The notes below the pieces were generated by a model. It was not told where the DNA came from and searched no databases. It worked only from the letters and a program-made list of their open reading frames with translations. DNA of 64,000 nt from Spirochaetia bacterium. GTDB lineage: Bacteria; Spirochaetota; Spirochaetia; WTKD01; G963693115. The first letter of the stretch is position 1. Every line of letters begins with the position of its first letter. The stretch is taken from contig CBDDCA010000006.1 of the NCBI GenBank assembly GCA_965226055.1, positions 800,001-864,000 on the forward strand. Direction: 5' to 3'. Both the position numbers and the translations under genes were made by a program. Below, piece by piece: positions 1-64,000 of this stretch.

Positions 1-1436
1 TATTTGATGTCCCAGCATTTAATAATGTTATTGTAAGCGGTTTAGTGCTGGCTGAAGATGGCAAAAAAATGAGTAAGTCTGAACGTAACTTTACTGATCC
101 TGTGGAAGTGATACATACTTTTGGTGCAGATGCTCTTAGATTGTTTCTTATGAATTCTTCGGTACTAAAGGCTGAAGACTTAAAATATTCTGATGAACAG
201 CTTAAAGAAGAAACAAAACGTTTTTTGCTTCCATTGTGGAGTGCGTATAGTTTTTTCGTAACATATGCCAATATAGATGGGGTAAGGCCCAGTACCTTAG
301 ATGATTTTGTCGCAAAGAATCCTCTTGATCAATGGATACTCTCAGAACTGTCATTGCTTATAGAGACTGTAGATCGCTGTTTAGATCAGTATACTATTTT
401 AGTAGCATTAAAAGCGTTATATAATTTCTTAGATATATTGAATAACTGGTATATTAGGCGTTCTCGAAGAAGGTTCTGGAGAAGTATAAATGATTATGAT
501 AAGATTGAGGGATATGAGTGCTTATATCGGGTACTTATAAACTTTGTCATGCTTACTGCCCCTATAGTGCCATTTATCAGTGAGGAAATTTATCAGAATC
601 TTAAAATAGAAGGAATGCCTGAATCGGTGCATTTATGTGATTTTCCTACACCGATATATGCAAGAGATGTCGATTTAGAACAACGTATGTCTTCGGTACA
701 AAAAGCTGTATTTTTGGGAAGAGGAATACGAAGTATGTATCAACTAAAAAATCGGCAGCCTTTAGCTACTCTGTATATTGTTACGAGAAATATGGAGGAA
801 CGAATAGCGTTACAAGAAATGGAAGATATACTCAAAGAAGAGCTTAATGTAAAAACAGTAGTGTTTCGTCAAAATGAAGAAGATCTTGTTTCGTATCAGG
901 TAAAAGCTAATTTCAAAGTGCTAGGAAAGGTGTTAGGAAAAAATATGAAGCAGGCAGCTCAGATGATTGCTTCTCTCAATTCTAATCAAATTCAGTCATT
1001 ACTAGAAGGGACTACTCTCACTATTGAAGTAAATGGTCAGGAAGTAGAATTACATAAAGACAATGTTATTGTGGACAGGCTTGAAAAAGATAATCTTAAA
1101 GTATTAAACGAAGGTTCTATGACCGTTGCACTTGATCCTACACTTACGTTAGAGTTACAACAAGAAGGCATTGTTCGAGATATTATTCGTTTAATACAAA
1201 TACAACGAAGAGAGCAAAATTTTACCATAACTGATAGAATAAAATTAGAAGTAACATTAAATGATGATATGTATATGTCTGCACTTGAATCTTTTAAGTC
1301 GTATGTGATGGAAGAAACATTGGCAGAGCATATTGTGATAAGTAGAAACAAGACATCTGACTCTTTTGTCTCTACTATGTATGATGTAAACTCTGTATCT
1401 ATTGAAATTGGGATGAAAAAAATACATGAAGCGTAA
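1..1436 (+). CDS. ileS: Isoleucine--tRNA ligase, C-terminal part (gene begins before the window)
   Basis: KMSKS motif, GADALR, anticodon-binding NWYIRRSRRRFW, ESVHL; long C-terminal extension typical of type-2 IleRS. Confidence 0.95.
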   Translation, partial: FDVPAFNNVIVSGLVLAEDGKKMSKSERNFTDPVEVIHTFGADALRLFLMNSSVLKAEDLKYSDEQLKEETKRFLLPLWSAYSFFVTYANIDGVRPSTLDDFVAKNPLDQWILSELSLLIETVDRCLDQYTILVALKALYNFLDILNNWYIRRSRRRFWRSINDYDKIEGYECLYRVLINFVMLTAPIVPFISEEIYQNLKIEGMPESVHLCDFPTPIYARDVDLEQRMSSVQKAVFLGRGIRSMYQLKNRQPLATLYIVTRNMEERIALQEMEDILKEELNVKTVVFRQNEEDLVSYQVKANFKVLGKVLGKNMKQAAQMIASLNSNQIQSLLEGTTLTIEVNGQEVELHKDNVIVDRLEKDNLKVLNEGSMTVALDPTLTLELQQEGIVRDIIRLIQIQRREQNFTITDRIKLEVTLNDDMYMSALESFKSYVMEETLAEHIVISRNKTSDSFVSTMYDVNSVSIEIGMKKIHEA

Positions 1437-2301
1437 TATATATTTTTCTTTGGTACTGCTCTTTGTTATTATTGTGTCAACTATAGGTTGTGCTTCTTCT
1501 GAGAAAAATGAGGAGACAGTAGAAGTTCCTATAGCTACTGAAGTGAAATTACCAAAGAGTCCTTTTTATAGTGGCTTTTCTTTATATGCTTTTGTGCAGG
1601 ATTCATCTCTTATAAAGAAAATTACAGCAGAAATATTGAAGAATGTTAATATTGACATTACTTTATTTGGGAATCTCATTAGAAAGATATATGTAAATAA
1701 GATAGACGATGATTTTTTAGTGTTTATTGAGGCTCGATTTGACAGTCTTGTCAGTAAAAAAAATATATTGAAAGTAAGCAGTATGCAGGCTATGGGGGTT
1801 GATGGACGATTATGGTCGCTTTCTGATCCAGAGTATGATATGCTTTATTTTGATATGCAGTATAAAAATGTAGTTGCAATTACTAATATTGATCCAGAGC
1901 TATACTTACATTTGCTTTTTGATTGGACGCTTAATGATGCTATTAAAGACACTGTTGATACAGAAAGTGGTTTTTGGCTTCATGGAAAACTTGATTTTAC
2001 TGATAAATTTTTGTTTGATAGTGGTTTTTCTCCTGAGTGGGGATTCATTACTTCTAATGGATATGATGCAGCAGGTTACTTGCTTACCACTGTTGCCATT
2101 CCTTATTCGGGCTTACGAAAGGATTTAGCAACTATTAAAATAATACTTCCAGCAATACTGGATAACTTTGATGTACGAGAAAATACTTCTCTTCCATTTA
2201 TTACATCTGTTGATACGACTATGATTATTGAGGGAATTCATATATCTCCTAAAAAAGTAGATGAATATATGGCATATATTACAAATTTTTCGTATAATTA
2301 G
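1426..2301 (+). CDS. Hypothetical lipoprotein
   Basis: 291-aa ORF overlapping the ileS stop; basic N-terminus, hydrophobic stretch and TIGC lipobox. Confidence 0.7.
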   Translation: MKRNIYFSLVLLFVIIVSTIGCASSEKNEETVEVPIATEVKLPKSPFYSGFSLYAFVQDSSLIKKITAEILKNVNIDITLFGNLIRKIYVNKIDDDFLVFIEARFDSLVSKKNILKVSSMQAMGVDGRLWSLSDPEYDMLYFDMQYKNVVAITNIDPELYLHLLFDWTLNDAIKDTVDTESGFWLHGKLDFTDKFLFDSGFSPEWGFITSNGYDAAGYLLTTVAIPYSGLRKDLATIKIILPAILDNFDVRENTSLPFITSVDTTMIIEGIHISPKKVDEYMAYITNFSYN

Positions 2302-2318
2302 GGGGTATTACATCTTTT

Positions 2319-2930
2319 ATGGTATTAGTGGTTGATTACGGGGCAGGAAACCTTGCTTCAGTAAAGAATAGTCTGGAATATTTAGGATATACTCCTCTTA
2401 TTAGCTCAAATAAAAAGGATATTCATCGTTGTACTCATATTATTGTGCCAGGCGTTGGTGATGGTTCGTATATGATGCAATGTTTGTATGCGTTAGGATG
2501 GACAGAAGTATTGATTGATTGGGCAGCAAAAGGAAATCCTCTTCTTGGTATTTGTGTTGGTGCACAAGTGCTGTTATCGTTTACTGAGGAAGGATCTCGT
2601 GATTGTTTGGATATTATTTCGGGTCATTGTAAAAAATTTAAGGCAGAACATAAACATGATAAAATACCGCATATGGGATGGAATACTATACGCTTTACAC
2701 AGGAGAATATTCCTTTATTAAGGGATATACAAAATGGAACAAATATGTATTTTGTTCATTCGTATTACTTATCTACTGAAACAGAAGATTCTACTCTTGC
2801 GTATACTGATTATATTGTTTCTTTTTCTTCTATCATAGCAAAGGAATCTGTGTTTGGAGTACAGTTTCATCCTGAAAAATCTGGTGCTAGTGGGTTGCAG
2901 TTACTACGTAATTTTTTGTCATACTACTAG
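2319..2930 (+). CDS. hisH: Imidazole glycerol phosphate synthase glutaminase subunit
   Basis: DYGAGN, PGVG, GICVG nucleophile, PHMGWN, YFVHSY, QFHPEKS. Confidence 0.96.
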   Translation: MVLVVDYGAGNLASVKNSLEYLGYTPLISSNKKDIHRCTHIIVPGVGDGSYMMQCLYALGWTEVLIDWAAKGNPLLGICVGAQVLLSFTEEGSRDCLDIISGHCKKFKAEHKHDKIPHMGWNTIRFTQENIPLLRDIQNGTNMYFVHSYYLSTETEDSTLAYTDYIVSFSSIIAKESVFGVQFHPEKSGASGLQLLRNFLSYY

Positions 2931-2989
2931 ATTTACATTACTAAATATAGTACAATATTACTACTTATTGTGAAAAAAGGAGGATAGTA

Positions 2990-3652
2990 ATGATTATGAG
3001 AGGTATATTACAATCTTCATTTGAGAAATATAATGAAATTGAGGAAAGAATCAAAGAGATAAAAGATAGTGAGCCTTTTAGGTCATGTAATTTTGAAAAT
3101 ATTAAAAGTGTAAAGGATGCCATAGTAGATTACTTAGAAAAAGAGAAAAATGTAGAATGTGAAATTTCCTCTGTTCCTACAAGAGAGAGTATATATGGTT
3201 CTTATGGGAGATTACAGTATCAACCGGATCCTAATACTGAGGATCATGAAGGAGCTAAAGTTAGTATAACATATGTTTCAGACGAGAATGAGAATGGAAA
3301 TAGAGTATTTACTCTCTTACATGAGTTTGGACATCTTATATTACATATTTTTCCTAATCAAGCTCAAAGAAGTACTGTGGTGGATAGAGAGCATGGGGTA
3401 GAAAAGTCATTGGTGGAAAGGGAAGCCGATGTGTTTGCGTCCATTTTTTTAGTTTCTCTAAGAGAAGTCGCTGAGTTTATTTATACTGAAGCAAAGAGAA
3501 ACGAGGAAGAAGGTGTCCGTATTAAAGATATTCTTGAAAACTTTAAAGACAGAATACCTAAAAGTGTTATGAAACTATCTTTGTTTGAAGAGGAGACTGC
3601 CATCAAGGACTTAATTCGTGAGCAAGAAAAAGAAAAACGCGAAGCCTCATAA
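2990..3652 (+). CDS. ImmA/IrrE (DUF955)-family zinc metallopeptidase, no evident HTH
   Basis: RVFTLLHEFGH (HExxH) and downstream EREADVFASIFL; AGGAGG RBS at 2978-2983. Confidence 0.8.
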   Translation: MIMRGILQSSFEKYNEIEERIKEIKDSEPFRSCNFENIKSVKDAIVDYLEKEKNVECEISSVPTRESIYGSYGRLQYQPDPNTEDHEGAKVSITYVSDENENGNRVFTLLHEFGHLILHIFPNQAQRSTVVDREHGVEKSLVEREADVFASIFLVSLREVAEFIYTEAKRNEEEGVRIKDILENFKDRIPKSVMKLSLFEEETAIKDLIREQEKEKREAS

Positions 3653-4514
3653 TTATTTTTTCTGTTTTTACTCAATAGATATTGTTGATTCCACAAGCCT
3701 AAAGTTATTACATGGTCAAAAAAAGTGGATGGAGGATATTCAAGATCTGAACGCTAAACTTCAAGGTTTGGAAATACCGTTATGGAAGTTTCTTGGAGAT
3801 GAATGGATTTTTTGTCAAAAGATACACAATATGTGTCAGTTTATGAAATATTATGATAATTTTCAGAAGATTATAGAAGTAACAAGTGATTTTGATCAGT
3901 CAGTGAGAGGGAGAATATGGATTATTGAAGAGGATGAAGATGTGTTGACAGAAATTGATAATGGGAAAAATAGGAGTAGTAATGCCGATGATGATAGTAT
4001 GTATTATAAATATGATAACAAGGATGAAATACAAGATTGGGTGAGTTTTTATTTGGACATAGGGTTTCGTTTTGGGAAATGTTGTAATGCATATGATATA
4101 GCAGTGTCTGTAGAGGTAGCATTTCTTCTTGCTTCAATAGTAAAATTAGATAGTAAGTTTTGTTTAGAATTACACTTGGATCATGAATACTATAAAAAAC
4201 TAGATAAACACCCTAAATATAGTCAGTATTCTGATAGATTGAAAGAGATATATGATTTTTGTCGGGGATTTGGAGCACAAAAACGATTTATGTATGCAAA
4301 AGAATCTAAATTGAAAGGGTTTCCCAAGTCGTATGCAAATATTATTCTTGCAAATAAAGGGCTTCGTGAAGAGTATCAAGAAGATATGTTACAATATGAA
4401 GAGGTTGATTTTGAAAAGATATATGCCTATACATCTCGTTTTATGAGAGAATCATTTGGACAAGAAAGACTTGAGTTGTATAGAGATTTATCAAAAAAAT
4501 ATCCACCTCTATAG
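3618..4514 (+). CDS. Class III nucleotidyl (adenylate/guanylate) cyclase-like protein
   Basis: SIDIVDST, WKFLGDE, DWVSFYLDIGFR, IAVS and LKG occur in the order of class III cyclase core motifs; GTG start overlaps the upstream gene by 35 nt. Confidence 0.6.
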   Translation: MSKKKKNAKPHNYFFCFYSIDIVDSTSLKLLHGQKKWMEDIQDLNAKLQGLEIPLWKFLGDEWIFCQKIHNMCQFMKYYDNFQKIIEVTSDFDQSVRGRIWIIEEDEDVLTEIDNGKNRSSNADDDSMYYKYDNKDEIQDWVSFYLDIGFRFGKCCNAYDIAVSVEVAFLLASIVKLDSKFCLELHLDHEYYKKLDKHPKYSQYSDRLKEIYDFCRGFGAQKRFMYAKESKLKGFPKSYANIILANKGLREEYQEDMLQYEEVDFEKIYAYTSRFMRESFGQERLELYRDLSKKYPPL

Positions 4515-4634
4515 TAGTGCTAAAAATTTTTTTTATTTTTGCTCGTACTATTTCGTTTTTCTTTGCTAATTTGCTATACTAGTAATAGTTTCTATGCAGT
4601 ATTGTATACTATGTAGAAAAATAGTACTTGTATT

Positions 4635-5402
4635 ATGTTAAAAAAAAGAGTGATAGTATGTCTTGATGTGTGTAAAGGAAAAGTAACAAAAGGCATTCGA
4701 TTTAAGAATAATAGTGAAATAGGTGATCCTGTAGAGCTTGCTCAGCATTATTATGAGGCTGGGGCAGACGAGTTAGTGTTTTATGATATTACTGCGTCTT
4801 TTGAACAGAGGGCTATCATGATACATATTGTGAAGGATATAGCAAGACATATATATATACCTTTTTCGGTGGGGGGAGGCATACAATCGGTACAGGATAT
4901 GCATAACTTACTTTTGGCTGGAGCAGAAAAAGTAAGTGTTAATAGCTTAGCGGTACTTAATCCAGCTATTATTGATGAAGGAGCAAAGCATTTTGGAAGT
5001 CAATGCATAGTGTTGGGGTTGGATGTATTAGCAGATGCGTTAATGCCAAGTGGGTATAGGGTTGTTATTCGAGGAGGGAGAGAGAAAGTAGATAAGGATG
5101 CTTTGGCTTGGGCAAAAGAGGCTGTTAATCGAGGGGTAGGGGAGATTGTACTCAATAGTATAGATGCAGATGGAACAAAGGAAGGCTACGAGTGTGTGAT
5201 AACACGTTGTATTTCAGAAGAAGTGACTGTTCCCGTAGTAGCTTCTGGAGGAGCTGGTATCCCCGATCATTTAGTGGAAGTATTATCTTCTGCGAAGGCT
5301 GATGCTGCTTTAATTGCATCGATGGTGCATTATGGCACTTACAGTATTGCTGATATAAAGGCGGCTCTTAAGCAAGCTGGCATCCCTATTAGGGAAGAAT
5401 AA
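4635..5402 (+). CDS. hisF: Imidazole glycerol phosphate synthase cyclase subunit
   Basis: KRVIVCLDV, GADELVFYDITAS, VGGGI, SIDADGT, ASGGAG. Confidence 0.97.
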   Translation: MLKKRVIVCLDVCKGKVTKGIRFKNNSEIGDPVELAQHYYEAGADELVFYDITASFEQRAIMIHIVKDIARHIYIPFSVGGGIQSVQDMHNLLLAGAEKVSVNSLAVLNPAIIDEGAKHFGSQCIVLGLDVLADALMPSGYRVVIRGGREKVDKDALAWAKEAVNRGVGEIVLNSIDADGTKEGYECVITRCISEEVTVPVVASGGAGIPDHLVEVLSSAKADAALIASMVHYGTYSIADIKAALKQAGIPIREE

Positions 5403-5541
5403 CGGAGGAAACATACAGTAGGTGGTGTTGCCCATGTACAGGAGTAAGTATTGTATGTGTAGTACAGTATGTATAGTACAATACAGTAGATAGATAAATA
5501 GAAAATGAAGAGAGTATAAAATAGTATAGAAAGGATGTATT

Positions 5542-5904
5542 ATGCCAACATATGATTATCAATGTTCAAGTTGTAATGAAGTTATAGAAATATTTCATTC
5601 AATAAAAGATTCTCCTAAAAGAAAATGCCCTCAGTGTAGCAATTTGACTCTTAAGCGCTTGATATCAGGAGGAGCAGGAGTACTGTTTAAGGGGGACGGG
5701 TTTTATGTGAATGACAGTAAATCTGTGAGTAGTGCTAAAAAAGCGGATGTAAAAGCTGCAGATAAGAAGCCTGATTCAACATCGGGAAGCAATACAGAGA
5801 GTACGCCTAACAAGGAGAAAAAGGAACATTCTTCTTCTGATGTTTCTTCTAAACAGAAAGCAAAGGAAACAAGCACTACAGATAAAAAGAGTAGTGTAAC
5901 ATAG
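5542..5904 (+). CDS. FmdB-family zinc-ribbon protein with low-complexity S/K tail
   Basis: MPTYDYQCSSC...CPQC...FKGDGFYVND. Confidence 0.9.
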   Translation: MPTYDYQCSSCNEVIEIFHSIKDSPKRKCPQCSNLTLKRLISGGAGVLFKGDGFYVNDSKSVSSAKKADVKAADKKPDSTSGSNTESTPNKEKKEHSSSDVSSKQKAKETSTTDKKSSVT

Positions 5905-5914
5905 AGTATAACTA

Positions 5915-7042
5915 TTGTATATACATAGTTATGTGTATTATTATGCGGGAGTAATTATTAGCATCAGCGAAGCCGTTTATACAATTAAAGATTTTGTTAC
6001 AGAAAAAGGTTACTGTTTCAAAGATTTTCGTTTACATTATACTGTGTATGGCACATTGAATGCACAGAAAGATAACATAGTATGGATACTTCATCCACTT
6101 ACTGCAACAGATGATCCTACAAAGTGGTGGGCGGGTATTGTAGGGGAAAGACATGTGTTTGATCCTAATAGGTACTGTATTATCTGTGTGAATAATCCCA
6201 TCTCACCGTATGGTTCTATTTCTCCTTTGGATATTAATCCTAAAACGCAACAACAGTATTTACATGATTTTCCTTTTATCAGTATGAAAGATTGTATAAG
6301 AGCGTTTGATATATTGCGAGAGCATTTAGAGATTACAAAAATAAGAATAGCATGTGGTACTTCAATGGGAGGACAGTTATTATATCAATGGCTTGTTAGC
6401 TATCCAGAGTCAATACGGACTGCTATTATTATAGCTGCAAATGCAAAAATTTCGTCATGGATGGTAGCCTATAATTATTTGCAGTTACAAAGTATTTATT
6501 CTGATCCATCATGGAAACGCAAGGATATATATGCAGGTAAACAAGGATTAAAGTTAGCACGACAGATTGCTTTTCTTTCTTTTCGTTCTCCTATCATTTT
6601 TCAGCTGTTTCAAAGTGTAAATATGCGACTCTCAAATGAAGCTGACGAGCAGGGGTTTGAAGAACCATTTAGAATAGATGATATGAAAAGGATGGTGAGT
6701 AGTTATTTAGAGTATCAAGGAACAAAATTTCTTGAACGATTTAATATTTTTTCATATATGGGATTGTTAGAAATGATGAATGAACATAATATACAAGGTG
6801 AGCATGAAACTATAGAGAAAGCACTTGGATCTATTAAAGCTGATGTGTTAAAGATTGGTATTGATTCAGATATACTTTTTTATCCGCGTGAAGTGAAATC
6901 TGTGCTTCCATTTATTCCTAAGGTGCAGTATAGGGAGATAAGTTCGGTATATGGGCATGATGCTTTTTTAGTAGAATATAAGCAGATGGAAGATATTATT
7001 ATTGATTATTTGCATCAAATTGATGAGTTTTATTTGCATTGA
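5915..7042 (+). CDS. metX: Homoserine O-acetyltransferase (alpha/beta hydrolase); start uncertain
   Basis: YGTLNAQKDN, HPLT, GTSMGG nucleophile elbow, DSDILF, YGHDAFL. Confidence 0.85.
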   Translation: MYIHSYVYYYAGVIISISEAVYTIKDFVTEKGYCFKDFRLHYTVYGTLNAQKDNIVWILHPLTATDDPTKWWAGIVGERHVFDPNRYCIICVNNPISPYGSISPLDINPKTQQQYLHDFPFISMKDCIRAFDILREHLEITKIRIACGTSMGGQLLYQWLVSYPESIRTAIIIAANAKISSWMVAYNYLQLQSIYSDPSWKRKDIYAGKQGLKLARQIAFLSFRSPIIFQLFQSVNMRLSNEADEQGFEEPFRIDDMKRMVSSYLEYQGTKFLERFNIFSYMGLLEMMNEHNIQGEHETIEKALGSIKADVLKIGIDSDILFYPREVKSVLPFIPKVQYREISSVYGHDAFLVEYKQMEDIIIDYLHQIDEFYLH

Positions 7043-7060
7043 TATGTATCGGATAGAAAG

Positions 7061-7759
7061 ATGGATAGTATGCATACGGGGATAGTGTACATTGTTGCTA
7101 GTCCTATAGGTAATTTGTCTGATATAAGCAGCCGTGCATTACATGTATTAGCGGATGTTTCGCTTATTGCATGTGAGGATACACGCACAAGTCGTAAGTT
7201 GCTTAGTCATTATGATATACATACAAAGATGGTGAGCTGTCATTCTCATAATGAGGAATATGTATTTTGTAAAACATTATTACCTATATTACAAAATAAT
7301 CAGTCTATTGCGTATCTTAGTGAAGCAGGAACACCTTGCATTAGTGATCCAGGAAATATAATAGTAGAGAAAGCGTTTGAACATAATATCAAGGTTATAT
7401 CAATTCCAGGGGCAAGTGCTGTTACATCAGTGGTAAGCATAGCAGGGTTACATGGAAAAGGCTTTATTTTTGAGGGGTTTCTTCCTAGAAAGAAGGGACA
7501 ACGTAAAAAAATACTTGAAACATATTTATATATTCAAAAAGCCTGTATTTTTTTTGAATCACAGTACAGGATAATATCGCTTTTGGAAGAGATTACAGAT
7601 ATTGATAAAAGTAGGAAAGTTCTTATTGTAAGGGAAATAAGTAAGGTATATGAGGAAGTAGTGCGTGGAACGGTAGAATACTTACTTGATCTGTATAAAA
7701 CAGGAAAAAAGGTCTTGAAAGGTGAGTTTACAATACTTGTATATCCTGTAAAAAACTGA
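7061..7759 (+). CDS. rsmI: 16S rRNA C1402 2'-O-methyltransferase
   Basis: PIGNLSDIS, ACEDTR, AGTPCISDPG, FEGFLP, KGEF. Confidence 0.95.
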   Translation: MDSMHTGIVYIVASPIGNLSDISSRALHVLADVSLIACEDTRTSRKLLSHYDIHTKMVSCHSHNEEYVFCKTLLPILQNNQSIAYLSEAGTPCISDPGNIIVEKAFEHNIKVISIPGASAVTSVVSIAGLHGKGFIFEGFLPRKKGQRKKILETYLYIQKACIFFESQYRIISLLEEITDIDKSRKVLIVREISKVYEEVVRGTVEYLLDLYKTGKKVLKGEFTILVYPVKN

Positions 7760-7787
7760 TAAAATTTATATATGTATTTGTCGATAA
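7760..7787 (+). promoter_or_regulatory. Sigma28 (FliA)-type promoter for flgM
   Basis: TAAA (7760-7763)-N16-GTCGATAA (7780-7787), close to consensus TAAA-N15/16-GCCGATAA, 21 nt before the flgM ATG. Confidence 0.75.
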
Positions 7788-7808
7788 CTAAATACACAAA
7801 GGAATAGC

Positions 7809-8114
7809 ATGGATATTAAAAAAGTTACTTCTGTACCATCAGTTCAACCTATCTCAAAGCAGAAGTCAGTTGATAAAACTAATACAGTACAAACAGAAAA
7901 GCGTAATGATAGTGTTGATCTTACAAAAAATGCAGAGCGACAGGCTTTGTACAAAAAGGCAATGGAAATCATTTCTAATACTCCTGATGTACGTATAGAT
8001 AAGGTTGAATCTGCAAAAAAATTGCTTACAACATATGACAATCCTTCTGATGAAGTGCTTACTGTTGTAGCAAACAAGATTCTTGATGGTTTTTCCTCCC
8101 AACCAGATAATTAG
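7809..8114 (+). CDS. flgM: Anti-sigma28 factor FlgM
   Basis: 101 aa, DSVDLT and TPDVRIDKV...VANKIL FlgM motifs; sigma28 promoter upstream. Confidence 0.8.
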   Translation: MDIKKVTSVPSVQPISKQKSVDKTNTVQTEKRNDSVDLTKNAERQALYKKAMEIISNTPDVRIDKVESAKKLLTTYDNPSDEVLTVVANKILDGFSSQPDN

Positions 8115-8219
8115 CATGTAATAAAACATATGTAATGCATATACTATATGTATAGTATGAGCATGTAATAGACAAAAAAAGTATACTGTTATTAGATATG
8201 GTATATAAGGAGGAATGTA

Positions 8220-9707
8220 TTGTCTAAGTATATTATTGCATTGGATCAAGGAACTACAAGTTCAAGAGCGTTAATTTTTGATAAAGAACAAACTATTGTT
8301 GCGATAAAACAACGGGAATTTTCTCAGATATACCCAAGAGCAGGGTGGGTAGAACATAACCCTATGGAGTTATGGGCAACTCAAAATTCAGTTATGACAG
8401 AAGCAATGTCATCATTACATATTCAGATACAAGATATAGAGAGTATTGGTATTACAAATCAAAGAGAAACTGTTGTTGTGTGGGATAAGGATACGGGAGA
8501 CCCTGTATATAATGCTATTGTATGGCAATGTAGGCGTACAGCAGATTTCTGTAATGAATTGAAGAGAGACAAAGAGATATGTCAATATATTGTCGATACT
8601 ACTGGGTTGGTCGTTGATGCATATTTTTCTGGAACGAAAATTAAGTGGATTCTTGATACTGTAGTAGGAGCTCGTGAAAAAGCTGAGGCAGGTAAGTTGT
8701 TGTTTGGAACGGTTGATACATGGCTTATTTGGAACTTAACACAAGGGAAGGTACATGTTACTGATTACACAAATGCTTCGCGGACACTCATTTTTAATAT
8801 TCATACATTGGAGTGGGATAGTACTCTCTTAGAGTATTTTGATATTCCTGCTGCGATGCTTCCTGTAGTGCAAGCATCGTCTTCTCTGTTTGGAGAAGTT
8901 CAGTATAAGGATAAGAGTATTCCTATTACTGGGGTTGCGGGCGATCAACAAGCAGCGTTGTTTGGACAGGCATGTTTTTCTTCTGGAGATATAAAGAATA
9001 CCTATGGTACTGGTTGTTTTATTTTGCAACATACGGGAAGTACTCCCATAAAAAGTAATAATGGCTTACTCACTACTGTTGCTGCAAGTATAGGAGAAGA
9101 GGGTACGCAGTATGCTTTAGAGGGAAGCGTGTTTATTGGTGGGGCTATTATTCAATGGTTGAGAGATGAATTGGGCATTATACAGGATGCGGTCGATACT
9201 GAGTATTTTGCAAACAAAGTGCATGATACTCATGGGGTGTATATCATACCTGCTTTTGTAGGGTTGGGTGCTCCTTATTGGGATTCGTCAGCAAGAGGTA
9301 CGATAGTAGGTCTTACACGTGGTGCTAATAAAAATCATCTTATACGAGCTGCGTTAGAGTCTATTGTGTTTCAAAGTGCTGATGTTATTTTTACCATGAT
9401 AAAAGATTCGGGCATAGCAGTGAACAGTGTTAAGGTAGATGGAGGGGCTTCGGCAAATAATTTTTTAATGCAGTTTCAAGCAGATATTGTAGGGACAGAT
9501 GTGCTGCGCTCTACTATTGCAGAGACAACAGCGCTTGGCGCGGCATATTTAGCAGGGTTATACACTGGGTTTTGGAATAGTAAAGAAGAGATAAAAGAAC
9601 GCTGGTGTCTTGATAAGAAATTTAGTTCTGGTATGCAATCAGATGAACGGGATGTAGTATATAAAAGATGGAAAAAAGCTGTAACAAAATCGCAGGGATG
9701 GGAATAG
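8220..9707 (+). CDS. glpK: Glycerol kinase
   Basis: [45 protein letters not shown]; TTG start with AGGAGG RBS. Confidence 0.97.
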
Positions 9708-9783
9708 TATGTGTTTGGGTATTATGAGGGGTATTGTTATAATATGTAAAAATAAGGAATATTATTTTTAATGTATATGTAAT

Positions 9784-11190
9784 TTATTTTTCATCAATAG
9801 TTTCCTCTTTTACTTTCATTAAATGGGCAAGCAATGCACGAATACGAGGACGACATATTTTTCCTTGACAGTATCCCATGCTTGCACGGGTACGTCTTTT
9901 TATTGCATCTATAGATACAGGATAAGGAGCTCGTATCATTGCTTCGTGTATTGTTTGTTCTCTTACTTGTTCGCATTGACATACTATACGCTTGGGATCA
10001 CCCATACTAAGTTTCGCAAGTTGAGCTATTTCTTTTATAGGAAGAAATTCTTTCTCTATTTGTCGAGGAATGTATGCTTTACGAGTTGCTATAAAATCTG
10101 ATCGTAATGAGAGGGGAAGCAATGTGGCTATTTTTTGTATTACATATTGAGCGATAGCAGGAGCTGATGTTAGCCCTGGCGATTCTATGCCTAATAGATG
10201 TATGCAATTATGTTTACTACAATCTATTGTAAAATCTTTTATGGTGTCTAATGTAGGGCGTATACCTGCATAGGTACGTAATACCATTTTCATGTCAAGT
10301 GAAGGAAGAGTATGCTTTGCTGTTTCTTCAATGATTGCAAGTTTTTGTTCATCAGGAACAGTATCTTCTTTGCTTGTTGCTTCGTATGCATCAGGACCAA
10401 TAATCATGTTGCCATGATATGTTGGACTTACTAATACTCCTTTTCCTTTTTTTGTAGGAACTTGAAAGATCACATGGTTTACTGGATGATAGTCTCGTCT
10501 GAATACATAGTAATTTCCTTTTCTTGGTGTTATGGTATATGAACGAATACCAGTGAGGGCTGCTACAGTGTCAGAATATGCTCCTGCGGCATTGATAATG
10601 ATAGTTGCGTGATACTCGGTATCTTCGGTGCTGATAACCCATGTGTTATTGGGGCTTTGTGTGAGTGCTTGTACATTACTATGAAAGATACACTGTACTC
10701 CGTTTTTTATTGCATTTTCTGCCAATGCTAACGCTACCTCATAAGGCGACACTATTCCACTATGTTTGCAGTGTAAGGCTGCTTGTACCTCAGGATTAAG
10801 ATGAGGTTCTTTTTCTAAAATCTCTTTTTGAGAGATGATGCTAAGATCAGGGATCCCATTTTTAAGTCCATTTTGTTTTAGAGCATGTAATGCTTGCGTT
10901 TGTTCATCATTGAAAGCAAGTACGAGTGATCCGCATCTTTGGATGCCAAAGTTAAGTTCTTTGTTCCATTGTGTGTACTGCTGGTTTCCTTTGTATACAA
11001 AGAATGCTTTGTTTGTATTATGCGTGGCATCGTATCCTCCATGGAGAATGCCAGAATTTGCCTTAGTGCTGCCTAATCCAACATCATTGCCTTTTTCGAG
11101 TAATAGTATACTACAATCATAGCGAGAAAGTTCTCTTGCTATTGCACATCCTATAACTCCTGCACCGATGATGCAAATATCGTATGTCAT
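9784..11190 (-). CDS. FAD-dependent oxidoreductase (GlpA/LhgO-like glycerol-3-phosphate dehydrogenase) with C-terminal BFD-like [2Fe-2S] domain
   Basis: IIGAGVIG, KANSGILHGG, ESPGLTSAPA, CQCE...KRRTRASMGYCQGKIC; adjacent to glpK. Confidence 0.85.
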   Translation of the reverse strand: MTYDICIIGAGVIGCAIARELSRYDCSILLLEKGNDVGLGSTKANSGILHGGYDATHNTNKAFFVYKGNQQYTQWNKELNFGIQRCGSLVLAFNDEQTQALHALKQNGLKNGIPDLSIISQKEILEKEPHLNPEVQAALHCKHSGIVSPYEVALALAENAIKNGVQCIFHSNVQALTQSPNNTWVISTEDTEYHATIIINAAGAYSDTVAALTGIRSYTITPRKGNYYVFRRDYHPVNHVIFQVPTKKGKGVLVSPTYHGNMIIGPDAYEATSKEDTVPDEQKLAIIEETAKHTLPSLDMKMVLRTYAGIRPTLDTIKDFTIDCSKHNCIHLLGIESPGLTSAPAIAQYVIQKIATLLPLSLRSDFIATRKAYIPRQIEKEFLPIKEIAQLAKLSMGDPKRIVCQCEQVREQTIHEAMIRAPYPVSIDAIKRRTRASMGYCQGKICRPRIRALLAHLMKVKEETIDEK

Positions 11191-12989
11191 TTTTTGTGAG
11201 AGATTTGTATGCTTAATTCTTGAAGCTGTGCTGTTTCTACAGGGCTAGGGCTATTATCAAGAGGGGAGCTTCCTTGTGTATTTTTAGGAAATGCTATGGT
11301 ATCTCGGATAGAGTGTGCTCCTGTGATAATCATGAGTAATCTATCTAGGCCAGGAGCTATGCCTGCATGGGGAGGAGCTCCATATTGTAGTGCTTCAATG
11401 AAAAACCCAAATTTTTTATGTATTTCTTCTTGGGACATTCCTAATAGTTGAAATATTTTTTGTTGTAATTCATAGTCATGAATACGTACCGATCCAGACG
11501 CTAATTCTACTCCATTACATACTAAGTCATATAGCTCGCCTTTTACTGTAGCTGGATTGTCTACAATAGTGTCAAGATATTCTTGTTTAGGCATGGTAAA
11601 CATGTGGTGTGAAGCTGCCCATCGTTTGTTTGTTTCATCCCATTCAAATAACGGAAAATCTTCTACCCACAGAAACGAGAAATCATTTGCAGACTGCATA
11701 TTTGTTGTTGGTATATATCCAAGCGTATGAGCCATTTCGCGACGTATAGCTCCCAGTACAGTGCATGTTGTATGCCATGTGTCAGCAGCAAAGAACAGCA
11801 TATCGTTTGCTTCTAGTGCTAATGTTGACACTATTTTCTCTGTATGAGGAGCAAGAAATTTTGCAACTCCTCCTGTAAATCCTTCTGTGGCTGAGGTGTA
11901 TTTTGTCCAAGCAAGTCCTTTTGCTCCAAATTTTTTAGCAAGAGCTTCGAGAGCATCAATGTTTTTACGACTCATGAGTGAGGCTGCTTGTGGAATAACG
12001 AGACATTTTACAGTTCCTGTAGGGAGTTGTAATGCTGTCTTAAATACTCCAAAATCAATGGTGTTTGCAATATCGTGTATATCTTGTAAATGAAGTTGAT
12101 AGCGTGCATCGGGTTTATCGGTGCCATAAGTGTTCATAGCGTCAAGATAGCTTATACGCTGGAAGGAAGGCGGAAGATCAATATTGAGGATTTGCTGAAA
12201 CACATGACCAAATAGTCCTTCTACAAATGACAATACATCGTTTTTTGTAACAAAGCTCATTTCTATATCAAGCTGTGTATGTTCTGGCTGACGATCTCCA
12301 CGTAAATCTTCATCTCGAAAACAATGAGCAAACTGGTAGTATCTGTCAAATCCTGATATCATAAGAAGCTGTTTATATATTTGAGGGCTTTGTGCAAGTG
12401 CGTAAAATTTTCCTTGTTGCAATCGTGAAGGCACTAAAAAGTCTCTTGCTCCTTCAGGAGTAGAACATATAAGTGTAGGGGTTTCTATTTCAAGAAATGC
12501 ATGTGTGTTAAGATATTCACGGAATGATTGTGTTATGCTATGACGAAGCTGTATGTTCTTTTGCATCCATCCACTGCGAAGATCTAAGTAGCGATACTTA
12601 AGACGAGTGTCTTCATCGGCATTACTTTTTTCTTCTTCTATGGTGAAGACAGGAACATTGCTTTTTGAGAGTATTACTATGTTTGTTGGTCGTATTTCAA
12701 TTTCGCCTGTACTCAATTCAGGATTGATAGTATCGGTACTCCGTAATGTCACTTTTCCAGTGATGGCAACACAATACTCAGGATGGAGAGTGTTACTTAT
12801 TGTCTGGAGCTCTTGATTTGATTGTTCGTCAATGACTACTTGTACTATGCCAGTTCTATCGCGAATAATGAGAAACAGTAAACCTCCGTGGTTTCGTATG
12901 CTTTTTACCCATCCGTTTATGGTGATTGTTGACTGTGCGTGTTTTGCGTATATAAGCCCACAGTAAGTGGTACGTATAGGATAACTCAT
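11187..12989 (-). CDS. aspS: Aspartate--tRNA ligase
   Basis: RLKYRYLDLR, TPEGARDF, LAQSPQ, FRDEDLRGDRQPE, GAPPHAG, GLDRL. Confidence 0.97.
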   Translation of the reverse strand: MSYPIRTTYCGLIYAKHAQSTITINGWVKSIRNHGGLLFLIIRDRTGIVQVVIDEQSNQELQTISNTLHPEYCVAITGKVTLRSTDTINPELSTGEIEIRPTNIVILSKSNVPVFTIEEEKSNADEDTRLKYRYLDLRSGWMQKNIQLRHSITQSFREYLNTHAFLEIETPTLICSTPEGARDFLVPSRLQQGKFYALAQSPQIYKQLLMISGFDRYYQFAHCFRDEDLRGDRQPEHTQLDIEMSFVTKNDVLSFVEGLFGHVFQQILNIDLPPSFQRISYLDAMNTYGTDKPDARYQLHLQDIHDIANTIDFGVFKTALQLPTGTVKCLVIPQAASLMSRKNIDALEALAKKFGAKGLAWTKYTSATEGFTGGVAKFLAPHTEKIVSTLALEANDMLFFAADTWHTTCTVLGAIRREMAHTLGYIPTTNMQSANDFSFLWVEDFPLFEWDETNKRWAASHHMFTMPKQEYLDTIVDNPATVKGELYDLVCNGVELASGSVRIHDYELQQKIFQLLGMSQEEIHKKFGFFIEALQYGAPPHAGIAPGLDRLLMIITGAHSIRDTIAFPKNTQGSSPLDNSPSPVETAQLQELSIQISHKK

Positions 12990-13086
12990 GCTATTAGTGT
13001 AGCATAGAAAGCTATGTTAGAATGAGATGGAAGAAAGGAGCAATATATAGTGTGATACAATGAAAGCAGGACTACAATAAGGCGAT

Positions 13087-13701
13087 ATGGATAGTGATAA
13101 AATAAATGCTATTAGAATAAATATAGAAGACTTTACTAAAAATATGATTATCAAGTCTAACGAAAATCATAAGGCAGGAGAATTATTAGAAGAGAAAGAA
13201 TTATATGATGCTGCTATAAGTCGGTACTATTATTCAATATATCAGCGTATAAGGGTTTGTAATATTACTAAGAATGAATATAAAAGGTATGAAGAATTAA
13301 AAGAAAGATATGACAATCTTTTTTCTATTCTAATAAATGAATATGATCAATCTATAATAGATGCTATTATAGAATCAGATACAGATTATAAAGAATTAAA
13401 AAGCTTACTTTCCGATGATCATAAAAAATTCATTTCACACACAACAATGATTAAGACATTTATTGAGAATTGTAATAAATCTACTAAGAAGTATGATAAG
13501 GTGATTCATGGGATTTTAATTAAATTAAGACAGTACAGAAATATTGCTGATTATGCAGGATTGAAACGAGTTAATGATATTTTTGAGGAGTTGAAGAAAG
13601 AATATTGTATTGTTAGAGATATAATAAATGATTTAATGAAAGAAAATAGTATAATAAAAGAAATAGCAAAAAAATTAGGAGAAGAAAATGTATTCTACTA
13701 G
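13087..13701 (+). CDS. HEPN-domain protein (putative RNase toxin)
   Basis: AAISRYYYSIY, ISH and LRQYRNIADY motifs of UPF0332-like HEPN proteins. Confidence 0.7.
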   Translation: MDSDKINAIRINIEDFTKNMIIKSNENHKAGELLEEKELYDAAISRYYYSIYQRIRVCNITKNEYKRYEELKERYDNLFSILINEYDQSIIDAIIESDTDYKELKSLLSDDHKKFISHTTMIKTFIENCNKSTKKYDKVIHGILIKLRQYRNIADYAGLKRVNDIFEELKKEYCIVRDIINDLMKENSIIKEIAKKLGEENVFY

Positions 13702-14791
13702 AAAAAATTTAGAAGCAGCAAAAAACATAGTAGGAGTAATAAAAGATGCTATAAAAAGCAAAAAGATACCTTCTAAAAAGATTGAATATCCCATAGAGAT
13801 GGGAATAGAACGTTTAGAAGAGTATTCTGATGCAGGTGAATTGCAAAGATGGCAAAGTGTTGAGATATGGCATACATATCCTCATTTTTATGAAGATGAA
13901 ACATTTCAAACTGTTGTTGGGGAAGCTCTTGATGAATATGTATATAATGATGAGGATGATGATACTGTTGTATATTTTACCTATAAGAGGCAGAAAGTCG
14001 CAGATAGAGATGATAAATATTTTTCAAACATTTATCCAAGAACAAAGAAGAATATATATGTTAATATACATGAGAAGATAGATGAAAAATATAGAAAGGA
14101 AGTGCATTCAAAAGTATCACAAACAGAAGAATTTAAAAAATATAATGAAGAGGCTTTTGAGCAGTTTAAAAAACTATATACCTATGATTATTATAAGGAG
14201 AATTTTGACTATAATGAATTCTTAGAGAAAATAGTAGAAAAAGCAAAAGAAATACGGAAGAAAGAAAAAAAGCAAAATAATGATGTAGTAGAAAATATGC
14301 GTGAGTTTTTGCATAAGTATGGTATTTTTTTATTAATTGAGGAGAAACACGATATTCTTGATGGGATCTGTGGATATGTTGGTGAGAAAAAAATGCCTAC
14401 CATTATTCTTTATGTTGATATAGCTGATATTAAAAATTTGAGAAGATGCTTTTTTACTATCGCTCATGAATTGTATCATTTGCTTTATAGTGAAGGAGAA
14501 GATTTGGCAAATAAGTTTGCTGGTGCTTTCCTTGTTTCAGATGTTTTTGATACCTTAGAAGGAAAGTTGGATATTACAGATACAGACAAGATGAAAAAAT
14601 TATTAAAGAAATATCGCGAAGAGTTAGGAGTCTCTTTTGAATGTATCATCAACTCGCTTTTTGATAGTAAGAAAATAGGCAGTAAACAACAATCTGAGCT
14701 ACTTCGTTATAAGTGGAGATATATTGATAAAGGCGATATAGATTTAGGTGAAGAAGAAAAATGGATATATAATTCTTTGGGAATCAAGTAG
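13688..14791 (+). CDS. ImmA/IrrE (DUF955) metallopeptidase with unrecognised N-terminal domain
   Basis: RRCFFTIAHELYH (HExxH) followed by EDLANKFAGAFL; overlaps the HEPN stop by 14 nt. Confidence 0.75.
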   Translation: MYSTRKNLEAAKNIVGVIKDAIKSKKIPSKKIEYPIEMGIERLEEYSDAGELQRWQSVEIWHTYPHFYEDETFQTVVGEALDEYVYNDEDDDTVVYFTYKRQKVADRDDKYFSNIYPRTKKNIYVNIHEKIDEKYRKEVHSKVSQTEEFKKYNEEAFEQFKKLYTYDYYKENFDYNEFLEKIVEKAKEIRKKEKKQNNDVVENMREFLHKYGIFLLIEEKHDILDGICGYVGEKKMPTIILYVDIADIKNLRRCFFTIAHELYHLLYSEGEDLANKFAGAFLVSDVFDTLEGKLDITDTDKMKKLLKKYREELGVSFECIINSLFDSKKIGSKQQSELLRYKWRYIDKGDIDLGEEEKWIYNSLGIK

Positions 14792-14812
14792 AGCATCTCT
14801 CTCATACATACT

Positions 14813-16114
14813 CTACTTACTCTGTACATATCCTCCCATTTCATGTTCTAGTCCAAAGTCTTTACGGATGATAGAAAATATATAGTTTGCAGTATTGAGC
14901 TTTTCGGGGCTGTTATAGGGAAACCTATCTGATACATGGAGGAATGATTCTAATGCAGCAACTTTGTTGGAAAATGAGGCTGCATTTTTTATACGTGTTC
15001 GTATCGTACCAATACAGCTAAAGAATGCTATTAACAATAATGGGATAAGAATAATTTTTCCTAACAGAAGTGGCTGAGTAACTATGCTTCCTATTGAAGA
15101 AAGTTCACGAATAGAAAAATACGATTGAATAGTAAGAAGTGTTGCTATAGTAAAAAATACGAGTGATGAGCAAACAAGTATCACTTGTGGCAACGGCTTT
15201 TTGGATTGTTCTGCTAATTTTTGATACGATTTTGCTACGCCAGCTCCGTGGTTAATATGGAGGGCATGCCGTGCTTGTGCGGTAAGATACTGTAATTCTG
15301 ATCGGATGCTTTCTATCTCCTGTGCTATGGTACGAGTGGTACCTGCAAGATATGAGCTTTCATCTGCGTTTGTTTTGATTGTATCTGATAGTTCTTGTGT
15401 TTGTACTTCTTTGCTTTGTAGTTCTTTTATGCTCTTTTCTAGTTTTGTTTGTATTGTATTGGTAGAAGAGCTTATTGTCTGAATACGTTTTACTATTTCT
15501 TTTGCCATAGTTTCGTGATTGGTAAACTCTTTTTGTGTACTGGCAAGTTCTTTCATAAGTACATCAGCTTCATCTTTTAATTTTCTTGATTTTGTAAGAT
15601 TACTCTGTATTTCTTTTGCATCTTTTTTGAGTTCTTCACGAAGTTCTTCAAAATCAGTATGCTGTTCTGTATACTCTGCTATTTGACTTTTTAACTCAGA
15701 AATAATTTCAGTGGCTTTTATGTCAAAATGAGGGCCTATAGATTGTTTTAGTGATTCTAAGTGTTGAGGAATTGCATAAAGTATGGTACGCAGAGTATTC
15801 TGTCCTGTTGAAGTTTGAATTGGCTCAAATATTTCCGAAAGTTGTGCTACAATAGATTGAATAGTGTCTAGTTGAGTATATGAGTAGTATTTCTTAAAAT
15901 TACGTCCGTTATTGGCACAAAGACTTTTAATAAAAGTACTTATTTGTCTAAGATCTGTTATTATTTGTTTGGGACTATATTCTCCCACTACATTCCGTAA
16001 TGCTTGTTCTGGTTTGCTATAAGTGGTATCAATAAATTTTTGTAGTATAGTAAGTCTTCTTTTTCCAGTAATAGTAAGAATATGGTTTTTTATTGTCTGT
16101 GTAATAGTACTCAT
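14813..16114 (-). CDS. Hypothetical coiled-coil protein with two C-terminal transmembrane helices
   Basis: 433-aa ORF; long E/K/Q heptad-rich region then two hydrophobic segments. Confidence 0.7.
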   Translation of the reverse strand: MSTITQTIKNHILTITGKRRLTILQKFIDTTYSKPEQALRNVVGEYSPKQIITDLRQISTFIKSLCANNGRNFKKYYSYTQLDTIQSIVAQLSEIFEPIQTSTGQNTLRTILYAIPQHLESLKQSIGPHFDIKATEIISELKSQIAEYTEQHTDFEELREELKKDAKEIQSNLTKSRKLKDEADVLMKELASTQKEFTNHETMAKEIVKRIQTISSSTNTIQTKLEKSIKELQSKEVQTQELSDTIKTNADESSYLAGTTRTIAQEIESIRSELQYLTAQARHALHINHGAGVAKSYQKLAEQSKKPLPQVILVCSSLVFFTIATLLTIQSYFSIRELSSIGSIVTQPLLLGKIILIPLLLIAFFSCIGTIRTRIKNAASFSNKVAALESFLHVSDRFPYNSPEKLNTANYIFSIIRKDFGLEHEMGGYVQSK

Positions 16115-16155
16115 GTATACATATATTTCGGAAGAATATGCGATAAGTAAAGGAT

Positions 16156-17940
16156 TTAATGTATATTTTTTTCTTCTATATCTTTTGCTTTTTTCTGAAT
16201 AGCCTGTGCTATTTTACGTGATACAGAAAGGTTTTTTGAAAGCAATATAATATCGCTATTATATATTGATTTAAGTGTAGGGTAGAAAGTATTAATTTTT
16301 TGTATTGTTTTGTTTCCTACCCCTGTAATAGTGCTGAACTCAGATGCTACAAGTGATTTTGATTGTCGTTTTGCTCTTAATGTAGTTGCAAATCTATGTG
16401 CTTCGTTACGAATAAACTGTAATAATTTACTTGCTGGATGATGTTGAGGAAGTATGAGAGGCTTTGATTGGTGTGGAAAGTAAATTTCTTCATTTTTTTT
16501 GGCAAGTCCTATAATGGGAATACATAACCCTAATGCTTCTAATACTGCATCTGCACTATTTACTTGCCCAATACCACCGTCTATAAGAATAAGATCAGGG
16601 AAAGGCTGATTTTCATTTAATAATCGTGTATAACGGCGACTTATAACTTCGGAGATAGCATGAAAATCGTTCATAGTTCCTTCTTGTAGCGTTTTTATTG
16701 AGAAGCGTCTATACTGGTTACGCTCTGGTGCTCCATTTTTGAAACATACTAATGATGCCACAGTATGATATCCTGCATGGGTAGCAATATCAAAGCCTTC
16801 AATGTGCACAGGAAGAGAAGGCAAAGCAAGCTCTTCTTGTAATGCTAATAATCCTTCACTATCTCCTTTCTGTTGTAAGTTTTTATAGAGCTGTTGGTGA
16901 GAAATTTCCTTTGCCATTTGTATCATACTTCGTTCTTGTAAGCTCGTTGGAAGTAAGACAGTGATAGTGCTGTTTTTGTCAAAGTAGTGTTGTAAGGCAG
17001 AGCTTATGTGTTGTGAGAGTACGATAGCTTTTTTTTCAATAGTGTTTATGTAATGAGCCATTAAAAATTGTTCAAATATTTCATCTTGATTATCAAACAC
17101 ATTTATATGTACTGTTTTCTGATTGATAATGAGTTCATCTTTACATTCAATTAATGTTATACAACATTGATTATGGTACGAGTCAAAATTTATATAATCT
17201 CGAAATCCTTTGTTCAGTTTGAACTGAGAATACGATATTTTAGAGAGTGTTTTAAGCGATGTTTTGTATCTCTGAGCTTTTTCGAAAGCAAGGTTTTTTG
17301 CAGCTTCATTCATTTTTTTTTCTACTGATGTATACAGCTTTTGAGGTTTTCCTTTTAGCAATGTGCGTATAGAATGTATTCTTTTTTGATATTGAGCATG
17401 ATCTGTTTTGTTTGCACAGACGGCTGCACATCTTCCTAGGTGGTAATAAAAACATGGTTCTTTTCTCTGTCGTATCTTTCGACATTTGCGAAGAGGATAG
17501 GTTCGTTCAATAAAGTCAAGGTATATTTGTATGAGTTGTGCTTCGATATATGGGCCAAAGTATTCTGCATTGTCATTGACAATTTTGCGAGTACGTAAAA
17601 TACGAGGAAACTGTTCATTGGTGATTTTTATCATAGGGAAAGTTTTATCATCCTTTAACAAGATATTAAATTTTGGTTGATATTTTTTAATGAGATTGTG
17701 TTCTAATAGTAAGGCTTCATATTCTGTTTGTGTTTCTTGATACTCTATATCTGTTATTTGTTTCATCAATACATATACTTTGTTACTATTTTTATCACGA
17801 AAGTATGACTGTACTCGTTTTCGGAGTTCTTTTGCTTTTCCTACATAAATAATGTCAGCACTGGAATTTTTCATAAGATACACTCCAGGACAAAGAGGAA
17901 AAGTCGTGGCTAATTCTTTGAGAGATTCTTTTATATTCAT
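16156..17940 (-). CDS. uvrC: Excinuclease ABC subunit C
   Basis: PGVY...IYVGKAK (GIY-YIG), EALLLE, IEGFDI, DLILIDGG, RNEAHRFA, HhH tail. Confidence 0.96.
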   Translation of the reverse strand: MNIKESLKELATTFPLCPGVYLMKNSSADIIYVGKAKELRKRVQSYFRDKNSNKVYVLMKQITDIEYQETQTEYEALLLEHNLIKKYQPKFNILLKDDKTFPMIKITNEQFPRILRTRKIVNDNAEYFGPYIEAQLIQIYLDFIERTYPLRKCRKIRQRKEPCFYYHLGRCAAVCANKTDHAQYQKRIHSIRTLLKGKPQKLYTSVEKKMNEAAKNLAFEKAQRYKTSLKTLSKISYSQFKLNKGFRDYINFDSYHNQCCITLIECKDELIINQKTVHINVFDNQDEIFEQFLMAHYINTIEKKAIVLSQHISSALQHYFDKNSTITVLLPTSLQERSMIQMAKEISHQQLYKNLQQKGDSEGLLALQEELALPSLPVHIEGFDIATHAGYHTVASLVCFKNGAPERNQYRRFSIKTLQEGTMNDFHAISEVISRRYTRLLNENQPFPDLILIDGGIGQVNSADAVLEALGLCIPIIGLAKKNEEIYFPHQSKPLILPQHHPASKLLQFIRNEAHRFATTLRAKRQSKSLVASEFSTITGVGNKTIQKINTFYPTLKSIYNSDIILLSKNLSVSRKIAQAIQKKAKDIEEKNIH

Positions 17941-18030
17941 AAGAATATACTTACAGTATATCGTATGTGAGAAGATAATAAAGATATGAATTTTGTGTTT
18001 TTGCTATGCATTTTTGTGTAATCCAGTGTA

Positions 18031-18050
18031 TTTTTTTTTTTTTTTTTTTT
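18031..18050 (+). repeat. T20 homopolymer in the divergent uvrC / surface-lipoprotein intergenic region
   Basis: 20 consecutive T read directly. Confidence 0.9.
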
Positions 18051-18154
18051 AATTTTCAGATATAACACAAAAAATAGTTTTTTTGATATAATAAGACTTG
18101 TGTATTATGTATAGTATGATTATACAATAAATAGATAATTATAAGGAGAACATT

Positions 18155-21100
18155 ATGAAAAAAAGTAATGAAAAACTAAACCATCAGCTAAATGGTAAGC
18201 TGAACATATTTATAGTTGTTGCACTATTTTTAGTGCTAGCAATGACTACCCTCGTACTCGTAGGATGTGCAGAGAGTAGCAGTAGTTCCTCAGGCGGAGG
18301 GGGAAAACAGGTAACACCGACACTTGCATCAGTGTCCAATGTGCAGATACAAGCAGCAGGCAATGATGGGACACTCTCGTTACGCTGGGAAGCTCCCAGT
18401 GATGCTACGCATGTAGTCGTAAAAGCTACATCAACAACGCCAGCACAATCAATAGAAGTGCGTGTTCCTGCAATAGAATATCGTACATTGTTTCAACAAA
18501 ACAGACCTTATGTACTCAGAGGCTTACATGCCACTACCGATTATACTGTAGAGATAGAAGCCCAGAAGTCAAACTCAGGCTCAGATACAGAAGTATCACC
18601 AAAAACAACCCGCTCTGTGACAACATTGACAGATACAACGAAACCTCAAGATACCTTCAACAAGGTAGCAGTAGAATCAGCAACAAATGGCATAAAGATA
18701 ACATGGGACAAAGCACTGCTCTCGTCAGGCAAAACAGACATAGCAGAAGCCATAGTACAGGTGATAGAAAGCACCACTAATGTAAAAAAAGAAGTAACAG
18801 TACAAGATGTAACACAAGGAGAAGTAACTATTGCAGTGCCCACCATAGACGGCATAGCCTATGATGTAACAGTAGTGTACAAAGATAGCAATGGCAACGA
18901 AAGCACGGCAAAGCAAGCGCTCAGAGGCATAGTGCCATCAGCACTCTCACAGACAGTAACGCCACTTTCTGCATCAGACCTTACAGTAACAGCAAACGAT
19001 AAAAGCAATAGCCCAGCCGATGAAAGCCTGCTTATTACGTGGGGAAACTTTACCTTTACAGATAAAAATCTCCAAGTACGAGTGATAGCAACAGCAACAA
19101 ATACTCTCATAGCATACGAAACAGTGAGCAATAGCAGTACAGCCAAACTCAGTTCTGCAAGTGCAGACAACCAGGAGTACGCCACTGTATATGTAGCAAA
19201 GGACGGTATAGCACTCACAAAACTTTACGGCACGCTTACTTACAAAGTAGAAGTGTATGTCTCTAAAAATGGAAAGTACTCCACTGCAGTGTCAAAAGAA
19301 CAAGCAACAACAGACAAAAGCACAGAGCCTGTAAGCAATGTGAGTGCAGTAGGAGGAGCAGATAGCATAGTAGTAGGCTGGCAAGCCCCCGATGTAAGAG
19401 ACTATGCAGGAGTGACTATAACAGTAACGGAAAAAGACAGCACAACAACAACAGCAAAGACAGTAACAATAACAGAGAGAACACTAAGAAACACGCAGAT
19501 AACAGACCTCAAAGCCACTACCGAGTACAGCATAGCAGTACAGTCACAAGATTCCACAGGCAACAAAGGAACAAAAATAACAGCAACCACCACCACAGTA
19601 GATGATGGCACCGCCCCCGATGCAGTAACAAGCATACAAGCAAGCTATCCCTTTGTATCACCCACAAAGATAGGCACACAGATAACATGGACAGCCCCCG
19701 ATACAACAAAAGCAAAGAACAAAGACATAAAAGAGTACAGCATAAGCATAGCAGAAAAAGGCACAAGCACCACAGTACTAAGCGAGAAGAAAATACCCTA
19801 TCCCACAACATCACTCTCTGTAGAAGAACTTGTGCAAGGAAAAACATACACCATAACAATACAAGCAATAGATTACTCAGGAAACAAAAGCACACAAGCA
19901 ACAAAAGACATAACTACTCCGCAACCCACAGCTCCGTCAGAAGATCTTTTTCAAAACAAGCCTAGCTTAGACACAACAGGAGCAGTGCAGATCAAAGCAA
20001 CATTTAAGCAAGCTCCAGGCATAGGACGATACTATACCTTGCGTATGTACGATGGAGCTACACTGGTAGCAGAAAAAAGCATAACAGGAAGTGTAACAGC
20101 CATTACTTTTGGGATAGCAGATGGCGTAGAAGTACCTAAGGTACAAGCAAATGCCAAGAATTATCGCTTTACTTTTTTGACAATAGCAAATAACATAGTA
20201 AGTCCTGTAACTACTCTTGCCGATACTGTGGCAGTATATGATAGTACCTCGACAGCACCGCCCGCTCCCAAAGATGCAAAGCTCTCCGTAGAGTCAGTAA
20301 CACAAGTAACAGCAACAGCAGTCTATACATTTAGTGCAGGAGATATTACTGATACTAACAAAGCACCCAGTGGAAGCAAACTTACACAGGCACAAATACA
20401 GTACAAAGTATACATAGCAGAGGGAGATCACAGCACAAAAACACTAGAGGCAATAAAAGGCCTTGCAGGAGTACAAACACAGAATATAGCAGGAGACAGT
20501 ACCTTACAAGTAAGATTTATAGGAACGAAAGGAGCAGACTATACTGCAGGAGTAGAAGCAATAAACAGCCTCAATCCCTCGTATAGTACAGGAGCATCAG
20601 TAACAATAAAGAAAGCAACTCTTACTGCACCACCAAGCACACCAAAAGTAACAACCTACACTAACAGTAATGCAGTGGTATTTGCAGTGCCTACAACAGG
20701 AAGCAATAGAGGGAAAAAAGTCATAACAGTACAAGTAAATGCCTCAGACATAGCAGGAGTGAGCAAGGCAAATGGCAATGCCCTTGAAGCGACAGACCTT
20801 GCGTACTATGTGCTATACCTCAAGAAAGAAGATACCACAGGAAAGCCTGCCAGTGTATCGGCACTATGGGCAACAGAGAAAAGCAGTGTAAAGGTAGCAA
20901 AGTACACAAAAGCAACAGGAACAACTCAAGACACAATATCCATAGCAATAGTAGACAGCACCAGTGGAAGCAATGCAGGAGCAACGCCCATAGAAACAGC
21001 AAAAGATTACTACATAGGAGTGAGGATAGTAAACACGACATCTCCCAATTACGATGCATCCAATAGTAGCAAGCTCTTTCCTGCAGGCTTTTACACCGAT

Positions 21101-23194
21101 GTAACAGAAATAAAAGAAGTGTATACTTCCAAAGCAGTAGCACCCAGCCAGTCATTACTCACAGGAAAGCTGGTAGTATCACAGTCAACAAATACTACAG
21201 GCACAATAAAGCTAGTACTTACCGAGCTAAGCACATTTACAGGAGCGAAAGACTACGATGGCACAAGCATAACAGCAAGCAATCAGCTAGCATACACAGT
21301 GTATGGCTTACAGAAAGACACTGACCCTACAGTAGCAGAAGTACTTGCAGGCAGAAAGATAAACCTAGGCAGTGCAAGTAGCGGAGTGTACACAGTACAG
21401 TCCCTTAGCAGTTTAGGCTTATCATCAGACACAGCACCAGTAGTAGCAATAAAAGGAGCAACAAAGTATTACTTTGTGGTAGAAGTAGCAGTAAAAACAG
21501 ACCCAAGCAAGAAAATAGCATCTTCAACAGTGGCAAGCGTAACAACCGCATCGCAGGCGACTGCCCCCGCAGAAGTAAGCAACATACAAGTAGGGGGAGT
21601 AACAGGAGGAAGCGCAAGGCTATCGTGGACAGCCCCCAGCCTCAGTGCAAGCCACAAAACAAATAAAGGAGCTACCCTAACAGCCGCACAAGTATCGTAC
21701 AAAGTATACAAAGTAGCCAAAAGTGGCAGTACAACGAGGACAGTAGCACAAATAAAAACAGCAGCAGGAAGTTCCACAACAGTAGCAGCAGGCACAACCA
21801 ACAGCACTCTGACAGGATTGACAGTAGGCACAACTTACGAAATAGTAGTGCAAGCAGTAAACAGCACCGATACCAACAAAGAAGCAACAGGACTACGCAA
21901 GGAGTTTGAAGCAAAAGAAGCCTATGCCGCACCAGGAAAGCCCACCATACAAGCAAATGCACAAGGGGTAACCATAGTACTTACCATAACAGCCCCAACC
22001 GTAAAAGGAACAACAGCAGACGGAACTGATTTAAGAGATAATCAAATAGATTACATAGTATACTATGCAGCCTCAACAAAAGACATAGATGGAGCAACAG
22101 TAAAAACACAGGCAAAAGCAGCAAGCGATGCACAAGAAGGAGCAGAAAAAGACGATGTGCCAACAGGAGCAACAAGCTATACAATACGCAATCTACGATT
22201 GAATACAAAGTACTATATCACCGCAGTAGCAGTAAACAGCCTCAAAAAGACAAAGGTATCAGCAGAAGCAACAGCAGTATCTGCAAGTACGCCAGCAGTA
22301 GCGATAGGAAACGCCACAAAGGTATCAGCAACAGTAGGCACAGCACTCGCACAAAATACAACGAGAGTACTTACCAGTATCAGTCCTAGTGGACTTACCT
22401 TTACCTGTGATGAAAGCACAATAGATAACGATAACAGCACACTCAAAGAAGAAACAGGCCTAACAGTAACATTTGCAAAAAATACCAATACAGTAACAAT
22501 AACAGGTACAGCAAATAAATCAAACATACATGATACTGCTATAACTGAGTATAACTATGGAGTAGTGGAATGTACCATTACTTCTGCGGGAGCATACTCG
22601 GGACAAAAGGCACTTGCGACTATCAATGTAGAGACAGGGCTGGTGAAACTAGCAGGACAGTCAGCTACCTATTACAGACCAACAACAAAATCAGCACTAC
22701 AAACTATTATCAGTGAAGAAAAGACAAGGCAAGGTTCAGGAGGAAACAGTAACCCTAGTCCCAATCTCAACATGATAGACACCAGTGCTATTACTGATAT
22801 GAGTAGTTTATTTAGTAAAGATAGAACTTTTAATGGAGACATAACACGGTGGAATACCAGTAATGTAACGAATATGTTTGATATGTTTTTGCGAGCAGTT
22901 GTATTTAATCAAGGTATAGGAGATTGGGATGTGAGTGAGGTTACTAATATGAGTAATATGTTTGCTGGAGCTGAAAAGTTTAATCAAAATATAACTGGAT
23001 GGGATGTTGGAAAGGTTACTAGTGCATCAACTATGTTTACCGTTGCTTCTGCATTTAATCAAGATTTATCATCGTGGAAAATGTGTAGTTTCAAACCACC
23101 TGCTGGTGGTAACGGTATTTTTTTAGGTACACTTATAAACGGAGTTTTAAAAAAATATCCAAAATTTAAGGGATCTCCACAGTGTAGCTCATAA
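18155..23194 (+). CDS. Large surface lipoprotein with fibronectin type III-like repeats and C-terminal DUF285/BspA-type repeats
   Basis: LVGC lipobox, S/G linker, repeated W.AP...Y.V...L...T.Y.I.V.A FN3 pattern, C-terminal FNxDIxxWDVSxVTNMxxMF repeats; AGGAG RBS. Confidence 0.85.
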   Translation: MKKSNEKLNHQLNGKLNIFIVVALFLVLAMTTLVLVGCAESSSSSSGGGGKQVTPTLASVSNVQIQAAGNDGTLSLRWEAPSDATHVVVKATSTTPAQSIEVRVPAIEYRTLFQQNRPYVLRGLHATTDYTVEIEAQKSNSGSDTEVSPKTTRSVTTLTDTTKPQDTFNKVAVESATNGIKITWDKALLSSGKTDIAEAIVQVIESTTNVKKEVTVQDVTQGEVTIAVPTIDGIAYDVTVVYKDSNGNESTAKQALRGIVPSALSQTVTPLSASDLTVTANDKSNSPADESLLITWGNFTFTDKNLQVRVIATATNTLIAYETVSNSSTAKLSSASADNQEYATVYVAKDGIALTKLYGTLTYKVEVYVSKNGKYSTAVSKEQATTDKSTEPVSNVSAVGGADSIVVGWQAPDVRDYAGVTITVTEKDSTTTTAKTVTITERTLRNTQITDLKATTEYSIAVQSQDSTGNKGTKITATTTTVDDGTAPDAVTSIQASYPFVSPTKIGTQITWTAPDTTKAKNKDIKEYSISIAEKGTSTTVLSEKKIPYPTTSLSVEELVQGKTYTITIQAIDYSGNKSTQATKDITTPQPTAPSEDLFQNKPSLDTTGAVQIKATFKQAPGIGRYYTLRMYDGATLVAEKSITGSVTAITFGIADGVEVPKVQANAKNYRFTFLTIANNIVSPVTTLADTVAVYDSTSTAPPAPKDAKLSVESVTQVTATAVYTFSAGDITDTNKAPSGSKLTQAQIQYKVYIAEGDHSTKTLEAIKGLAGVQTQNIAGDSTLQVRFIGTKGADYTAGVEAINSLNPSYSTGASVTIKKATLTAPPSTPKVTTYTNSNAVVFAVPTTGSNRGKKVITVQVNASDIAGVSKANGNALEATDLAYYVLYLKKEDTTGKPASVSALWATEKSSVKVAKYTKATGTTQDTISIAIVDSTSGSNAGATPIETAKDYYIGVRIVNTTSPNYDASNSSKLFPAGFYTDVTEIKEVYTSKAVAPSQSLLTGKLVVSQSTNTTGTIKLVLTELSTFTGAKDYDGTSITASNQLAYTVYGLQKDTDPTVAEVLAGRKINLGSASSGVYTVQSLSSLGLSSDTAPVVAIKGATKYYFVVEVAVKTDPSKKIASSTVASVTTASQATAPAEVSNIQVGGVTGGSARLSWTAPSLSASHKTNKGATLTAAQVSYKVYKVAKSGSTTRTVAQIKTAAGSSTTVAAGTTNSTLTGLTVGTTYEIVVQAVNSTDTNKEATGLRKEFEAKEAYAAPGKPTIQANAQGVTIVLTITAPTVKGTTADGTDLRDNQIDYIVYYAASTKDIDGATVKTQAKAASDAQEGAEKDDVPTGATSYTIRNLRLNTKYYITAVAVNSLKKTKVSAEATAVSASTPAVAIGNATKVSATVGTALAQNTTRVLTSISPSGLTFTCDESTIDNDNSTLKEETGLTVTFAKNTNTVTITGTANKSNIHDTAITEYNYGVVECTITSAGAYSGQKALATINVETGLVKLAGQSATYYRPTTKSALQTIISEEKTRQGSGGNSNPSPNLNMIDTSAITDMSSLFSKDRTFNGDITRWNTSNVTNMFDMFLRAVVFNQGIGDWDVSEVTNMSNMFAGAEKFNQNITGWDVGKVTSASTMFTVASAFNQDLSSWKMCSFKPPAGGNGIFLGTLINGVLKKYPKFKGSPQCSS

Positions 23195-23215
23195 TAGGAG
23201 CATAAGAAATACAAC

Positions 23216-23251
23216 CTATAGCAAGAAAGGAATACTCCTTTCTTGCTATAG
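23216..23251. terminator. Hairpin terminator after the surface lipoprotein gene
   Basis: Perfect 16-bp stem CTATAGCAAGAAAGGA/TCCTTTCTTGCTATAG with a 4-nt loop. Confidence 0.75.
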
Positions 23252-23398
23252 AAAGCACTATATTATCATGAAAGTATCTCTTTTGCAGTATACTGATTTT
23301 ATTACAAAGTACACATGAGATAGTAAAAATCCAATTCCCAACCTAGCATTATTAGACAATTATCCAAATATAGAATATAATAAAATAAATAGCTTATT

Positions 23399-24694
23399 AT
23401 GTTTGATTATGCAACACTCAGATACTCTGCTCGTTCTATATTGGAATCAAATGATAGAGGAGGGTACACAGTTCCAAATAAAGATGTATATCCTTTCCAA
23501 TGGAACTGGGATTCTGTTTTTGTTGCTTTAGGATGGTTACGTATTGATGAAAAACGTGCATGGCAAGAAATTGAAACACTGTGCAAGGGGCAGTGGAAAA
23601 ATGGTATGATACCCAGTATTGTTTTTCATGAAAAATCTTCTCATTACTTTCCTGGTCCAGATGTGTGGCAGTGTAGTTCTGTTATGGGGGTTGCCACTAC
23701 TGGTATTACCCAAATTCCTGCTGTAATACCCCTCACTATTCTTATGTATCACCTTGCTAATGATAGAGAGTTAGCAGAGTCTCATATGACCAGTTTGTTT
23801 TCAAAGCTCTATGATTACCAAGCATGGTGCTATACTTACAGGAGAGATCCCATTACAAAATTGTGTAAGATATATCATGGCTGGGAAGCATTTGATAACA
23901 GTCCTATGTGGGATGAAGCACTAAAAAGAGTAAGTCCTACTCAACATGTATTTGAACGAAAAGATAACAATGTTGTTCCTAAAGAACAAAGGCCAACACA
24001 ATGGGATTACGAACGATATATTTCTATCCTTGAGCGTATGCGTAGTGTTGATTATGATTCTCGTAAGTATGACTCTATTTGTGAGATGAGTATTATAGAC
24101 GCAGGGTTTAATGCAATAGTACAAACAGGAAATACAGCATTACTCTCTCTAGTGGATAGCTATGGAAACAACACACAAAGGCAACAGCTACAACAATGGG
24201 CATTTGAAACACAGCAAGCATTTGATTTTTTGTGGGATGATGATATGGCACGATATGTAGATTATGATTGTATAACAAAAACACACATTAAAGAAGAAAT
24301 ATCAGGATCAATGCTCCCTTTACTTGCTCGGATAACAGGAAAAAATAAACAGAAATACAAACAGACAGTACAACAATGGATAGAACAAGATATGCCTTCT
24401 CTTTCTATACACAGTGCAAAATTTGAGCCAATAAGATATTGGAGAGGGCCTAGTTGGACTATTGTTAATTTTATGATATTTTGTGCTTGCAAGTTACAAA
24501 GCTGGGAAACAGAAGCAGAAGAAATAAAAAAGCGCTCTCTTGAACAGATAGCAATAGGAGATTTCTATGAGAATTTTGAACCAACTACCCGAAAAGGATA
24601 TGGAGGAAGCTGTTTTTCTTGGACTGCAGCAAGTTTCTTATTTTGGTTAGACACAGAAGCGTATGATTTTAATATATGTAAACAAATTTTTTAA
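23399..24694 (+). CDS. GH63-like glycoside hydrolase (mannosylglycerate/glucosylglycerate hydrolase-like)
   Basis: YPFQWNWDS, NGMIP, HGWE.FDNSPMWD, YWRGPSW, FYENF, FSWTAA. Confidence 0.85.
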   Translation: MFDYATLRYSARSILESNDRGGYTVPNKDVYPFQWNWDSVFVALGWLRIDEKRAWQEIETLCKGQWKNGMIPSIVFHEKSSHYFPGPDVWQCSSVMGVATTGITQIPAVIPLTILMYHLANDRELAESHMTSLFSKLYDYQAWCYTYRRDPITKLCKIYHGWEAFDNSPMWDEALKRVSPTQHVFERKDNNVVPKEQRPTQWDYERYISILERMRSVDYDSRKYDSICEMSIIDAGFNAIVQTGNTALLSLVDSYGNNTQRQQLQQWAFETQQAFDFLWDDDMARYVDYDCITKTHIKEEISGSMLPLLARITGKNKQKYKQTVQQWIEQDMPSLSIHSAKFEPIRYWRGPSWTIVNFMIFCACKLQSWETEAEEIKKRSLEQIAIGDFYENFEPTTRKGYGGSCFSWTAASFLFWLDTEAYDFNICKQIF

Positions 24695-24703
24695 GGAGGT
24701 ATT

Positions 24704-26092
24704 ATGAAAAAGAATACTATTTTTTCATTACTTATGTATATTGCTGTTTCGACAGTATGTATTTTATTTCTTACTGGTGCGGGAGGAAATGAAAACGGAA
24801 GTTCTGGCAAAACTGTAATAACATTTTGGACAGATCAAACTCAAACTGAACGTATGACACAAACACGGTTACTTATGGATACCTTTGAGGCACTTAATCC
24901 CGAATACAAGGTTGAGTTAGTAGCGGTGGATGTAAATGATGTTACAACACAAATAAGCACTGCGGCAAGTTCTAATACTTTGCCTAATATTATCACCACT
25001 TCTACACAATTTTTACTTTCCATTGATGAAGAAGGGTTAATAGATACTCAGGCTACTCAAGCGGTTTTTGATATTATTGGGAAAGACGATTTTTTTGCTG
25101 GTGCAAGAAATATAAGCAAAAGTATTAAAAATGATGGAGACTTTATGGTCCCTCATCATTTTTTTGTGCAAGGAATATGGTATCGAAAAGACTGGTTTGA
25201 TGAAGCAGGACTTTCAGCACCTAATACAAAAGATGCCTTGCTTACGGCAGCAAAATATTTTTATCAGCCTGACAAAAATCAGTATGGACTCTTGATAGGC
25301 ACAAAAGCACAAGAACAGTATAACGAGCAGAATCTATTACAGATTGCCACTGCCCATAATGCGTATCTTTTTAATAAAGATGGTTCTCTTGCTATTGATT
25401 CTCCTGAAATGATAGAAGCCGTAGAATATTATAAAGAGTTATCACAATATACGCCTCCTGGTCCACAAACATGGCGTTCACGCGATTACTACCTGCAAGG
25501 AAAACTTGCAATGTTCTTCTATTCTTCTTTTATTATGGATGATCTTGCATTACAAGAAATAGCAACAAATTCTCTTACTGCAGAAAATTTTGCAGAATTA
25601 GAAGGAGCAGAGTTTGACAAAAATCTTGTGGTGAACACTGGGTTTGTGCCTTCTTTTAAGTGGGATGAAGAATCAAGCTATGCAGAAATTGGAGGGCTTT
25701 CTATTTTGAAAAATGATAATAAAGCGGCTGTTGAAGGAGCTAAAAAAGTAATACAATTTCTTTTTGAAAAAGACTCTTACATTGCGTATGTGCATATGGT
25801 TCCTGGAGGCATGCTTCCTACGCTTAAATCTATCTCTCAAGATAGCGATTTCTTTGATGATCCAAAAGGAGTATATGCTCGTTATGGGAAAGAAAAAATA
25901 CAAGATCTTATTGCAGGCATAAACTACCCAAAGTCGTTTCTTATACGAGATGGTGTGGTATATCCTCAAGCAGCAGTAGTAGCATCTAAATTGATTATCC
26001 CCGATATGCTTTACGAAGTTACAGAAGAAAATGTTCCTGTACAACAAGCTATTGCAGACGCAAAGAAAAAAATAGAAGCAACATTAGAGTAA
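24704..26092 (+). CDS. Sugar ABC transporter substrate-binding protein
   Basis: Signal peptide, ITFW, WYRKDWF, GKLAM; lies between the GH63 gene and the permeases. Confidence 0.88.
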   Translation: MKKNTIFSLLMYIAVSTVCILFLTGAGGNENGSSGKTVITFWTDQTQTERMTQTRLLMDTFEALNPEYKVELVAVDVNDVTTQISTAASSNTLPNIITTSTQFLLSIDEEGLIDTQATQAVFDIIGKDDFFAGARNISKSIKNDGDFMVPHHFFVQGIWYRKDWFDEAGLSAPNTKDALLTAAKYFYQPDKNQYGLLIGTKAQEQYNEQNLLQIATAHNAYLFNKDGSLAIDSPEMIEAVEYYKELSQYTPPGPQTWRSRDYYLQGKLAMFFYSSFIMDDLALQEIATNSLTAENFAELEGAEFDKNLVVNTGFVPSFKWDEESSYAEIGGLSILKNDNKAAVEGAKKVIQFLFEKDSYIAYVHMVPGGMLPTLKSISQDSDFFDDPKGVYARYGKEKIQDLIAGINYPKSFLIRDGVVYPQAAVVASKLIIPDMLYEVTEENVPVQQAIADAKKKIEATLE

Positions 26093-26106
26093 GTACTCAA
26101 TTACGG

Positions 26107-26988
26107 ATGGTAGGAATGAGAGCCTTAAATATTCAAGAAAAAAGAGAACAAGCTATTGCGTATCGCCTTCTTATTCCTACCCTTCTTATAATAGGGGGGT
26201 TGGTATTCTATCCTCTTATTTTTAATATTTTTCTGAGTTTTTTTAAGGTTAGTCTCTCAGGGAAAAGAGAATTTATAGGAATTCAAAACTATATTACTCT
26301 CTTTCAAAATAAAGATTTTTATGCTGCACTGTTTCTTACATTTCAATTTCTTTTCTTTACGGTAGTAGGCACCACTTTAGTCGGACTTGTAGTAGCATTA
26401 GTTCTTAACATTGACTTTCGCGGTAATGCATTACTACAAACGATTATTTTGCTTCCTTACTTTGCTCCAGTAATATCTGTTATTTTTGGTTGGCAGTTTA
26501 TTTTTGATCCAGTGAATGGCATATATAATCACGTAATGGTTGAAGTACTTAAACTTACAAATGAAAGAAAGAATATACTTGGTGATCCTAGTACTTCAAT
26601 GATCGTTGTGGTGATCTTTAATATATGGAAATATTACCCTATTTCTTATCTTATGATACTAGCAAAGCTCAAAAGCGTAGATAAAAATCTATACGAAGCA
26701 GCAGATATAGATGGAGCAAATAATGTTCAGAAATTTTTTGCAGTAACACTTCCCGAGCTACAGTTTACTTTGGGTACTGTTATGCTTCTTCGCTTAGTAT
26801 GGAACTTAAACAGGTTTGAAGATGTGTATTTAATTTCACCAAATACCAATATACTTTCTATATTTACCTATAAACAAGCCTTTGCAGGAATTCCTGATCA
26901 AGGACTTGCTGCTACTATATCACTTGTACAGCTTGTTATTGTTGGTATTCTTATATGGACATATGTAAAACATATATTAAAATGGTAA
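26107..26988 (+). CDS. Sugar ABC transporter permease
   Basis: Multiple TM segments, FIGIQNY, LYEAADIDGA EAA loop. Confidence 0.92.
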   Translation: MVGMRALNIQEKREQAIAYRLLIPTLLIIGGLVFYPLIFNIFLSFFKVSLSGKREFIGIQNYITLFQNKDFYAALFLTFQFLFFTVVGTTLVGLVVALVLNIDFRGNALLQTIILLPYFAPVISVIFGWQFIFDPVNGIYNHVMVEVLKLTNERKNILGDPSTSMIVVVIFNIWKYYPISYLMILAKLKSVDKNLYEAADIDGANNVQKFFAVTLPELQFTLGTVMLLRLVWNLNRFEDVYLISPNTNILSIFTYKQAFAGIPDQGLAATISLVQLVIVGILIWTYVKHILKW

Positions 26989-27007
26989 TAGGAAAAAGAG
27001 GAGTATT

Positions 27008-27970
27008 ATGAAAAAAAGATCAGCAACACAGAATATACTATTATTTTTCTTTTGTATGTTTCTTATATTTTTTGCTTGTTTTCCTTTTTTGCAAATTGTT
27101 TCTGTTTCTTTTAAGACTCCATTAGAGTGGGGAAATCCAAATCTCATTCCTCGAGTTATAAGTGTAGATGCATATAAAGAGTTATTAGGACTTTCAAAAA
27201 CTATTGCAGAAATTGAAAGTTTACCTCCTAATGTACAAAAAATACTTAACAATCCTAAGCTAAGCAATGAACAGCGTCAGGCAATTATTGATAAATATAA
27301 TAAAGGGAGTGGTTTTCCTTTTCTAAAATTTATGTTTAACTCTTTTGCTCTCGCTATGCTTGCGTCATGTATTTCTCTCATAGTAAGTATTCTTGGTTCT
27401 TATGCTATCAGTAGGTTGCGTTTTAGAGGAAAAGCACTTATGCAAAGAAGTGTACTGTTTGTGTATCTGCTTGGGGGTATAGTCATAATGGTGCCTCTCT
27501 ATCAGATGGCAAATGGACTTTCTCTTACTAGTACAAACTGGGGACTCATTACTTCTTTATTGCTTATTTATGTACTACAAACATTACCTCTTGCTTTGTA
27601 TATGCTAGGAAATTATATAAGAGGGTTGCCTGTCTCCCTTGATGAAGCAGCAAAAATAGATGGGTGTGGGCATATGAGAATTATTTTTAATATCATTGTT
27701 CCTCTTTCTCGCCCTATTATTGCAACAGTATTTATTTATTGTTTTATTATTGCATGGAATGAATATTTGTATGCATCAGTATTCTTAAAAGCAAATCCCG
27801 AATTATACACTATCCCTATAGGAATTCAGACTCTCTTTGTTTCTAAAAATGCAATATGGGCAAGAATAATGGCAGCTTCCACACTTACTCTTACTCCAAT
27901 ACTGCTATTCTTTATTATTTTAGTACGCAATGTTCGTTCTGGTATGGTTGCAGGTGGCGTAAAAGAATAA
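27008..27970 (+). CDS. Sugar ABC transporter permease
   Basis: LDEAAKIDG EAA loop, AWNEYLYA, GGVKE end. Confidence 0.92.
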   Translation: MKKRSATQNILLFFFCMFLIFFACFPFLQIVSVSFKTPLEWGNPNLIPRVISVDAYKELLGLSKTIAEIESLPPNVQKILNNPKLSNEQRQAIIDKYNKGSGFPFLKFMFNSFALAMLASCISLIVSILGSYAISRLRFRGKALMQRSVLFVYLLGGIVIMVPLYQMANGLSLTSTNWGLITSLLLIYVLQTLPLALYMLGNYIRGLPVSLDEAAKIDGCGHMRIIFNIIVPLSRPIIATVFIYCFIIAWNEYLYASVFLKANPELYTIPIGIQTLFVSKNAIWARIMAASTLTLTPILLFFIILVRNVRSGMVAGGVKE

Positions 27971-28156
27971 GGTATTGTAAGGACAGCTTTTTGTAGCAAG
28001 GCGTGCTTTTTCATATAAAAATTCTTTGTCACTCATAATAATATGTTTCATATATCATTATAAAGTGATATTCTCAGATTTTCATTACAAATGCTTTGGT
28101 TGCACCATATGGAAATTCAAATTAAATCGGAAATATGAGAAAAATTAACTTTTTTT

Positions 28157-28186
28157 TTGACTTTAAATAATAAAGTATACTATAAT
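28157..28186 (+). promoter_or_regulatory. Sigma70-type promoter of the liv operon
   Basis: TTGACT-N18-TATAAT, then GGAGG RBS before ATG 28216. Confidence 0.55.
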
Positions 28187-28215
28187 AAAACTAAATTATT
28201 TACTATGGAGGTAGT

Positions 28216-29340
28216 ATGAAACGACTTATAATATCTATACTAACAGTAGGAGTGGCTTTATTTACACTGCTGAGTGCAGGAGAGGGAGAGTCAACCATTA
28301 AGATAGGGGTAGCAGGTCCTCATTCTGGAGATCTTGCGCCATATGGTTTTTCAACATTAAATGAAGTGCAACGATTAGCAGAAATGATCAATGCTGATGG
28401 TGGAATAAATGGAAAGATGATTGATGTTATTCCCGCAGATGATATTTGTGATCCTGGACAAGCAGCAAATCTTGCAAGTAAACTTGTAGATGATGGCGTA
28501 ATAGCAGTGATTGGCCATGTATGTTCAGGAGCAACAGAAAGTGCTCTTCCAACATATGTGAATGCAAATATTCCTGTTATCTCTCCGTCAGCGACAAATC
28601 CAACACTTACAAAGAGTGGCAAATATCCTGTGTTTTTTCGTACTATTGCACCAGATGATGCACAAGGGATAACGCAGGCTGATTTTCTTGTAAATGCCTT
28701 AGGAATATCTTCTGTTGCAGTGATACATGATAATCAAGATTATGGAAAAGGGCTTGCTGATAGTGCAAATGCATCCTTAGAAAGTAAAGGAGTGTCTGTG
28801 CCTGTATATGAGGGTATTACAGTTGGTGCAGGAGATTATTCTGCGGTAATATCTAAAATTGTAAGTGCTAATGTAGACGCAGTTGTATTTGGTGGATACC
28901 ACTCTGAAGGCTCTAAACTCATTAGTCAGCTCCGTGATAGAGGTTTTGAAGGAGTGTTTATTTCTGGAGACGGATTGTACAGTATGGATTTTATCAAGTT
29001 AGCAGCAGATGCTTCTGAAGGAGTATATACTACTGGGCCACAGGATGTAAGCGAATCTGATGCATATACGCAAGCAGTGAAAGCATATAAAGAAAAGTAT
29101 GGGGAAGATCCTGGTGCTTTTTTTAATGAAGGGCATTCTGCGTTTCAAGTGATATATCAAGCAATTATGAGTCTTGGTGATAAAGAAATAACTTCTGAAT
29201 CAGTACTTGAAGCTATTCGAACAGGAAGTTTTGATACACTTGTTGGCACTATCTCTTTTGATGCACGCGGTGATGCAGATGGAGTAGGCTTTAATGTATA
29301 TCAAGTCAGAAACGGAGAGTTTACTTCAGTTTCACAATAA
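28216..29340 (+). CDS. livK: Branched-chain amino acid ABC transporter substrate-binding protein (LivJ/LivK family)
   Basis: IKIGVAGPHSG, INADGGING, VIGHVCSG, SATNP, FRTIAPDD.QG. Confidence 0.9.
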   Translation: MKRLIISILTVGVALFTLLSAGEGESTIKIGVAGPHSGDLAPYGFSTLNEVQRLAEMINADGGINGKMIDVIPADDICDPGQAANLASKLVDDGVIAVIGHVCSGATESALPTYVNANIPVISPSATNPTLTKSGKYPVFFRTIAPDDAQGITQADFLVNALGISSVAVIHDNQDYGKGLADSANASLESKGVSVPVYEGITVGAGDYSAVISKIVSANVDAVVFGGYHSEGSKLISQLRDRGFEGVFISGDGLYSMDFIKLAADASEGVYTTGPQDVSESDAYTQAVKAYKEKYGEDPGAFFNEGHSAFQVIYQAIMSLGDKEITSESVLEAIRTGSFDTLVGTISFDARGDADGVGFNVYQVRNGEFTSVSQ

Positions 29341-29506
29341 TTGGTTCATACGATATAGCAGGATGGTCATAGCTACTTGTATAAGTCTTATATAATGTTT
29401 TTATAAGTATAGTTTGGTTATTCCAACATCAAATAAGTGGTGTATATGGTATATCGAAAAGTGTGAATGAACTGAATGGTAGTGATACTGCAAAGCACGC
29501 GTAATT

Positions 29507-30412
29507 ATGCAATATTTTATTTCTATTGTTTTTAGTGCCTTAACGAGAGGGAGTATGTATGCTCTTCTTGCGTTGGGGTACTCTATGATTTATGGTATTA
29601 TACAGCTCATTAATTTTGCTCATGGTGAGCTGTATATGATTGGTGCTTTTTCGGCTTTGATTGCAACTGTTGTGTTGACTTCTTTAGGCATGGGAGGTTT
29701 AGCACTGTTAGTATCTGTAATCATATATGGTGCAATTACGTCTATGCTCTATGCCTATACGCTTGAACGTATTGCGTATCGTCCCTTACGTAAAAGCTCT
29801 GTGCGTCTTTCATTGCTTATCAGTGCAGTGGGTATGTCAACATTTTTACAGAATTTTGTATTACTTACACAGACTGCTAATTTTTTGCCATTTCCAAAGA
29901 TATTACCCGAAAGCTGGAGTGTTCTTTCTGTAAAAGGGTATTTTAATCAAGCACAGGCAGTAATTTTAATTGTGTCTGTTGTTGTTATGGTTGTTTTAAT
30001 GTTGACTGTACGCTTTACATTGCTTGGTAAATCTATGCGTGCAGCCTCACAGGATATTGTTATGGCACAGCTGTTAGGGATAAATGTAAACAAAGTGATA
30101 GTTATTACCTTTCTTATCGGTGGAGGGATTGCAGCAGTTGGTGGAGTGCTTATAGGACAATATGTAGGACAAATTCAGTTTTATATGGGATTTCTTGTTG
30201 GAATTAAAGCGTTTGTTGCTGCAGTATTAGGAGGCATAGGGAGTATTCCCGGTGCATTGCTAGGAAGTTATATGCTTGGCTTTGTTGAAAGTATGGGAGC
30301 AGGATATTTATCAAGCTCGTATGAAGATGTATATGCCTTTTTGTTTTTAGTAATATTTTTAATATTTAAGCCAAATGGTATACTAGGAAAATCTACAAAA
30401 GAAAAAGTATAG
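29507..30412 (+). CDS. livH: BCAA ABC transporter permease
   Basis: YALLALGYSMIYG, INFAHGE, AAVLGGIG, KPNGILG. Confidence 0.93.
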   Translation: MQYFISIVFSALTRGSMYALLALGYSMIYGIIQLINFAHGELYMIGAFSALIATVVLTSLGMGGLALLVSVIIYGAITSMLYAYTLERIAYRPLRKSSVRLSLLISAVGMSTFLQNFVLLTQTANFLPFPKILPESWSVLSVKGYFNQAQAVILIVSVVVMVVLMLTVRFTLLGKSMRAASQDIVMAQLLGINVNKVIVITFLIGGGIAAVGGVLIGQYVGQIQFYMGFLVGIKAFVAAVLGGIGSIPGALLGSYMLGFVESMGAGYLSSSYEDVYAFLFLVIFLIFKPNGILGKSTKEKV

Positions 30413-30424
30413 CGAGAGATTACA

Positions 30425-31741
30425 ATGGCAGATACGCGTATAAATAAAACATTATCGCACTCATCTCAAAGTGAAGAAATTAAAAATAGCACTACGCATT
30501 CAGATACAGCATTAAAAGGTACGCAACAAAGTACAAAAAAGAAGAGTACTTCATGGCTTGTTTCTTTTCGATCAGTAATAATTAACGCTCTCTTATTGCT
30601 TGTTCCTAGTGCAACTTTTATTCTTGTAAAAGTAAATACCATAGATAAAACTATGGAATGGTATCCTCTCAATATAGTAAGGTTTTTTATACTGTATGTT
30701 ATCATTTTGAGTATATTTACATTTAAGCCACATATTCGCCTTATTCATCATCCTGCTATTCAAAAGATGCTTCAGAAAACACAAGGAAATGTTGCTCGAT
30801 TGAGAAAAAACAAAGTACTTCTTGTGTTATTATTGTTTTTTATTATTGTATTTCCTTTTATTGTTTCTCGGTATCAGACAAAAGTGATCATCTATGCAAT
30901 TTCATACTTTATATTTGCACTTGGTATTAACTATACGGTAGGATATGCAGGTATACTCAACTTAGGGCATGTCCTCCCTTTTGCTGCAGGAGCATATACA
31001 TTTGCATTGGGAGTACAATATTTTCAGCTCAATTTTTACCCTGCATTAGTATTAGCGACAGTCATAGGTGCTCTGTGTGGTATGTGCGTTGCTTTGGTTA
31101 CGTTACGACTCAATGGAGATTATTTAGGGATTGTCACCTTAGCATTGGCAGAGATATTTCGGCTCATATTGGTAAACTGGGATTCTTTTACCAGTGGTAT
31201 GAGAGGCATATCGGGACTAACACCACCGAGCATTCCGGGAATACAGCTGAATTTTGTGCAAAAATATTATTTGCTCTATTATATATGCCTTATACTCTGT
31301 GTGATAGGATATGTAATAAGTGCACGTCTTGAACGTAGTCGCTTTGGGCGTTCGTGGCAAGCAGTACGTGAAGATGAAATAGCAGCAGTCTCTATGGGAA
31401 TAAATATAAGTTTTGTGCGTCTTATGGTATTTTCAATAGGAGGTGCATACGCAGGGTTAGCAGGAATGTTGTTATCAAGCAGCAGTACCTATGTCAGTCC
31501 TCATGTATCAACTATTTTATATTCCATAACTGTGCTAAGTATAGTAATACTAGGAGGCATGGGATCTCTTAACGGGATTATTTTAGGTACTGTGATTATT
31601 ATTATTGTGCCAGAATATTTACGTGAATTTCAAACGTATAGATTGCTTCTTTTTGGTGCAATCTTAGTGATTATGATGAGGTTTAAGCCACTGGGTTTAC
31701 TTCCTCAGAAAAGAGTAATATATAAAAAGAATAATAAGTAG
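30425..31741 (+). CDS. livM: BCAA ABC transporter permease
   Basis: GYAGILNLG, LRLNGDYLGIVTL, AVREDEIAA, VILGGMG. Confidence 0.92.
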   Translation: MADTRINKTLSHSSQSEEIKNSTTHSDTALKGTQQSTKKKSTSWLVSFRSVIINALLLLVPSATFILVKVNTIDKTMEWYPLNIVRFFILYVIILSIFTFKPHIRLIHHPAIQKMLQKTQGNVARLRKNKVLLVLLLFFIIVFPFIVSRYQTKVIIYAISYFIFALGINYTVGYAGILNLGHVLPFAAGAYTFALGVQYFQLNFYPALVLATVIGALCGMCVALVTLRLNGDYLGIVTLALAEIFRLILVNWDSFTSGMRGISGLTPPSIPGIQLNFVQKYYLLYYICLILCVIGYVISARLERSRFGRSWQAVREDEIAAVSMGINISFVRLMVFSIGGAYAGLAGMLLSSSSTYVSPHVSTILYSITVLSIVILGGMGSLNGIILGTVIIIIVPEYLREFQTYRLLLFGAILVIMMRFKPLGLLPQKRVIYKKNNK

Positions 31742-31750
31742 GGGATAGTA

Positions 31751-32527
31751 TTGTTATACGTAGAAAATGTAACTGTACAATTTGGTGGACTCGTTGCGGT
31801 AGACTCTGTATCGCTAGAAATTCAATCTCATGAAATTATTGGCCTTATAGGACCAAATGGTGCAGGAAAAACAACGTTGTTTAATTGTATCACTGGTATT
31901 TATACCCCTACGAAAGGGGCTATATTTTTTGATGCAAACAATAAAGGAAAAAAAGAAATATCATCACTGCCTACCCATGCAATAATTCGTACGGGCATTG
32001 CACGTACTTTCCAAAATGTGCGATTATTTCAACGTCTTACCGTATTAGAAAATGTTCTTGTTGGACTCCATTCTAAATTGCATGCAGGCTTTTGGGGGAC
32101 TATTGCAAATAGCCATAGAACACGAAAAGAAGAAAAAGAAAGTATTGAACGAGCTTTTTATCTCCTTGAGTATTTTAAGTTAGATTCGCTTGCTAATAAT
32201 GTTGCAGGAGATTTGCCATTTGGAAATCAAAAAGTATTAGAGATTGTACGTGCTATGGCAGTAAATCCTACCTTATTGTTATTAGATGAACCTGCCGCTG
32301 GGCTTAATACACAAGAGACACATGAGCTTATGGAACTTCTTATAAAAGTAAAGCGAGATTTTTATCCAACATTATTTCTTATCGAACATGATATGAAATT
32401 TGTAATGTCTCTTACTGATAGAATTTATGTTCTTGATTATGGAAAACTTATTGCTCAAGGAACTCCAAAAGAAATACAAAATAATCAAGATGTTATTACT
32501 GCTTATTTAGGAGAAACTATCGTATGA
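31751..32527 (+). CDS. livG: BCAA ABC transporter ATPase
   Basis: GPNGAGKTT, ARTFQN, LLDEPAAG, IEHDM, AYLG. Confidence 0.94.
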   Translation: MLYVENVTVQFGGLVAVDSVSLEIQSHEIIGLIGPNGAGKTTLFNCITGIYTPTKGAIFFDANNKGKKEISSLPTHAIIRTGIARTFQNVRLFQRLTVLENVLVGLHSKLHAGFWGTIANSHRTRKEEKESIERAFYLLEYFKLDSLANNVAGDLPFGNQKVLEIVRAMAVNPTLLLLDEPAAGLNTQETHELMELLIKVKRDFYPTLFLIEHDMKFVMSLTDRIYVLDYGKLIAQGTPKEIQNNQDVITAYLGETIV

Positions 32528-33246
32528 GTATGTTACAATTTAGTGATGTACATGTTCATTACGGAGCTATTGCTGCCGTTAATGGAATTTCTTTTACTGT
32601 GAACAAAGGAGAGCTTGTTACTATTATTGGAGCAAATGGTGCAGGAAAATCTTCAATAATGATGGCAATTACAGGAATTGTTCCTATTACAAGCGGTACT
32701 ATTACATTTTTAGAGAAAAACATTCATCAAAAAAGTACCCGTGAGATTATTACAGCAGGGATAGCCCTTGTTCCTGAACGAAGAAGAATTTTTCCTCGAC
32801 TTACTGTACAAGAAAATTTAGAGTTAGGGGCTATACTAAACAATAATGCAAAACAAGTGCAAGAGGATATGGATTATGTAATGTCTCTCTTTCCTATTTT
32901 GCGGGAACGAAGCACTCAGCTTGGCGGTACATTAAGTGGTGGTGAACAGCAAATGCTTGCTATAGCTCGAGCGTATATGCAACATCCAACATTACTATTA
33001 CTTGATGAACCTTCGTTAGGGCTTGCTCCTATTATTATTCAGAAGATATTTGCTACTCTTGAACAATTACGTACAGAACGTAATCTTACTATTTTATTAG
33101 TAGAACAAAATGTCAGTTTAGCATTACATCATTCTGATAGAGGGTATGTGCTTGAAACAGGAGAGGTGATATTAGAAGGAGATTCTCAGTATTTGTTAAA
33201 TCATTCCAGTATTAAAGAAGCATATCTTGGAGGACACATACACTAA
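32524..33246 (+). CDS. livF: BCAA ABC transporter ATPase
   Basis: GANGAGKS, LSGGEQQML, LDEPSLGLAP, VEQN. Confidence 0.94.
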   Translation: MSMLQFSDVHVHYGAIAAVNGISFTVNKGELVTIIGANGAGKSSIMMAITGIVPITSGTITFLEKNIHQKSTREIITAGIALVPERRRIFPRLTVQENLELGAILNNNAKQVQEDMDYVMSLFPILRERSTQLGGTLSGGEQQMLAIARAYMQHPTLLLLDEPSLGLAPIIIQKIFATLEQLRTERNLTILLVEQNVSLALHHSDRGYVLETGEVILEGDSQYLLNHSSIKEAYLGGHIH

Positions 33247-33318
33247 GTGTTACTTGGATACATGTAGCATGTGTTTCCTATATATACATAAGGGAGTATT
33301 ATATAGTATACTGCATGT

Positions 33319-34728
33319 ATGTCAAATAATTTACAACAGACTCAAAAACGAGTAACTCGTAGTGGTAGTATGGATCTAAGTAATGGAGATATCCTTTCAT
33401 CCATAAAAGTAATTGCGTTACCTGCAATGTTAGGACAATTTTTTAATTCAATGTATAATTGGATTGATACATTTTGGGGAGGAAAAATTTCTGCTGACGC
33501 ATTATCTGCATTTGCAGCATCATTTCCTGTTTTTTTACTTTCACTTGCCTTAGGACAGCTCTGTGCTGGTGGAGCTATGGTATTGATTTCTAATGCACTT
33601 GGAGAAAAACGTGAACAAGATTCTAAAGACTATCTCGCACAAGCGTCAGTACTAAGTCTTGTAATTGGGGTAGTAATAGTAGTAGTAATTCAAATAGTGC
33701 TTGAGCCTCTGTTAGCATTTCAAGGGGCAAGTGGGCAAGTGCTTACCTATGCTGTGCAGTATACAAGAATTTTATTGTATGGCTTTCCTTTTTTAATGCT
33801 CACTTTTACCCTTAACTCAGGACTTACAAGTCGCGGAAACACAAAATTTATGAGAAATATTTTTATCATGAATGTATGTATCAATATGCTTATGGATCCC
33901 TTATTGTTATATGGCCTCTCTTTTGGAGGAATACAAATTATTCCTGCTATGGGTATAGGAGGAATTGCGTTAGCGACAGTTATTGTACAAGTATTAGGGG
34001 CAGTAATACTATTGAAAAAATGTTTTCAAGATGATATGCTCCCTCGTTCTATTTCATGTTTTGCTCCTAGGATACAGTGTTATCGATCAATTATAGTGTA
34101 TGGGTTGCCATCATTTTTTCAATTATTACTAGTATCAGTAGGGCTTTCACTTATTACATTTTTTCTGTTTCAGTTAGGAGGAAACAGTGCTTCGGCTGCG
34201 TATGGAATAGGATTAAGGATAGAACAGATGGCTCTTATTCCTGCGTTTGGATTATCCATTGCCCTTTCTGCTTTGGTGGGACAAAATAATGGAGCAAAGA
34301 AATTTGATCGTATTTTAATAAGCTATCGAACGGTAATATATTTAGCGGTGTTATTACTTATTAGTCTTATGCTTCCTCTTACATTGTTTGGAAATGTTTT
34401 TGCTACCATTTTTACTTCAAATGTACAGGTTATTGCAACCACTGAGCTTTACTTATTTTTTGCATTAGCTGCGTTTATGGGATACCAAACATTGAATCTT
34501 TCACAAGGTGTTCTCACAGGCATGAAAAAGCCACATATAGCAATATTTATTATTATTATGAGACAGTTACTCCTGCCTTTTATTACTATTCCTCTTTTTG
34601 TGTATGTGTTTGATTTTGGTATCATAGGCTTATTTATTGCTGTGGTGTTGAATGTGTGGATATGCGCTTTCTTAATGTCCTTTTTTGCATTACGAACTAT
34701 TGCAAAACGTCAAGCTGAGGTGTTATAG
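33319..34728 (+). CDS. MATE-family efflux transporter
   Basis: About 12 TM segments, YNWIDTFW, NMLMDPLL, GIGGIALAT, GQNNGA. Confidence 0.9.
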   Translation: MSNNLQQTQKRVTRSGSMDLSNGDILSSIKVIALPAMLGQFFNSMYNWIDTFWGGKISADALSAFAASFPVFLLSLALGQLCAGGAMVLISNALGEKREQDSKDYLAQASVLSLVIGVVIVVVIQIVLEPLLAFQGASGQVLTYAVQYTRILLYGFPFLMLTFTLNSGLTSRGNTKFMRNIFIMNVCINMLMDPLLLYGLSFGGIQIIPAMGIGGIALATVIVQVLGAVILLKKCFQDDMLPRSISCFAPRIQCYRSIIVYGLPSFFQLLLVSVGLSLITFFLFQLGGNSASAAYGIGLRIEQMALIPAFGLSIALSALVGQNNGAKKFDRILISYRTVIYLAVLLLISLMLPLTLFGNVFATIFTSNVQVIATTELYLFFALAAFMGYQTLNLSQGVLTGMKKPHIAIFIIIMRQLLLPFITIPLFVYVFDFGIIGLFIAVVLNVWICAFLMSFFALRTIAKRQAEVL

Positions 34729-34885
34729 GCTTTTACAGAAAAATACTAATAATGCTACTATATAAATAGAGTAGTAATTATATAATCTGTATAGACCATA
34801 TGGGGACGGTATAGAGAAAAATAGTATTACTCAATAATAAAAAATAACATATGAGGAAATAATAAAAATAGATTGGAGGATTGAT

Positions 34886-35494
34886 ATGGCAAGAATTTTG
34901 CAAGCAAAAGGAAAAATAGTAAGAAGATTTGGAATAAACATATTTGGAAACCAAAAATATGATAAGTTATTAAAACGAAAACCAAATCCTCCCGGTGAAA
35001 TACGACAAAGAAGACCACGACAAACTGAGTTTGGTCGGCAATTATTAGAAAAGCAGAAACTTAAGTTTTGTTATGGGGTGAGTGAACGGCAATTACGAAA
35101 TATTTTTGCTCGTGCAAAGGTAATGGATGGAGTAACAGGGCGTAATATGCTTATTTTACTTGAATGTCGTTTAGATAATGTTGTGTACAAATTAGGGTTT
35201 GCGTCTAGTAGAAATCAAGCACGGCAGTTGGTATCTCATGGGCATATACTCCATAATGGAAGACGGGTAACTATCCCTTCGATTCGTGTACGTCTTGGTG
35301 ATACTATACAAGTTATTGACAAGCAAGCCTCTGTAAACTTAGTGAGAAGATTGCTTGCTGATAATAGTGCTAGGGCTGTTCCCGAATGGCTTGAACGTGA
35401 AGATTTGTCTGCAAAAATTACTATGTATCCAACTCGTGAAATGATAACTACTGTAGCTGAAGAGCAACAAATTGTGGAATTTTTCTCAAAATAA
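34886..35494 (+). CDS. rpsD: 30S ribosomal protein S4
   Basis: QLLEKQK, LECRLDNVVY, ARQLVSHGH, IVEFFS. Confidence 0.97.
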   Translation: MARILQAKGKIVRRFGINIFGNQKYDKLLKRKPNPPGEIRQRRPRQTEFGRQLLEKQKLKFCYGVSERQLRNIFARAKVMDGVTGRNMLILLECRLDNVVYKLGFASSRNQARQLVSHGHILHNGRRVTIPSIRVRLGDTIQVIDKQASVNLVRRLLADNSARAVPEWLEREDLSAKITMYPTREMITTVAEEQQIVEFFSK

Positions 35495-37412
35495 AGCACG
35501 TTTTTTTACTGTATATATTTCTCTCATCTGTGTTCTTTTACAGGTATCTGTGTATTCTGTGCTGTTTATGTCATGTACAGAATCACAGGATGCTCAGCAA
35601 GTAAATAATGCAAGCACCACAACAGTAAGGGAGAAAGTTCAGCGTTTTGATGATTCTCTATTGTATACATATCCGCAGAGCAAAGAGTTACGTATTGCTA
35701 CAGAGCAACGATATGAGACCTTAGATCCTCATAGTACAAAAAGCCATGATGTGTTGCAAGTGATACATGCATTGTATACAGGATTGACTACGCTTGATCC
35801 AATTACAAGTACAGCTCGATCTGCTTTAGCGAAACATTGGGAATCTTCTTTGCAAGAGGAAGGGTATACCTATATTTTTAGTATGCGTAATGCAACATGG
35901 ACAGATGGCACAAAAGTTACTGCACAACAAGTACAGCAAAGTCTTTTACGTGCAATGTCTCCTCAGCGAAATACTGAATTTTCTTTTGTGTTAGCTCATA
36001 GTATTAAAGGTGCTCAGAATTTTTTTACACTACAAGAGAATGCAAGTGACGAAGCAATAGTACGCTATTCACAAGAGGTAGCAATACAAGTAATTGATAC
36101 TGCTACTGTTTCCATTACCACTCAGACGATAGATATTCCTTTGTTACAATTGTTAGCTCATCCGCAAGCAGCGATACTTCCTATTGAAGATTTTCGTGAT
36201 GAGTATAATGGGCATAATTTTAGTGTAGATCCAGATACATGGGTTGGATTAGGATCATATGTTCCTGTACAGATGACAGAAGATACGCTTACTTTACAAG
36301 AGAATACGCAATTTTGGGTACAACCATGGAGTAAATCGGTAGTTGTTACAATGGGACTTAGTAAAGACATGCAAATGGAACGCTTTACTAATAAAGAAAA
36401 AAATATTCATATTGATTGGGTAAAAAATTTCCCACGTATTCCTATTACTTCCGTTAATCAAGATGATAAAAATATACATAACCAGCGTTTCTCGCATCTT
36501 ATGTTTTTAGATATTCCAAACACATCTCTATTACATACAAAATTTTCTCGACAAGATCTTGGGGTAGCATCAAACATACGCTTGAATTTTACTTTGAATA
36601 CATTGAATGATACCTATGCTGATAGAGCTGTGGCTGAAATGTTGTATGTGTTGAGAAATGCTATTGCTGTCTATGATGCTTTTGCAACAACAGAAATAGC
36701 TATGCCTGTATACATAGCAAATAGTGTATTCAAGCCCTATTATATTAGTACGAGTAGTTTCAGTACCCTTTCTTTTATTACACAGTTACCGAATACATTG
36801 CAAGAATATATGTCTCAAACAGTGTCTTACGATACTGTTATTGAAAGTGAATATATTGATTTGTTGCAATTTCAAAAAAATAGAAGTTATGTTCAATTAC
36901 TTCGAAGATATGTAGAACGAAATGATGAGAAAATAGAGTTTGATGCTGTTACTATTGCATATGATTCTATTGTTCTTAAAGATGTAGCGGAATATGTTGC
37001 ACGAGAATACTTTGAAGCAAATGCCATTCCTGTAGAGCTGAAACAAATAGGAGCTTTAGGAGAAAATGATAGTAGTGAAGAATCGTATGATGTAGCATTG
37101 AGATTATTTAGTCCTGTAGTAGATGATCATTATGCCATGTTGTTAGCCTTAGAATATCATATGTTCAAGAATAACACAAATGCTCTTTTTTCCTTATCGA
37201 ACACATTCTTTTCTGTACAAGATACTATTGATCAGCTTATAAATGGACAGTATTCTGCATTTTATACACAGATAAAAAATTATTTGTATGTATTACAAGA
37301 GCAAAAAAGAGTTGTTCCTGTTTTTTTCTATACTCAGCAACATTATATTGACACAAAAAAATTTCGTTGGTGGACAGTCCCAACTCGTTTATGGCATTCT
37401 CTTTATCCATAG
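35472..37412 (+). CDS. Divergent OppA-like (family 5) solute-binding lipoprotein; start uncertain
   Basis: FMSC lipobox, TLDP, LYTGL, WTDGTKVTA family-5 motifs in the N-terminal half; C-terminal half poorly recognisable. Confidence 0.65.
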   Translation: MWNFSQNKARFFTVYISLICVLLQVSVYSVLFMSCTESQDAQQVNNASTTTVREKVQRFDDSLLYTYPQSKELRIATEQRYETLDPHSTKSHDVLQVIHALYTGLTTLDPITSTARSALAKHWESSLQEEGYTYIFSMRNATWTDGTKVTAQQVQQSLLRAMSPQRNTEFSFVLAHSIKGAQNFFTLQENASDEAIVRYSQEVAIQVIDTATVSITTQTIDIPLLQLLAHPQAAILPIEDFRDEYNGHNFSVDPDTWVGLGSYVPVQMTEDTLTLQENTQFWVQPWSKSVVVTMGLSKDMQMERFTNKEKNIHIDWVKNFPRIPITSVNQDDKNIHNQRFSHLMFLDIPNTSLLHTKFSRQDLGVASNIRLNFTLNTLNDTYADRAVAEMLYVLRNAIAVYDAFATTEIAMPVYIANSVFKPYYISTSSFSTLSFITQLPNTLQEYMSQTVSYDTVIESEYIDLLQFQKNRSYVQLLRRYVERNDEKIEFDAVTIAYDSIVLKDVAEYVAREYFEANAIPVELKQIGALGENDSSEESYDVALRLFSPVVDDHYAMLLALEYHMFKNNTNALFSLSNTFFSVQDTIDQLINGQYSAFYTQIKNYLYVLQEQKRVVPVFFYTQQHYIDTKKFRWWTVPTRLWHSLYP

Positions 37413-37429
37413 AATATGGCGCATGTATT

Positions 37430-37732
37430 TTATCGTCCATTAATGCTGAATATTTTGAAAATAATATTTCGGCTTATATAAGAAAAAACAATAGAAGGCA
37501 ATAAGAGAACAACAAGAAGTAACAGTATTTGCAGTATAGTGCTAGGGATAAAACTTGAAAATAAGGTATGAGCAAGAGGAAAGACAAAAAATTCTGTGGT
37601 AAAAACATCAAGCGGGCTACTATACCCCAAGAATATGTGACATAAAAAGTAACAAAATGCAAAGAATAAAATAACAGCATTTAATAAGAGAATGGATCTT
37701 ACTTGTTTATTGTTGAATTTCATAGTTGACAT
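37430..37732 (-). CDS. Small hypothetical membrane protein
   Basis: 100 aa, 2-3 hydrophobic segments; TGCTATGCT extended -10-like box 6 nt before the ATG. Confidence 0.5.
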   Translation of the reverse strand: MSTMKFNNKQVRSILLLNAVILFFAFCYFLCHIFLGYSSPLDVFTTEFFVFPLAHTLFSSFIPSTILQILLLLVVLLLPSIVFSYISRNIIFKIFSINGR

Positions 37733-37767
37733 GTAATTAGCATAGCATATTTATATTTCTCTGTGTG

Positions 37768-37826
37768 TTTTTATTTTTTTTCTTACTTTTTTTGCTCCTT
37801 TGTCGCATTTAATCCTTGAACTCGTG
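37768..37826 (-). mobile_element. Solo left end of the IS30-family element
   Basis: 37801-37826 is the exact reverse complement of the TIR at 42563-42588; adjacent T-rich sequence also resembles the element's internal left flank. Confidence 0.85.
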
Positions 37827-37844
37827 GGATCCCACAGATGCCAC

Positions 37845-37873
37845 TTGTGTAATTTAAGAGAGCAGTATATACT
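37845..37873 (+). promoter_or_regulatory. Sigma70-type promoter of the tRNA pair
   Basis: TTGTGT-N17-TATACT, 11 nt before tRNA-Ser. Confidence 0.6.
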
Positions 37874-37884
37874 AAAAGTATATA

Positions 37885-37973
37885 GGAGAAGTGCGAGAGT
37901 GGTTGAATCGGGCTTCCTGCTAAGAAGTTGTACCCTTACCGGGGTACCGTGGGTTCGAATCCCACCTTCTCCG
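37885..37973 (+). tRNA. tRNA-Ser(GCT)
   Basis: GGAGAAG/CTTCTCC acceptor stem, CTTC-CTGCTAA-GAAG anticodon arm, long variable arm, GGTTCGAATCC; CCA not encoded. Confidence 0.95.
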
Positions 37974-37975
37974 TT

Positions 37976-38049
37976 GTACCCATAGCTTAGCTGGATAGAG
38001 CGTCAGATTGCGGATCTGAAGGTCGGAGGTTCAAGTCCTCTTGGGTACG
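37976..38049 (+). tRNA. tRNA-Arg(GCG)
   Basis: GTACCCA/TGGGTAC acceptor stem, TCAGA-TTGCGGA-TCTGA anticodon arm, GGTTCAAGTCC; CCA not encoded. Confidence 0.95.
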
Positions 38050-38126
38050 CTATCTTGTGCTGTTTTTTATACGCTTGATTGCACGAATGAGGGGAAATTT
38101 TTGTTACGCAGAATATACGAGAGAAA

Positions 38127-38813
38127 ATGAATGTTGCTATTATCCCTGCTCGAAAAGGATCGAAATCCTTAAAAGATAAAAATATTCTTCTGTTAGGAGG
38201 AAAACCTCTCATAGTGCATACCATACATGCAGCACTAGAAAGTGCGTTATTTGAAAAAGTTATTGTTTCAACTGATTCACAGGAGTATGCAAACATTGCC
38301 ATAGAACATGGTGCTATCGTTCCTTATTTGCGTTCTGTAGAGCTATCTCAAGATACTGTCCCTACATCAAAGGTGAGTGCTGAAATATTGCAATATCTTT
38401 TTCATAATGATGAACATTATACATATTTTTCTGTGCTACAAGTAAGTTCTCCACTTCGTAATGCAAAAGATATTATTGATTCGTATAATTTGCTAGTAAA
38501 TAAAAAAGCTGATACTGTTATAAGTGTATGTGAATCTTCGTATCCTAAACCCTGGGTACAGGAGCTTCCTAGTGATTATAGTATGAGAGGTTTTATTCCA
38601 CAAGAGTATTATAACATGCCAAGACAATCACTTCCACGTTATTATAAGATACATGGTGCTATTTTCTGGTGCAGAGTAGATACATATCATGAGCAGTATA
38701 ATCCTTTTGACCAAAATAGCTATGCGTATGTTATGCCTCAAAGTCGCTCAGTTGATATAGATAGTGACATAGATTTTGAGCTAGCAAAAGTGTTATATGA
38801 ACAACAACGATAA
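38127..38813 (+). CDS. Acylneuraminate (nonulosonate) cytidylyltransferase, NeuA/PseF/LegF family
   Basis: AIIPARKGSK...KN, VSTDS, SPLR, SVDID..DF. Confidence 0.9.
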   Translation: MNVAIIPARKGSKSLKDKNILLLGGKPLIVHTIHAALESALFEKVIVSTDSQEYANIAIEHGAIVPYLRSVELSQDTVPTSKVSAEILQYLFHNDEHYTYFSVLQVSSPLRNAKDIIDSYNLLVNKKADTVISVCESSYPKPWVQELPSDYSMRGFIPQEYYNMPRQSLPRYYKIHGAIFWCRVDTYHEQYNPFDQNSYAYVMPQSRSVDIDSDIDFELAKVLYEQQR

Positions 38814-38855
38814 TTATATATTACAGTAAGAGTAAAATATACTATACTAGTTACT

Positions 38856-39230
38856 ATGAGTGATGATAATCTTAATACAGTACCAAAAGCAGTAGGCCCT
38901 TATAGAAGTGCTATTCTTTGTGGTAATATATTATTTTGTTCAGGACAGATTCCCTTAGATCCTCAAACAGGTGATATAGTTGGAAATAATACAGCAGAAC
39001 AGTGCGAGCAGGTGATAAAAAATATTATTGCTTTACTACGAAGTTATAATTTGACATTACAAGATGTACGAAAGACAGTGTGTTTTCTGAAAGATATGAA
39101 TGATTTCGCTGTATTTAATGAGGTGTATGCACGGTATTTTACTGACCCTTATCCTGCGAGGAGCTGTGTTGAGGTAGCGCGGTTACCAAAAGATGTACTG
39201 GTAGAAATAGAAATTATTGCTGAAAAATAA
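38856..39230 (+). CDS. ridA: RidA/YjgF enamine deaminase
   Basis: AVGPY, SGQIP, FNEVY, PARSCVEV, VEIE. Confidence 0.92.
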   Translation: MSDDNLNTVPKAVGPYRSAILCGNILFCSGQIPLDPQTGDIVGNNTAEQCEQVIKNIIALLRSYNLTLQDVRKTVCFLKDMNDFAVFNEVYARYFTDPYPARSCVEVARLPKDVLVEIEIIAEK

Positions 39231-39262
39231 ATACTATAGCAATAGAATACACTATTCTCACT

Positions 39263-40429
39263 ATGAAGAATAATGCTACCGTGTCTAAACTCGCTCCTAT
39301 TGTTATGGAGCTGGCAGGTGGGGTAGGAAATCAGCTATTTCAGTATAATTTCGGTGTTTTATTATCTCAGTTAAGCGGACGTAGTCTTGTCCTTGATGTT
39401 ACAAGTGTCTACCGTGATGTGCAACGATGTCCAGATATTATGCACTTAATTCCTCCTTTCGTTGATACGACAGGGAGGAGTGTACAGTATATTACAAAGC
39501 GTAAACAGTTATTTGCACTATTACAGTCAAGGGTACTTTGTTCATTAAATAGGTTTGAACGAATTATCAATAAGATATATCCCTATCGTGAAGCGAAAGA
39601 TTGTGGTACATATCAATTTTTTGATGAAAAGAGTTCCTCGTATCAGGATAGTATGTATTTTCATGATAGTAATATACAGCCTTGTTTAACGGAAAAACAG
39701 CTGTTATTATTGAACGATATTGTACACAAAGATACTGCCATACCATTGTTTGTAAGAGGATATTGGCAAGATATGCGGTTATATCGTGCAGTAAAAGAGA
39801 GGGATGTTTTTTGTGTGTTGAATACTCAGCAAAATGAGATGGTAGTACATGCAGAAAAAGAGTTGCAACAAAAGTATGCAGTAGATTTTTCTCATGCAAC
39901 GATAATACATGTAAGACGAACTGATTTTTTATTGACGCAATATCCTCAGTGTTCCCTTGATTACTATAGAAAAGCAGTACAAGTTGTATTAGCAAAGGAT
40001 CCTAAGGCTACATTTCTTGTTTTTACTGATGATGCAAAGTGGTGTGCTACTCATTTTGATATAGGGGTTTCCTTTGTTTTGGTTACAGGCAAAACTGATA
40101 TACATCAAAAGTATATTTCTCTACTGGAAGGAGTAACAGTATATACGAATAGTTTTTCAGCAGTAGATGAAATGATATTGATGAATAGCGGTACTCATTA
40201 TATCCATAGTAATAGTAGTTTTGCTTGGTGGGGAGCGAGATTAACACCCAAGAGACTCTCTGTGAAGGCAACTACACATAAAGGACAGAAAAAGAGTATT
40301 ATTGTTGCTCCTTTTCCATGGTTTGAAAAAAGTGCTATATCTGCCGCATTGTACGATACTCAATGGGATATTCTCAATAATAGGAAAGGAGACTCAGTTT
40401 CATTACAGCAGTATACACAAACTGAATAA
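39263..40429 (+). CDS. GT11 alpha-1,2-fucosyltransferase-like protein
   Basis: GGVGNQLFQY, GYWQ, HVRRTDF, VFTDD, NSSFAWWGA. Confidence 0.88.
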   Translation: MKNNATVSKLAPIVMELAGGVGNQLFQYNFGVLLSQLSGRSLVLDVTSVYRDVQRCPDIMHLIPPFVDTTGRSVQYITKRKQLFALLQSRVLCSLNRFERIINKIYPYREAKDCGTYQFFDEKSSSYQDSMYFHDSNIQPCLTEKQLLLLNDIVHKDTAIPLFVRGYWQDMRLYRAVKERDVFCVLNTQQNEMVVHAEKELQQKYAVDFSHATIIHVRRTDFLLTQYPQCSLDYYRKAVQVVLAKDPKATFLVFTDDAKWCATHFDIGVSFVLVTGKTDIHQKYISLLEGVTVYTNSFSAVDEMILMNSGTHYIHSNSSFAWWGARLTPKRLSVKATTHKGQKKSIIVAPFPWFEKSAISAALYDTQWDILNNRKGDSVSLQQYTQTE

Positions 40430-40438
40430 GCATTGTAT

Positions 40439-41728
40439 CTATAGCCATTTTTTTATTGATTGTGATAGTATGCTAAATGCTTTTTGTATTGTGTGAGGAC
40501 TACATAGGAAGGACGGAGCTAGCCTAAGTCCATGTGTACCAGTACGTAAAATAAGGAGTCCTTTTTCTTGACATTCCGAAATTATTGAGGTGATAGTGGT
40601 ATTTATTGCGTTCTTGTTTGTATCGGCTTCTGAAAAATGTATACCGCGTAAATGTCCTTTTCCTAAGGGATGTATATGTGTATATGTATTACAGAGTATT
40701 GTAATGTTTTTTTCTAAGGATTGTGCTGATATATGTCGTTTGTTTTGTATGTGTTTTTGTTGTAGTAATGACAATACTGTCAGTCCACAGGAGGCAGTCA
40801 AGGGGTTTCCTCCTAATGTAGTGCCATGATCTCCTGCTTGTAGTATATGTTGAATCTTTTGAGAATAAATGACTGCGCCTCCTGCAGTTCCTCCTCCTAA
40901 TGCTTTTGCAAGAGTAATGATGTCTGGTTGTAATGGTAAAAGCGATGATGCGAAAAAGTTTCCGCAACGGTACAGTCCAGTTTGTACTTCATCAGCAATA
41001 ATAAAGAATGAATATTTTTTTGCTAATGCTTGTAAGCATGTTGCTGTTTCTTGTGTGAGAGCTTCTAAGCCTCCTTCTCCTTGTATTGGTTCAAATATCA
41101 CTGCTGCAGTTTGGTCTGTGACTGCTTGCTGTAAACTTGTACAGTCATTATAGGGGACAATGGAGCAGTGTGGGAGGAGTGGCTCAAAGGGGCTGCGGTA
41201 TTTTTCTTGTCCTGTTACTGATAATGCTCCCATAGTTCTTCCGTGAAAGGAGTTCTTAAATGCTACGAAATGCGTTTTGTGTTTCATATTGTTGCGATAA
41301 AAGTACAGTCGTGTAAACTTTAGTGCAGCTTCGTTTGCTTCGGTACCACTGTTACATAAAAAGCTTGCTGCAAAATGTGTGGTATCATGATGGGAGTTTT
41401 CTGCTGTAGCTTCTCCATGAGAAACGGTGTGAGTACGATGAAACTCATTATTTGCGGTATCAACAAGTTGTTTGCATAGCTCAATACTTGCAGGGTATGT
41501 GTACAGATTAGATTGATGAAGTACCTTTTTTGCTTGTTTCGTGATATTTCTAATAACTGCAGGATGGCTATGTCCTAATGCATGTACTGCAATGCCTCCA
41601 GTAAAGTCAATGTATTTGTTTCCATGTATGTCCCAAACATAATCTCCTTTTGCTTTTTTTATTATGAGCTGAGGATTATAGCTATGAGTGAGTTGTGGAT
41701 ATGTAGTAAGTATAGTGTTATGAGTCAT
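40439..41728 (-). CDS. argD: Acetylornithine aminotransferase
   Basis: DFTGGIAV.ALGH, NSGTEANEAA, FHGRT, EPIQGEGG, DEVQTG, AKALGGG, HGTT. Confidence 0.9.
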   Translation of the reverse strand: MTHNTILTTYPQLTHSYNPQLIIKKAKGDYVWDIHGNKYIDFTGGIAVHALGHSHPAVIRNITKQAKKVLHQSNLYTYPASIELCKQLVDTANNEFHRTHTVSHGEATAENSHHDTTHFAASFLCNSGTEANEAALKFTRLYFYRNNMKHKTHFVAFKNSFHGRTMGALSVTGQEKYRSPFEPLLPHCSIVPYNDCTSLQQAVTDQTAAVIFEPIQGEGGLEALTQETATCLQALAKKYSFFIIADEVQTGLYRCGNFFASSLLPLQPDIITLAKALGGGTAGGAVIYSQKIQHILQAGDHGTTLGGNPLTASCGLTVLSLLQQKHIQNKRHISAQSLEKNITILCNTYTHIHPLGKGHLRGIHFSEADTNKNAINTTITSIISECQEKGLLILRTGTHGLRLAPSFLCSPHTIQKAFSILSQSIKKWL

Positions 41729-42506
41729 AAATACGAGTTCCTTTTTTATGTTCTATAATACGAGTAATATCGTTTTTTTGTGTGTAGTTGCTAATAAGTA
41801 CTTGTGTGCTGTGTTTATGTGCTACTTGTAATGCCATAGTTACTTTTTTTCGCATGCCAGAATGGATAGTGCCTGATTCAATAAGTGATATTCCTGTTTT
41901 TGTATCAAGTTCTTGTAGTATGCTTGCATCTTCTTGTATAATCCCTTCTGTATCCGAGAGAAACAAGAGTGTATGCGTGGTGTATGCTAATGCTATGGCT
42001 ACAGCAAGTTCATCTGCATTGATGTTGAGCAATGTTCCCTCTTTACTACACGCTACAGAGTTAACAACAGGGACAAAGTGAGCATCTAAGAGAGCAGTGA
42101 GCATGGTAGTGTTACAAGAGGATATTGTTCCAGTACAGTTGCTATTTGATCTGCTTGTTTTGTATAACTGCTTTGCCTCTACCATGTGCCCATCGCTTGC
42201 ACTTATTCCAACGGCTGATATTCCTGCTTTGTGGCACTCTGCTACAAGATGACAACGTATTTGTCCTGCTAGTATACGCTGTGCAGCAATCATTTCGGGA
42301 GGGCTTGTTATTCTATGTCCTTCTTTATCGAATGTCGGCTGTATGCCTATGCTCTTACTGTATTCGCTAAGTAAGGTGCCTCCTCCATGTATGATGATAT
42401 ATCTATAGCTATTGTGTGTACAAAATGCGTTTATCTCTTGCAATAACTGAGGGAGGAGAGGACTTTCTATAACTTTTCCGCTTAATTTTACTAAAAATAA
42501 TTTCAT
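41718..42506 (-). CDS. argB: Acetylglutamate kinase
   Basis: VKLSG, IHGGG, GHRIT, NINAD, GM..KV; coupled to argD. Confidence 0.85.
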   Translation of the reverse strand: MKLFLVKLSGKVIESPLLPQLLQEINAFCTHNSYRYIIIHGGGTLLSEYSKSIGIQPTFDKEGHRITSPPEMIAAQRILAGQIRCHLVAECHKAGISAVGISASDGHMVEAKQLYKTSRSNSNCTGTISSCNTTMLTALLDAHFVPVVNSVACSKEGTLLNINADELAVAIALAYTTHTLLFLSDTEGIIQEDASILQELDTKTGISLIESGTIHSGMRKKVTMALQVAHKHSTQVLISNYTQKNDITRIIEHKKGTRIYDS

Positions 42507-42562
42507 TCTATTACAACTATAAAATATATTTGTAAATAAAGATAGTGCAATACGAGTTCAAG

Positions 42563-43383
42563 CACGAGTTCAAGGATTAAATGCGACAAAGGAGCAAAAA
42601 AAGAGCAAGCAAAAATAAAAAAAAGGAATGCACTCTATAATTGTATAAACGAAACAAATTAGGAGACATCCTTTATGGGTATACCATAAAACTCATTTTA
42701 TCATCTGACAGACAAATATCGTACTATTATCGCTACGCTCCGTCATGCAAAGTACAGTATCAATGCTATAGCAATACGCCTCATTTGACACAGTATCTGA
42801 GAAAACAACACACAACACGCAAAAAAAGAACCATATCTCGTTCTTTCTCCGCTTCTCGTATCCCTCATCGTGTCTCAGTACACGAAAGAGGCGATGTTTC
42901 ACACGAATATGGCCATTGGGAGTGGATTTTGTTGGCTCTTCTTCAAAAGCTACTGTGCTTGCTTTAGTGGAAACACATACTCGTTATGTTCTCTTTCATA
43001 AGATACCTGACAAAACACTGCTCATACCGTACAGTATGGCATGCTCTTTGCTCTGAGGAATATACCACGCCATTTATGTAACAGTTTCACTTATGATAAT
43101 GGCAATGAATTTATGCTCTATACCGAAATAAATACACGCCTGAATGCTCGTTCTTATTTTTGTCTCCTTACTGTGCTGTATATTGTATTATAAGAAAAAG
43201 GATGAGTTGAACACTCTATTGGATTATTATGTCACTACTTTCCTAAGAAGATGTTGTTTCACAGAGTCAAGCAAAGTGATATACTACAAGTATAAATGCT
43301 TATCGATCATAGACCACGAAAATGTCTTCATTTTTTGAACCCTGCTGAAGCCTTTGCTGTTGCATTTAGTCCTTGAACTCGTG
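42563..43383 (+). mobile_element. Decayed IS30-family insertion sequence with 26-bp terminal inverted repeats
   Basis: TIRs CACGAGTTCAAGGATTAAATGCGACA (42563-42588) and TGTTGCATTTAGTCCTTGAACTCGTG (43358-43383) match 24/26 as inverted repeats; enclose transposase fragments. Confidence 0.88.
42675..43376 (+). pseudogene. IS30-family transposase pseudogene (frameshifted, internally deleted)
   Basis: Fragments in shifting frames: FYHLTDKYRTII...YSINAIA, YGHWE, LVETHTRY, SFTYDNGNEF, RPRKCLHFLNPAEAFAVAFSP*. Confidence 0.85.
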
Positions 43384-43401
43384 GTGATTGCAGAAACAGT
43401 A

Positions 43402-43430
43402 TTGTAATATTATGTAATATAGTTTATTAT
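43402..43430 (+). promoter_or_regulatory. Candidate sigma70 promoter of the giant surface protein gene
   Basis: TTGTAA-N17-TATTAT; AAGGAG RBS at 43463-43468 before ATG 43475. Confidence 0.45.
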
Positions 43431-43474
43431 ATACAATATTGAATATTTTTGAAAAAAAAAGTAAGGAGATACAT

Positions 43475-46400
43475 ATGAGAAAAAATAATTTGTTTATACA
43501 TAGCAATCTGTATATATGGGGGGGGGGGGGGTAATGCTACTATTGATACTAGTACTACTACTATTGGGCTGTGAAGCTCCAGGAGGGGGCTCTGGTGGAG
43601 GATCTTCTCCTGCTCCAGGAGGGGGAGGAGGAAAGGTACAACCTAGCTCAAAAGAACAATTATTACAGCTTATCTCTGAGCGGTTAAGTAAAGACAAGGC
43701 AGCAGACTTAAACGATATAGATGTAAGTAAGGTTTCTGATATGAGTAATTTGTTTGTGCAGTTTCCTACCTTTAGTGGCAATGTGTCGGAGTGGGATGTA
43801 AGCCATGTAACAAATATGAGTGGTATGTTTGAAGGAGTGACAGGGTTTCGTGGAGGGATATCAAGGTGGGATGTAAGCAAAGTAACAAACATGAATACTA
43901 TGTTTAAGGGAGCGACCAAATTTAATGGGGATATATCAGGCTGGGATGTAAGTAATGTAAAACAGATTAACAGCATGTTTGAAGGAACAGCTGCTTTCAC
44001 TCAGGATCTGAAGCAATGGGCAGTAGCACCTGCGGTAAGTAAAGTGAGTAAAGATGTATTTAAGAATTCGGGGGTTACTGAGGATCCCAGATGGTTGACA
44101 TTAGAGGTGCTGTTAGAGCCAAAGGTAGTAGTAGCAATAGTAGGACGGGCAGTGAATGTGTCTATCACTCGGTGGCCAGTAACAACAACAGGAACATTTG
44201 CATTACTCCCAGTGTTAGTAGGGAGAGATGTACTTCCAACAGGGATGAATTTTGATGGCACGACAGGGACAATAACAGCAAATGCAGGAGACCTTAAGAC
44301 GATAACAAAGGGAAGTCCTCACAGGTTTACTGTTACTTTTAATGGGACAGGAGAATTTGATAAAGCAGTAAATAAAAATGTGCAAGCAGCTGTATCGGTA
44401 TCAGTGAAGGATTATTCGACACAACCTAAGACAAAAGCAGAGCTGATAGCACTCATAAAAGTGATAGTAGATGCGGATGGGAATGGGATTATTGATAATG
44501 CTACAGCAGATCTCAATAGCATTGATGTCAGTGCTATTACGGATATGAGTGGTATATTTAATGATAGTATGTTGAAACATTTTACTGGAGATATATCGGG
44601 CTGGGATGTCAGTAATGTGAAATATATGAATGAGATGTTTCGAGGATCAAAGTTTACTGGAAATATATCAGGCTGGGATGTAAGTAATGTGAGAGAAATG
44701 AATAGTATGTTTCGTGACTCACAATTTACTGGGGACATATCAAGTTGGGTTGTCAGTAATGTAAGAGAAATGAATAATATGTTTCGTGGATCGCGATTTA
44801 ATGGAAATATATCAAATTGGGATGTAAAGAAAGTTACCACTATGGATGGTATGTTTGAAGGAGCAACTGCCTTTAATCAGGATATATCAGGCTGGGCAGT
44901 TGATGCGGTAACTACTATGGAGAATATGTTTAATTCAACAAAAGCATTTGATCAAGATTTGGAAGCATGGGGAGAGCATATAGCAGGAAGGACAGTAGAT
45001 AAAACAGATATATTTGATAGCTCTAGTGTGTCTGATGAAAAGATACCTACATGGGCATATGTGTTTGATGTAGTATATCAAGAAGCAAGAATAAACGATA
45101 TTACTGTGTTGCAATATCAAAACATAGTAGTGAGGATTAAAAAGCAATTTCCATCACATGCGACAGGACAATATAGTATAGCACCCAATACACTTAGTGC
45201 AGATACAGGATTATCATTTGATGCACAAAAGGGAATAATAAAAGGAATAGCAACGCAAGAAGTAGCAAAAAAAGCATATACAATTACTTTTACTGGAGAC
45301 GCTAAGTTTCAAGGCAAGAGTCTTGTTATTCCATTTTCATTAGAGGTAAAGTCAAATCAAGGGAAATATGCGTATTTTCCTAATAACAAAACAGAATTGA
45401 TAGCAGCAATAAAAAAGGTAATGGATATAAACGGTGATGGGACGCCAGATGATAACAGTGCTGATTTGAATGTCATCTATACGGGGAATATCACGGATAT
45501 GAGTAGGATATTTAATGAGAGTGCCTTGAGAAATTTTAATGGGGATATATCGGGCTGGGATGTAAGTAATGTTACTACTATGGGATCTATGTTTTATAAA
45601 TCGAAATTTAATGAGGATATATCAAAATGGGATGTAAGTAATGTTACTTATATGGGATCTATGTTTCGTGGTTCGTCATTTAATGGGGATATATCGGGCT
45701 GGGATGTAAGTAATGTTACTAATATGGCAATAATGTTTGCCTATGCACCATTTAATGGGGATATATCAAAATGGGATGTAAGTAATGTTACTACTATGTA
45801 CTTTATGTTTGCCTATGCGCAATTTAATGGGGATATATCGGGCTGGGATGTAAGTAATGTTACTAATATGGAAGCAATGTTTATTGAAACGCCATTTACT
45901 GGAGACATATCAAGATGGGATGTAAGTAGTGTTGGTAATATGAAACATATGTTTTGGGATTCGTCATTTAATGGGGATATATCGGGCTGGGATGTAAGTA
46001 ATGTTACTACTATGCGGACAATGTTTTATCAATCAAAAGTCTTTAATCAGAATATATCAGGGTGGAATGTTGAGAAAGTCACTACTATGTATAAAATGTT
46101 TAATGGTGCAACATCGTTTGATCAAGATTTAGAAGCATGGGGAGAGCATATACCAGAGATAACAGAATCAGGAAAACCACTGGATATAACAGGTATATTT
46201 TCTCATTTGCCTGATGAAAAAATTCCATCATGGGTATATACTCTTGTGTACAAAGATACAGGCGTTACAGTAAATAAGAAAGTGTTCACTACGAGTGATA
46301 AAAATATTGTTTTGTCTATTGACAAAACACCAAAAGCAGCAACAGGAACTTATAGTGTAGTACCCACTACATTTACTACAGATACAGGATTGACATTTGA

Positions 46401-49400
46401 TACAGCAACTGGAGAGATAAGTGGTTCTCCTACGGTAGCATTGGCTACAAAAGAGTATACCATAACATTTACAGGAAATGGAGGGTATGTTGGCAGGAAA
46501 AAAAGTACCCCTCTCACTCTCACGATACAGGATGTGAGTGCTTATACTTATACCCCTAAAACAAATGCAGCTTTGATAGCAGATATAAAAACGGTGATGG
46601 CAGCAGATGCTGATGGAGATGGTAACCCTGATGGGAATACAGCAGACTTGAATGTCATATATACAGGGTATATAACAGATATGAGTGGGATATTTAATGA
46701 GAGTGCCTTGAGAAATTTTAATGGGGATATATCGGGCTGGGATGTAAGTAATGTAACTACGATGGACAGTATGTTTGAAGAATCGAAGTTTACAGGAGAA
46801 AATGGAGACATAACAAGTTGGGATGTAGGGAACATAACAGATATGAATGATATGTTTAAGAAGTCGTCATATGCAGGGGATATAAGTACATGGGATGTAA
46901 GGAATGTCACAACTATGAACGAGATGTTTCGAGAAACAGCGTATAACAATGATATAACTCTATGGGATGTTCGAAATGTTGCAGATATGGAATTAATGTT
47001 TTATAAGAACACAGCATTTGATAAGGACATATCCTATTGGAATGTAAGCAAGGTAGCTACTATGAAACAGATGTTCAGTGAAACAGGAGCATTTAATCAA
47101 GATATATCAAGCTGGGCAGTTGATGTTGTGACTACTATGGAGTCAATGTTTCAAGGGGCAACAGCCTTTGATAAGGATTTAGAAGCATGGGGAGAACATA
47201 TAGCAGAAAGAACAGTAAATACTGATAAAATATTCAATACCGCAGATAATAGTGGAGTGATACTCTCTGATAAAAACATACCTACATGGCTCTACGATTT
47301 TGTGCTTACAGTTGGAGGAACCGAAAGCAGTACTATAAGTGGGTTTGTAGGCAAAGCCATAGAAGCAGATGGTGCAATAACAGTAAGTAAGAAATTGCCT
47401 ACTACGGCAGTGGGGAGTTATACTATCTCTCCGAGCATAACAGATATAGGGCTTAGCTTAGATGCAAGTACAGGAGCGATAAGTGGGAGTCCAACAAAAG
47501 TACAAAGTACAAAAAGCTATACACTGCTCTTTAGTGGAACAGGAGACTATGCAAGCAAAAGCTATGAGATACCATTTATCATGACAGTAGCAGCAGGAAA
47601 GTATAGTTACTCTCCTACCAATAAAGAAGAGTTAATAGCAGCGATAAAGGATGTGATGGATACCAATGATGATGGGAGTCCTAATGATAACAGTGCCGAT
47701 TTGAATGTCATCTATACGGGGAATATCACGGATATGTATAAGTTATTTAGTAGTTATGGTGATTTGGAAAATTTTAATGGAGATATATCGCAATGGGATG
47801 TAAGTAATGTTACCACCATGCGATCTATGTTTTATCAATCGAAATTTAATGGAGATATATCAGGCTGGGATGTAAGTAATGTTACCACTATGCGAACAAT
47901 GTTTTATCAATCGAAATTTAATGGGGATATATCAGCTTGGGATGTAAGTAATGTTACTTTTATGCACTATATGTTTTCCTATGCACCATTTAATGAAGAT
48001 ATATCGAAATGGGATGTAAGTAATGTTACTGATATGGAAGCAATGTTTACTGAAACGCCATTTACTGGAGACATATCAGAATGGGATGTAAGTAGTGTTG
48101 GTAATATGAAATATATGTTTTGGGGATCATCATTTAATGGAGATATATCAAAGTGGAAGGTAAGTAATGTTACAAACATGTACGCCATGTTTTATCAATC
48201 GAAATTTAATGGAGATATAGCAGGGTGGGCAGTTGATAGTGTAACTACCATAAAAGACATGTTTCGCAAAGCAGCAGCGTTTGATCAAGATTTAGAAGCA
48301 TGGGGAGAACATATAGAAGGAAGAACAGTGGATAAGGGAAATATATTTACCGGTGCTAATGTTTCTGATGAAAATATACCGAGCTGGATATATAGCATAT
48401 CACAGAGATATGGAGGCAATGTTGCTTCATTATTTACTATGGTAAAAGGGCAACAGAACATTAGTATTCCATTGACTAATACTGGAGTGAGTACATTTAA
48501 TGCGACAGGGGACTATAGTATACTGCCAAGTACCTTTACTGCAGACACAGGCTTGACATTTAGTGCAGTGAATGGAACAATAAGCGGAAGTCCTACAAAA
48601 GCACTTGCGCTGAGAAAATATATAATTGTGTTTACAGGGACTGGTGATTATGCAGGAAAAAGGCGTACAAAAGAGTTTACCATACACATATATGACGGCA
48701 GTGGTACATATACATACTACCCAAAAACAAAGAGTGCTTTGATAGCAAATATAAAAACGGTGATGGCAGCAGATGCTGATGGGGATGGTAACCCTGATGG
48801 GAACACAGCAGACTTGAATGGAATATATACAGGATACATAAGAGATATGCGTGAGGTATTTTATGACAGTACTTTGAAAAGTTTTAATGGGGATATATCG
48901 GGCTGGGATGTAAGTAATGTGAGAAATATGCGAAATATGTTTAAGGAGAGTCGATTTACTGGAGATATATCAGGCTGGGATGTAAGCAATGTGAGATATA
49001 TGCAAGGTATGTTTTATAAATCGCAGTTTACTGGAGATATATCGGGCTGGGATGTAAGTGATGTAGAACAGATGTACTGGATGTTCCGTGAATCGCAATT
49101 TAATGGGGATATATCAGGCTGGGATGTAAGTAGTGTTGGTAATATGGAACATATGTTTTATAAATCGAAATTTAATGGGGATATATCAAACTGGAAGGTA
49201 AGTAATGTTACTGATATGGAAGCAATGTTTTATGATTCGCCATTTACTAAAGATATATCGGGTTGGGATGTCGGTAATGTTACTACTATGTACTTTATGT
49301 TTGCTTATGCGCAATTTAATGGGGATATATCAAGGTGGAATGTAAAGAAAGTTACCAATACGGATTATATGTTTAACGGAGCAACAGAGTTTAATCAAGA

Positions 49401-50898
49401 TATATCGGGCTGGGCAGTTGATGCAGTAACTACTATGGAATATATGTTTAACGGAGCAACAGAGTTTAATCAAGATTTAGAAGCATGGGGAGAGCATGTA
49501 GCAGGAAGGAAAATAAACATACCAGGTATATTTGATAGGACTAAGATACCTAATGATAAAATACCAAGCTGGACATATCAATATCGACCTACGAATAAAG
49601 CAGAATTGATAAAAGCAATAAGGCAGATGATATCTACTAATAATAGAGCAGATTTGAATGTCATATACACAGGAAATATTAGAGATATGAGTAAGGTATT
49701 TAATGATCGTTTTCTGAGAAAATTTAATGGGAATATAGCAAGATGGGATGTGAGTAATGTTACCGATATGAATCGTATGTTTTGGGGTACGTCATTTAAT
49801 GGAGATATATCGGGCTGGAAGGTAGATAAAGTAGAAGATATGGAAAGTATGTTTAGTACATCATCATTTAACGGAGATATATCGGGGTGGAAGGTAGATA
49901 AAGTGAAAAATATGAGAGGTATGTTTTATAAATCGAAATTTAATGGGGATATATCAAATTGGAATGTGAGTAATGTTACCGATATGGGAGGTATGTTTCA
50001 TGCATCATCATTTAACGGAGATATATCGAGGTGGGATGTGAGTAATGTTACCGATATGAGTAGTATGTTTCATACATCATCATTTAGGGGAGATATATCG
50101 GGGTGGGATGTGAGTAATGTTACCGATATGAGTAATATGTTTATTAATACATCATTTAAGGGGAATATATCAAAATGGAAGGTAGATAATGTGAAATTTA
50201 TGTACAATATGTTTCGTAATTCAAGATTTAATGGAGATATATCAGACTGGAAGGTAGGGAATGTGACAAGTATGAAAGGTATGTTTCATGAATCGAGTTT
50301 TAATAAGGATATATCAAACTGGGATGTCAGTAATGTTACCACTATGCGATCTATGTTTTATATATCGAAATTTAATGGGGATATATCAAGGTGGGATGTG
50401 AGTAATGTTACCGATATGGCATATATGTTTCAACAATCAAAATTTACTGGAGATATAAAAGACTGGAAGGTAGGGAAAGTGACAGATATGAGCTATATGT
50501 TTGCAAGCACAGATGGTTTTAATAGTCGTATAGGAGGCTGGGATGTCAGTAATGTTACGAATATGGAACATATGTTTTCATCCTATGGGTTACGCTATGC
50601 TCGCCCATTTAGTGCGAATATATCAGGCTGGAATGTAAGTAAGGTTAAAAATATGAAAAATATGTTTTGGGACAATCATGCGTTTAATAGGGATATATCA
50701 GGCTGGGATGTCAGCAGTCTTACTAATATGTTTCATATGTTTAATGGTGCAACAGCATTTGATAGAGATATCTATGAATGGAAAGAACATTTTGGATCAA
50801 AAAAGGTTAATGCGATAAATGCATTTGCTGGTACTGCTATAAGACATAAGACACCAGATTGGGCAGGAGGAACCTATACAGGACCATCTTCTAAATAG
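43475..50898 (+). CDS. Giant DUF285/BspA-type repeat surface lipoprotein with Ig-like spacers; natural start out of frame at a poly-G tract (long ORF 43516-50898)
   Basis: LLLLGC lipobox; seven blocks of ~24-25-aa FNGDISGWDVSNVTxMxxMF repeats separated by five TGLxFD..TG.ISG.PT (He_PIG-like) domains; RBS-preceded ATG at 43475. Confidence 0.85.
43518..43531 (+). repeat. G14 homopolymer within the signal-peptide coding region
   Basis: 14 consecutive G read directly. Confidence 0.9.
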
Positions 50899-50923
50899 AA
50901 CATAAGTATACTCTTGGATATGG

Positions 50924-50957
50924 AGGAGCTATTGTCTTATGTGAGATAATAGCTCCT
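50924..50957 (+). terminator. Hairpin terminator after the giant surface protein gene
   Basis: AGGAGCTATTGTCT pairs with AGATAATAGCTCCT (one G-U pair), followed by a T-rich tract. Confidence 0.65.
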
Positions 50958-50992
50958 TATTATTTTTGTCTTCTGCTCTGAAGTTGAATTTT

Positions 50993-51019
50993 TGTTGACA
51001 TTTAGTCCTTGAATTTGTA
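50993..51019 (+). mobile_element. Degenerate solo IS30 end
   Basis: TGTTG(A)CATTTAGTCCTTGAATTTGTA aligns to the right TIR at 43358-43383 with one insertion. Confidence 0.7.
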
Positions 51020-51046
51020 GTGTATCAATGATATACTAACATTAAT

Positions 51047-52090
51047 ATGAAATATAAACAAATTGGCACATCAAATTTGCAAGTAAGTGAAATATGCCTC
51101 GGTACCATGACATGGGGATATCAGAATACCGAAAAAGAGGCATTTGAGCAATTAGATTATGCTGTAGCAAACGGTGTAAATTTTATAGATACTGCCGAAT
51201 TATATGCAGTACCTCCAAGCAGAGAAACATATGGAGCAACAGAACAATATATTGGAAATTATTTTAAGAAACACCCTACAAAAAGAAAGGATATTATTGT
51301 TGCAACAAAAATAGCGGGGCCGGGCATAAAGTATATTAGAAATGGTGAAGGCTTTACCCCTAATGGTATTGTGAAAGCATTAGAGGATAGTCTCTCACGT
51401 TTGCAGATGGATTATGTTGATATATATCAACTTCATTGGTCACAAAGGATGACTCCGCGTTTTGGAATACGCGATTATAATGAGACATGGCTTAAGAAGG
51501 ATGATGCATTAGAAGAGACACTTGGGGTACTGGGCAAACTTGTTACAGAAGGAAAAATTCGTGAAATAGGATTGTCTAATGAACACAGTTGGGGAGTTAT
51601 GCATTGTCTTCGATTACACGAAAGAGATTCTCAAATACCGCGTATACAAAGTGTACAGAATGTATATAATCTTATTACGCGCAGTATTGATAGTAATTTA
51701 TCCGAAGTATTTATGCGTGAAAATGTTAGCTTATTGCCATACTCTCCGCTTGCTGGAGGATTGTTAAGTGGTAAATATGAGGGAGGAAAACGTCCTGAAG
51801 GAGCTCGTTTCACTACTTGGGGCAACCAGTCTATGCCACGATATATAAATACACAAGCAGCAAGTGCTATTACTCGTTATATTGAGCTTGCAAAAAAACA
51901 TGCTATTAGTCCTACAACAATGGCACTGAGCTTTGTAAATAAAAGAAAGTATGTGGCAAGTAATATTATTGGGGCAACAGATATGCAGCAGTTACAGGAA
52001 AATATTGCTTCGGCTGATGTACAGCTTAGTAGTACACTGCTACAGGAAATAGAAAAGATTCATGGAGAGATTCCTAACCCTTCTTTGTAG
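51047..52090 (+). CDS. Aldo/keto reductase (Tas-like)
   Basis: ICLGTMTWG, NFIDTAELY, ATKIAG, YQLHW, GLSNE, YSPLAGG, IIGAT. Confidence 0.92.
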   Translation: MKYKQIGTSNLQVSEICLGTMTWGYQNTEKEAFEQLDYAVANGVNFIDTAELYAVPPSRETYGATEQYIGNYFKKHPTKRKDIIVATKIAGPGIKYIRNGEGFTPNGIVKALEDSLSRLQMDYVDIYQLHWSQRMTPRFGIRDYNETWLKKDDALEETLGVLGKLVTEGKIREIGLSNEHSWGVMHCLRLHERDSQIPRIQSVQNVYNLITRSIDSNLSEVFMRENVSLLPYSPLAGGLLSGKYEGGKRPEGARFTTWGNQSMPRYINTQAASAITRYIELAKKHAISPTTMALSFVNKRKYVASNIIGATDMQQLQENIASADVQLSSTLLQEIEKIHGEIPNPSL

Positions 52091-52095
52091 AGTAT

Positions 52096-52743
52096 ATGAA
52101 AAATAAACGGTTACAAGTAAAAAAAGTACTTGCATTACTTGATGCTGAATATCCAAATCATACGACATTATTACAGTACTCAAATGCCTTTGAGTTGCTT
52201 ATTGCTGTTATTTTATCAGCACAAACTACTGATGAACAAGTAAACAGAGTGTTACCGCATCTTTTTGCTGAGTACCCTGACGCAGAAAGTCTTTCTCATG
52301 CTCGTCAGTCAAGTATAGAAACCTTAGTACATGCCACTGGATTTTATAAAAACAAAGCACGAAACATTATTGCTTGTGCAAAAAAATTAGTAAATGATTT
52401 TAGCTCTTGTGTTCCTGACACTATAGAAGAATTGATAACTCTTCCAGGTGTAGGTAGAAAAACAGCAGGAGTAGTGTTATACCATATCTATAGTTTACCT
52501 GCTATCATTGTGGATACTCATTTTGGGAGAGTGTGTAGACGTTTAGGGTTAACTGATGAGACAGATCCTACAAAAGTAGAGTTTGTTCTCAGAGATATTA
52601 CTGCAGAAGAACAGTGGGGGATGGCTTCTATGGTGGTAAATTTTCATGGAAGGCGAGTGTGTAAATCAAGACAACCAGAGTGTGAACGATGTGTTCTTGA
52701 ATCACTATGTGAGCATTGTGGTAATGCTGCTCATATTAAGTAA
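52096..52743 (+). CDS. nth: Endonuclease III
   Basis: ILSAQTTD, LPGVGRKTA HhH, VDTH, C-X6-C-X2-C-X5-C. Confidence 0.95.
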   Translation: MKNKRLQVKKVLALLDAEYPNHTTLLQYSNAFELLIAVILSAQTTDEQVNRVLPHLFAEYPDAESLSHARQSSIETLVHATGFYKNKARNIIACAKKLVNDFSSCVPDTIEELITLPGVGRKTAGVVLYHIYSLPAIIVDTHFGRVCRRLGLTDETDPTKVEFVLRDITAEEQWGMASMVVNFHGRRVCKSRQPECERCVLESLCEHCGNAAHIK

Positions 52744-52856
52744 AGTATGCAGGAGTATGGTACGCTATTCTTTGTTTTGATGTATGTGCTGTGGTATTAT
52801 GTAGGGGGGTATATACAGGTATTATATAGGGGAAATAGAAAGAAGGTATAGAGTAT

Positions 52857-53162
52857 ATGGCACAAGAAGCAACACAACATGAAAATAAATATGTAGCGAT
52901 GGAGCTTATTCTTTTTGGAAGAGTGCAAGGAGTAGGCTTTCGTTATTTTGTGTATACTACTGCGTTGCGTTTTGGTACTATACAGGGATGGGTACAAAAT
53001 TGTCCTGATGGAACAGTAAAGGTACACTGTGAATCTTCTTCATCATCAATACTTACTGCATTTATTGATGCTTGTTTGCAAGGGCCTCCTTTATCAAAAG
53101 TTGTGAAAGAGGAAAAGAGAGTTGCTTTTGTACTAGGGTGTACTTCTTTTGAAATTCGTTAA
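52857..53162 (+). CDS. acyP: Acylphosphatase
   Basis: GRVQGVGFR, GWVQN.PDG.V, GPP. Confidence 0.9.
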   Translation: MAQEATQHENKYVAMELILFGRVQGVGFRYFVYTTALRFGTIQGWVQNCPDGTVKVHCESSSSSILTAFIDACLQGPPLSKVVKEEKRVAFVLGCTSFEIR

Positions 53163-53165
53163 GAT

Positions 53166-53633
53166 ATGCCTACTATAGCTTTATTAGAGCCACAAATACC
53201 TCAAAATACAGGAAATATAGCACGCCTCTGTGTGGTAACTGGTACTTCATTACATCTTGTAGGAAATTTAGGGTTTGAGATAAACGATAAACAGCTAAAA
53301 AGAGCAGGCATGGATTATTGGAAACAGTTAGAAGTACAGCAGTACAGTACTGTAGAGCAGTATATGGATAATTTAGATATGCAGCAAAGTTTTTTATTTT
53401 CTACAAAGGCAAATATGGTATATACTGAAGTGCAGTTTCCTCAAAATGCTACATTATTATTTGGTAACGAAGGGTTTGGCACTGCTGATTGGATTATGCA
53501 ACGATTTATGGATCATAATAGTATGCTACGTATTCCACAGATAAAAGGACAACGTTGTCTTAACTTAGCAGTAAGTGTAGGGATAGCATTGTATGAATTA
53601 TTACGGCAGACAAATTTTAATAATTTAGTATAG
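53166..53633 (+). CDS. trmL: tRNA (cytidine/uridine-34-2'-O)-methyltransferase
   Basis: EPQIPQNTGNIARLC, KRAGMDYW, FGNE, RCLNLA. Confidence 0.92.
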   Translation: MPTIALLEPQIPQNTGNIARLCVVTGTSLHLVGNLGFEINDKQLKRAGMDYWKQLEVQQYSTVEQYMDNLDMQQSFLFSTKANMVYTEVQFPQNATLLFGNEGFGTADWIMQRFMDHNSMLRIPQIKGQRCLNLAVSVGIALYELLRQTNFNNLV

Positions 53634-53711
53634 TAGTACTGGTACTATAAAAAGTTGTTATGAATTAGCTTGTCTCTTTTTTGTGAGACATAAAATTTAT
53701 TGTAAGAAGAT

Positions 53712-54614
53712 TTATTCTAAAGATAAATTCTCCTCTGTTTCTCCCTGTAATTTTGATGGGGGGATTATAGAATCTTCATCAATGATGGTGTCTGTAATAA
53801 CAATATTCTCTAGATCTTGTAGGTATTTTTTTCGTTTTGCTTGTAAGTTATAGTGTTTAGGAGCAAAACGTAGGGCATGAAATACTGATATAGTAAAATG
53901 CACTACTTTTCTCTCTTCTCCTGATAATTCATCCGCTATCCATGCGACCTTTTCGACACTGGTATTGGTAATAGCCATAGTTGATTGGTCTAGGCGATCA
54001 ATAAATAAAAGGTATGGCTCATTCGCATCAATTATTGAAAGTGCTGTAGGAGAATATTGTTTATACTCACTTGTCATAATATAAACGTTATTACTTGTTA
54101 CAATTTCTGCCACTAACTCGTAACTGGGAGTAAAATAGGCAATGAGACGTATCTCATTATCAGAGGGATCGTTTCCAAAAAAAGCAACGATAAAATAATC
54201 AGATATGATATCTTCTTTGTTTGTTAGTGCATATCCGAGATTAGAAAGACGGAGAGGTTCTTTTAAGAATACTTCAAACCCTGTAACTTGAAAGTCTTGA
54301 TCTGCTTCGTTTATTAAAGTATATTTGAGTTGGTTTGAAGTGCGTATATAGTTAATAACTGCTTGTTGCATAAGATTTCCTAACATAGGATTTCGTATTA
54401 CTCCACGCATTTTCCAATCTTGGAGAATATAACTGATAAATCCTTCCCCAGGATAAGAAGGACCTAGTAGGGGAGATTCAGTAAAAAATATATCTTCTTG
54501 AAAATAATCTTCTATTTGTTGAGAATATACAAAGGACGATATACACAACAAGAAAATGGAAGTATACAGCAAAGAGAAAGAATACATGCGTGTATATGAT
54601 GCTAGATATTTCAT
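53712..54614 (-). CDS. Hypothetical exported protein
   Basis: 300-aa ORF with signal-like N-terminus; 4-nt overlap with the upstream gene. Confidence 0.6.
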   Translation of the reverse strand: MKYLASYTRMYSFSLLYTSIFLLCISSFVYSQQIEDYFQEDIFFTESPLLGPSYPGEGFISYILQDWKMRGVIRNPMLGNLMQQAVINYIRTSNQLKYTLINEADQDFQVTGFEVFLKEPLRLSNLGYALTNKEDIISDYFIVAFFGNDPSDNEIRLIAYFTPSYELVAEIVTSNNVYIMTSEYKQYSPTALSIIDANEPYLLFIDRLDQSTMAITNTSVEKVAWIADELSGEERKVVHFTISVFHALRFAPKHYNLQAKRKKYLQDLENIVITDTIIDEDSIIPPSKLQGETEENLSLE

Positions 54615-55309
54615 ATGATTGGGTACTGAGAACTTCTTTCGTATGTTGATAAAAAGAGAATAGTAATTACTATTATTCTTCTTAGATCAGCATTATAAAT
54701 ATCAGGTGCAATGAAAACAGATGGAGGGTTTGTGTTGTTGAATAATGCAACAAGATTATTTTGATAGTACAAAGTAAATCCTGTTTCTGTATAATGTTTT
54801 CCTTGTGATTGATAAAAAAATTCATCTCCTTTAATATCTAAAAAATAATTCTTTCTTGTTGATTTTCCGCTCATTACCCTTGTATTTTTATCAGATATAA
54901 GGGATATAGTAAATGGAAACTCAGATTGAGCAGTTTTTCCGTAAAAAACACCAGAACGTGGAGCATTTAATAAAAAGCCATCTCGTGTATAAATGAAAAG
55001 AGATTCTGCATTTATTATATCATCAGTAGGATCTATAATTGAAAATGACTTTCTTATTCTATTTACTAATTTTCCAGGAAAATTGGTTTTTCCTTGTTCG
55101 GTGGTATTAAATTTTGTTATGTTGTTTGTAGAAAATCCAAATAGTTCAAGTTGTTCTATTGTATCAAAATTCACCTTGTATTGTATTTCTACTTCTTCTA
55201 ATCCTGCTTTTAATGCTCTTGTGTACATTGATGAATATTTGACTGAGGTGCAAGAAAAAAGTAAAAATGATACTATGAGAACATATGATGATCGTGCAAA
55301 AAATGACAT
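54611..55309 (-). CDS. Hypothetical lipoprotein
   Basis: 232-aa ORF, spirochaete-type LLFSC lipobox. Confidence 0.65.
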   Translation of the reverse strand: MSFFARSSYVLIVSFLLFSCTSVKYSSMYTRALKAGLEEVEIQYKVNFDTIEQLELFGFSTNNITKFNTTEQGKTNFPGKLVNRIRKSFSIIDPTDDIINAESLFIYTRDGFLLNAPRSGVFYGKTAQSEFPFTISLISDKNTRVMSGKSTRKNYFLDIKGDEFFYQSQGKHYTETGFTLYYQNNLVALFNNTNPPSVFIAPDIYNADLRRIIVITILFLSTYERSSQYPII

Positions 55310-56997
55310 ATACTAATAGTATATGCAAAAAACAAAATTTTTCAAAGGGGGGAGTATTACTCTCTACTCGTGTTTTTTGTGTGGGAATCATCTTTCTTAT
55401 GTTGCTTGTTTTTCAGGGATACGCATATACGAGACAAGATAATCAAAGACAAACATTTGACAATATAAAAGATTTATCAGATACTGTGCATATAGCTCTG
55501 TATGGACACGATTTTAGTATCAATTTCTATAAAGGGTTGAGTAACCTAGAAAGTCATATACAAACAGCGTTGTTTAGTGGACTGGTTACTTTAGATGCTA
55601 CTACACTTAGCATTCAAAATAACCTTGCTGCTTCATGGTTTGTAAACGATGATGCAACAGAATACACATTTCATCTTAGGACAAATGCTGTGTTTTCTGA
55701 TGGAACAACAGTTACTGCAAGAGATGTAAAAGAGTCATGGCTCACTATTTTGCGTTCTCATTCTGGTTTTAGTTATTTACTTGAACCAATAGTGGGAGTA
55801 CTACAGTATCAAGCTGGAAAGCTCTCTATTGAAGACATAGGAATTGATGTTGTATCAGATAAAACAGTACGGGTACGACTTGAACGACCAAATAGTGAAT
55901 TTATTAAAATTATTGCACACAGTGTATTTTCAATAACAAAGGCAAATTTTTCAAAGCTGGATAATTGGGAAAGTATGATTTCCTTGATTCCCTATTCGGG
56001 ACCCTATGTTATCAGTGAAATGAATGATGACTATATTTTGTTACAGAAAAATCAGGTATATTGGGCAAAGGAGTTTGTGCAATCAGAATATGTTGTATTA
56101 CATTTTTATGAAAGTGATGAAGAAGAGAAGTTAGTAGAAGATTTTTTGTACGGAAATATACATTGGTCTACTTTTAGTGTTGATAACAAGCAGATTGATA
56201 CATCGTGGTTATATATCAATCCAATATTTGGTACATCATATCTTTTTTTTCGTACTGCACAAGCACCGTGGAATAACGCAGAAGTCCGTACTGCAATACG
56301 TCTTCTTATTCCATTTGATGATATACGCAATAATGACTATAGTTTTCCTGCAACTACGCTTGTTCCTTATTTATATGATTACTATGATCCTCCCGAAGTG
56401 GAAAGTAAACAGGATATTGAAAAAGCATTGATGATGCTAGAAGAAGCAGGGTATCCTGAAGGAAAAGGATTGCCTCCATTAGTGATATTGGTCCCTACAT
56501 TTAATGATGAGTATAGTGAAATATTTGATACAATAAAATCGTATATTGAAGATACCTCAAGTATTGTTGTAGACATTCAAACACGCCCTAGTGATGAATA
56601 CTTGTCTTCACTCAGCACTGATGATTTTGTGATAGGCTCTTATGATTGGATAGGAGATTACGTGAGTCCTGCTGCGTTTCTTCAAATGTGGGTAAGTCCT
56701 AATAATAATTTAGGGCATAGCTATAATAACGAAGAATACAGAGAAGCATATAAACAGGCAATGTCTATCAATGATGACGATGATGATAAATTGACTGCAT
56801 TACAAGATACAGAACGAATATTACTTGAAACAACCGTAGTAATTCCGCTTAACCATTTATACGCAGTAAATATGATTCGCTATGACATACTGGAAGGATG
56901 GGAAGAAAATATTTTAGATCAGCATCATTTTGCGCTACTTTCTCAACAAGAAGCAATTCCTATTCCTTTTATTACAAAGCTATTACAAAAAAAATAA
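55285..56997 (+). CDS. Peptide ABC transporter substrate-binding protein (OppA family); start uncertain
   Basis: LFSGLV, YTFHLR, FSDGTTVTARDV, SGPY, VRTAI, AGYPEGKGLP, WIGDY. Confidence 0.88.
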   Translation: MMIVQKMTYTNSICKKQNFSKGGVLLSTRVFCVGIIFLMLLVFQGYAYTRQDNQRQTFDNIKDLSDTVHIALYGHDFSINFYKGLSNLESHIQTALFSGLVTLDATTLSIQNNLAASWFVNDDATEYTFHLRTNAVFSDGTTVTARDVKESWLTILRSHSGFSYLLEPIVGVLQYQAGKLSIEDIGIDVVSDKTVRVRLERPNSEFIKIIAHSVFSITKANFSKLDNWESMISLIPYSGPYVISEMNDDYILLQKNQVYWAKEFVQSEYVVLHFYESDEEEKLVEDFLYGNIHWSTFSVDNKQIDTSWLYINPIFGTSYLFFRTAQAPWNNAEVRTAIRLLIPFDDIRNNDYSFPATTLVPYLYDYYDPPEVESKQDIEKALMMLEEAGYPEGKGLPPLVILVPTFNDEYSEIFDTIKSYIEDTSSIVVDIQTRPSDEYLSSLSTDDFVIGSYDWIGDYVSPAAFLQMWVSPNNNLGHSYNNEEYREAYKQAMSINDDDDDKLTALQDTERILLETTVVIPLNHLYAVNMIRYDILEGWEENILDQHHFALLSQQEAIPIPFITKLLQKK

Positions 56998-57039
56998 TCG
57001 TGTAGCATACAAAGATTTGCTTTTTCTTACTTTCTTGTT

Positions 57040-57065
57040 TGTTGCATGTAATGCTTGAACTCTTG
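57040..57065 (-). mobile_element. Degenerate solo IS30 left end
   Basis: TGTTGCATGTAATGCTTGAACTCTTG matches the 37801-37826 copy at 22/26; preceded by TTTTTCTTACTTT as in that copy. Confidence 0.7.
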
Positions 57066-57160
57066 CAGTGTACTTGCATAATATATATTAATAGCATATA
57101 TTGTATAATAGTGGTATGTCTTAAAAAGTATCATATCCAACATTAAATAAGGAGGAACTT

Positions 57161-57517
57161 ATGTTTACACAATTACCAACAGGTGGTGGATCTGGAGATA
57201 GCTGGAAAGAAGCAGGTGGAATACTACTTATTACTGGTGCAGTTGCTCTTGGTATCATCATTAAGGGTGCTGCCGACAATGTAAATACTGAAGAGACGGC
57301 AGATGCGAAAGAATACGCTGCAAAAAAAGACGCAGATGCGAAAGAATACGCTGCAAAAAAAGACGCAGATGCGAAAGAATACGCTACAAAGAAAGACGCA
57401 GAAGCGGAAGCAGAAGCTATTAAGATAAAAGCAGAAGCGGAAGCCAATGCTATTAAGACAAAAGCAAGAGCAGAAGCAGAAGCTATTAAGCTGAAAAAGC
57501 AAGCGGAAGCTAGCTAA
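57161..57517 (+). CDS. Small membrane-anchored coiled-coil protein with 11-aa tandem repeats
   Basis: AAGGAGG RBS, one TM segment, (ADAKEYAAKKD)x3 then AEAEAEAIKIK-like repeats, downstream terminator. Confidence 0.8.
   Translation: MFTQLPTGGGSGDSWKEAGGILLITGAVALGIIIKGAADNVNTEETADAKEYAAKKDADAKEYAAKKDADAKEYATKKDAEAEAEAIKIKAEAEANAIKTKARAEAEAIKLKKQAEAS
57299..57397 (+). repeat. 33-bp tandem repeat x3 (coding)
   Basis: GCAGATGCGAAAGAATACGCTGCAAAAAAAGAC twice exactly, third copy with 2 substitutions. Confidence 0.92.
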
Positions 57518-57562
57518 GTTACAAAGATTATCCCAATTAGTCTCATACATCTTTTAATAGCG

Positions 57563-57592
57563 AAAGAGAGCAGTAGTAATTGCTCTCTTTTT
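57563..57592 (+). terminator. Rho-independent terminator
   Basis: AAAGAGAGCA...TGCTCTCTTT stem ending in a T run. Confidence 0.75.
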
Positions 57593-57619
57593 CATTATTA
57601 TAATATCACTTGAGTTCAC

Positions 57620-57663
57620 ACCCTACCGAAGCCTTTGCTGTCGCATTTAGTCCTTGAACCGCA
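57620..57663 (+). mobile_element. Solo right end of the IS30-family element
   Basis: ACCCTACCGAAGCCTTTGCTGTCGCATTTAGTCCTTGAAC closely matches 43339-43378 (transposase tail plus TIR). Confidence 0.85.
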
Positions 57664-57718
57664 TCCTATACAACAAACAGTGAAAAAATAAATATAAATA
57701 TACTATACTGTAAAACAT

Positions 57719-59764
57719 ATGAACACAAAGCAAGATACTCCTCAATCAGTTGATTTGCGTCATCATGCTATGATGCAGTATAGTCCTATGACCGTAGTGT
57801 CTCAGTTTGAGCCTGCTGGAGATCAGCCAAAAGCCATTGATGAGCTTAGTAAAGGAATAGAAAATGGCAAAAAATTTCAAATACTAAAAGGGGTTACTGG
57901 TTCGGGAAAAACATTTACTATGGCAAAAACCATAGAAAAGTTACAGAAACCAACTCTTATTATTTCTCATAACAAGACACTTGCTGCTCAGTTATATCGT
58001 GAATTTAAGGAATTTTTTCCTAACAATGCAGTGGAATATTTTGTATCATACTATGATTACTATCAACCTGAAGCCTATGTGCCAGGAAGAGATCTCTATA
58101 TTGAGAAAGATGCCTTAATCAATGATGAAATTGATCGTTTGCGTTTATCAGCAACAACGAGTTTATATTCACGAAATGATGTAATTATTGTAGCAACAGT
58201 CTCTTGTATTTTTGGTTTAGGAAATCCCACTGATTATCAGAATATGACAGTAGTGGTACAAGTAAAAGAGGAGCTTGATATTATAAAGCTAAGAGAGAAA
58301 CTCATTTCTTTACAGTATAGTCGAAATGATGCTGTGCTAGAACGAGGAAATTTTCGTATACAAGATGAAGTAATTGATATTTATCCTGCATATGAAGAAT
58401 GTATATACAGAATAGTGCTTGATTGGGATACAGTAACAGCAATCTATAAACTACATACAGTCACACAAGAAGTGATAAAACAACAGGATAAGTTATGGGT
58501 ATTTCCTGCAAAGCATTTTGTTACTACAAGCGAAAAAATAAAAGGAGTATCAAAAAAAATTAAACAAGAGCTAGATATACAATATAAAAAATTATTGGAT
58601 ACAGGAGACATAGTAGCAGCTGAGCGTCTTAAATCTCGTACTGAATATGACATAGAGATGTTGCTAGGATTAGGATCTTGTACTGGTATTGAAAATTATT
58701 CTCGTTATTTATCAGGGCGAGAAGAAGGAGAACGTCCATCGGTATTACTTGATTATTTTCCTTCTAATTATTTATTGTTTATTGATGAATCTCATGTTAC
58801 CATTCCACAGGTTGGGGCGATGTATGAGGGGGATAGAGCACGCAAAGAAAATCTTGTAAAATATGGGTTTCGGTTACCCTCTGCAAAAGATAATCGTCCT
58901 CTTACCTTTAAGGAGTTTGAAAGTATCATTCCACAATGTACTTTTGTTTCTGCTACTCCTGGCAAATATGAACTGCAAACTACCCAAGATGTAATAGAAC
59001 AAGTGGTGCGTCCTACGGGACTTCTTGACCCTAAAATAACCGTGCTTCCTACGAAAGGACAAATAGATGATTTAATTTTTAGAATTAAAGATTGTATTAA
59101 AAAAAATGAGCGAGTACTTGTTACCACATTGACAAAAAAAATGTCAGAGCAGCTGAGTGATTATCTTAATGATGTAGGCTTTAAGGTGGAATACTTGCAT
59201 TCTGAAATTGAAACAGTAGAACGTGTTGAAATTCTTACGCGTTTACGACAAGGAACAACTGAGGTAGTGGTAGGTATTAACCTATTGCGTGAAGGAATAG
59301 ATTTGCCAGAAGTATCATTAGTAGCCATATTTGATGCAGATAAGATAGGATTTTTACGATCAACGCGTTCACTCATACAGACGATAGGGAGAGCAGCACG
59401 TCATATACATGGGCAAGTAGTCATGTATGCTGATAAGGAAAGTGATGCAATGAAAGAAGCTATTGAAGAAACTGAAAGAAGGCGAGCATTACAGCATGCC
59501 TTTAATGAAAAGCATGGACTACAACCGAAAAGCATACAGAAAGCAGTGAAAGATATTTTGGTACGCAGTACGCTTATAAAACAAGATGCTACAGAGGAAA
59601 CAGTGCGTGTATTAAAAGAGTCGCATAATCTTCTTGTAGAAAAAGATCGTAAAAAGCTCATTAAAGCGTTAGAAAAGCAAATGCGTGAACATGCAGAACG
59701 CCTTGAATTTGAAGAAGCACGCATACTTCGAGATGAAATACAAGAAATAAAAAAGATGAAATAG
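57719..59764 (+). CDS. uvrB: Excinuclease ABC subunit B
   Basis: GDQP, GVTGSGKT, HNKTLAAQL, YYDYYQPEAY, DESH, GFRLPSA.DNRPL, QTIGRAAR. Confidence 0.98.
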   Translation: MNTKQDTPQSVDLRHHAMMQYSPMTVVSQFEPAGDQPKAIDELSKGIENGKKFQILKGVTGSGKTFTMAKTIEKLQKPTLIISHNKTLAAQLYREFKEFFPNNAVEYFVSYYDYYQPEAYVPGRDLYIEKDALINDEIDRLRLSATTSLYSRNDVIIVATVSCIFGLGNPTDYQNMTVVVQVKEELDIIKLREKLISLQYSRNDAVLERGNFRIQDEVIDIYPAYEECIYRIVLDWDTVTAIYKLHTVTQEVIKQQDKLWVFPAKHFVTTSEKIKGVSKKIKQELDIQYKKLLDTGDIVAAERLKSRTEYDIEMLLGLGSCTGIENYSRYLSGREEGERPSVLLDYFPSNYLLFIDESHVTIPQVGAMYEGDRARKENLVKYGFRLPSAKDNRPLTFKEFESIIPQCTFVSATPGKYELQTTQDVIEQVVRPTGLLDPKITVLPTKGQIDDLIFRIKDCIKKNERVLVTTLTKKMSEQLSDYLNDVGFKVEYLHSEIETVERVEILTRLRQGTTEVVVGINLLREGIDLPEVSLVAIFDADKIGFLRSTRSLIQTIGRAARHIHGQVVMYADKESDAMKEAIEETERRRALQHAFNEKHGLQPKSIQKAVKDILVRSTLIKQDATEETVRVLKESHNLLVEKDRKKLIKALEKQMREHAERLEFEEARILRDEIQEIKKMK

Positions 59765-59917
59765 TGACAGTATCACTTAGTATGCTTATTCTCTCTTCAT
59801 AACATATAACATTTTTTGTTAAAAGTACTTACTATACTGTTGCCAATATACTTTTTCGTTAGATTCTTTTTTTTGTTTTTTAACAATACAGCCTGATATA
59901 TAATATTCTTACTTCAT

Positions 59918-62179
59918 TTATATGTCAGTATTAAACAAGTCAAAATTATTGACAGTATTTTTCGCTTTCATATATAATTTATATTTTTTTCTTGCATTAC
60001 TACATATTTTTTCTTGTTTTTCTTTATCCATTTTAGGTATTCCCATATCCAATAAATCATAAAAATTTAATGATTGTCTTACAGAACCAAAACATCGTGT
60101 TATTATCTCTTCTTTCCCTTTTTTACTTTTGAGATATAAATAAACAAATTCAGGAAGAAAATCATTATTAAAAACTTCAAATGTTACATATGCAGAAGAA
60201 ACAGCTACTTTTTGATTAGTAGTATTGATGCCAATAGAACCAACATTTATTCTTGAAGGATTATAGCCTATATCATTTTTTCTGATAACTTTATATTTCT
60301 CGTTTGTTTTTGAGGTAACAGATATAAAATTTTCCCCCCAATAGTCCTCTCCTAATGTGATTCCATAAAATTCACTATTTGTAATAGAAGCTGTAGGATG
60401 TTCTTCTTCATTTTTAATATTCGTTTCTCTAATTATCTCTCTGAATTTAATGTGTCCTGTTGGAATTGATTTATCGTACCTAAAATATAGTAAGCTATAA
60501 TTTTCATCTTTTTTTATTTTATCATAAGGAATGTATTGAAGATTTTCATAAGAAATAGACTTAAATTCATCTAAATCATTTATTCCATCTTTTTTTCTTC
60601 TCCTTGTTGTTAATGTATATCCATCATTTTTTACTTTATAATAAAATACTTTATCAATAGGAGTATTGTTAAATCCCTGTAATACTAATATAGATGTTTT
60701 TGCATCAGCATAAGGCAAAAATACTCCAACAGGTAAAGAAATAATACCTTTTAATAAATTATTATCAATGATTTTTTTTCTTGTATTTTTGGAAGCACTG
60801 TTATTTAACAAACCTTCAGGAATAATTATAAATGCCCTTGCTGTTGGTTTATTATTCAAAGATTTCATGATATGTTCTATACATTGACTATTTCCATCAG
60901 TTGTATCATGTGTATAATATAATTCATTTTTATCAACTTCTAAATTAAAAGGTATATTTGAAATAACTACATCGTATAACCCTTCTACTGCATTTAATAG
61001 AGTATTTTGTTGAATAATATTACTATGTCCGTCTCCTGTTAAAATCATATTCATTTTAGATACCTTTGCTGTTGTTGATATTTCGGAACCAAAAAATGTA
61101 CTTTCTTTTAAGTCTTTTTTCACAGTTTCTGTAAAAATATTCTTATCTTGCAACTGTTTTTTTAATATATTGAAAGCTGATATTAATATTCCTCCTGTTC
61201 CACAAAAAGGATCATATACTTTTTCTCCATATGTAATATTTGCTAGCTCAACTAGAAAATTTACAATATGTCTGGGAGTAAAATACTCACCTAAATCTTT
61301 ATTGTTTGAATTATATTTTTGGATAAAATACTCAAAAGCATCTCCTTTTATATCTGTCTCTATACCAGATAAATTTAATTGATCTAATTTATTGATAATT
61401 TGTTTTAATGATTTTTTATCTCTTATCATAAGTTTTGTAAATAAACTATCTTCTTTTTGTCGATTAAAAATGTTTTCTAATTCTGTAATTACTATGTTAT
61501 TTATATAAGAATAGAGCTCATCTCCTGTTTTATTTTTATAACTATCCCATTTGATATGTTGAGGTATATTCTCTGTTATTACATCATTTTCTTCACTAAT
61601 CAGCTTAAGAAATAATAAATTAGTAAATTCTGTAAATCTTTCGATTCCTTTTTGTATTCCTGCTTTTCGTAATTTGTTATTAGCAAAAGCAAAAACGCTA
61701 ATTAAATCTTGTTTAGATTTAATTTCCAATTTTGTTTCTTTGATAAGATTGGGTGTATTCTCTCTTATATATTCTTTATATTGTTCTATTTCTAATATTT
61801 CTTTTACTTCGATTCCATCAATTTTTAATTCTTCTTTTTTCTTAACAAAAAAAGATTTTAAAGTAATACCATCAAATATTATTACTATCTCAGATTTTAG
61901 TTTTTTTGCATACCCTAATGCTTGCTCTAGAGTATCAATGAGATTCATGTTAGGCTTTTTGGTTTCTATTATTATATTAGGTTTTGTTTCATTTTCATAA
62001 AGATATATCATATAATCAGGTCTTTTCCCTTCTAATATAATAAATTCTTCCTCTGTTTTTGGGGATTGCATATAAACATTTCTATTAGGGTTACCAAAAT
62101 CATAGATATAATGTTTTTCTTTAAGATATTGTTCTAATAAATTTTCTATTTCCCTTTCTTGAACATTATTTTTTTGCAT
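59918..62179 (-). CDS. Fused restriction endonuclease / N6-adenine methyltransferase / target-recognition protein (Type IIG-like)
   Basis: N-terminal RPDY...IIETK (PD-ExK), GEYFTPRHI, DPFCGTGG (motif I), SNIPF (motif IV), C-terminal HsdS-like TRD (YNPSRINVG, VSSAY, GSVRQSL). Confidence 0.85.
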   Translation of the reverse strand: MQKNNVQEREIENLLEQYLKEKHYIYDFGNPNRNVYMQSPKTEEEFIILEGKRPDYMIYLYENETKPNIIIETKKPNMNLIDTLEQALGYAKKLKSEIVIIFDGITLKSFFVKKKEELKIDGIEVKEILEIEQYKEYIRENTPNLIKETKLEIKSKQDLISVFAFANNKLRKAGIQKGIERFTEFTNLLFLKLISEENDVITENIPQHIKWDSYKNKTGDELYSYINNIVITELENIFNRQKEDSLFTKLMIRDKKSLKQIINKLDQLNLSGIETDIKGDAFEYFIQKYNSNNKDLGEYFTPRHIVNFLVELANITYGEKVYDPFCGTGGILISAFNILKKQLQDKNIFTETVKKDLKESTFFGSEISTTAKVSKMNMILTGDGHSNIIQQNTLLNAVEGLYDVVISNIPFNLEVDKNELYYTHDTTDGNSQCIEHIMKSLNNKPTARAFIIIPEGLLNNSASKNTRKKIIDNNLLKGIISLPVGVFLPYADAKTSILVLQGFNNTPIDKVFYYKVKNDGYTLTTRRRKKDGINDLDEFKSISYENLQYIPYDKIKKDENYSLLYFRYDKSIPTGHIKFREIIRETNIKNEEEHPTASITNSEFYGITLGEDYWGENFISVTSKTNEKYKVIRKNDIGYNPSRINVGSIGINTTNQKVAVSSAYVTFEVFNNDFLPEFVYLYLKSKKGKEEIITRCFGSVRQSLNFYDLLDMGIPKMDKEKQEKICSNARKKYKLYMKAKNTVNNFDLFNTDI

Positions 62180-62413
62180 TTTTGTCTCTCTTATGTTCTT
62201 TTTTATACTTGTTTGTTTGATTCGGTAGATTATTAAATTCTATTAGTATAGGTTTAATTATATTTTCTTTCATATAATATATTATACCTTTTTTGTATCT
62301 TAAAAACTCTCACTATCTTTATTCCATGTCGTACGCTTCTGTTATCATCGTTGTTTTGTGCATCTGTGAGTAATTACTTTATCATAGAATAGAGCATGCC
62401 TTTTATTCTTCTT

Positions 62414-62439
62414 TGTCGCACTTGCTCCTTGATCTTGCA
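62414..62439 (-). mobile_element. Degenerate solo IS30 end
   Basis: TGTCGCACTTGCTCCTTGATCTTGCA matches the 37801-37826 copy at 19/26 ungapped. Confidence 0.55.
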
Positions 62440-62457
62440 AAACACCTTAATGCATAC

Positions 62458-62486
62458 TTGTGAATTACTTATATGTATAGTACAAT
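62458..62486 (+). promoter_or_regulatory. Sigma70-type promoter of the mevalonate genes
   Basis: TTGTGA-N17-TACAAT, 9 nt before the GTG start. Confidence 0.55.
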
Positions 62487-62495
62487 ATATACATA

Positions 62496-63752
62496 GTGAA
62501 GACGAAAGTAGGTATTGATAACATAGGATTTTATATTCCTAAACTAAAGGTAAGAATCAACAAAACAATAGAAGCTTTGTTCGGAAATAAACCAGAAGTA
62601 TTAGAACATATGTATAATGCAATAAAGACTACTGGACAGCAATTTATGCGAATAACGCAGAAATGGCAGGATTCTGTGTGTCTTGCAGCTGAATCTATCC
62701 TTGATGTGATTGATGAAGTTACCACTGATACACTACGATTTATTGCGTCTGCTACTGAAACATCAGTTGATGCATCTAAGCCCATTGCAGCATACTTGTT
62801 AGGCATACTAAAACAAGCAGGGTTTCAATTACCTAAAAATATGAGTGTATTTCAAACACAGCATGCATGTGCTGGAGGAACAATAAGTTTGTTTCAATGT
62901 ATAAGCATGATTTTAGCGTCAAAACAAGAAGCATCTGCATTAGTAACGATGTCCGATATTGCACGCTATGAAAAAGACAGCACCGCAGAAGTAACACAAG
63001 GGGCAGGAGCAGTATCATTATTTATTAGTAAAAATCCTCGCCTTATAGAGTTGCAAGCAGATACAGTAGGGTTATATGCAGAAGATACTGACGATTTTTT
63101 TCGTCCTATACATAGTATTACGGCTAGGGTACGTGGAAGATATTCAATGAGATGCTATCTTCAATCTGTGTATTCGGCATTATGCGATTATGCAAATAAC
63201 AGTGCTATGACAGTAGAAGAAGTGCTTGATGCTCACGACTACTTTTCGTTTCATTTACCATTTGCAAATATGTCAGTGATAGCGTTAGAGCATATTCTTA
63301 AAAGCAAACTCAAATGGAGTGCAGAGCAAATAGAAACATTTCTTGTTGATAAGCATATCCGACAATCAGCTGAAGGCATTGCTGCTATAGGAAATACATA
63401 TACTGCATCAACCTATTTTTCACTTGGCTATACCTTGTACAAAGAATATCAATCAATAAAAGAAAATATTGTAGGAAAGAAAATACTGTTGCTCACCTAT
63501 GGGTCAGGAAATACTTCTATTGTTATGTCAGGAACTATTTCTAGTGGAGCTCCTGATATAATACAAAAATGGTCTCTGCTCCAACAAATAGAAAAAGGCA
63601 TAGAAGTAGATGAGAAAAAATATCGTGAATGGCATAGTGCCAATGAGGTTATTCCACCGAGTGATACCGATACATCACAATTATCACAGAAGGAAGTATA
63701 CCTAAAGCAATTACGTGAAGATGGGTATCGTTTATATACACAGGCTTCATGA
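62496..63752 (+). CDS. mvaS: Hydroxymethylglutaryl-CoA synthase
   Basis: VGID, ATETSVDASK, QHACAGG (catalytic Cys), DIARY, EVTQGAGAV, DFFRP, FHLPF, GNTYTAS, YGSG. Confidence 0.93.
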   Translation: MKTKVGIDNIGFYIPKLKVRINKTIEALFGNKPEVLEHMYNAIKTTGQQFMRITQKWQDSVCLAAESILDVIDEVTTDTLRFIASATETSVDASKPIAAYLLGILKQAGFQLPKNMSVFQTQHACAGGTISLFQCISMILASKQEASALVTMSDIARYEKDSTAEVTQGAGAVSLFISKNPRLIELQADTVGLYAEDTDDFFRPIHSITARVRGRYSMRCYLQSVYSALCDYANNSAMTVEEVLDAHDYFSFHLPFANMSVIALEHILKSKLKWSAEQIETFLVDKHIRQSAEGIAAIGNTYTASTYFSLGYTLYKEYQSIKENIVGKKILLLTYGSGNTSIVMSGTISSGAPDIIQKWSLLQQIEKGIEVDEKKYREWHSANEVIPPSDTDTSQLSQKEVYLKQLREDGYRLYTQAS

Positions 63753-64000
63753 GCGATATTTTCAAAAGAAAAAATGAGCATCTACATATTTGTATCAACG
63801 ACAATGTAGAAACGCATGATACATTACTCTCGACCATACATCCTATACACCGTGCTTTACCAGAACTTACTATAGATGAAATAGATACTTCTACGATATT
63901 TCTAAAACAGCATATACAATATCCTTTTTTTATTTCATGTATGACTGGTGGTTCTCGTAAAGCATATACAATGAACAAACGTTTTGCCGAAGCAGCACAG
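63749..64000 (+). CDS. fni: Type 2 isopentenyl-diphosphate isomerase, N-terminal part (runs off the window; not in the ORF track)
   Basis: ATGA overlap with the mvaS stop; translates MSDIFKRKNEHLHIC...HRALPEL...PFFISCMTGG (RKxxH and MTGG motifs). Confidence 0.9.
   Translation, partial: MSDIFKRKNEHLHICINDNVETHDTLLSTIHPIHRALPELTIDEIDTSTIFLKQHIQYPFFISCMTGGSRKAYTMNKRFAEAAQ

Follow-up and report, generated by a model that had tools for sequence, protein, structure and literature searches.

The window, that is, the whole 64-kb stretch of spirochaete DNA analysed here, carries seven copies of one 26-bp end, and it raises the question of why the tips of such ends should stand at a fixed distance upstream of predicted sigma70-type promoters. 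The original prediction placed these copies at 37801, 42563, 43358, 50993, 57040, 57639 and 62414, and proposed that transposition guided by RNA polymerase had been followed by erosion to the promoter-proximal end, or else that the ends had been retained as protein-binding sites. All seven copies are found where predicted, the one at 62414 in degenerate form. At no more than 3 mismatches, the full 26-mer occurs in the window at 37801 (+), 42563 (-) and 43358 (+), with 0 expected; the 17-nt core matches six of the seven ends compared with 0.46 expected, the seventh being the degenerate end at 62414. The ends and their neighbouring promoter elements are as follows.

37768-37826, plus strand: solo left-end (IRL) stub of 59 nt, tip 37826 rightward, matching positions 1-59 of the intact insertion sequence (IS) by BLAST (96.6%), with the exact 26-mer at 37801.
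37845-37873, plus strand: predicted promoter TTGTGT-N17-TATACT, at +19/+42 from tip 37826, before tRNA-Ser (37885-37973) and tRNA-Arg.
42516-42521, minus strand: -10 element TATAGT, at +42 from tip 42563, before argB (42506-41718; TIGR00761, 178.5 bits).
42563-43383, plus strand: internally deleted, frameshifted IS copy of 821 bp, matching IS positions 1-217 and 490-1075 by BLAST (90-91%); inverted repeat I12.
43402-43430, plus strand: predicted promoter TTGTAA-N17-TATTAT, at +19/+42 from tip 43383, before a giant DUF285-repeat protein (ORF 43516-50898).
50993-51019, plus strand: degenerate right-end stub, recognised from its sequence and present in the sister genome too, with synteny breaking inside the stub.
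57040-57065, plus strand: degenerate stub with a -10 at +39; synteny with the sister genome stops inside the end.
57639-57663, plus strand: right-end stub of ~44 nt with a 1-nt deletion, followed by TATACT (57704-57709) before uvrB (57719); an orthologous stub is present in the sister genome.
62414-62439, plus strand: old degenerate stub with 4/20 core mismatches, whose sister orthologue has 5 further differences.
62458-62486, plus strand: predicted promoter TTGTGA-N17-TACAAT, at +19/+42 from tip 62439, before an HMG-CoA synthase-like gene (62496).

The ends at 42563 and 43358 belong to one and the same 821-bp deleted copy, the left end (42563-42588) having its tip leftward and the right end (43358-43383) its tip rightward. 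As had been predicted, three promoters can be read at exactly +19 and +42 from the tips, together with the argB TATAGT at +42 and the uvrB TATACT at +41. The latter is counted from the true tip at 57663, and it lies at +41 because the end at 57639-57663 has lost one nucleotide. The promoter of tRNA-Ser and tRNA-Arg is conserved in the sister genome, where it stands behind a different end; ctgttcggcttctgattagaatttcca, found 17 nt from this sister promoter, was rejected as an alternative end, as its four copies here are inconsistent in spacing. The HMG-CoA synthase-like gene scores 293.9 bits against its profile, under the cut-off of 360. On the argB side, an 11-nt partial tip (cttgaactcgt) abuts the complete end at 42563.

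The parent element of these ends is 1081 bp long and encodes a 321-aa transposase, with an HTH and a probable DDE core, in an ORF that finishes inside the right end, and its 26-bp inverted repeats are identical at 21/26 positions. An intact transposase was sought and found: the genome holds nine intact copies, which are 97.8-100% identical to one another, and 3-bp direct repeats, the target duplication, lie beside seven of them, the other two having none. The transposase matches NF033563 (IS30 transposase) at 238.6 bits (cut-off 80) over profile positions 1-267 of 267, and HTH_38 at 53.5 bits, above the cut-off, and the rve core at 30.5 bits, just below the cut-off of 32.6. The best transposase families are IS30, then IS481 and IS21, and the profile search returned no match to the Mutator-like family. 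Members of the IS30 family, which includes the clinically important ISApl1 and ISAba125, are about 1-1.25 kb long and have one ORF and terminal inverted repeats of 20-30 bp. The length of 1081 bp, the single 321-aa ORF and the 26-bp ends fit this description, and on its sequence the element belongs to the IS30 family. When relatives were searched for with the transposase in genome and metagenome contigs, only the sister genome gave more than 41% identity, and these scans supplied no additional independent insertion sites.

With up to 4/20 core mismatches allowed, 105 ends are found genome-wide, compared with 2 for a reversed-core control, and these ends give 102 non-redundant flanks. Besides the nine intact copies, the genome has two internally deleted copies and about 84 short solo ends. 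Once the flanks are aligned on the tip, TTG begins at +19 in 28/102 ends compared with about 2 at other positions (P about 2e-23), the counts at +18, +19 and +20 being 5, 28 and 3. Similarly, TANNNT begins at +42 in 39/102 ends compared with about 5 elsewhere (P about 2e-24), and a further 13/102 have it at +41. The two motifs together, at 18-20 and 41-43, accompany 30/102 ends but only 0.89% of 20,000 random intergenic positions; for the -10 alone (+41 to +43), the corresponding values are 57/102 and 13.4%. These 57 flanks fall into 52 unrelated clusters that lead into different genes. Of 33 TTG-N16-18-TANNNT combinations in the flanks, 23 have exactly the +19/N17/+42 arrangement. The logo of the flanks contains the -35 and the -10 only, with no symmetry and at most 0.1 bit at +1 to +18, and the bases between tip and -35 are unrelated across the genome, as they had been said to be in the window. 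The tips point toward the 5' end of the next ORF in 73/102 cases compared with 56% at random positions, as counted with a crude in-house ORF picker. Among the 45/102 ends in which a -10 at +41 to +43 is missing, some are the distal ends of intact copies (7/9 IRR) and some are chance intragenic matches, the rest being unaccounted for. Taken as a whole, these alignments show that the integration site is chosen by a ruler anchored on predicted sigma70-type promoters. Promoters with 16- or 18-nt spacers are too few to place the anchor of the ruler at the -35 or the -10.

The same spacing is found in the intact copies, where TANNNT lies at +42/43 from one end in 8/9 cases; the exception, at C6:206477, is in repeat-rich coding DNA without a convincing promoter. 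In seven of the nine copies it is the left end that faces the promoter, so that the transposase gene runs divergently from the target gene and the promoter is left intact. In the comparison of empty sites, the flanks of the copy at C6:87935-89015 proved to be contiguous in the sister genome, at 98% identity, with neither IS nor stub there. This is the one clean empty site, two other copies being syntenic with the sister genome on the promoter-side flank only. Since the spacing is present in near-identical intact copies and one of them has a clean empty site, it was fixed at insertion and not through erosion. For the intact copy at C6:520972 (L088), there was no empty allele among the contigs of four sequencing runs; contigs of three runs span the flank into the IS, and none joins one flank to the other across the IS. 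The summed contig depth at the ends of this copy is many-fold that of its flanks, which fits the many stubs and is not a measure of copy number.

The spacing recurs outside this genome. In the sister genome, 66 ends were found, of which 16 have TTG at +19 and 34 have TANNNT at +41/+42. A decayed relative with a different tip, in another genus, has 3/7 canonical ends and TTG at +19/20 in 5/7. In an unrelated IS30-family element used as a control (15 copies, 30 ends), TTG stands at +19 in 0/30.

The explanation that we consider very probable is a 1081-bp IS30-family IS with a promoter-anchored ruler, RNA polymerase as its putative guide and stubs that are deletion relics. After insertion, 18 nt separate one tip from the -35 hexamer downstream of it, and 41 nt separate it from the -10. 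The joint falls at about -54 relative to the predicted start, where the DNA covered by the RNA polymerase holoenzyme has its upstream edge. Either end may face the promoter, which is spared, and this makes the site a safe haven. It is likely that the landmark is promoter-bound RNA polymerase and not a DNA word, because the flanks conserve only the -35 and the -10, because a TTG at +18 to +20 is missing from about half of the occupied promoters, whose -10 distance is kept all the same, and because the -10 is about 40 bp from the joint, beyond the direct reach of a 321-aa transposase. Targeting followed by loss, as originally proposed, is thus supported by 8/9 intact copies, the empty site, the logo and two other genomes; the part of the polymerase as the guide is one that we infer.

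We think it unlikely that the transposase works without RNA polymerase, as a hot-spot recogniser that reads the -35, the -10 or promoter-typical DNA shape directly. The spacing data would fit protein-guided and DNA-guided targeting alike, the N-terminal HTH of the transposase has a weak, sub-threshold match to sigma70 region 4 (20.3 bits, cut-off 25.7), and IS30 itself, according to the available text of PMC9333248, recognises defined hot-spot sequences and its own ends. However, such a reader would have to dispense with the -35 word, given that TTG is missing at +18 to +20 in 27/57 of the ends that have a -10 at +41 to +43, and to act on a -10 some 41 bp from the joint. Furthermore, the joint and positions +1 to +18 are unconserved, with no palindrome like those of the IS30 hot spots.

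To return to the promoter-targeting element, its solo ends are stubs of 26-80 bp, with a median reach of 49 nt (left) and 44 nt (right). Thirteen orthologous pairs with both flanks matching predate the split of the two species, one of them being a chance intragenic match. Across 11 pairs of orthologous stubs, identity is 88% for the 26-bp end, compared with 90-92% for neutral-looking flanks and 94% for the promoter. Stubs often coincide with synteny breakpoints relative to the sister genome. At some promoters, one species has an intact copy where the other has a stub, and the distal flanks of such intact-versus-stub orthologues (L085/L095, L082/L152 and L088/L124) are not syntenic. Because the stubs are old, common to both species, evolving about neutrally and often located at synteny breakpoints, they are, as this comparison indicates, relics and not domesticated binding sites. 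An origin as MITEs was rejected: with the nine intact and two internally deleted copies left out, an opposed end with up to 5/20 mismatches lies within 1300 nt of only 3 ends (MITE-like, 85-106 bp). Two further cases, with 6 mismatches, do not exceed the outward-flank control, and the score distribution of the inner flanks equals that of the outer-flank control. By analogy with the abortive copy-out of ISApl1, most copies may have shed all but 26-80 nt at the promoter side via IS-length deletions. Deletions taking the promoter side would kill the promoter, and such losses are not seen. The remaining stubs would drift about neutrally, take further hits from new copies and become breakpoints of recombination. 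This model leaves two observations without an explanation: between orthologous stubs, identity is only 64% over the 15 nt adjoining the tip, and 9-14-nt partial tips adjoin complete ends in 7/102 cases here and 5/66 in the sister genome.

The empty site at C6:87935, where the sister genome has no stub, also bears on the idea that there is no promoter targeting and that new copies land beside old ends, the spacing being inherited from a few ancient events and from duplications of promoter regions. Insertion of IS30 beside its own ends, incomplete copies included, is described in the available text of PMC9333248, and the tandem ends at C5:222046/222075, the partial tips that abut complete ends and the promoters occupied by an intact copy in one of the species but by a stub in its sister are what this idea would lead one to expect. 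However, the 57 positive flanks make up 52 unrelated clusters before different genes, the same spacing is found in another genus with a diverged end, and the first end at each promoter would be left unexplained, so that we regard this idea as highly improbable. Random intergenic insertion, with selection keeping copies outside the polymerase footprint or keeping promoter-activating ends, and with stubs as the domesticated regulatory or protein-binding sites of the original prediction, is hardly credible: stubs have indeed persisted since before the species split (13 pairs, one chance intragenic) and one stub may donate a -35, at 51009-51014, but selection would give a step (nothing below 18 nt, flat beyond) and not the one-nucleotide spike of TTG (5/28/3), the 10-11-bp phasing to be expected of activator sites is absent, the 88% identity of the end is not above that of its neutral flanks (90-92%) or the promoter (94%), and degenerate stubs such as 62414 are still decaying.

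The comparison with TnGBS and ISLre2 made in the original prediction is apt. According to the available text of PMC3942029, TnGBS ICEs and ISLre2/ISKra4 insert at a fixed 15-17 bp upstream of the -35 of sigmaA promoters, ends at a fixed 13-17 bp from a predicted sigmaA promoter in a large share of sites being characteristic of the group, and the promoter-targeting elements described there have Mutator-like DDE transposases only (p-MULT 3 and 4). The present tip is similarly placed, at 18 nt from the -35, of which 3 nt are the duplication and 15 nt lie beyond it; the likeness is one of function only. As far as that text goes, both leave the promoter intact, and in both the orientation of insertion is tied to the asymmetry of the ends, near-symmetric ends inserting both ways. 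On the other hand, the present element differs from TnGBS/ISLre2 in its IS30-type transposase (NF033563, HTH_38, probable integrase-like core), 3-bp duplication and length of 1.08 kb, and from TnGBS in the absence of conjugation genes; the p-MULT promoter-targeting signature given there cannot apply to its transposase. With IS30 of E. coli it shares the transposase family, size, single ORF, 26-bp inverted repeats and 2-3-bp duplication. In the available text of PMC9333248, IS30 ends serve as targets and recombination sites and the targets described are near-palindromic hot spots and its own ends, whereas here the joint is unconserved and non-palindromic and the promoter, the conserved feature, stands 18-47 nt away on one side. 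Literature searches turned up no account of promoter targeting in the IS30 family, and the combination of IS30-type chemistry with TnGBS/ISLre2-like promoter targeting appears to be new. ISApl1 in Tn6330 (mcr-1), in the available text of PMC5821093, is lost via deletions of about IS length that leave end remnants, with abortive copy-out as the route, and the tight stub size of 26-80 nt resembles this decay. Unlike in ISApl1, the retained end is almost always the promoter-adjacent one, which probably reflects selection against promoter-reaching deletions.

Safe-haven targeting next to promoters is known from a single superfamily of bacterial transposases, and its occurrence in an IS30-type enzyme shows that it evolved at least twice. 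It would also add a third target choice for the IS30 family, beside hot spots and own ends, and the compact 321-aa enzyme offers a far smaller system in which to study promoter sensing by a transposase. About 57 stubs here and about 34 in the sister genome mark likely promoters in uncultured spirochaetes without a transcriptome, and the overlap of stubs with synteny breakpoints ties the element to genome architecture. A more tentative proposal, to which we give slightly less than an even chance, is that the transposase is tethered by the promoter-bound holoenzyme and integrates at about -54, as a second, independent case of polymerase-guided transposition, in a DDE family unrelated to TnGBS/ISLre2, the stubs being landing pads and recombination sites. 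The predicted complex of the transposase with the RpoA C-terminal domain and sigma region 4 scored 0.29 (mark, 0.34), which counts neither for nor against such contact. If this proposal is true, the breakpoints of genome rearrangements in this lineage would fall by preference at the upstream limit of transcription units, where a break is safe, and promoter-gene units would move intact. At the stub at 50993, the +42 box is absent, and an internal TTGAAT (51009-51014) is followed, after N17, by TATACT (51032-51037) at +13; together they may act as a hybrid promoter of the gene that starts at 51047 and encodes an aldo-keto reductase.

An insertion sequence (IS) of 1081 bp has the 26-bp repeat as its terminal inverted repeat; nine full-length copies of this IS, 97.8-100% identical to one another, are present in the genome under study (2.25 Mb, 35% GC, six contigs), all of them outside the window. 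The IS carries one ORF, whose 321-aa product contains an HTH_38 domain and matches the model of IS30-family transposases at 238.6 bits (cut-off 80); its sole close relatives in public genomes lie within a 'Spirochaetia bacterium' MAG of the same genus (sister genome G001). The left end starts with CACGAG and the right end with TGCGGA, and 21 of 26 positions are identical between them. Since 3-bp direct repeats border seven of the nine copies, the tips (outermost bases) are defined to a single base; +n denotes nucleotides beyond the tip, counted outward. Two intact copies, at loci L083 (contig C2) and L084 (C3), are positioned at the borders of variable multigene regions, and their distal flanks (L083:1850-2081 and L084:1774-2081) are members of multi-copy families that have about 40 matches in G001 at 72-88% identity.

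All seven copies of the end that had been described in the window are real. Most are stubs, that is, solo ends of 26-80 nt remaining from an IS copy:

42563 and 43358: the two ends of a single internally deleted IS copy, 821 bp
37801: left-end stub, 59 nt
57639: right-end stub, about 44 nt
50993, 57040 and 62414: stubs, more degenerate

The three promoters described at a fixed offset start exactly at +19 (-35) and +42 (-10); likewise, the argB box TATAGT is found at +42 and the uvrB box TATACT at +41 when counted from the true tip. The offset of copy 57040 deviates by 3 nt, and copy 50993 lacks the +42 box, its own TTGAAT being located 17 nt ahead of a flanking TATACT. The gene assignments were borne out, except that the mvaS-like gene scores under its family cut-off. 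Just within the start of the giant DUF285-repeat gene there is a run of about 14 G (43516-43535), downstream of an earlier ATG at 43476, which is likely a slipped-strand phase-variation tract. In addition, a small gene at 57161-57517 is made of 33-bp tandem repeats, and a different sequence takes its place in G001.

Searching the whole genome with a 20-nt core (at most 4 mismatches) returned 105 ends, compared with 2 for the reversed core; after removal of three near-duplicate flanks, 102 were aligned on the tip. The predicted enrichment is present genome-wide: TTG starts at +19 in 28/102 flanks (5 at +18, 3 at +20 and about 2 at other positions; binomial P ~2e-23), and TANNNT starts at +42 in 39/102 and at +41 in 13/102, against a background of about 5 (P ~2e-24 at +42). 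Both boxes occur at the fixed offsets in 30/102 ends versus 0.89% of 20,000 random intergenic positions, and the -10 alone in 57/102 versus 13.4%. Clustering sorts the 57 positive flanks into 52 unrelated groups, so the signal does not stem from a longer repeat. The flank logo contains the -35 and -10 alone; +1 to +18 are blank, and symmetry is absent. By a crude gene picker made for this analysis, 73/102 tips are directed at the 5' end of the next ORF (random, 56%; median distance, 83 nt), and 10 tips fall within called ORFs, several of these being chance matches. In the outward flank at C6:742822, and in the orthologous G001 locus (L154), TTGCAT (+19) is separated from the -10 region by a stretch of about 25-30 A, which differs in length between the two genomes and is a possible promoter-spacer switch.

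This spacing reflects targeting rather than erosion or selection, which supports the original suggestion of promoter-targeted transposition. In eight of the nine intact copies, a -10 is found at +42/43 from one end (the left end in seven, the right in one); the ninth lies within repeat-rich coding DNA. In G001, the sequences on either side of the copy at C6:87935-89015 join without interruption at 98% identity, and this empty site contains neither IS nor stub, the promoter being already present. For two other intact copies, 97-98% conservation with G001 extends along the flank on the promoter side to within 3-5 nt of the tip, and the opposite side is not syntenic. Selection against promoter damage might also be proposed as the origin of the spacing; however, it predicts a step in the distance distribution, whereas a one-base spike is observed.

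The alternative that the ends are domesticated, being kept as protein-binding sites, is not supported. For thirteen ends, a counterpart matched on both flanks exists in G001; these include one chance match inside a gene and a tandem pair at one locus. Across the 11 orthologous pairs, identity is 88% in the end and 83% in the subterminal region, compared with 94% in the promoter, 92% downstream and 90% further inside; on these values, the ends are not visibly under selection, which counts against domestication.

The landmark recognized is probably promoter-bound holoenzyme, because 27 of the 57 promoters keep the -10 distance without TTG at the -35 position, and because the tip, at about -54 relative to the predicted start, would coincide with the upstream edge of the polymerase footprint. 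According to PMC3942029, TnGBS, ISLre2 and part of ISKra4 insert 15-17 bp upstream of sigmaA -35 boxes, and their transposases are all Mutator-like. The present element resembles TnGBS/ISLre2 in target choice but belongs to the IS30 family; the targets described for IS30 itself are near-palindromic hot spots and its own ends (PMC9333248). Fixed-distance promoter insertion is thus already described, and what would be new is an IS30-family member with such target choice; the full-text literature searched, a body that excludes many subscription papers, yielded no account of an IS30-family element that targets promoters.

In G001, 66 ends were found, compared with none for the control; 16 of them have TTG at +19 and 34 have TANNNT at +41/+42. 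The two end sets are partly orthologous and hence not fully independent. G003, from another genus of the same family, has a decayed relative with a different tip (61% amino-acid identity across an 83-residue fragment); of its seven ends, three have both boxes at the fixed offsets and five have TTG at +19/20. Such ends are absent from the other six genomes searched in the same order. The control was an IS30-family element unrelated to this one, present in about 15 copies in a Bdellovibrionales MAG (loci L011, L020-L025, L031, L033, L037, L038, L041, L044, L056, L066 and L078); none of its 30 ends has TTG at +19, and a -10 peak is absent. In its right end, an outward-directed TTGCAC is located about 18 nt before the tip. 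Among the 15 right-end flanks, four have a TAnnnT beginning at +2 and three at +5, a pattern suggestive of hybrid promoters or of a preference for AT-rich targets.

End-only BLAST pieces number 74 (43 left, 31 right; median reach 49 and 44 nt), and stand-alone internal IS fragments number four. Among solo ends, a -10 at +41 to +43 accompanies 21 of 33 left-type and 23 of 45 right-type tips. Besides the nine intact and two internally deleted copies, an end facing the opposite way at up to 5 mismatches lies within 1300 nt of only three ends; two more have one at 6 mismatches, a level that the outward-flank control equals. Because opposed ends are almost absent at this range, the stubs are not MITEs. 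The tight stub size has a precedent in ISApl1 (IS30 family), lost via deletions of about IS length that PMC5821093 explains by abortive copy-out transposition. Deletions shifted toward the promoter would be lethal to the gene, and the survivors would be promoter-proximal stubs only. At least six stubs have inner and outer flanks matching two different G001 stub loci (identity at least 90%), and of the four stubs located in the window's right half, two have a synteny break inside the end; the ends or their ancestral copies are rearrangement breakpoints. One multiply deleted derivative with a single end (right end plus IS positions 891-928 and 632-671) is shared by C6:150158-150288 and C5:498665-498794, and has been either duplicated or moved.

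The 15 nt adjoining the tip turn over fast (64% identity in the 11 orthologous pairs), tip type differs between the two genomes in two pairs, and in 7/102 ends here and 5/66 in G001 (control windows, 0) the final 9-14 nt of a second end come immediately after a complete one. Such features suggest that the same promoters have been hit more than once. By analogy with IS30, which inserts beside its own ends with sequence conversion (PMC9333248), a similar process may contribute; none of the simple event series tried yields the exact structures. A second repeat, ctgttcggcttctgattagaatttcca, preceded by IS-like T-rich subterminal sequence, occurs in G001 (L109, reverse strand) and at C5:171222, C5:601189, C5:523306 and C2:139288 of the genome under study. 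In G001 it occupies the position of the IS end, 17 nt ahead of the tRNA promoter matching window position 37845, and its last 14 nt are also found within the spacer of the stub at C5:406414.
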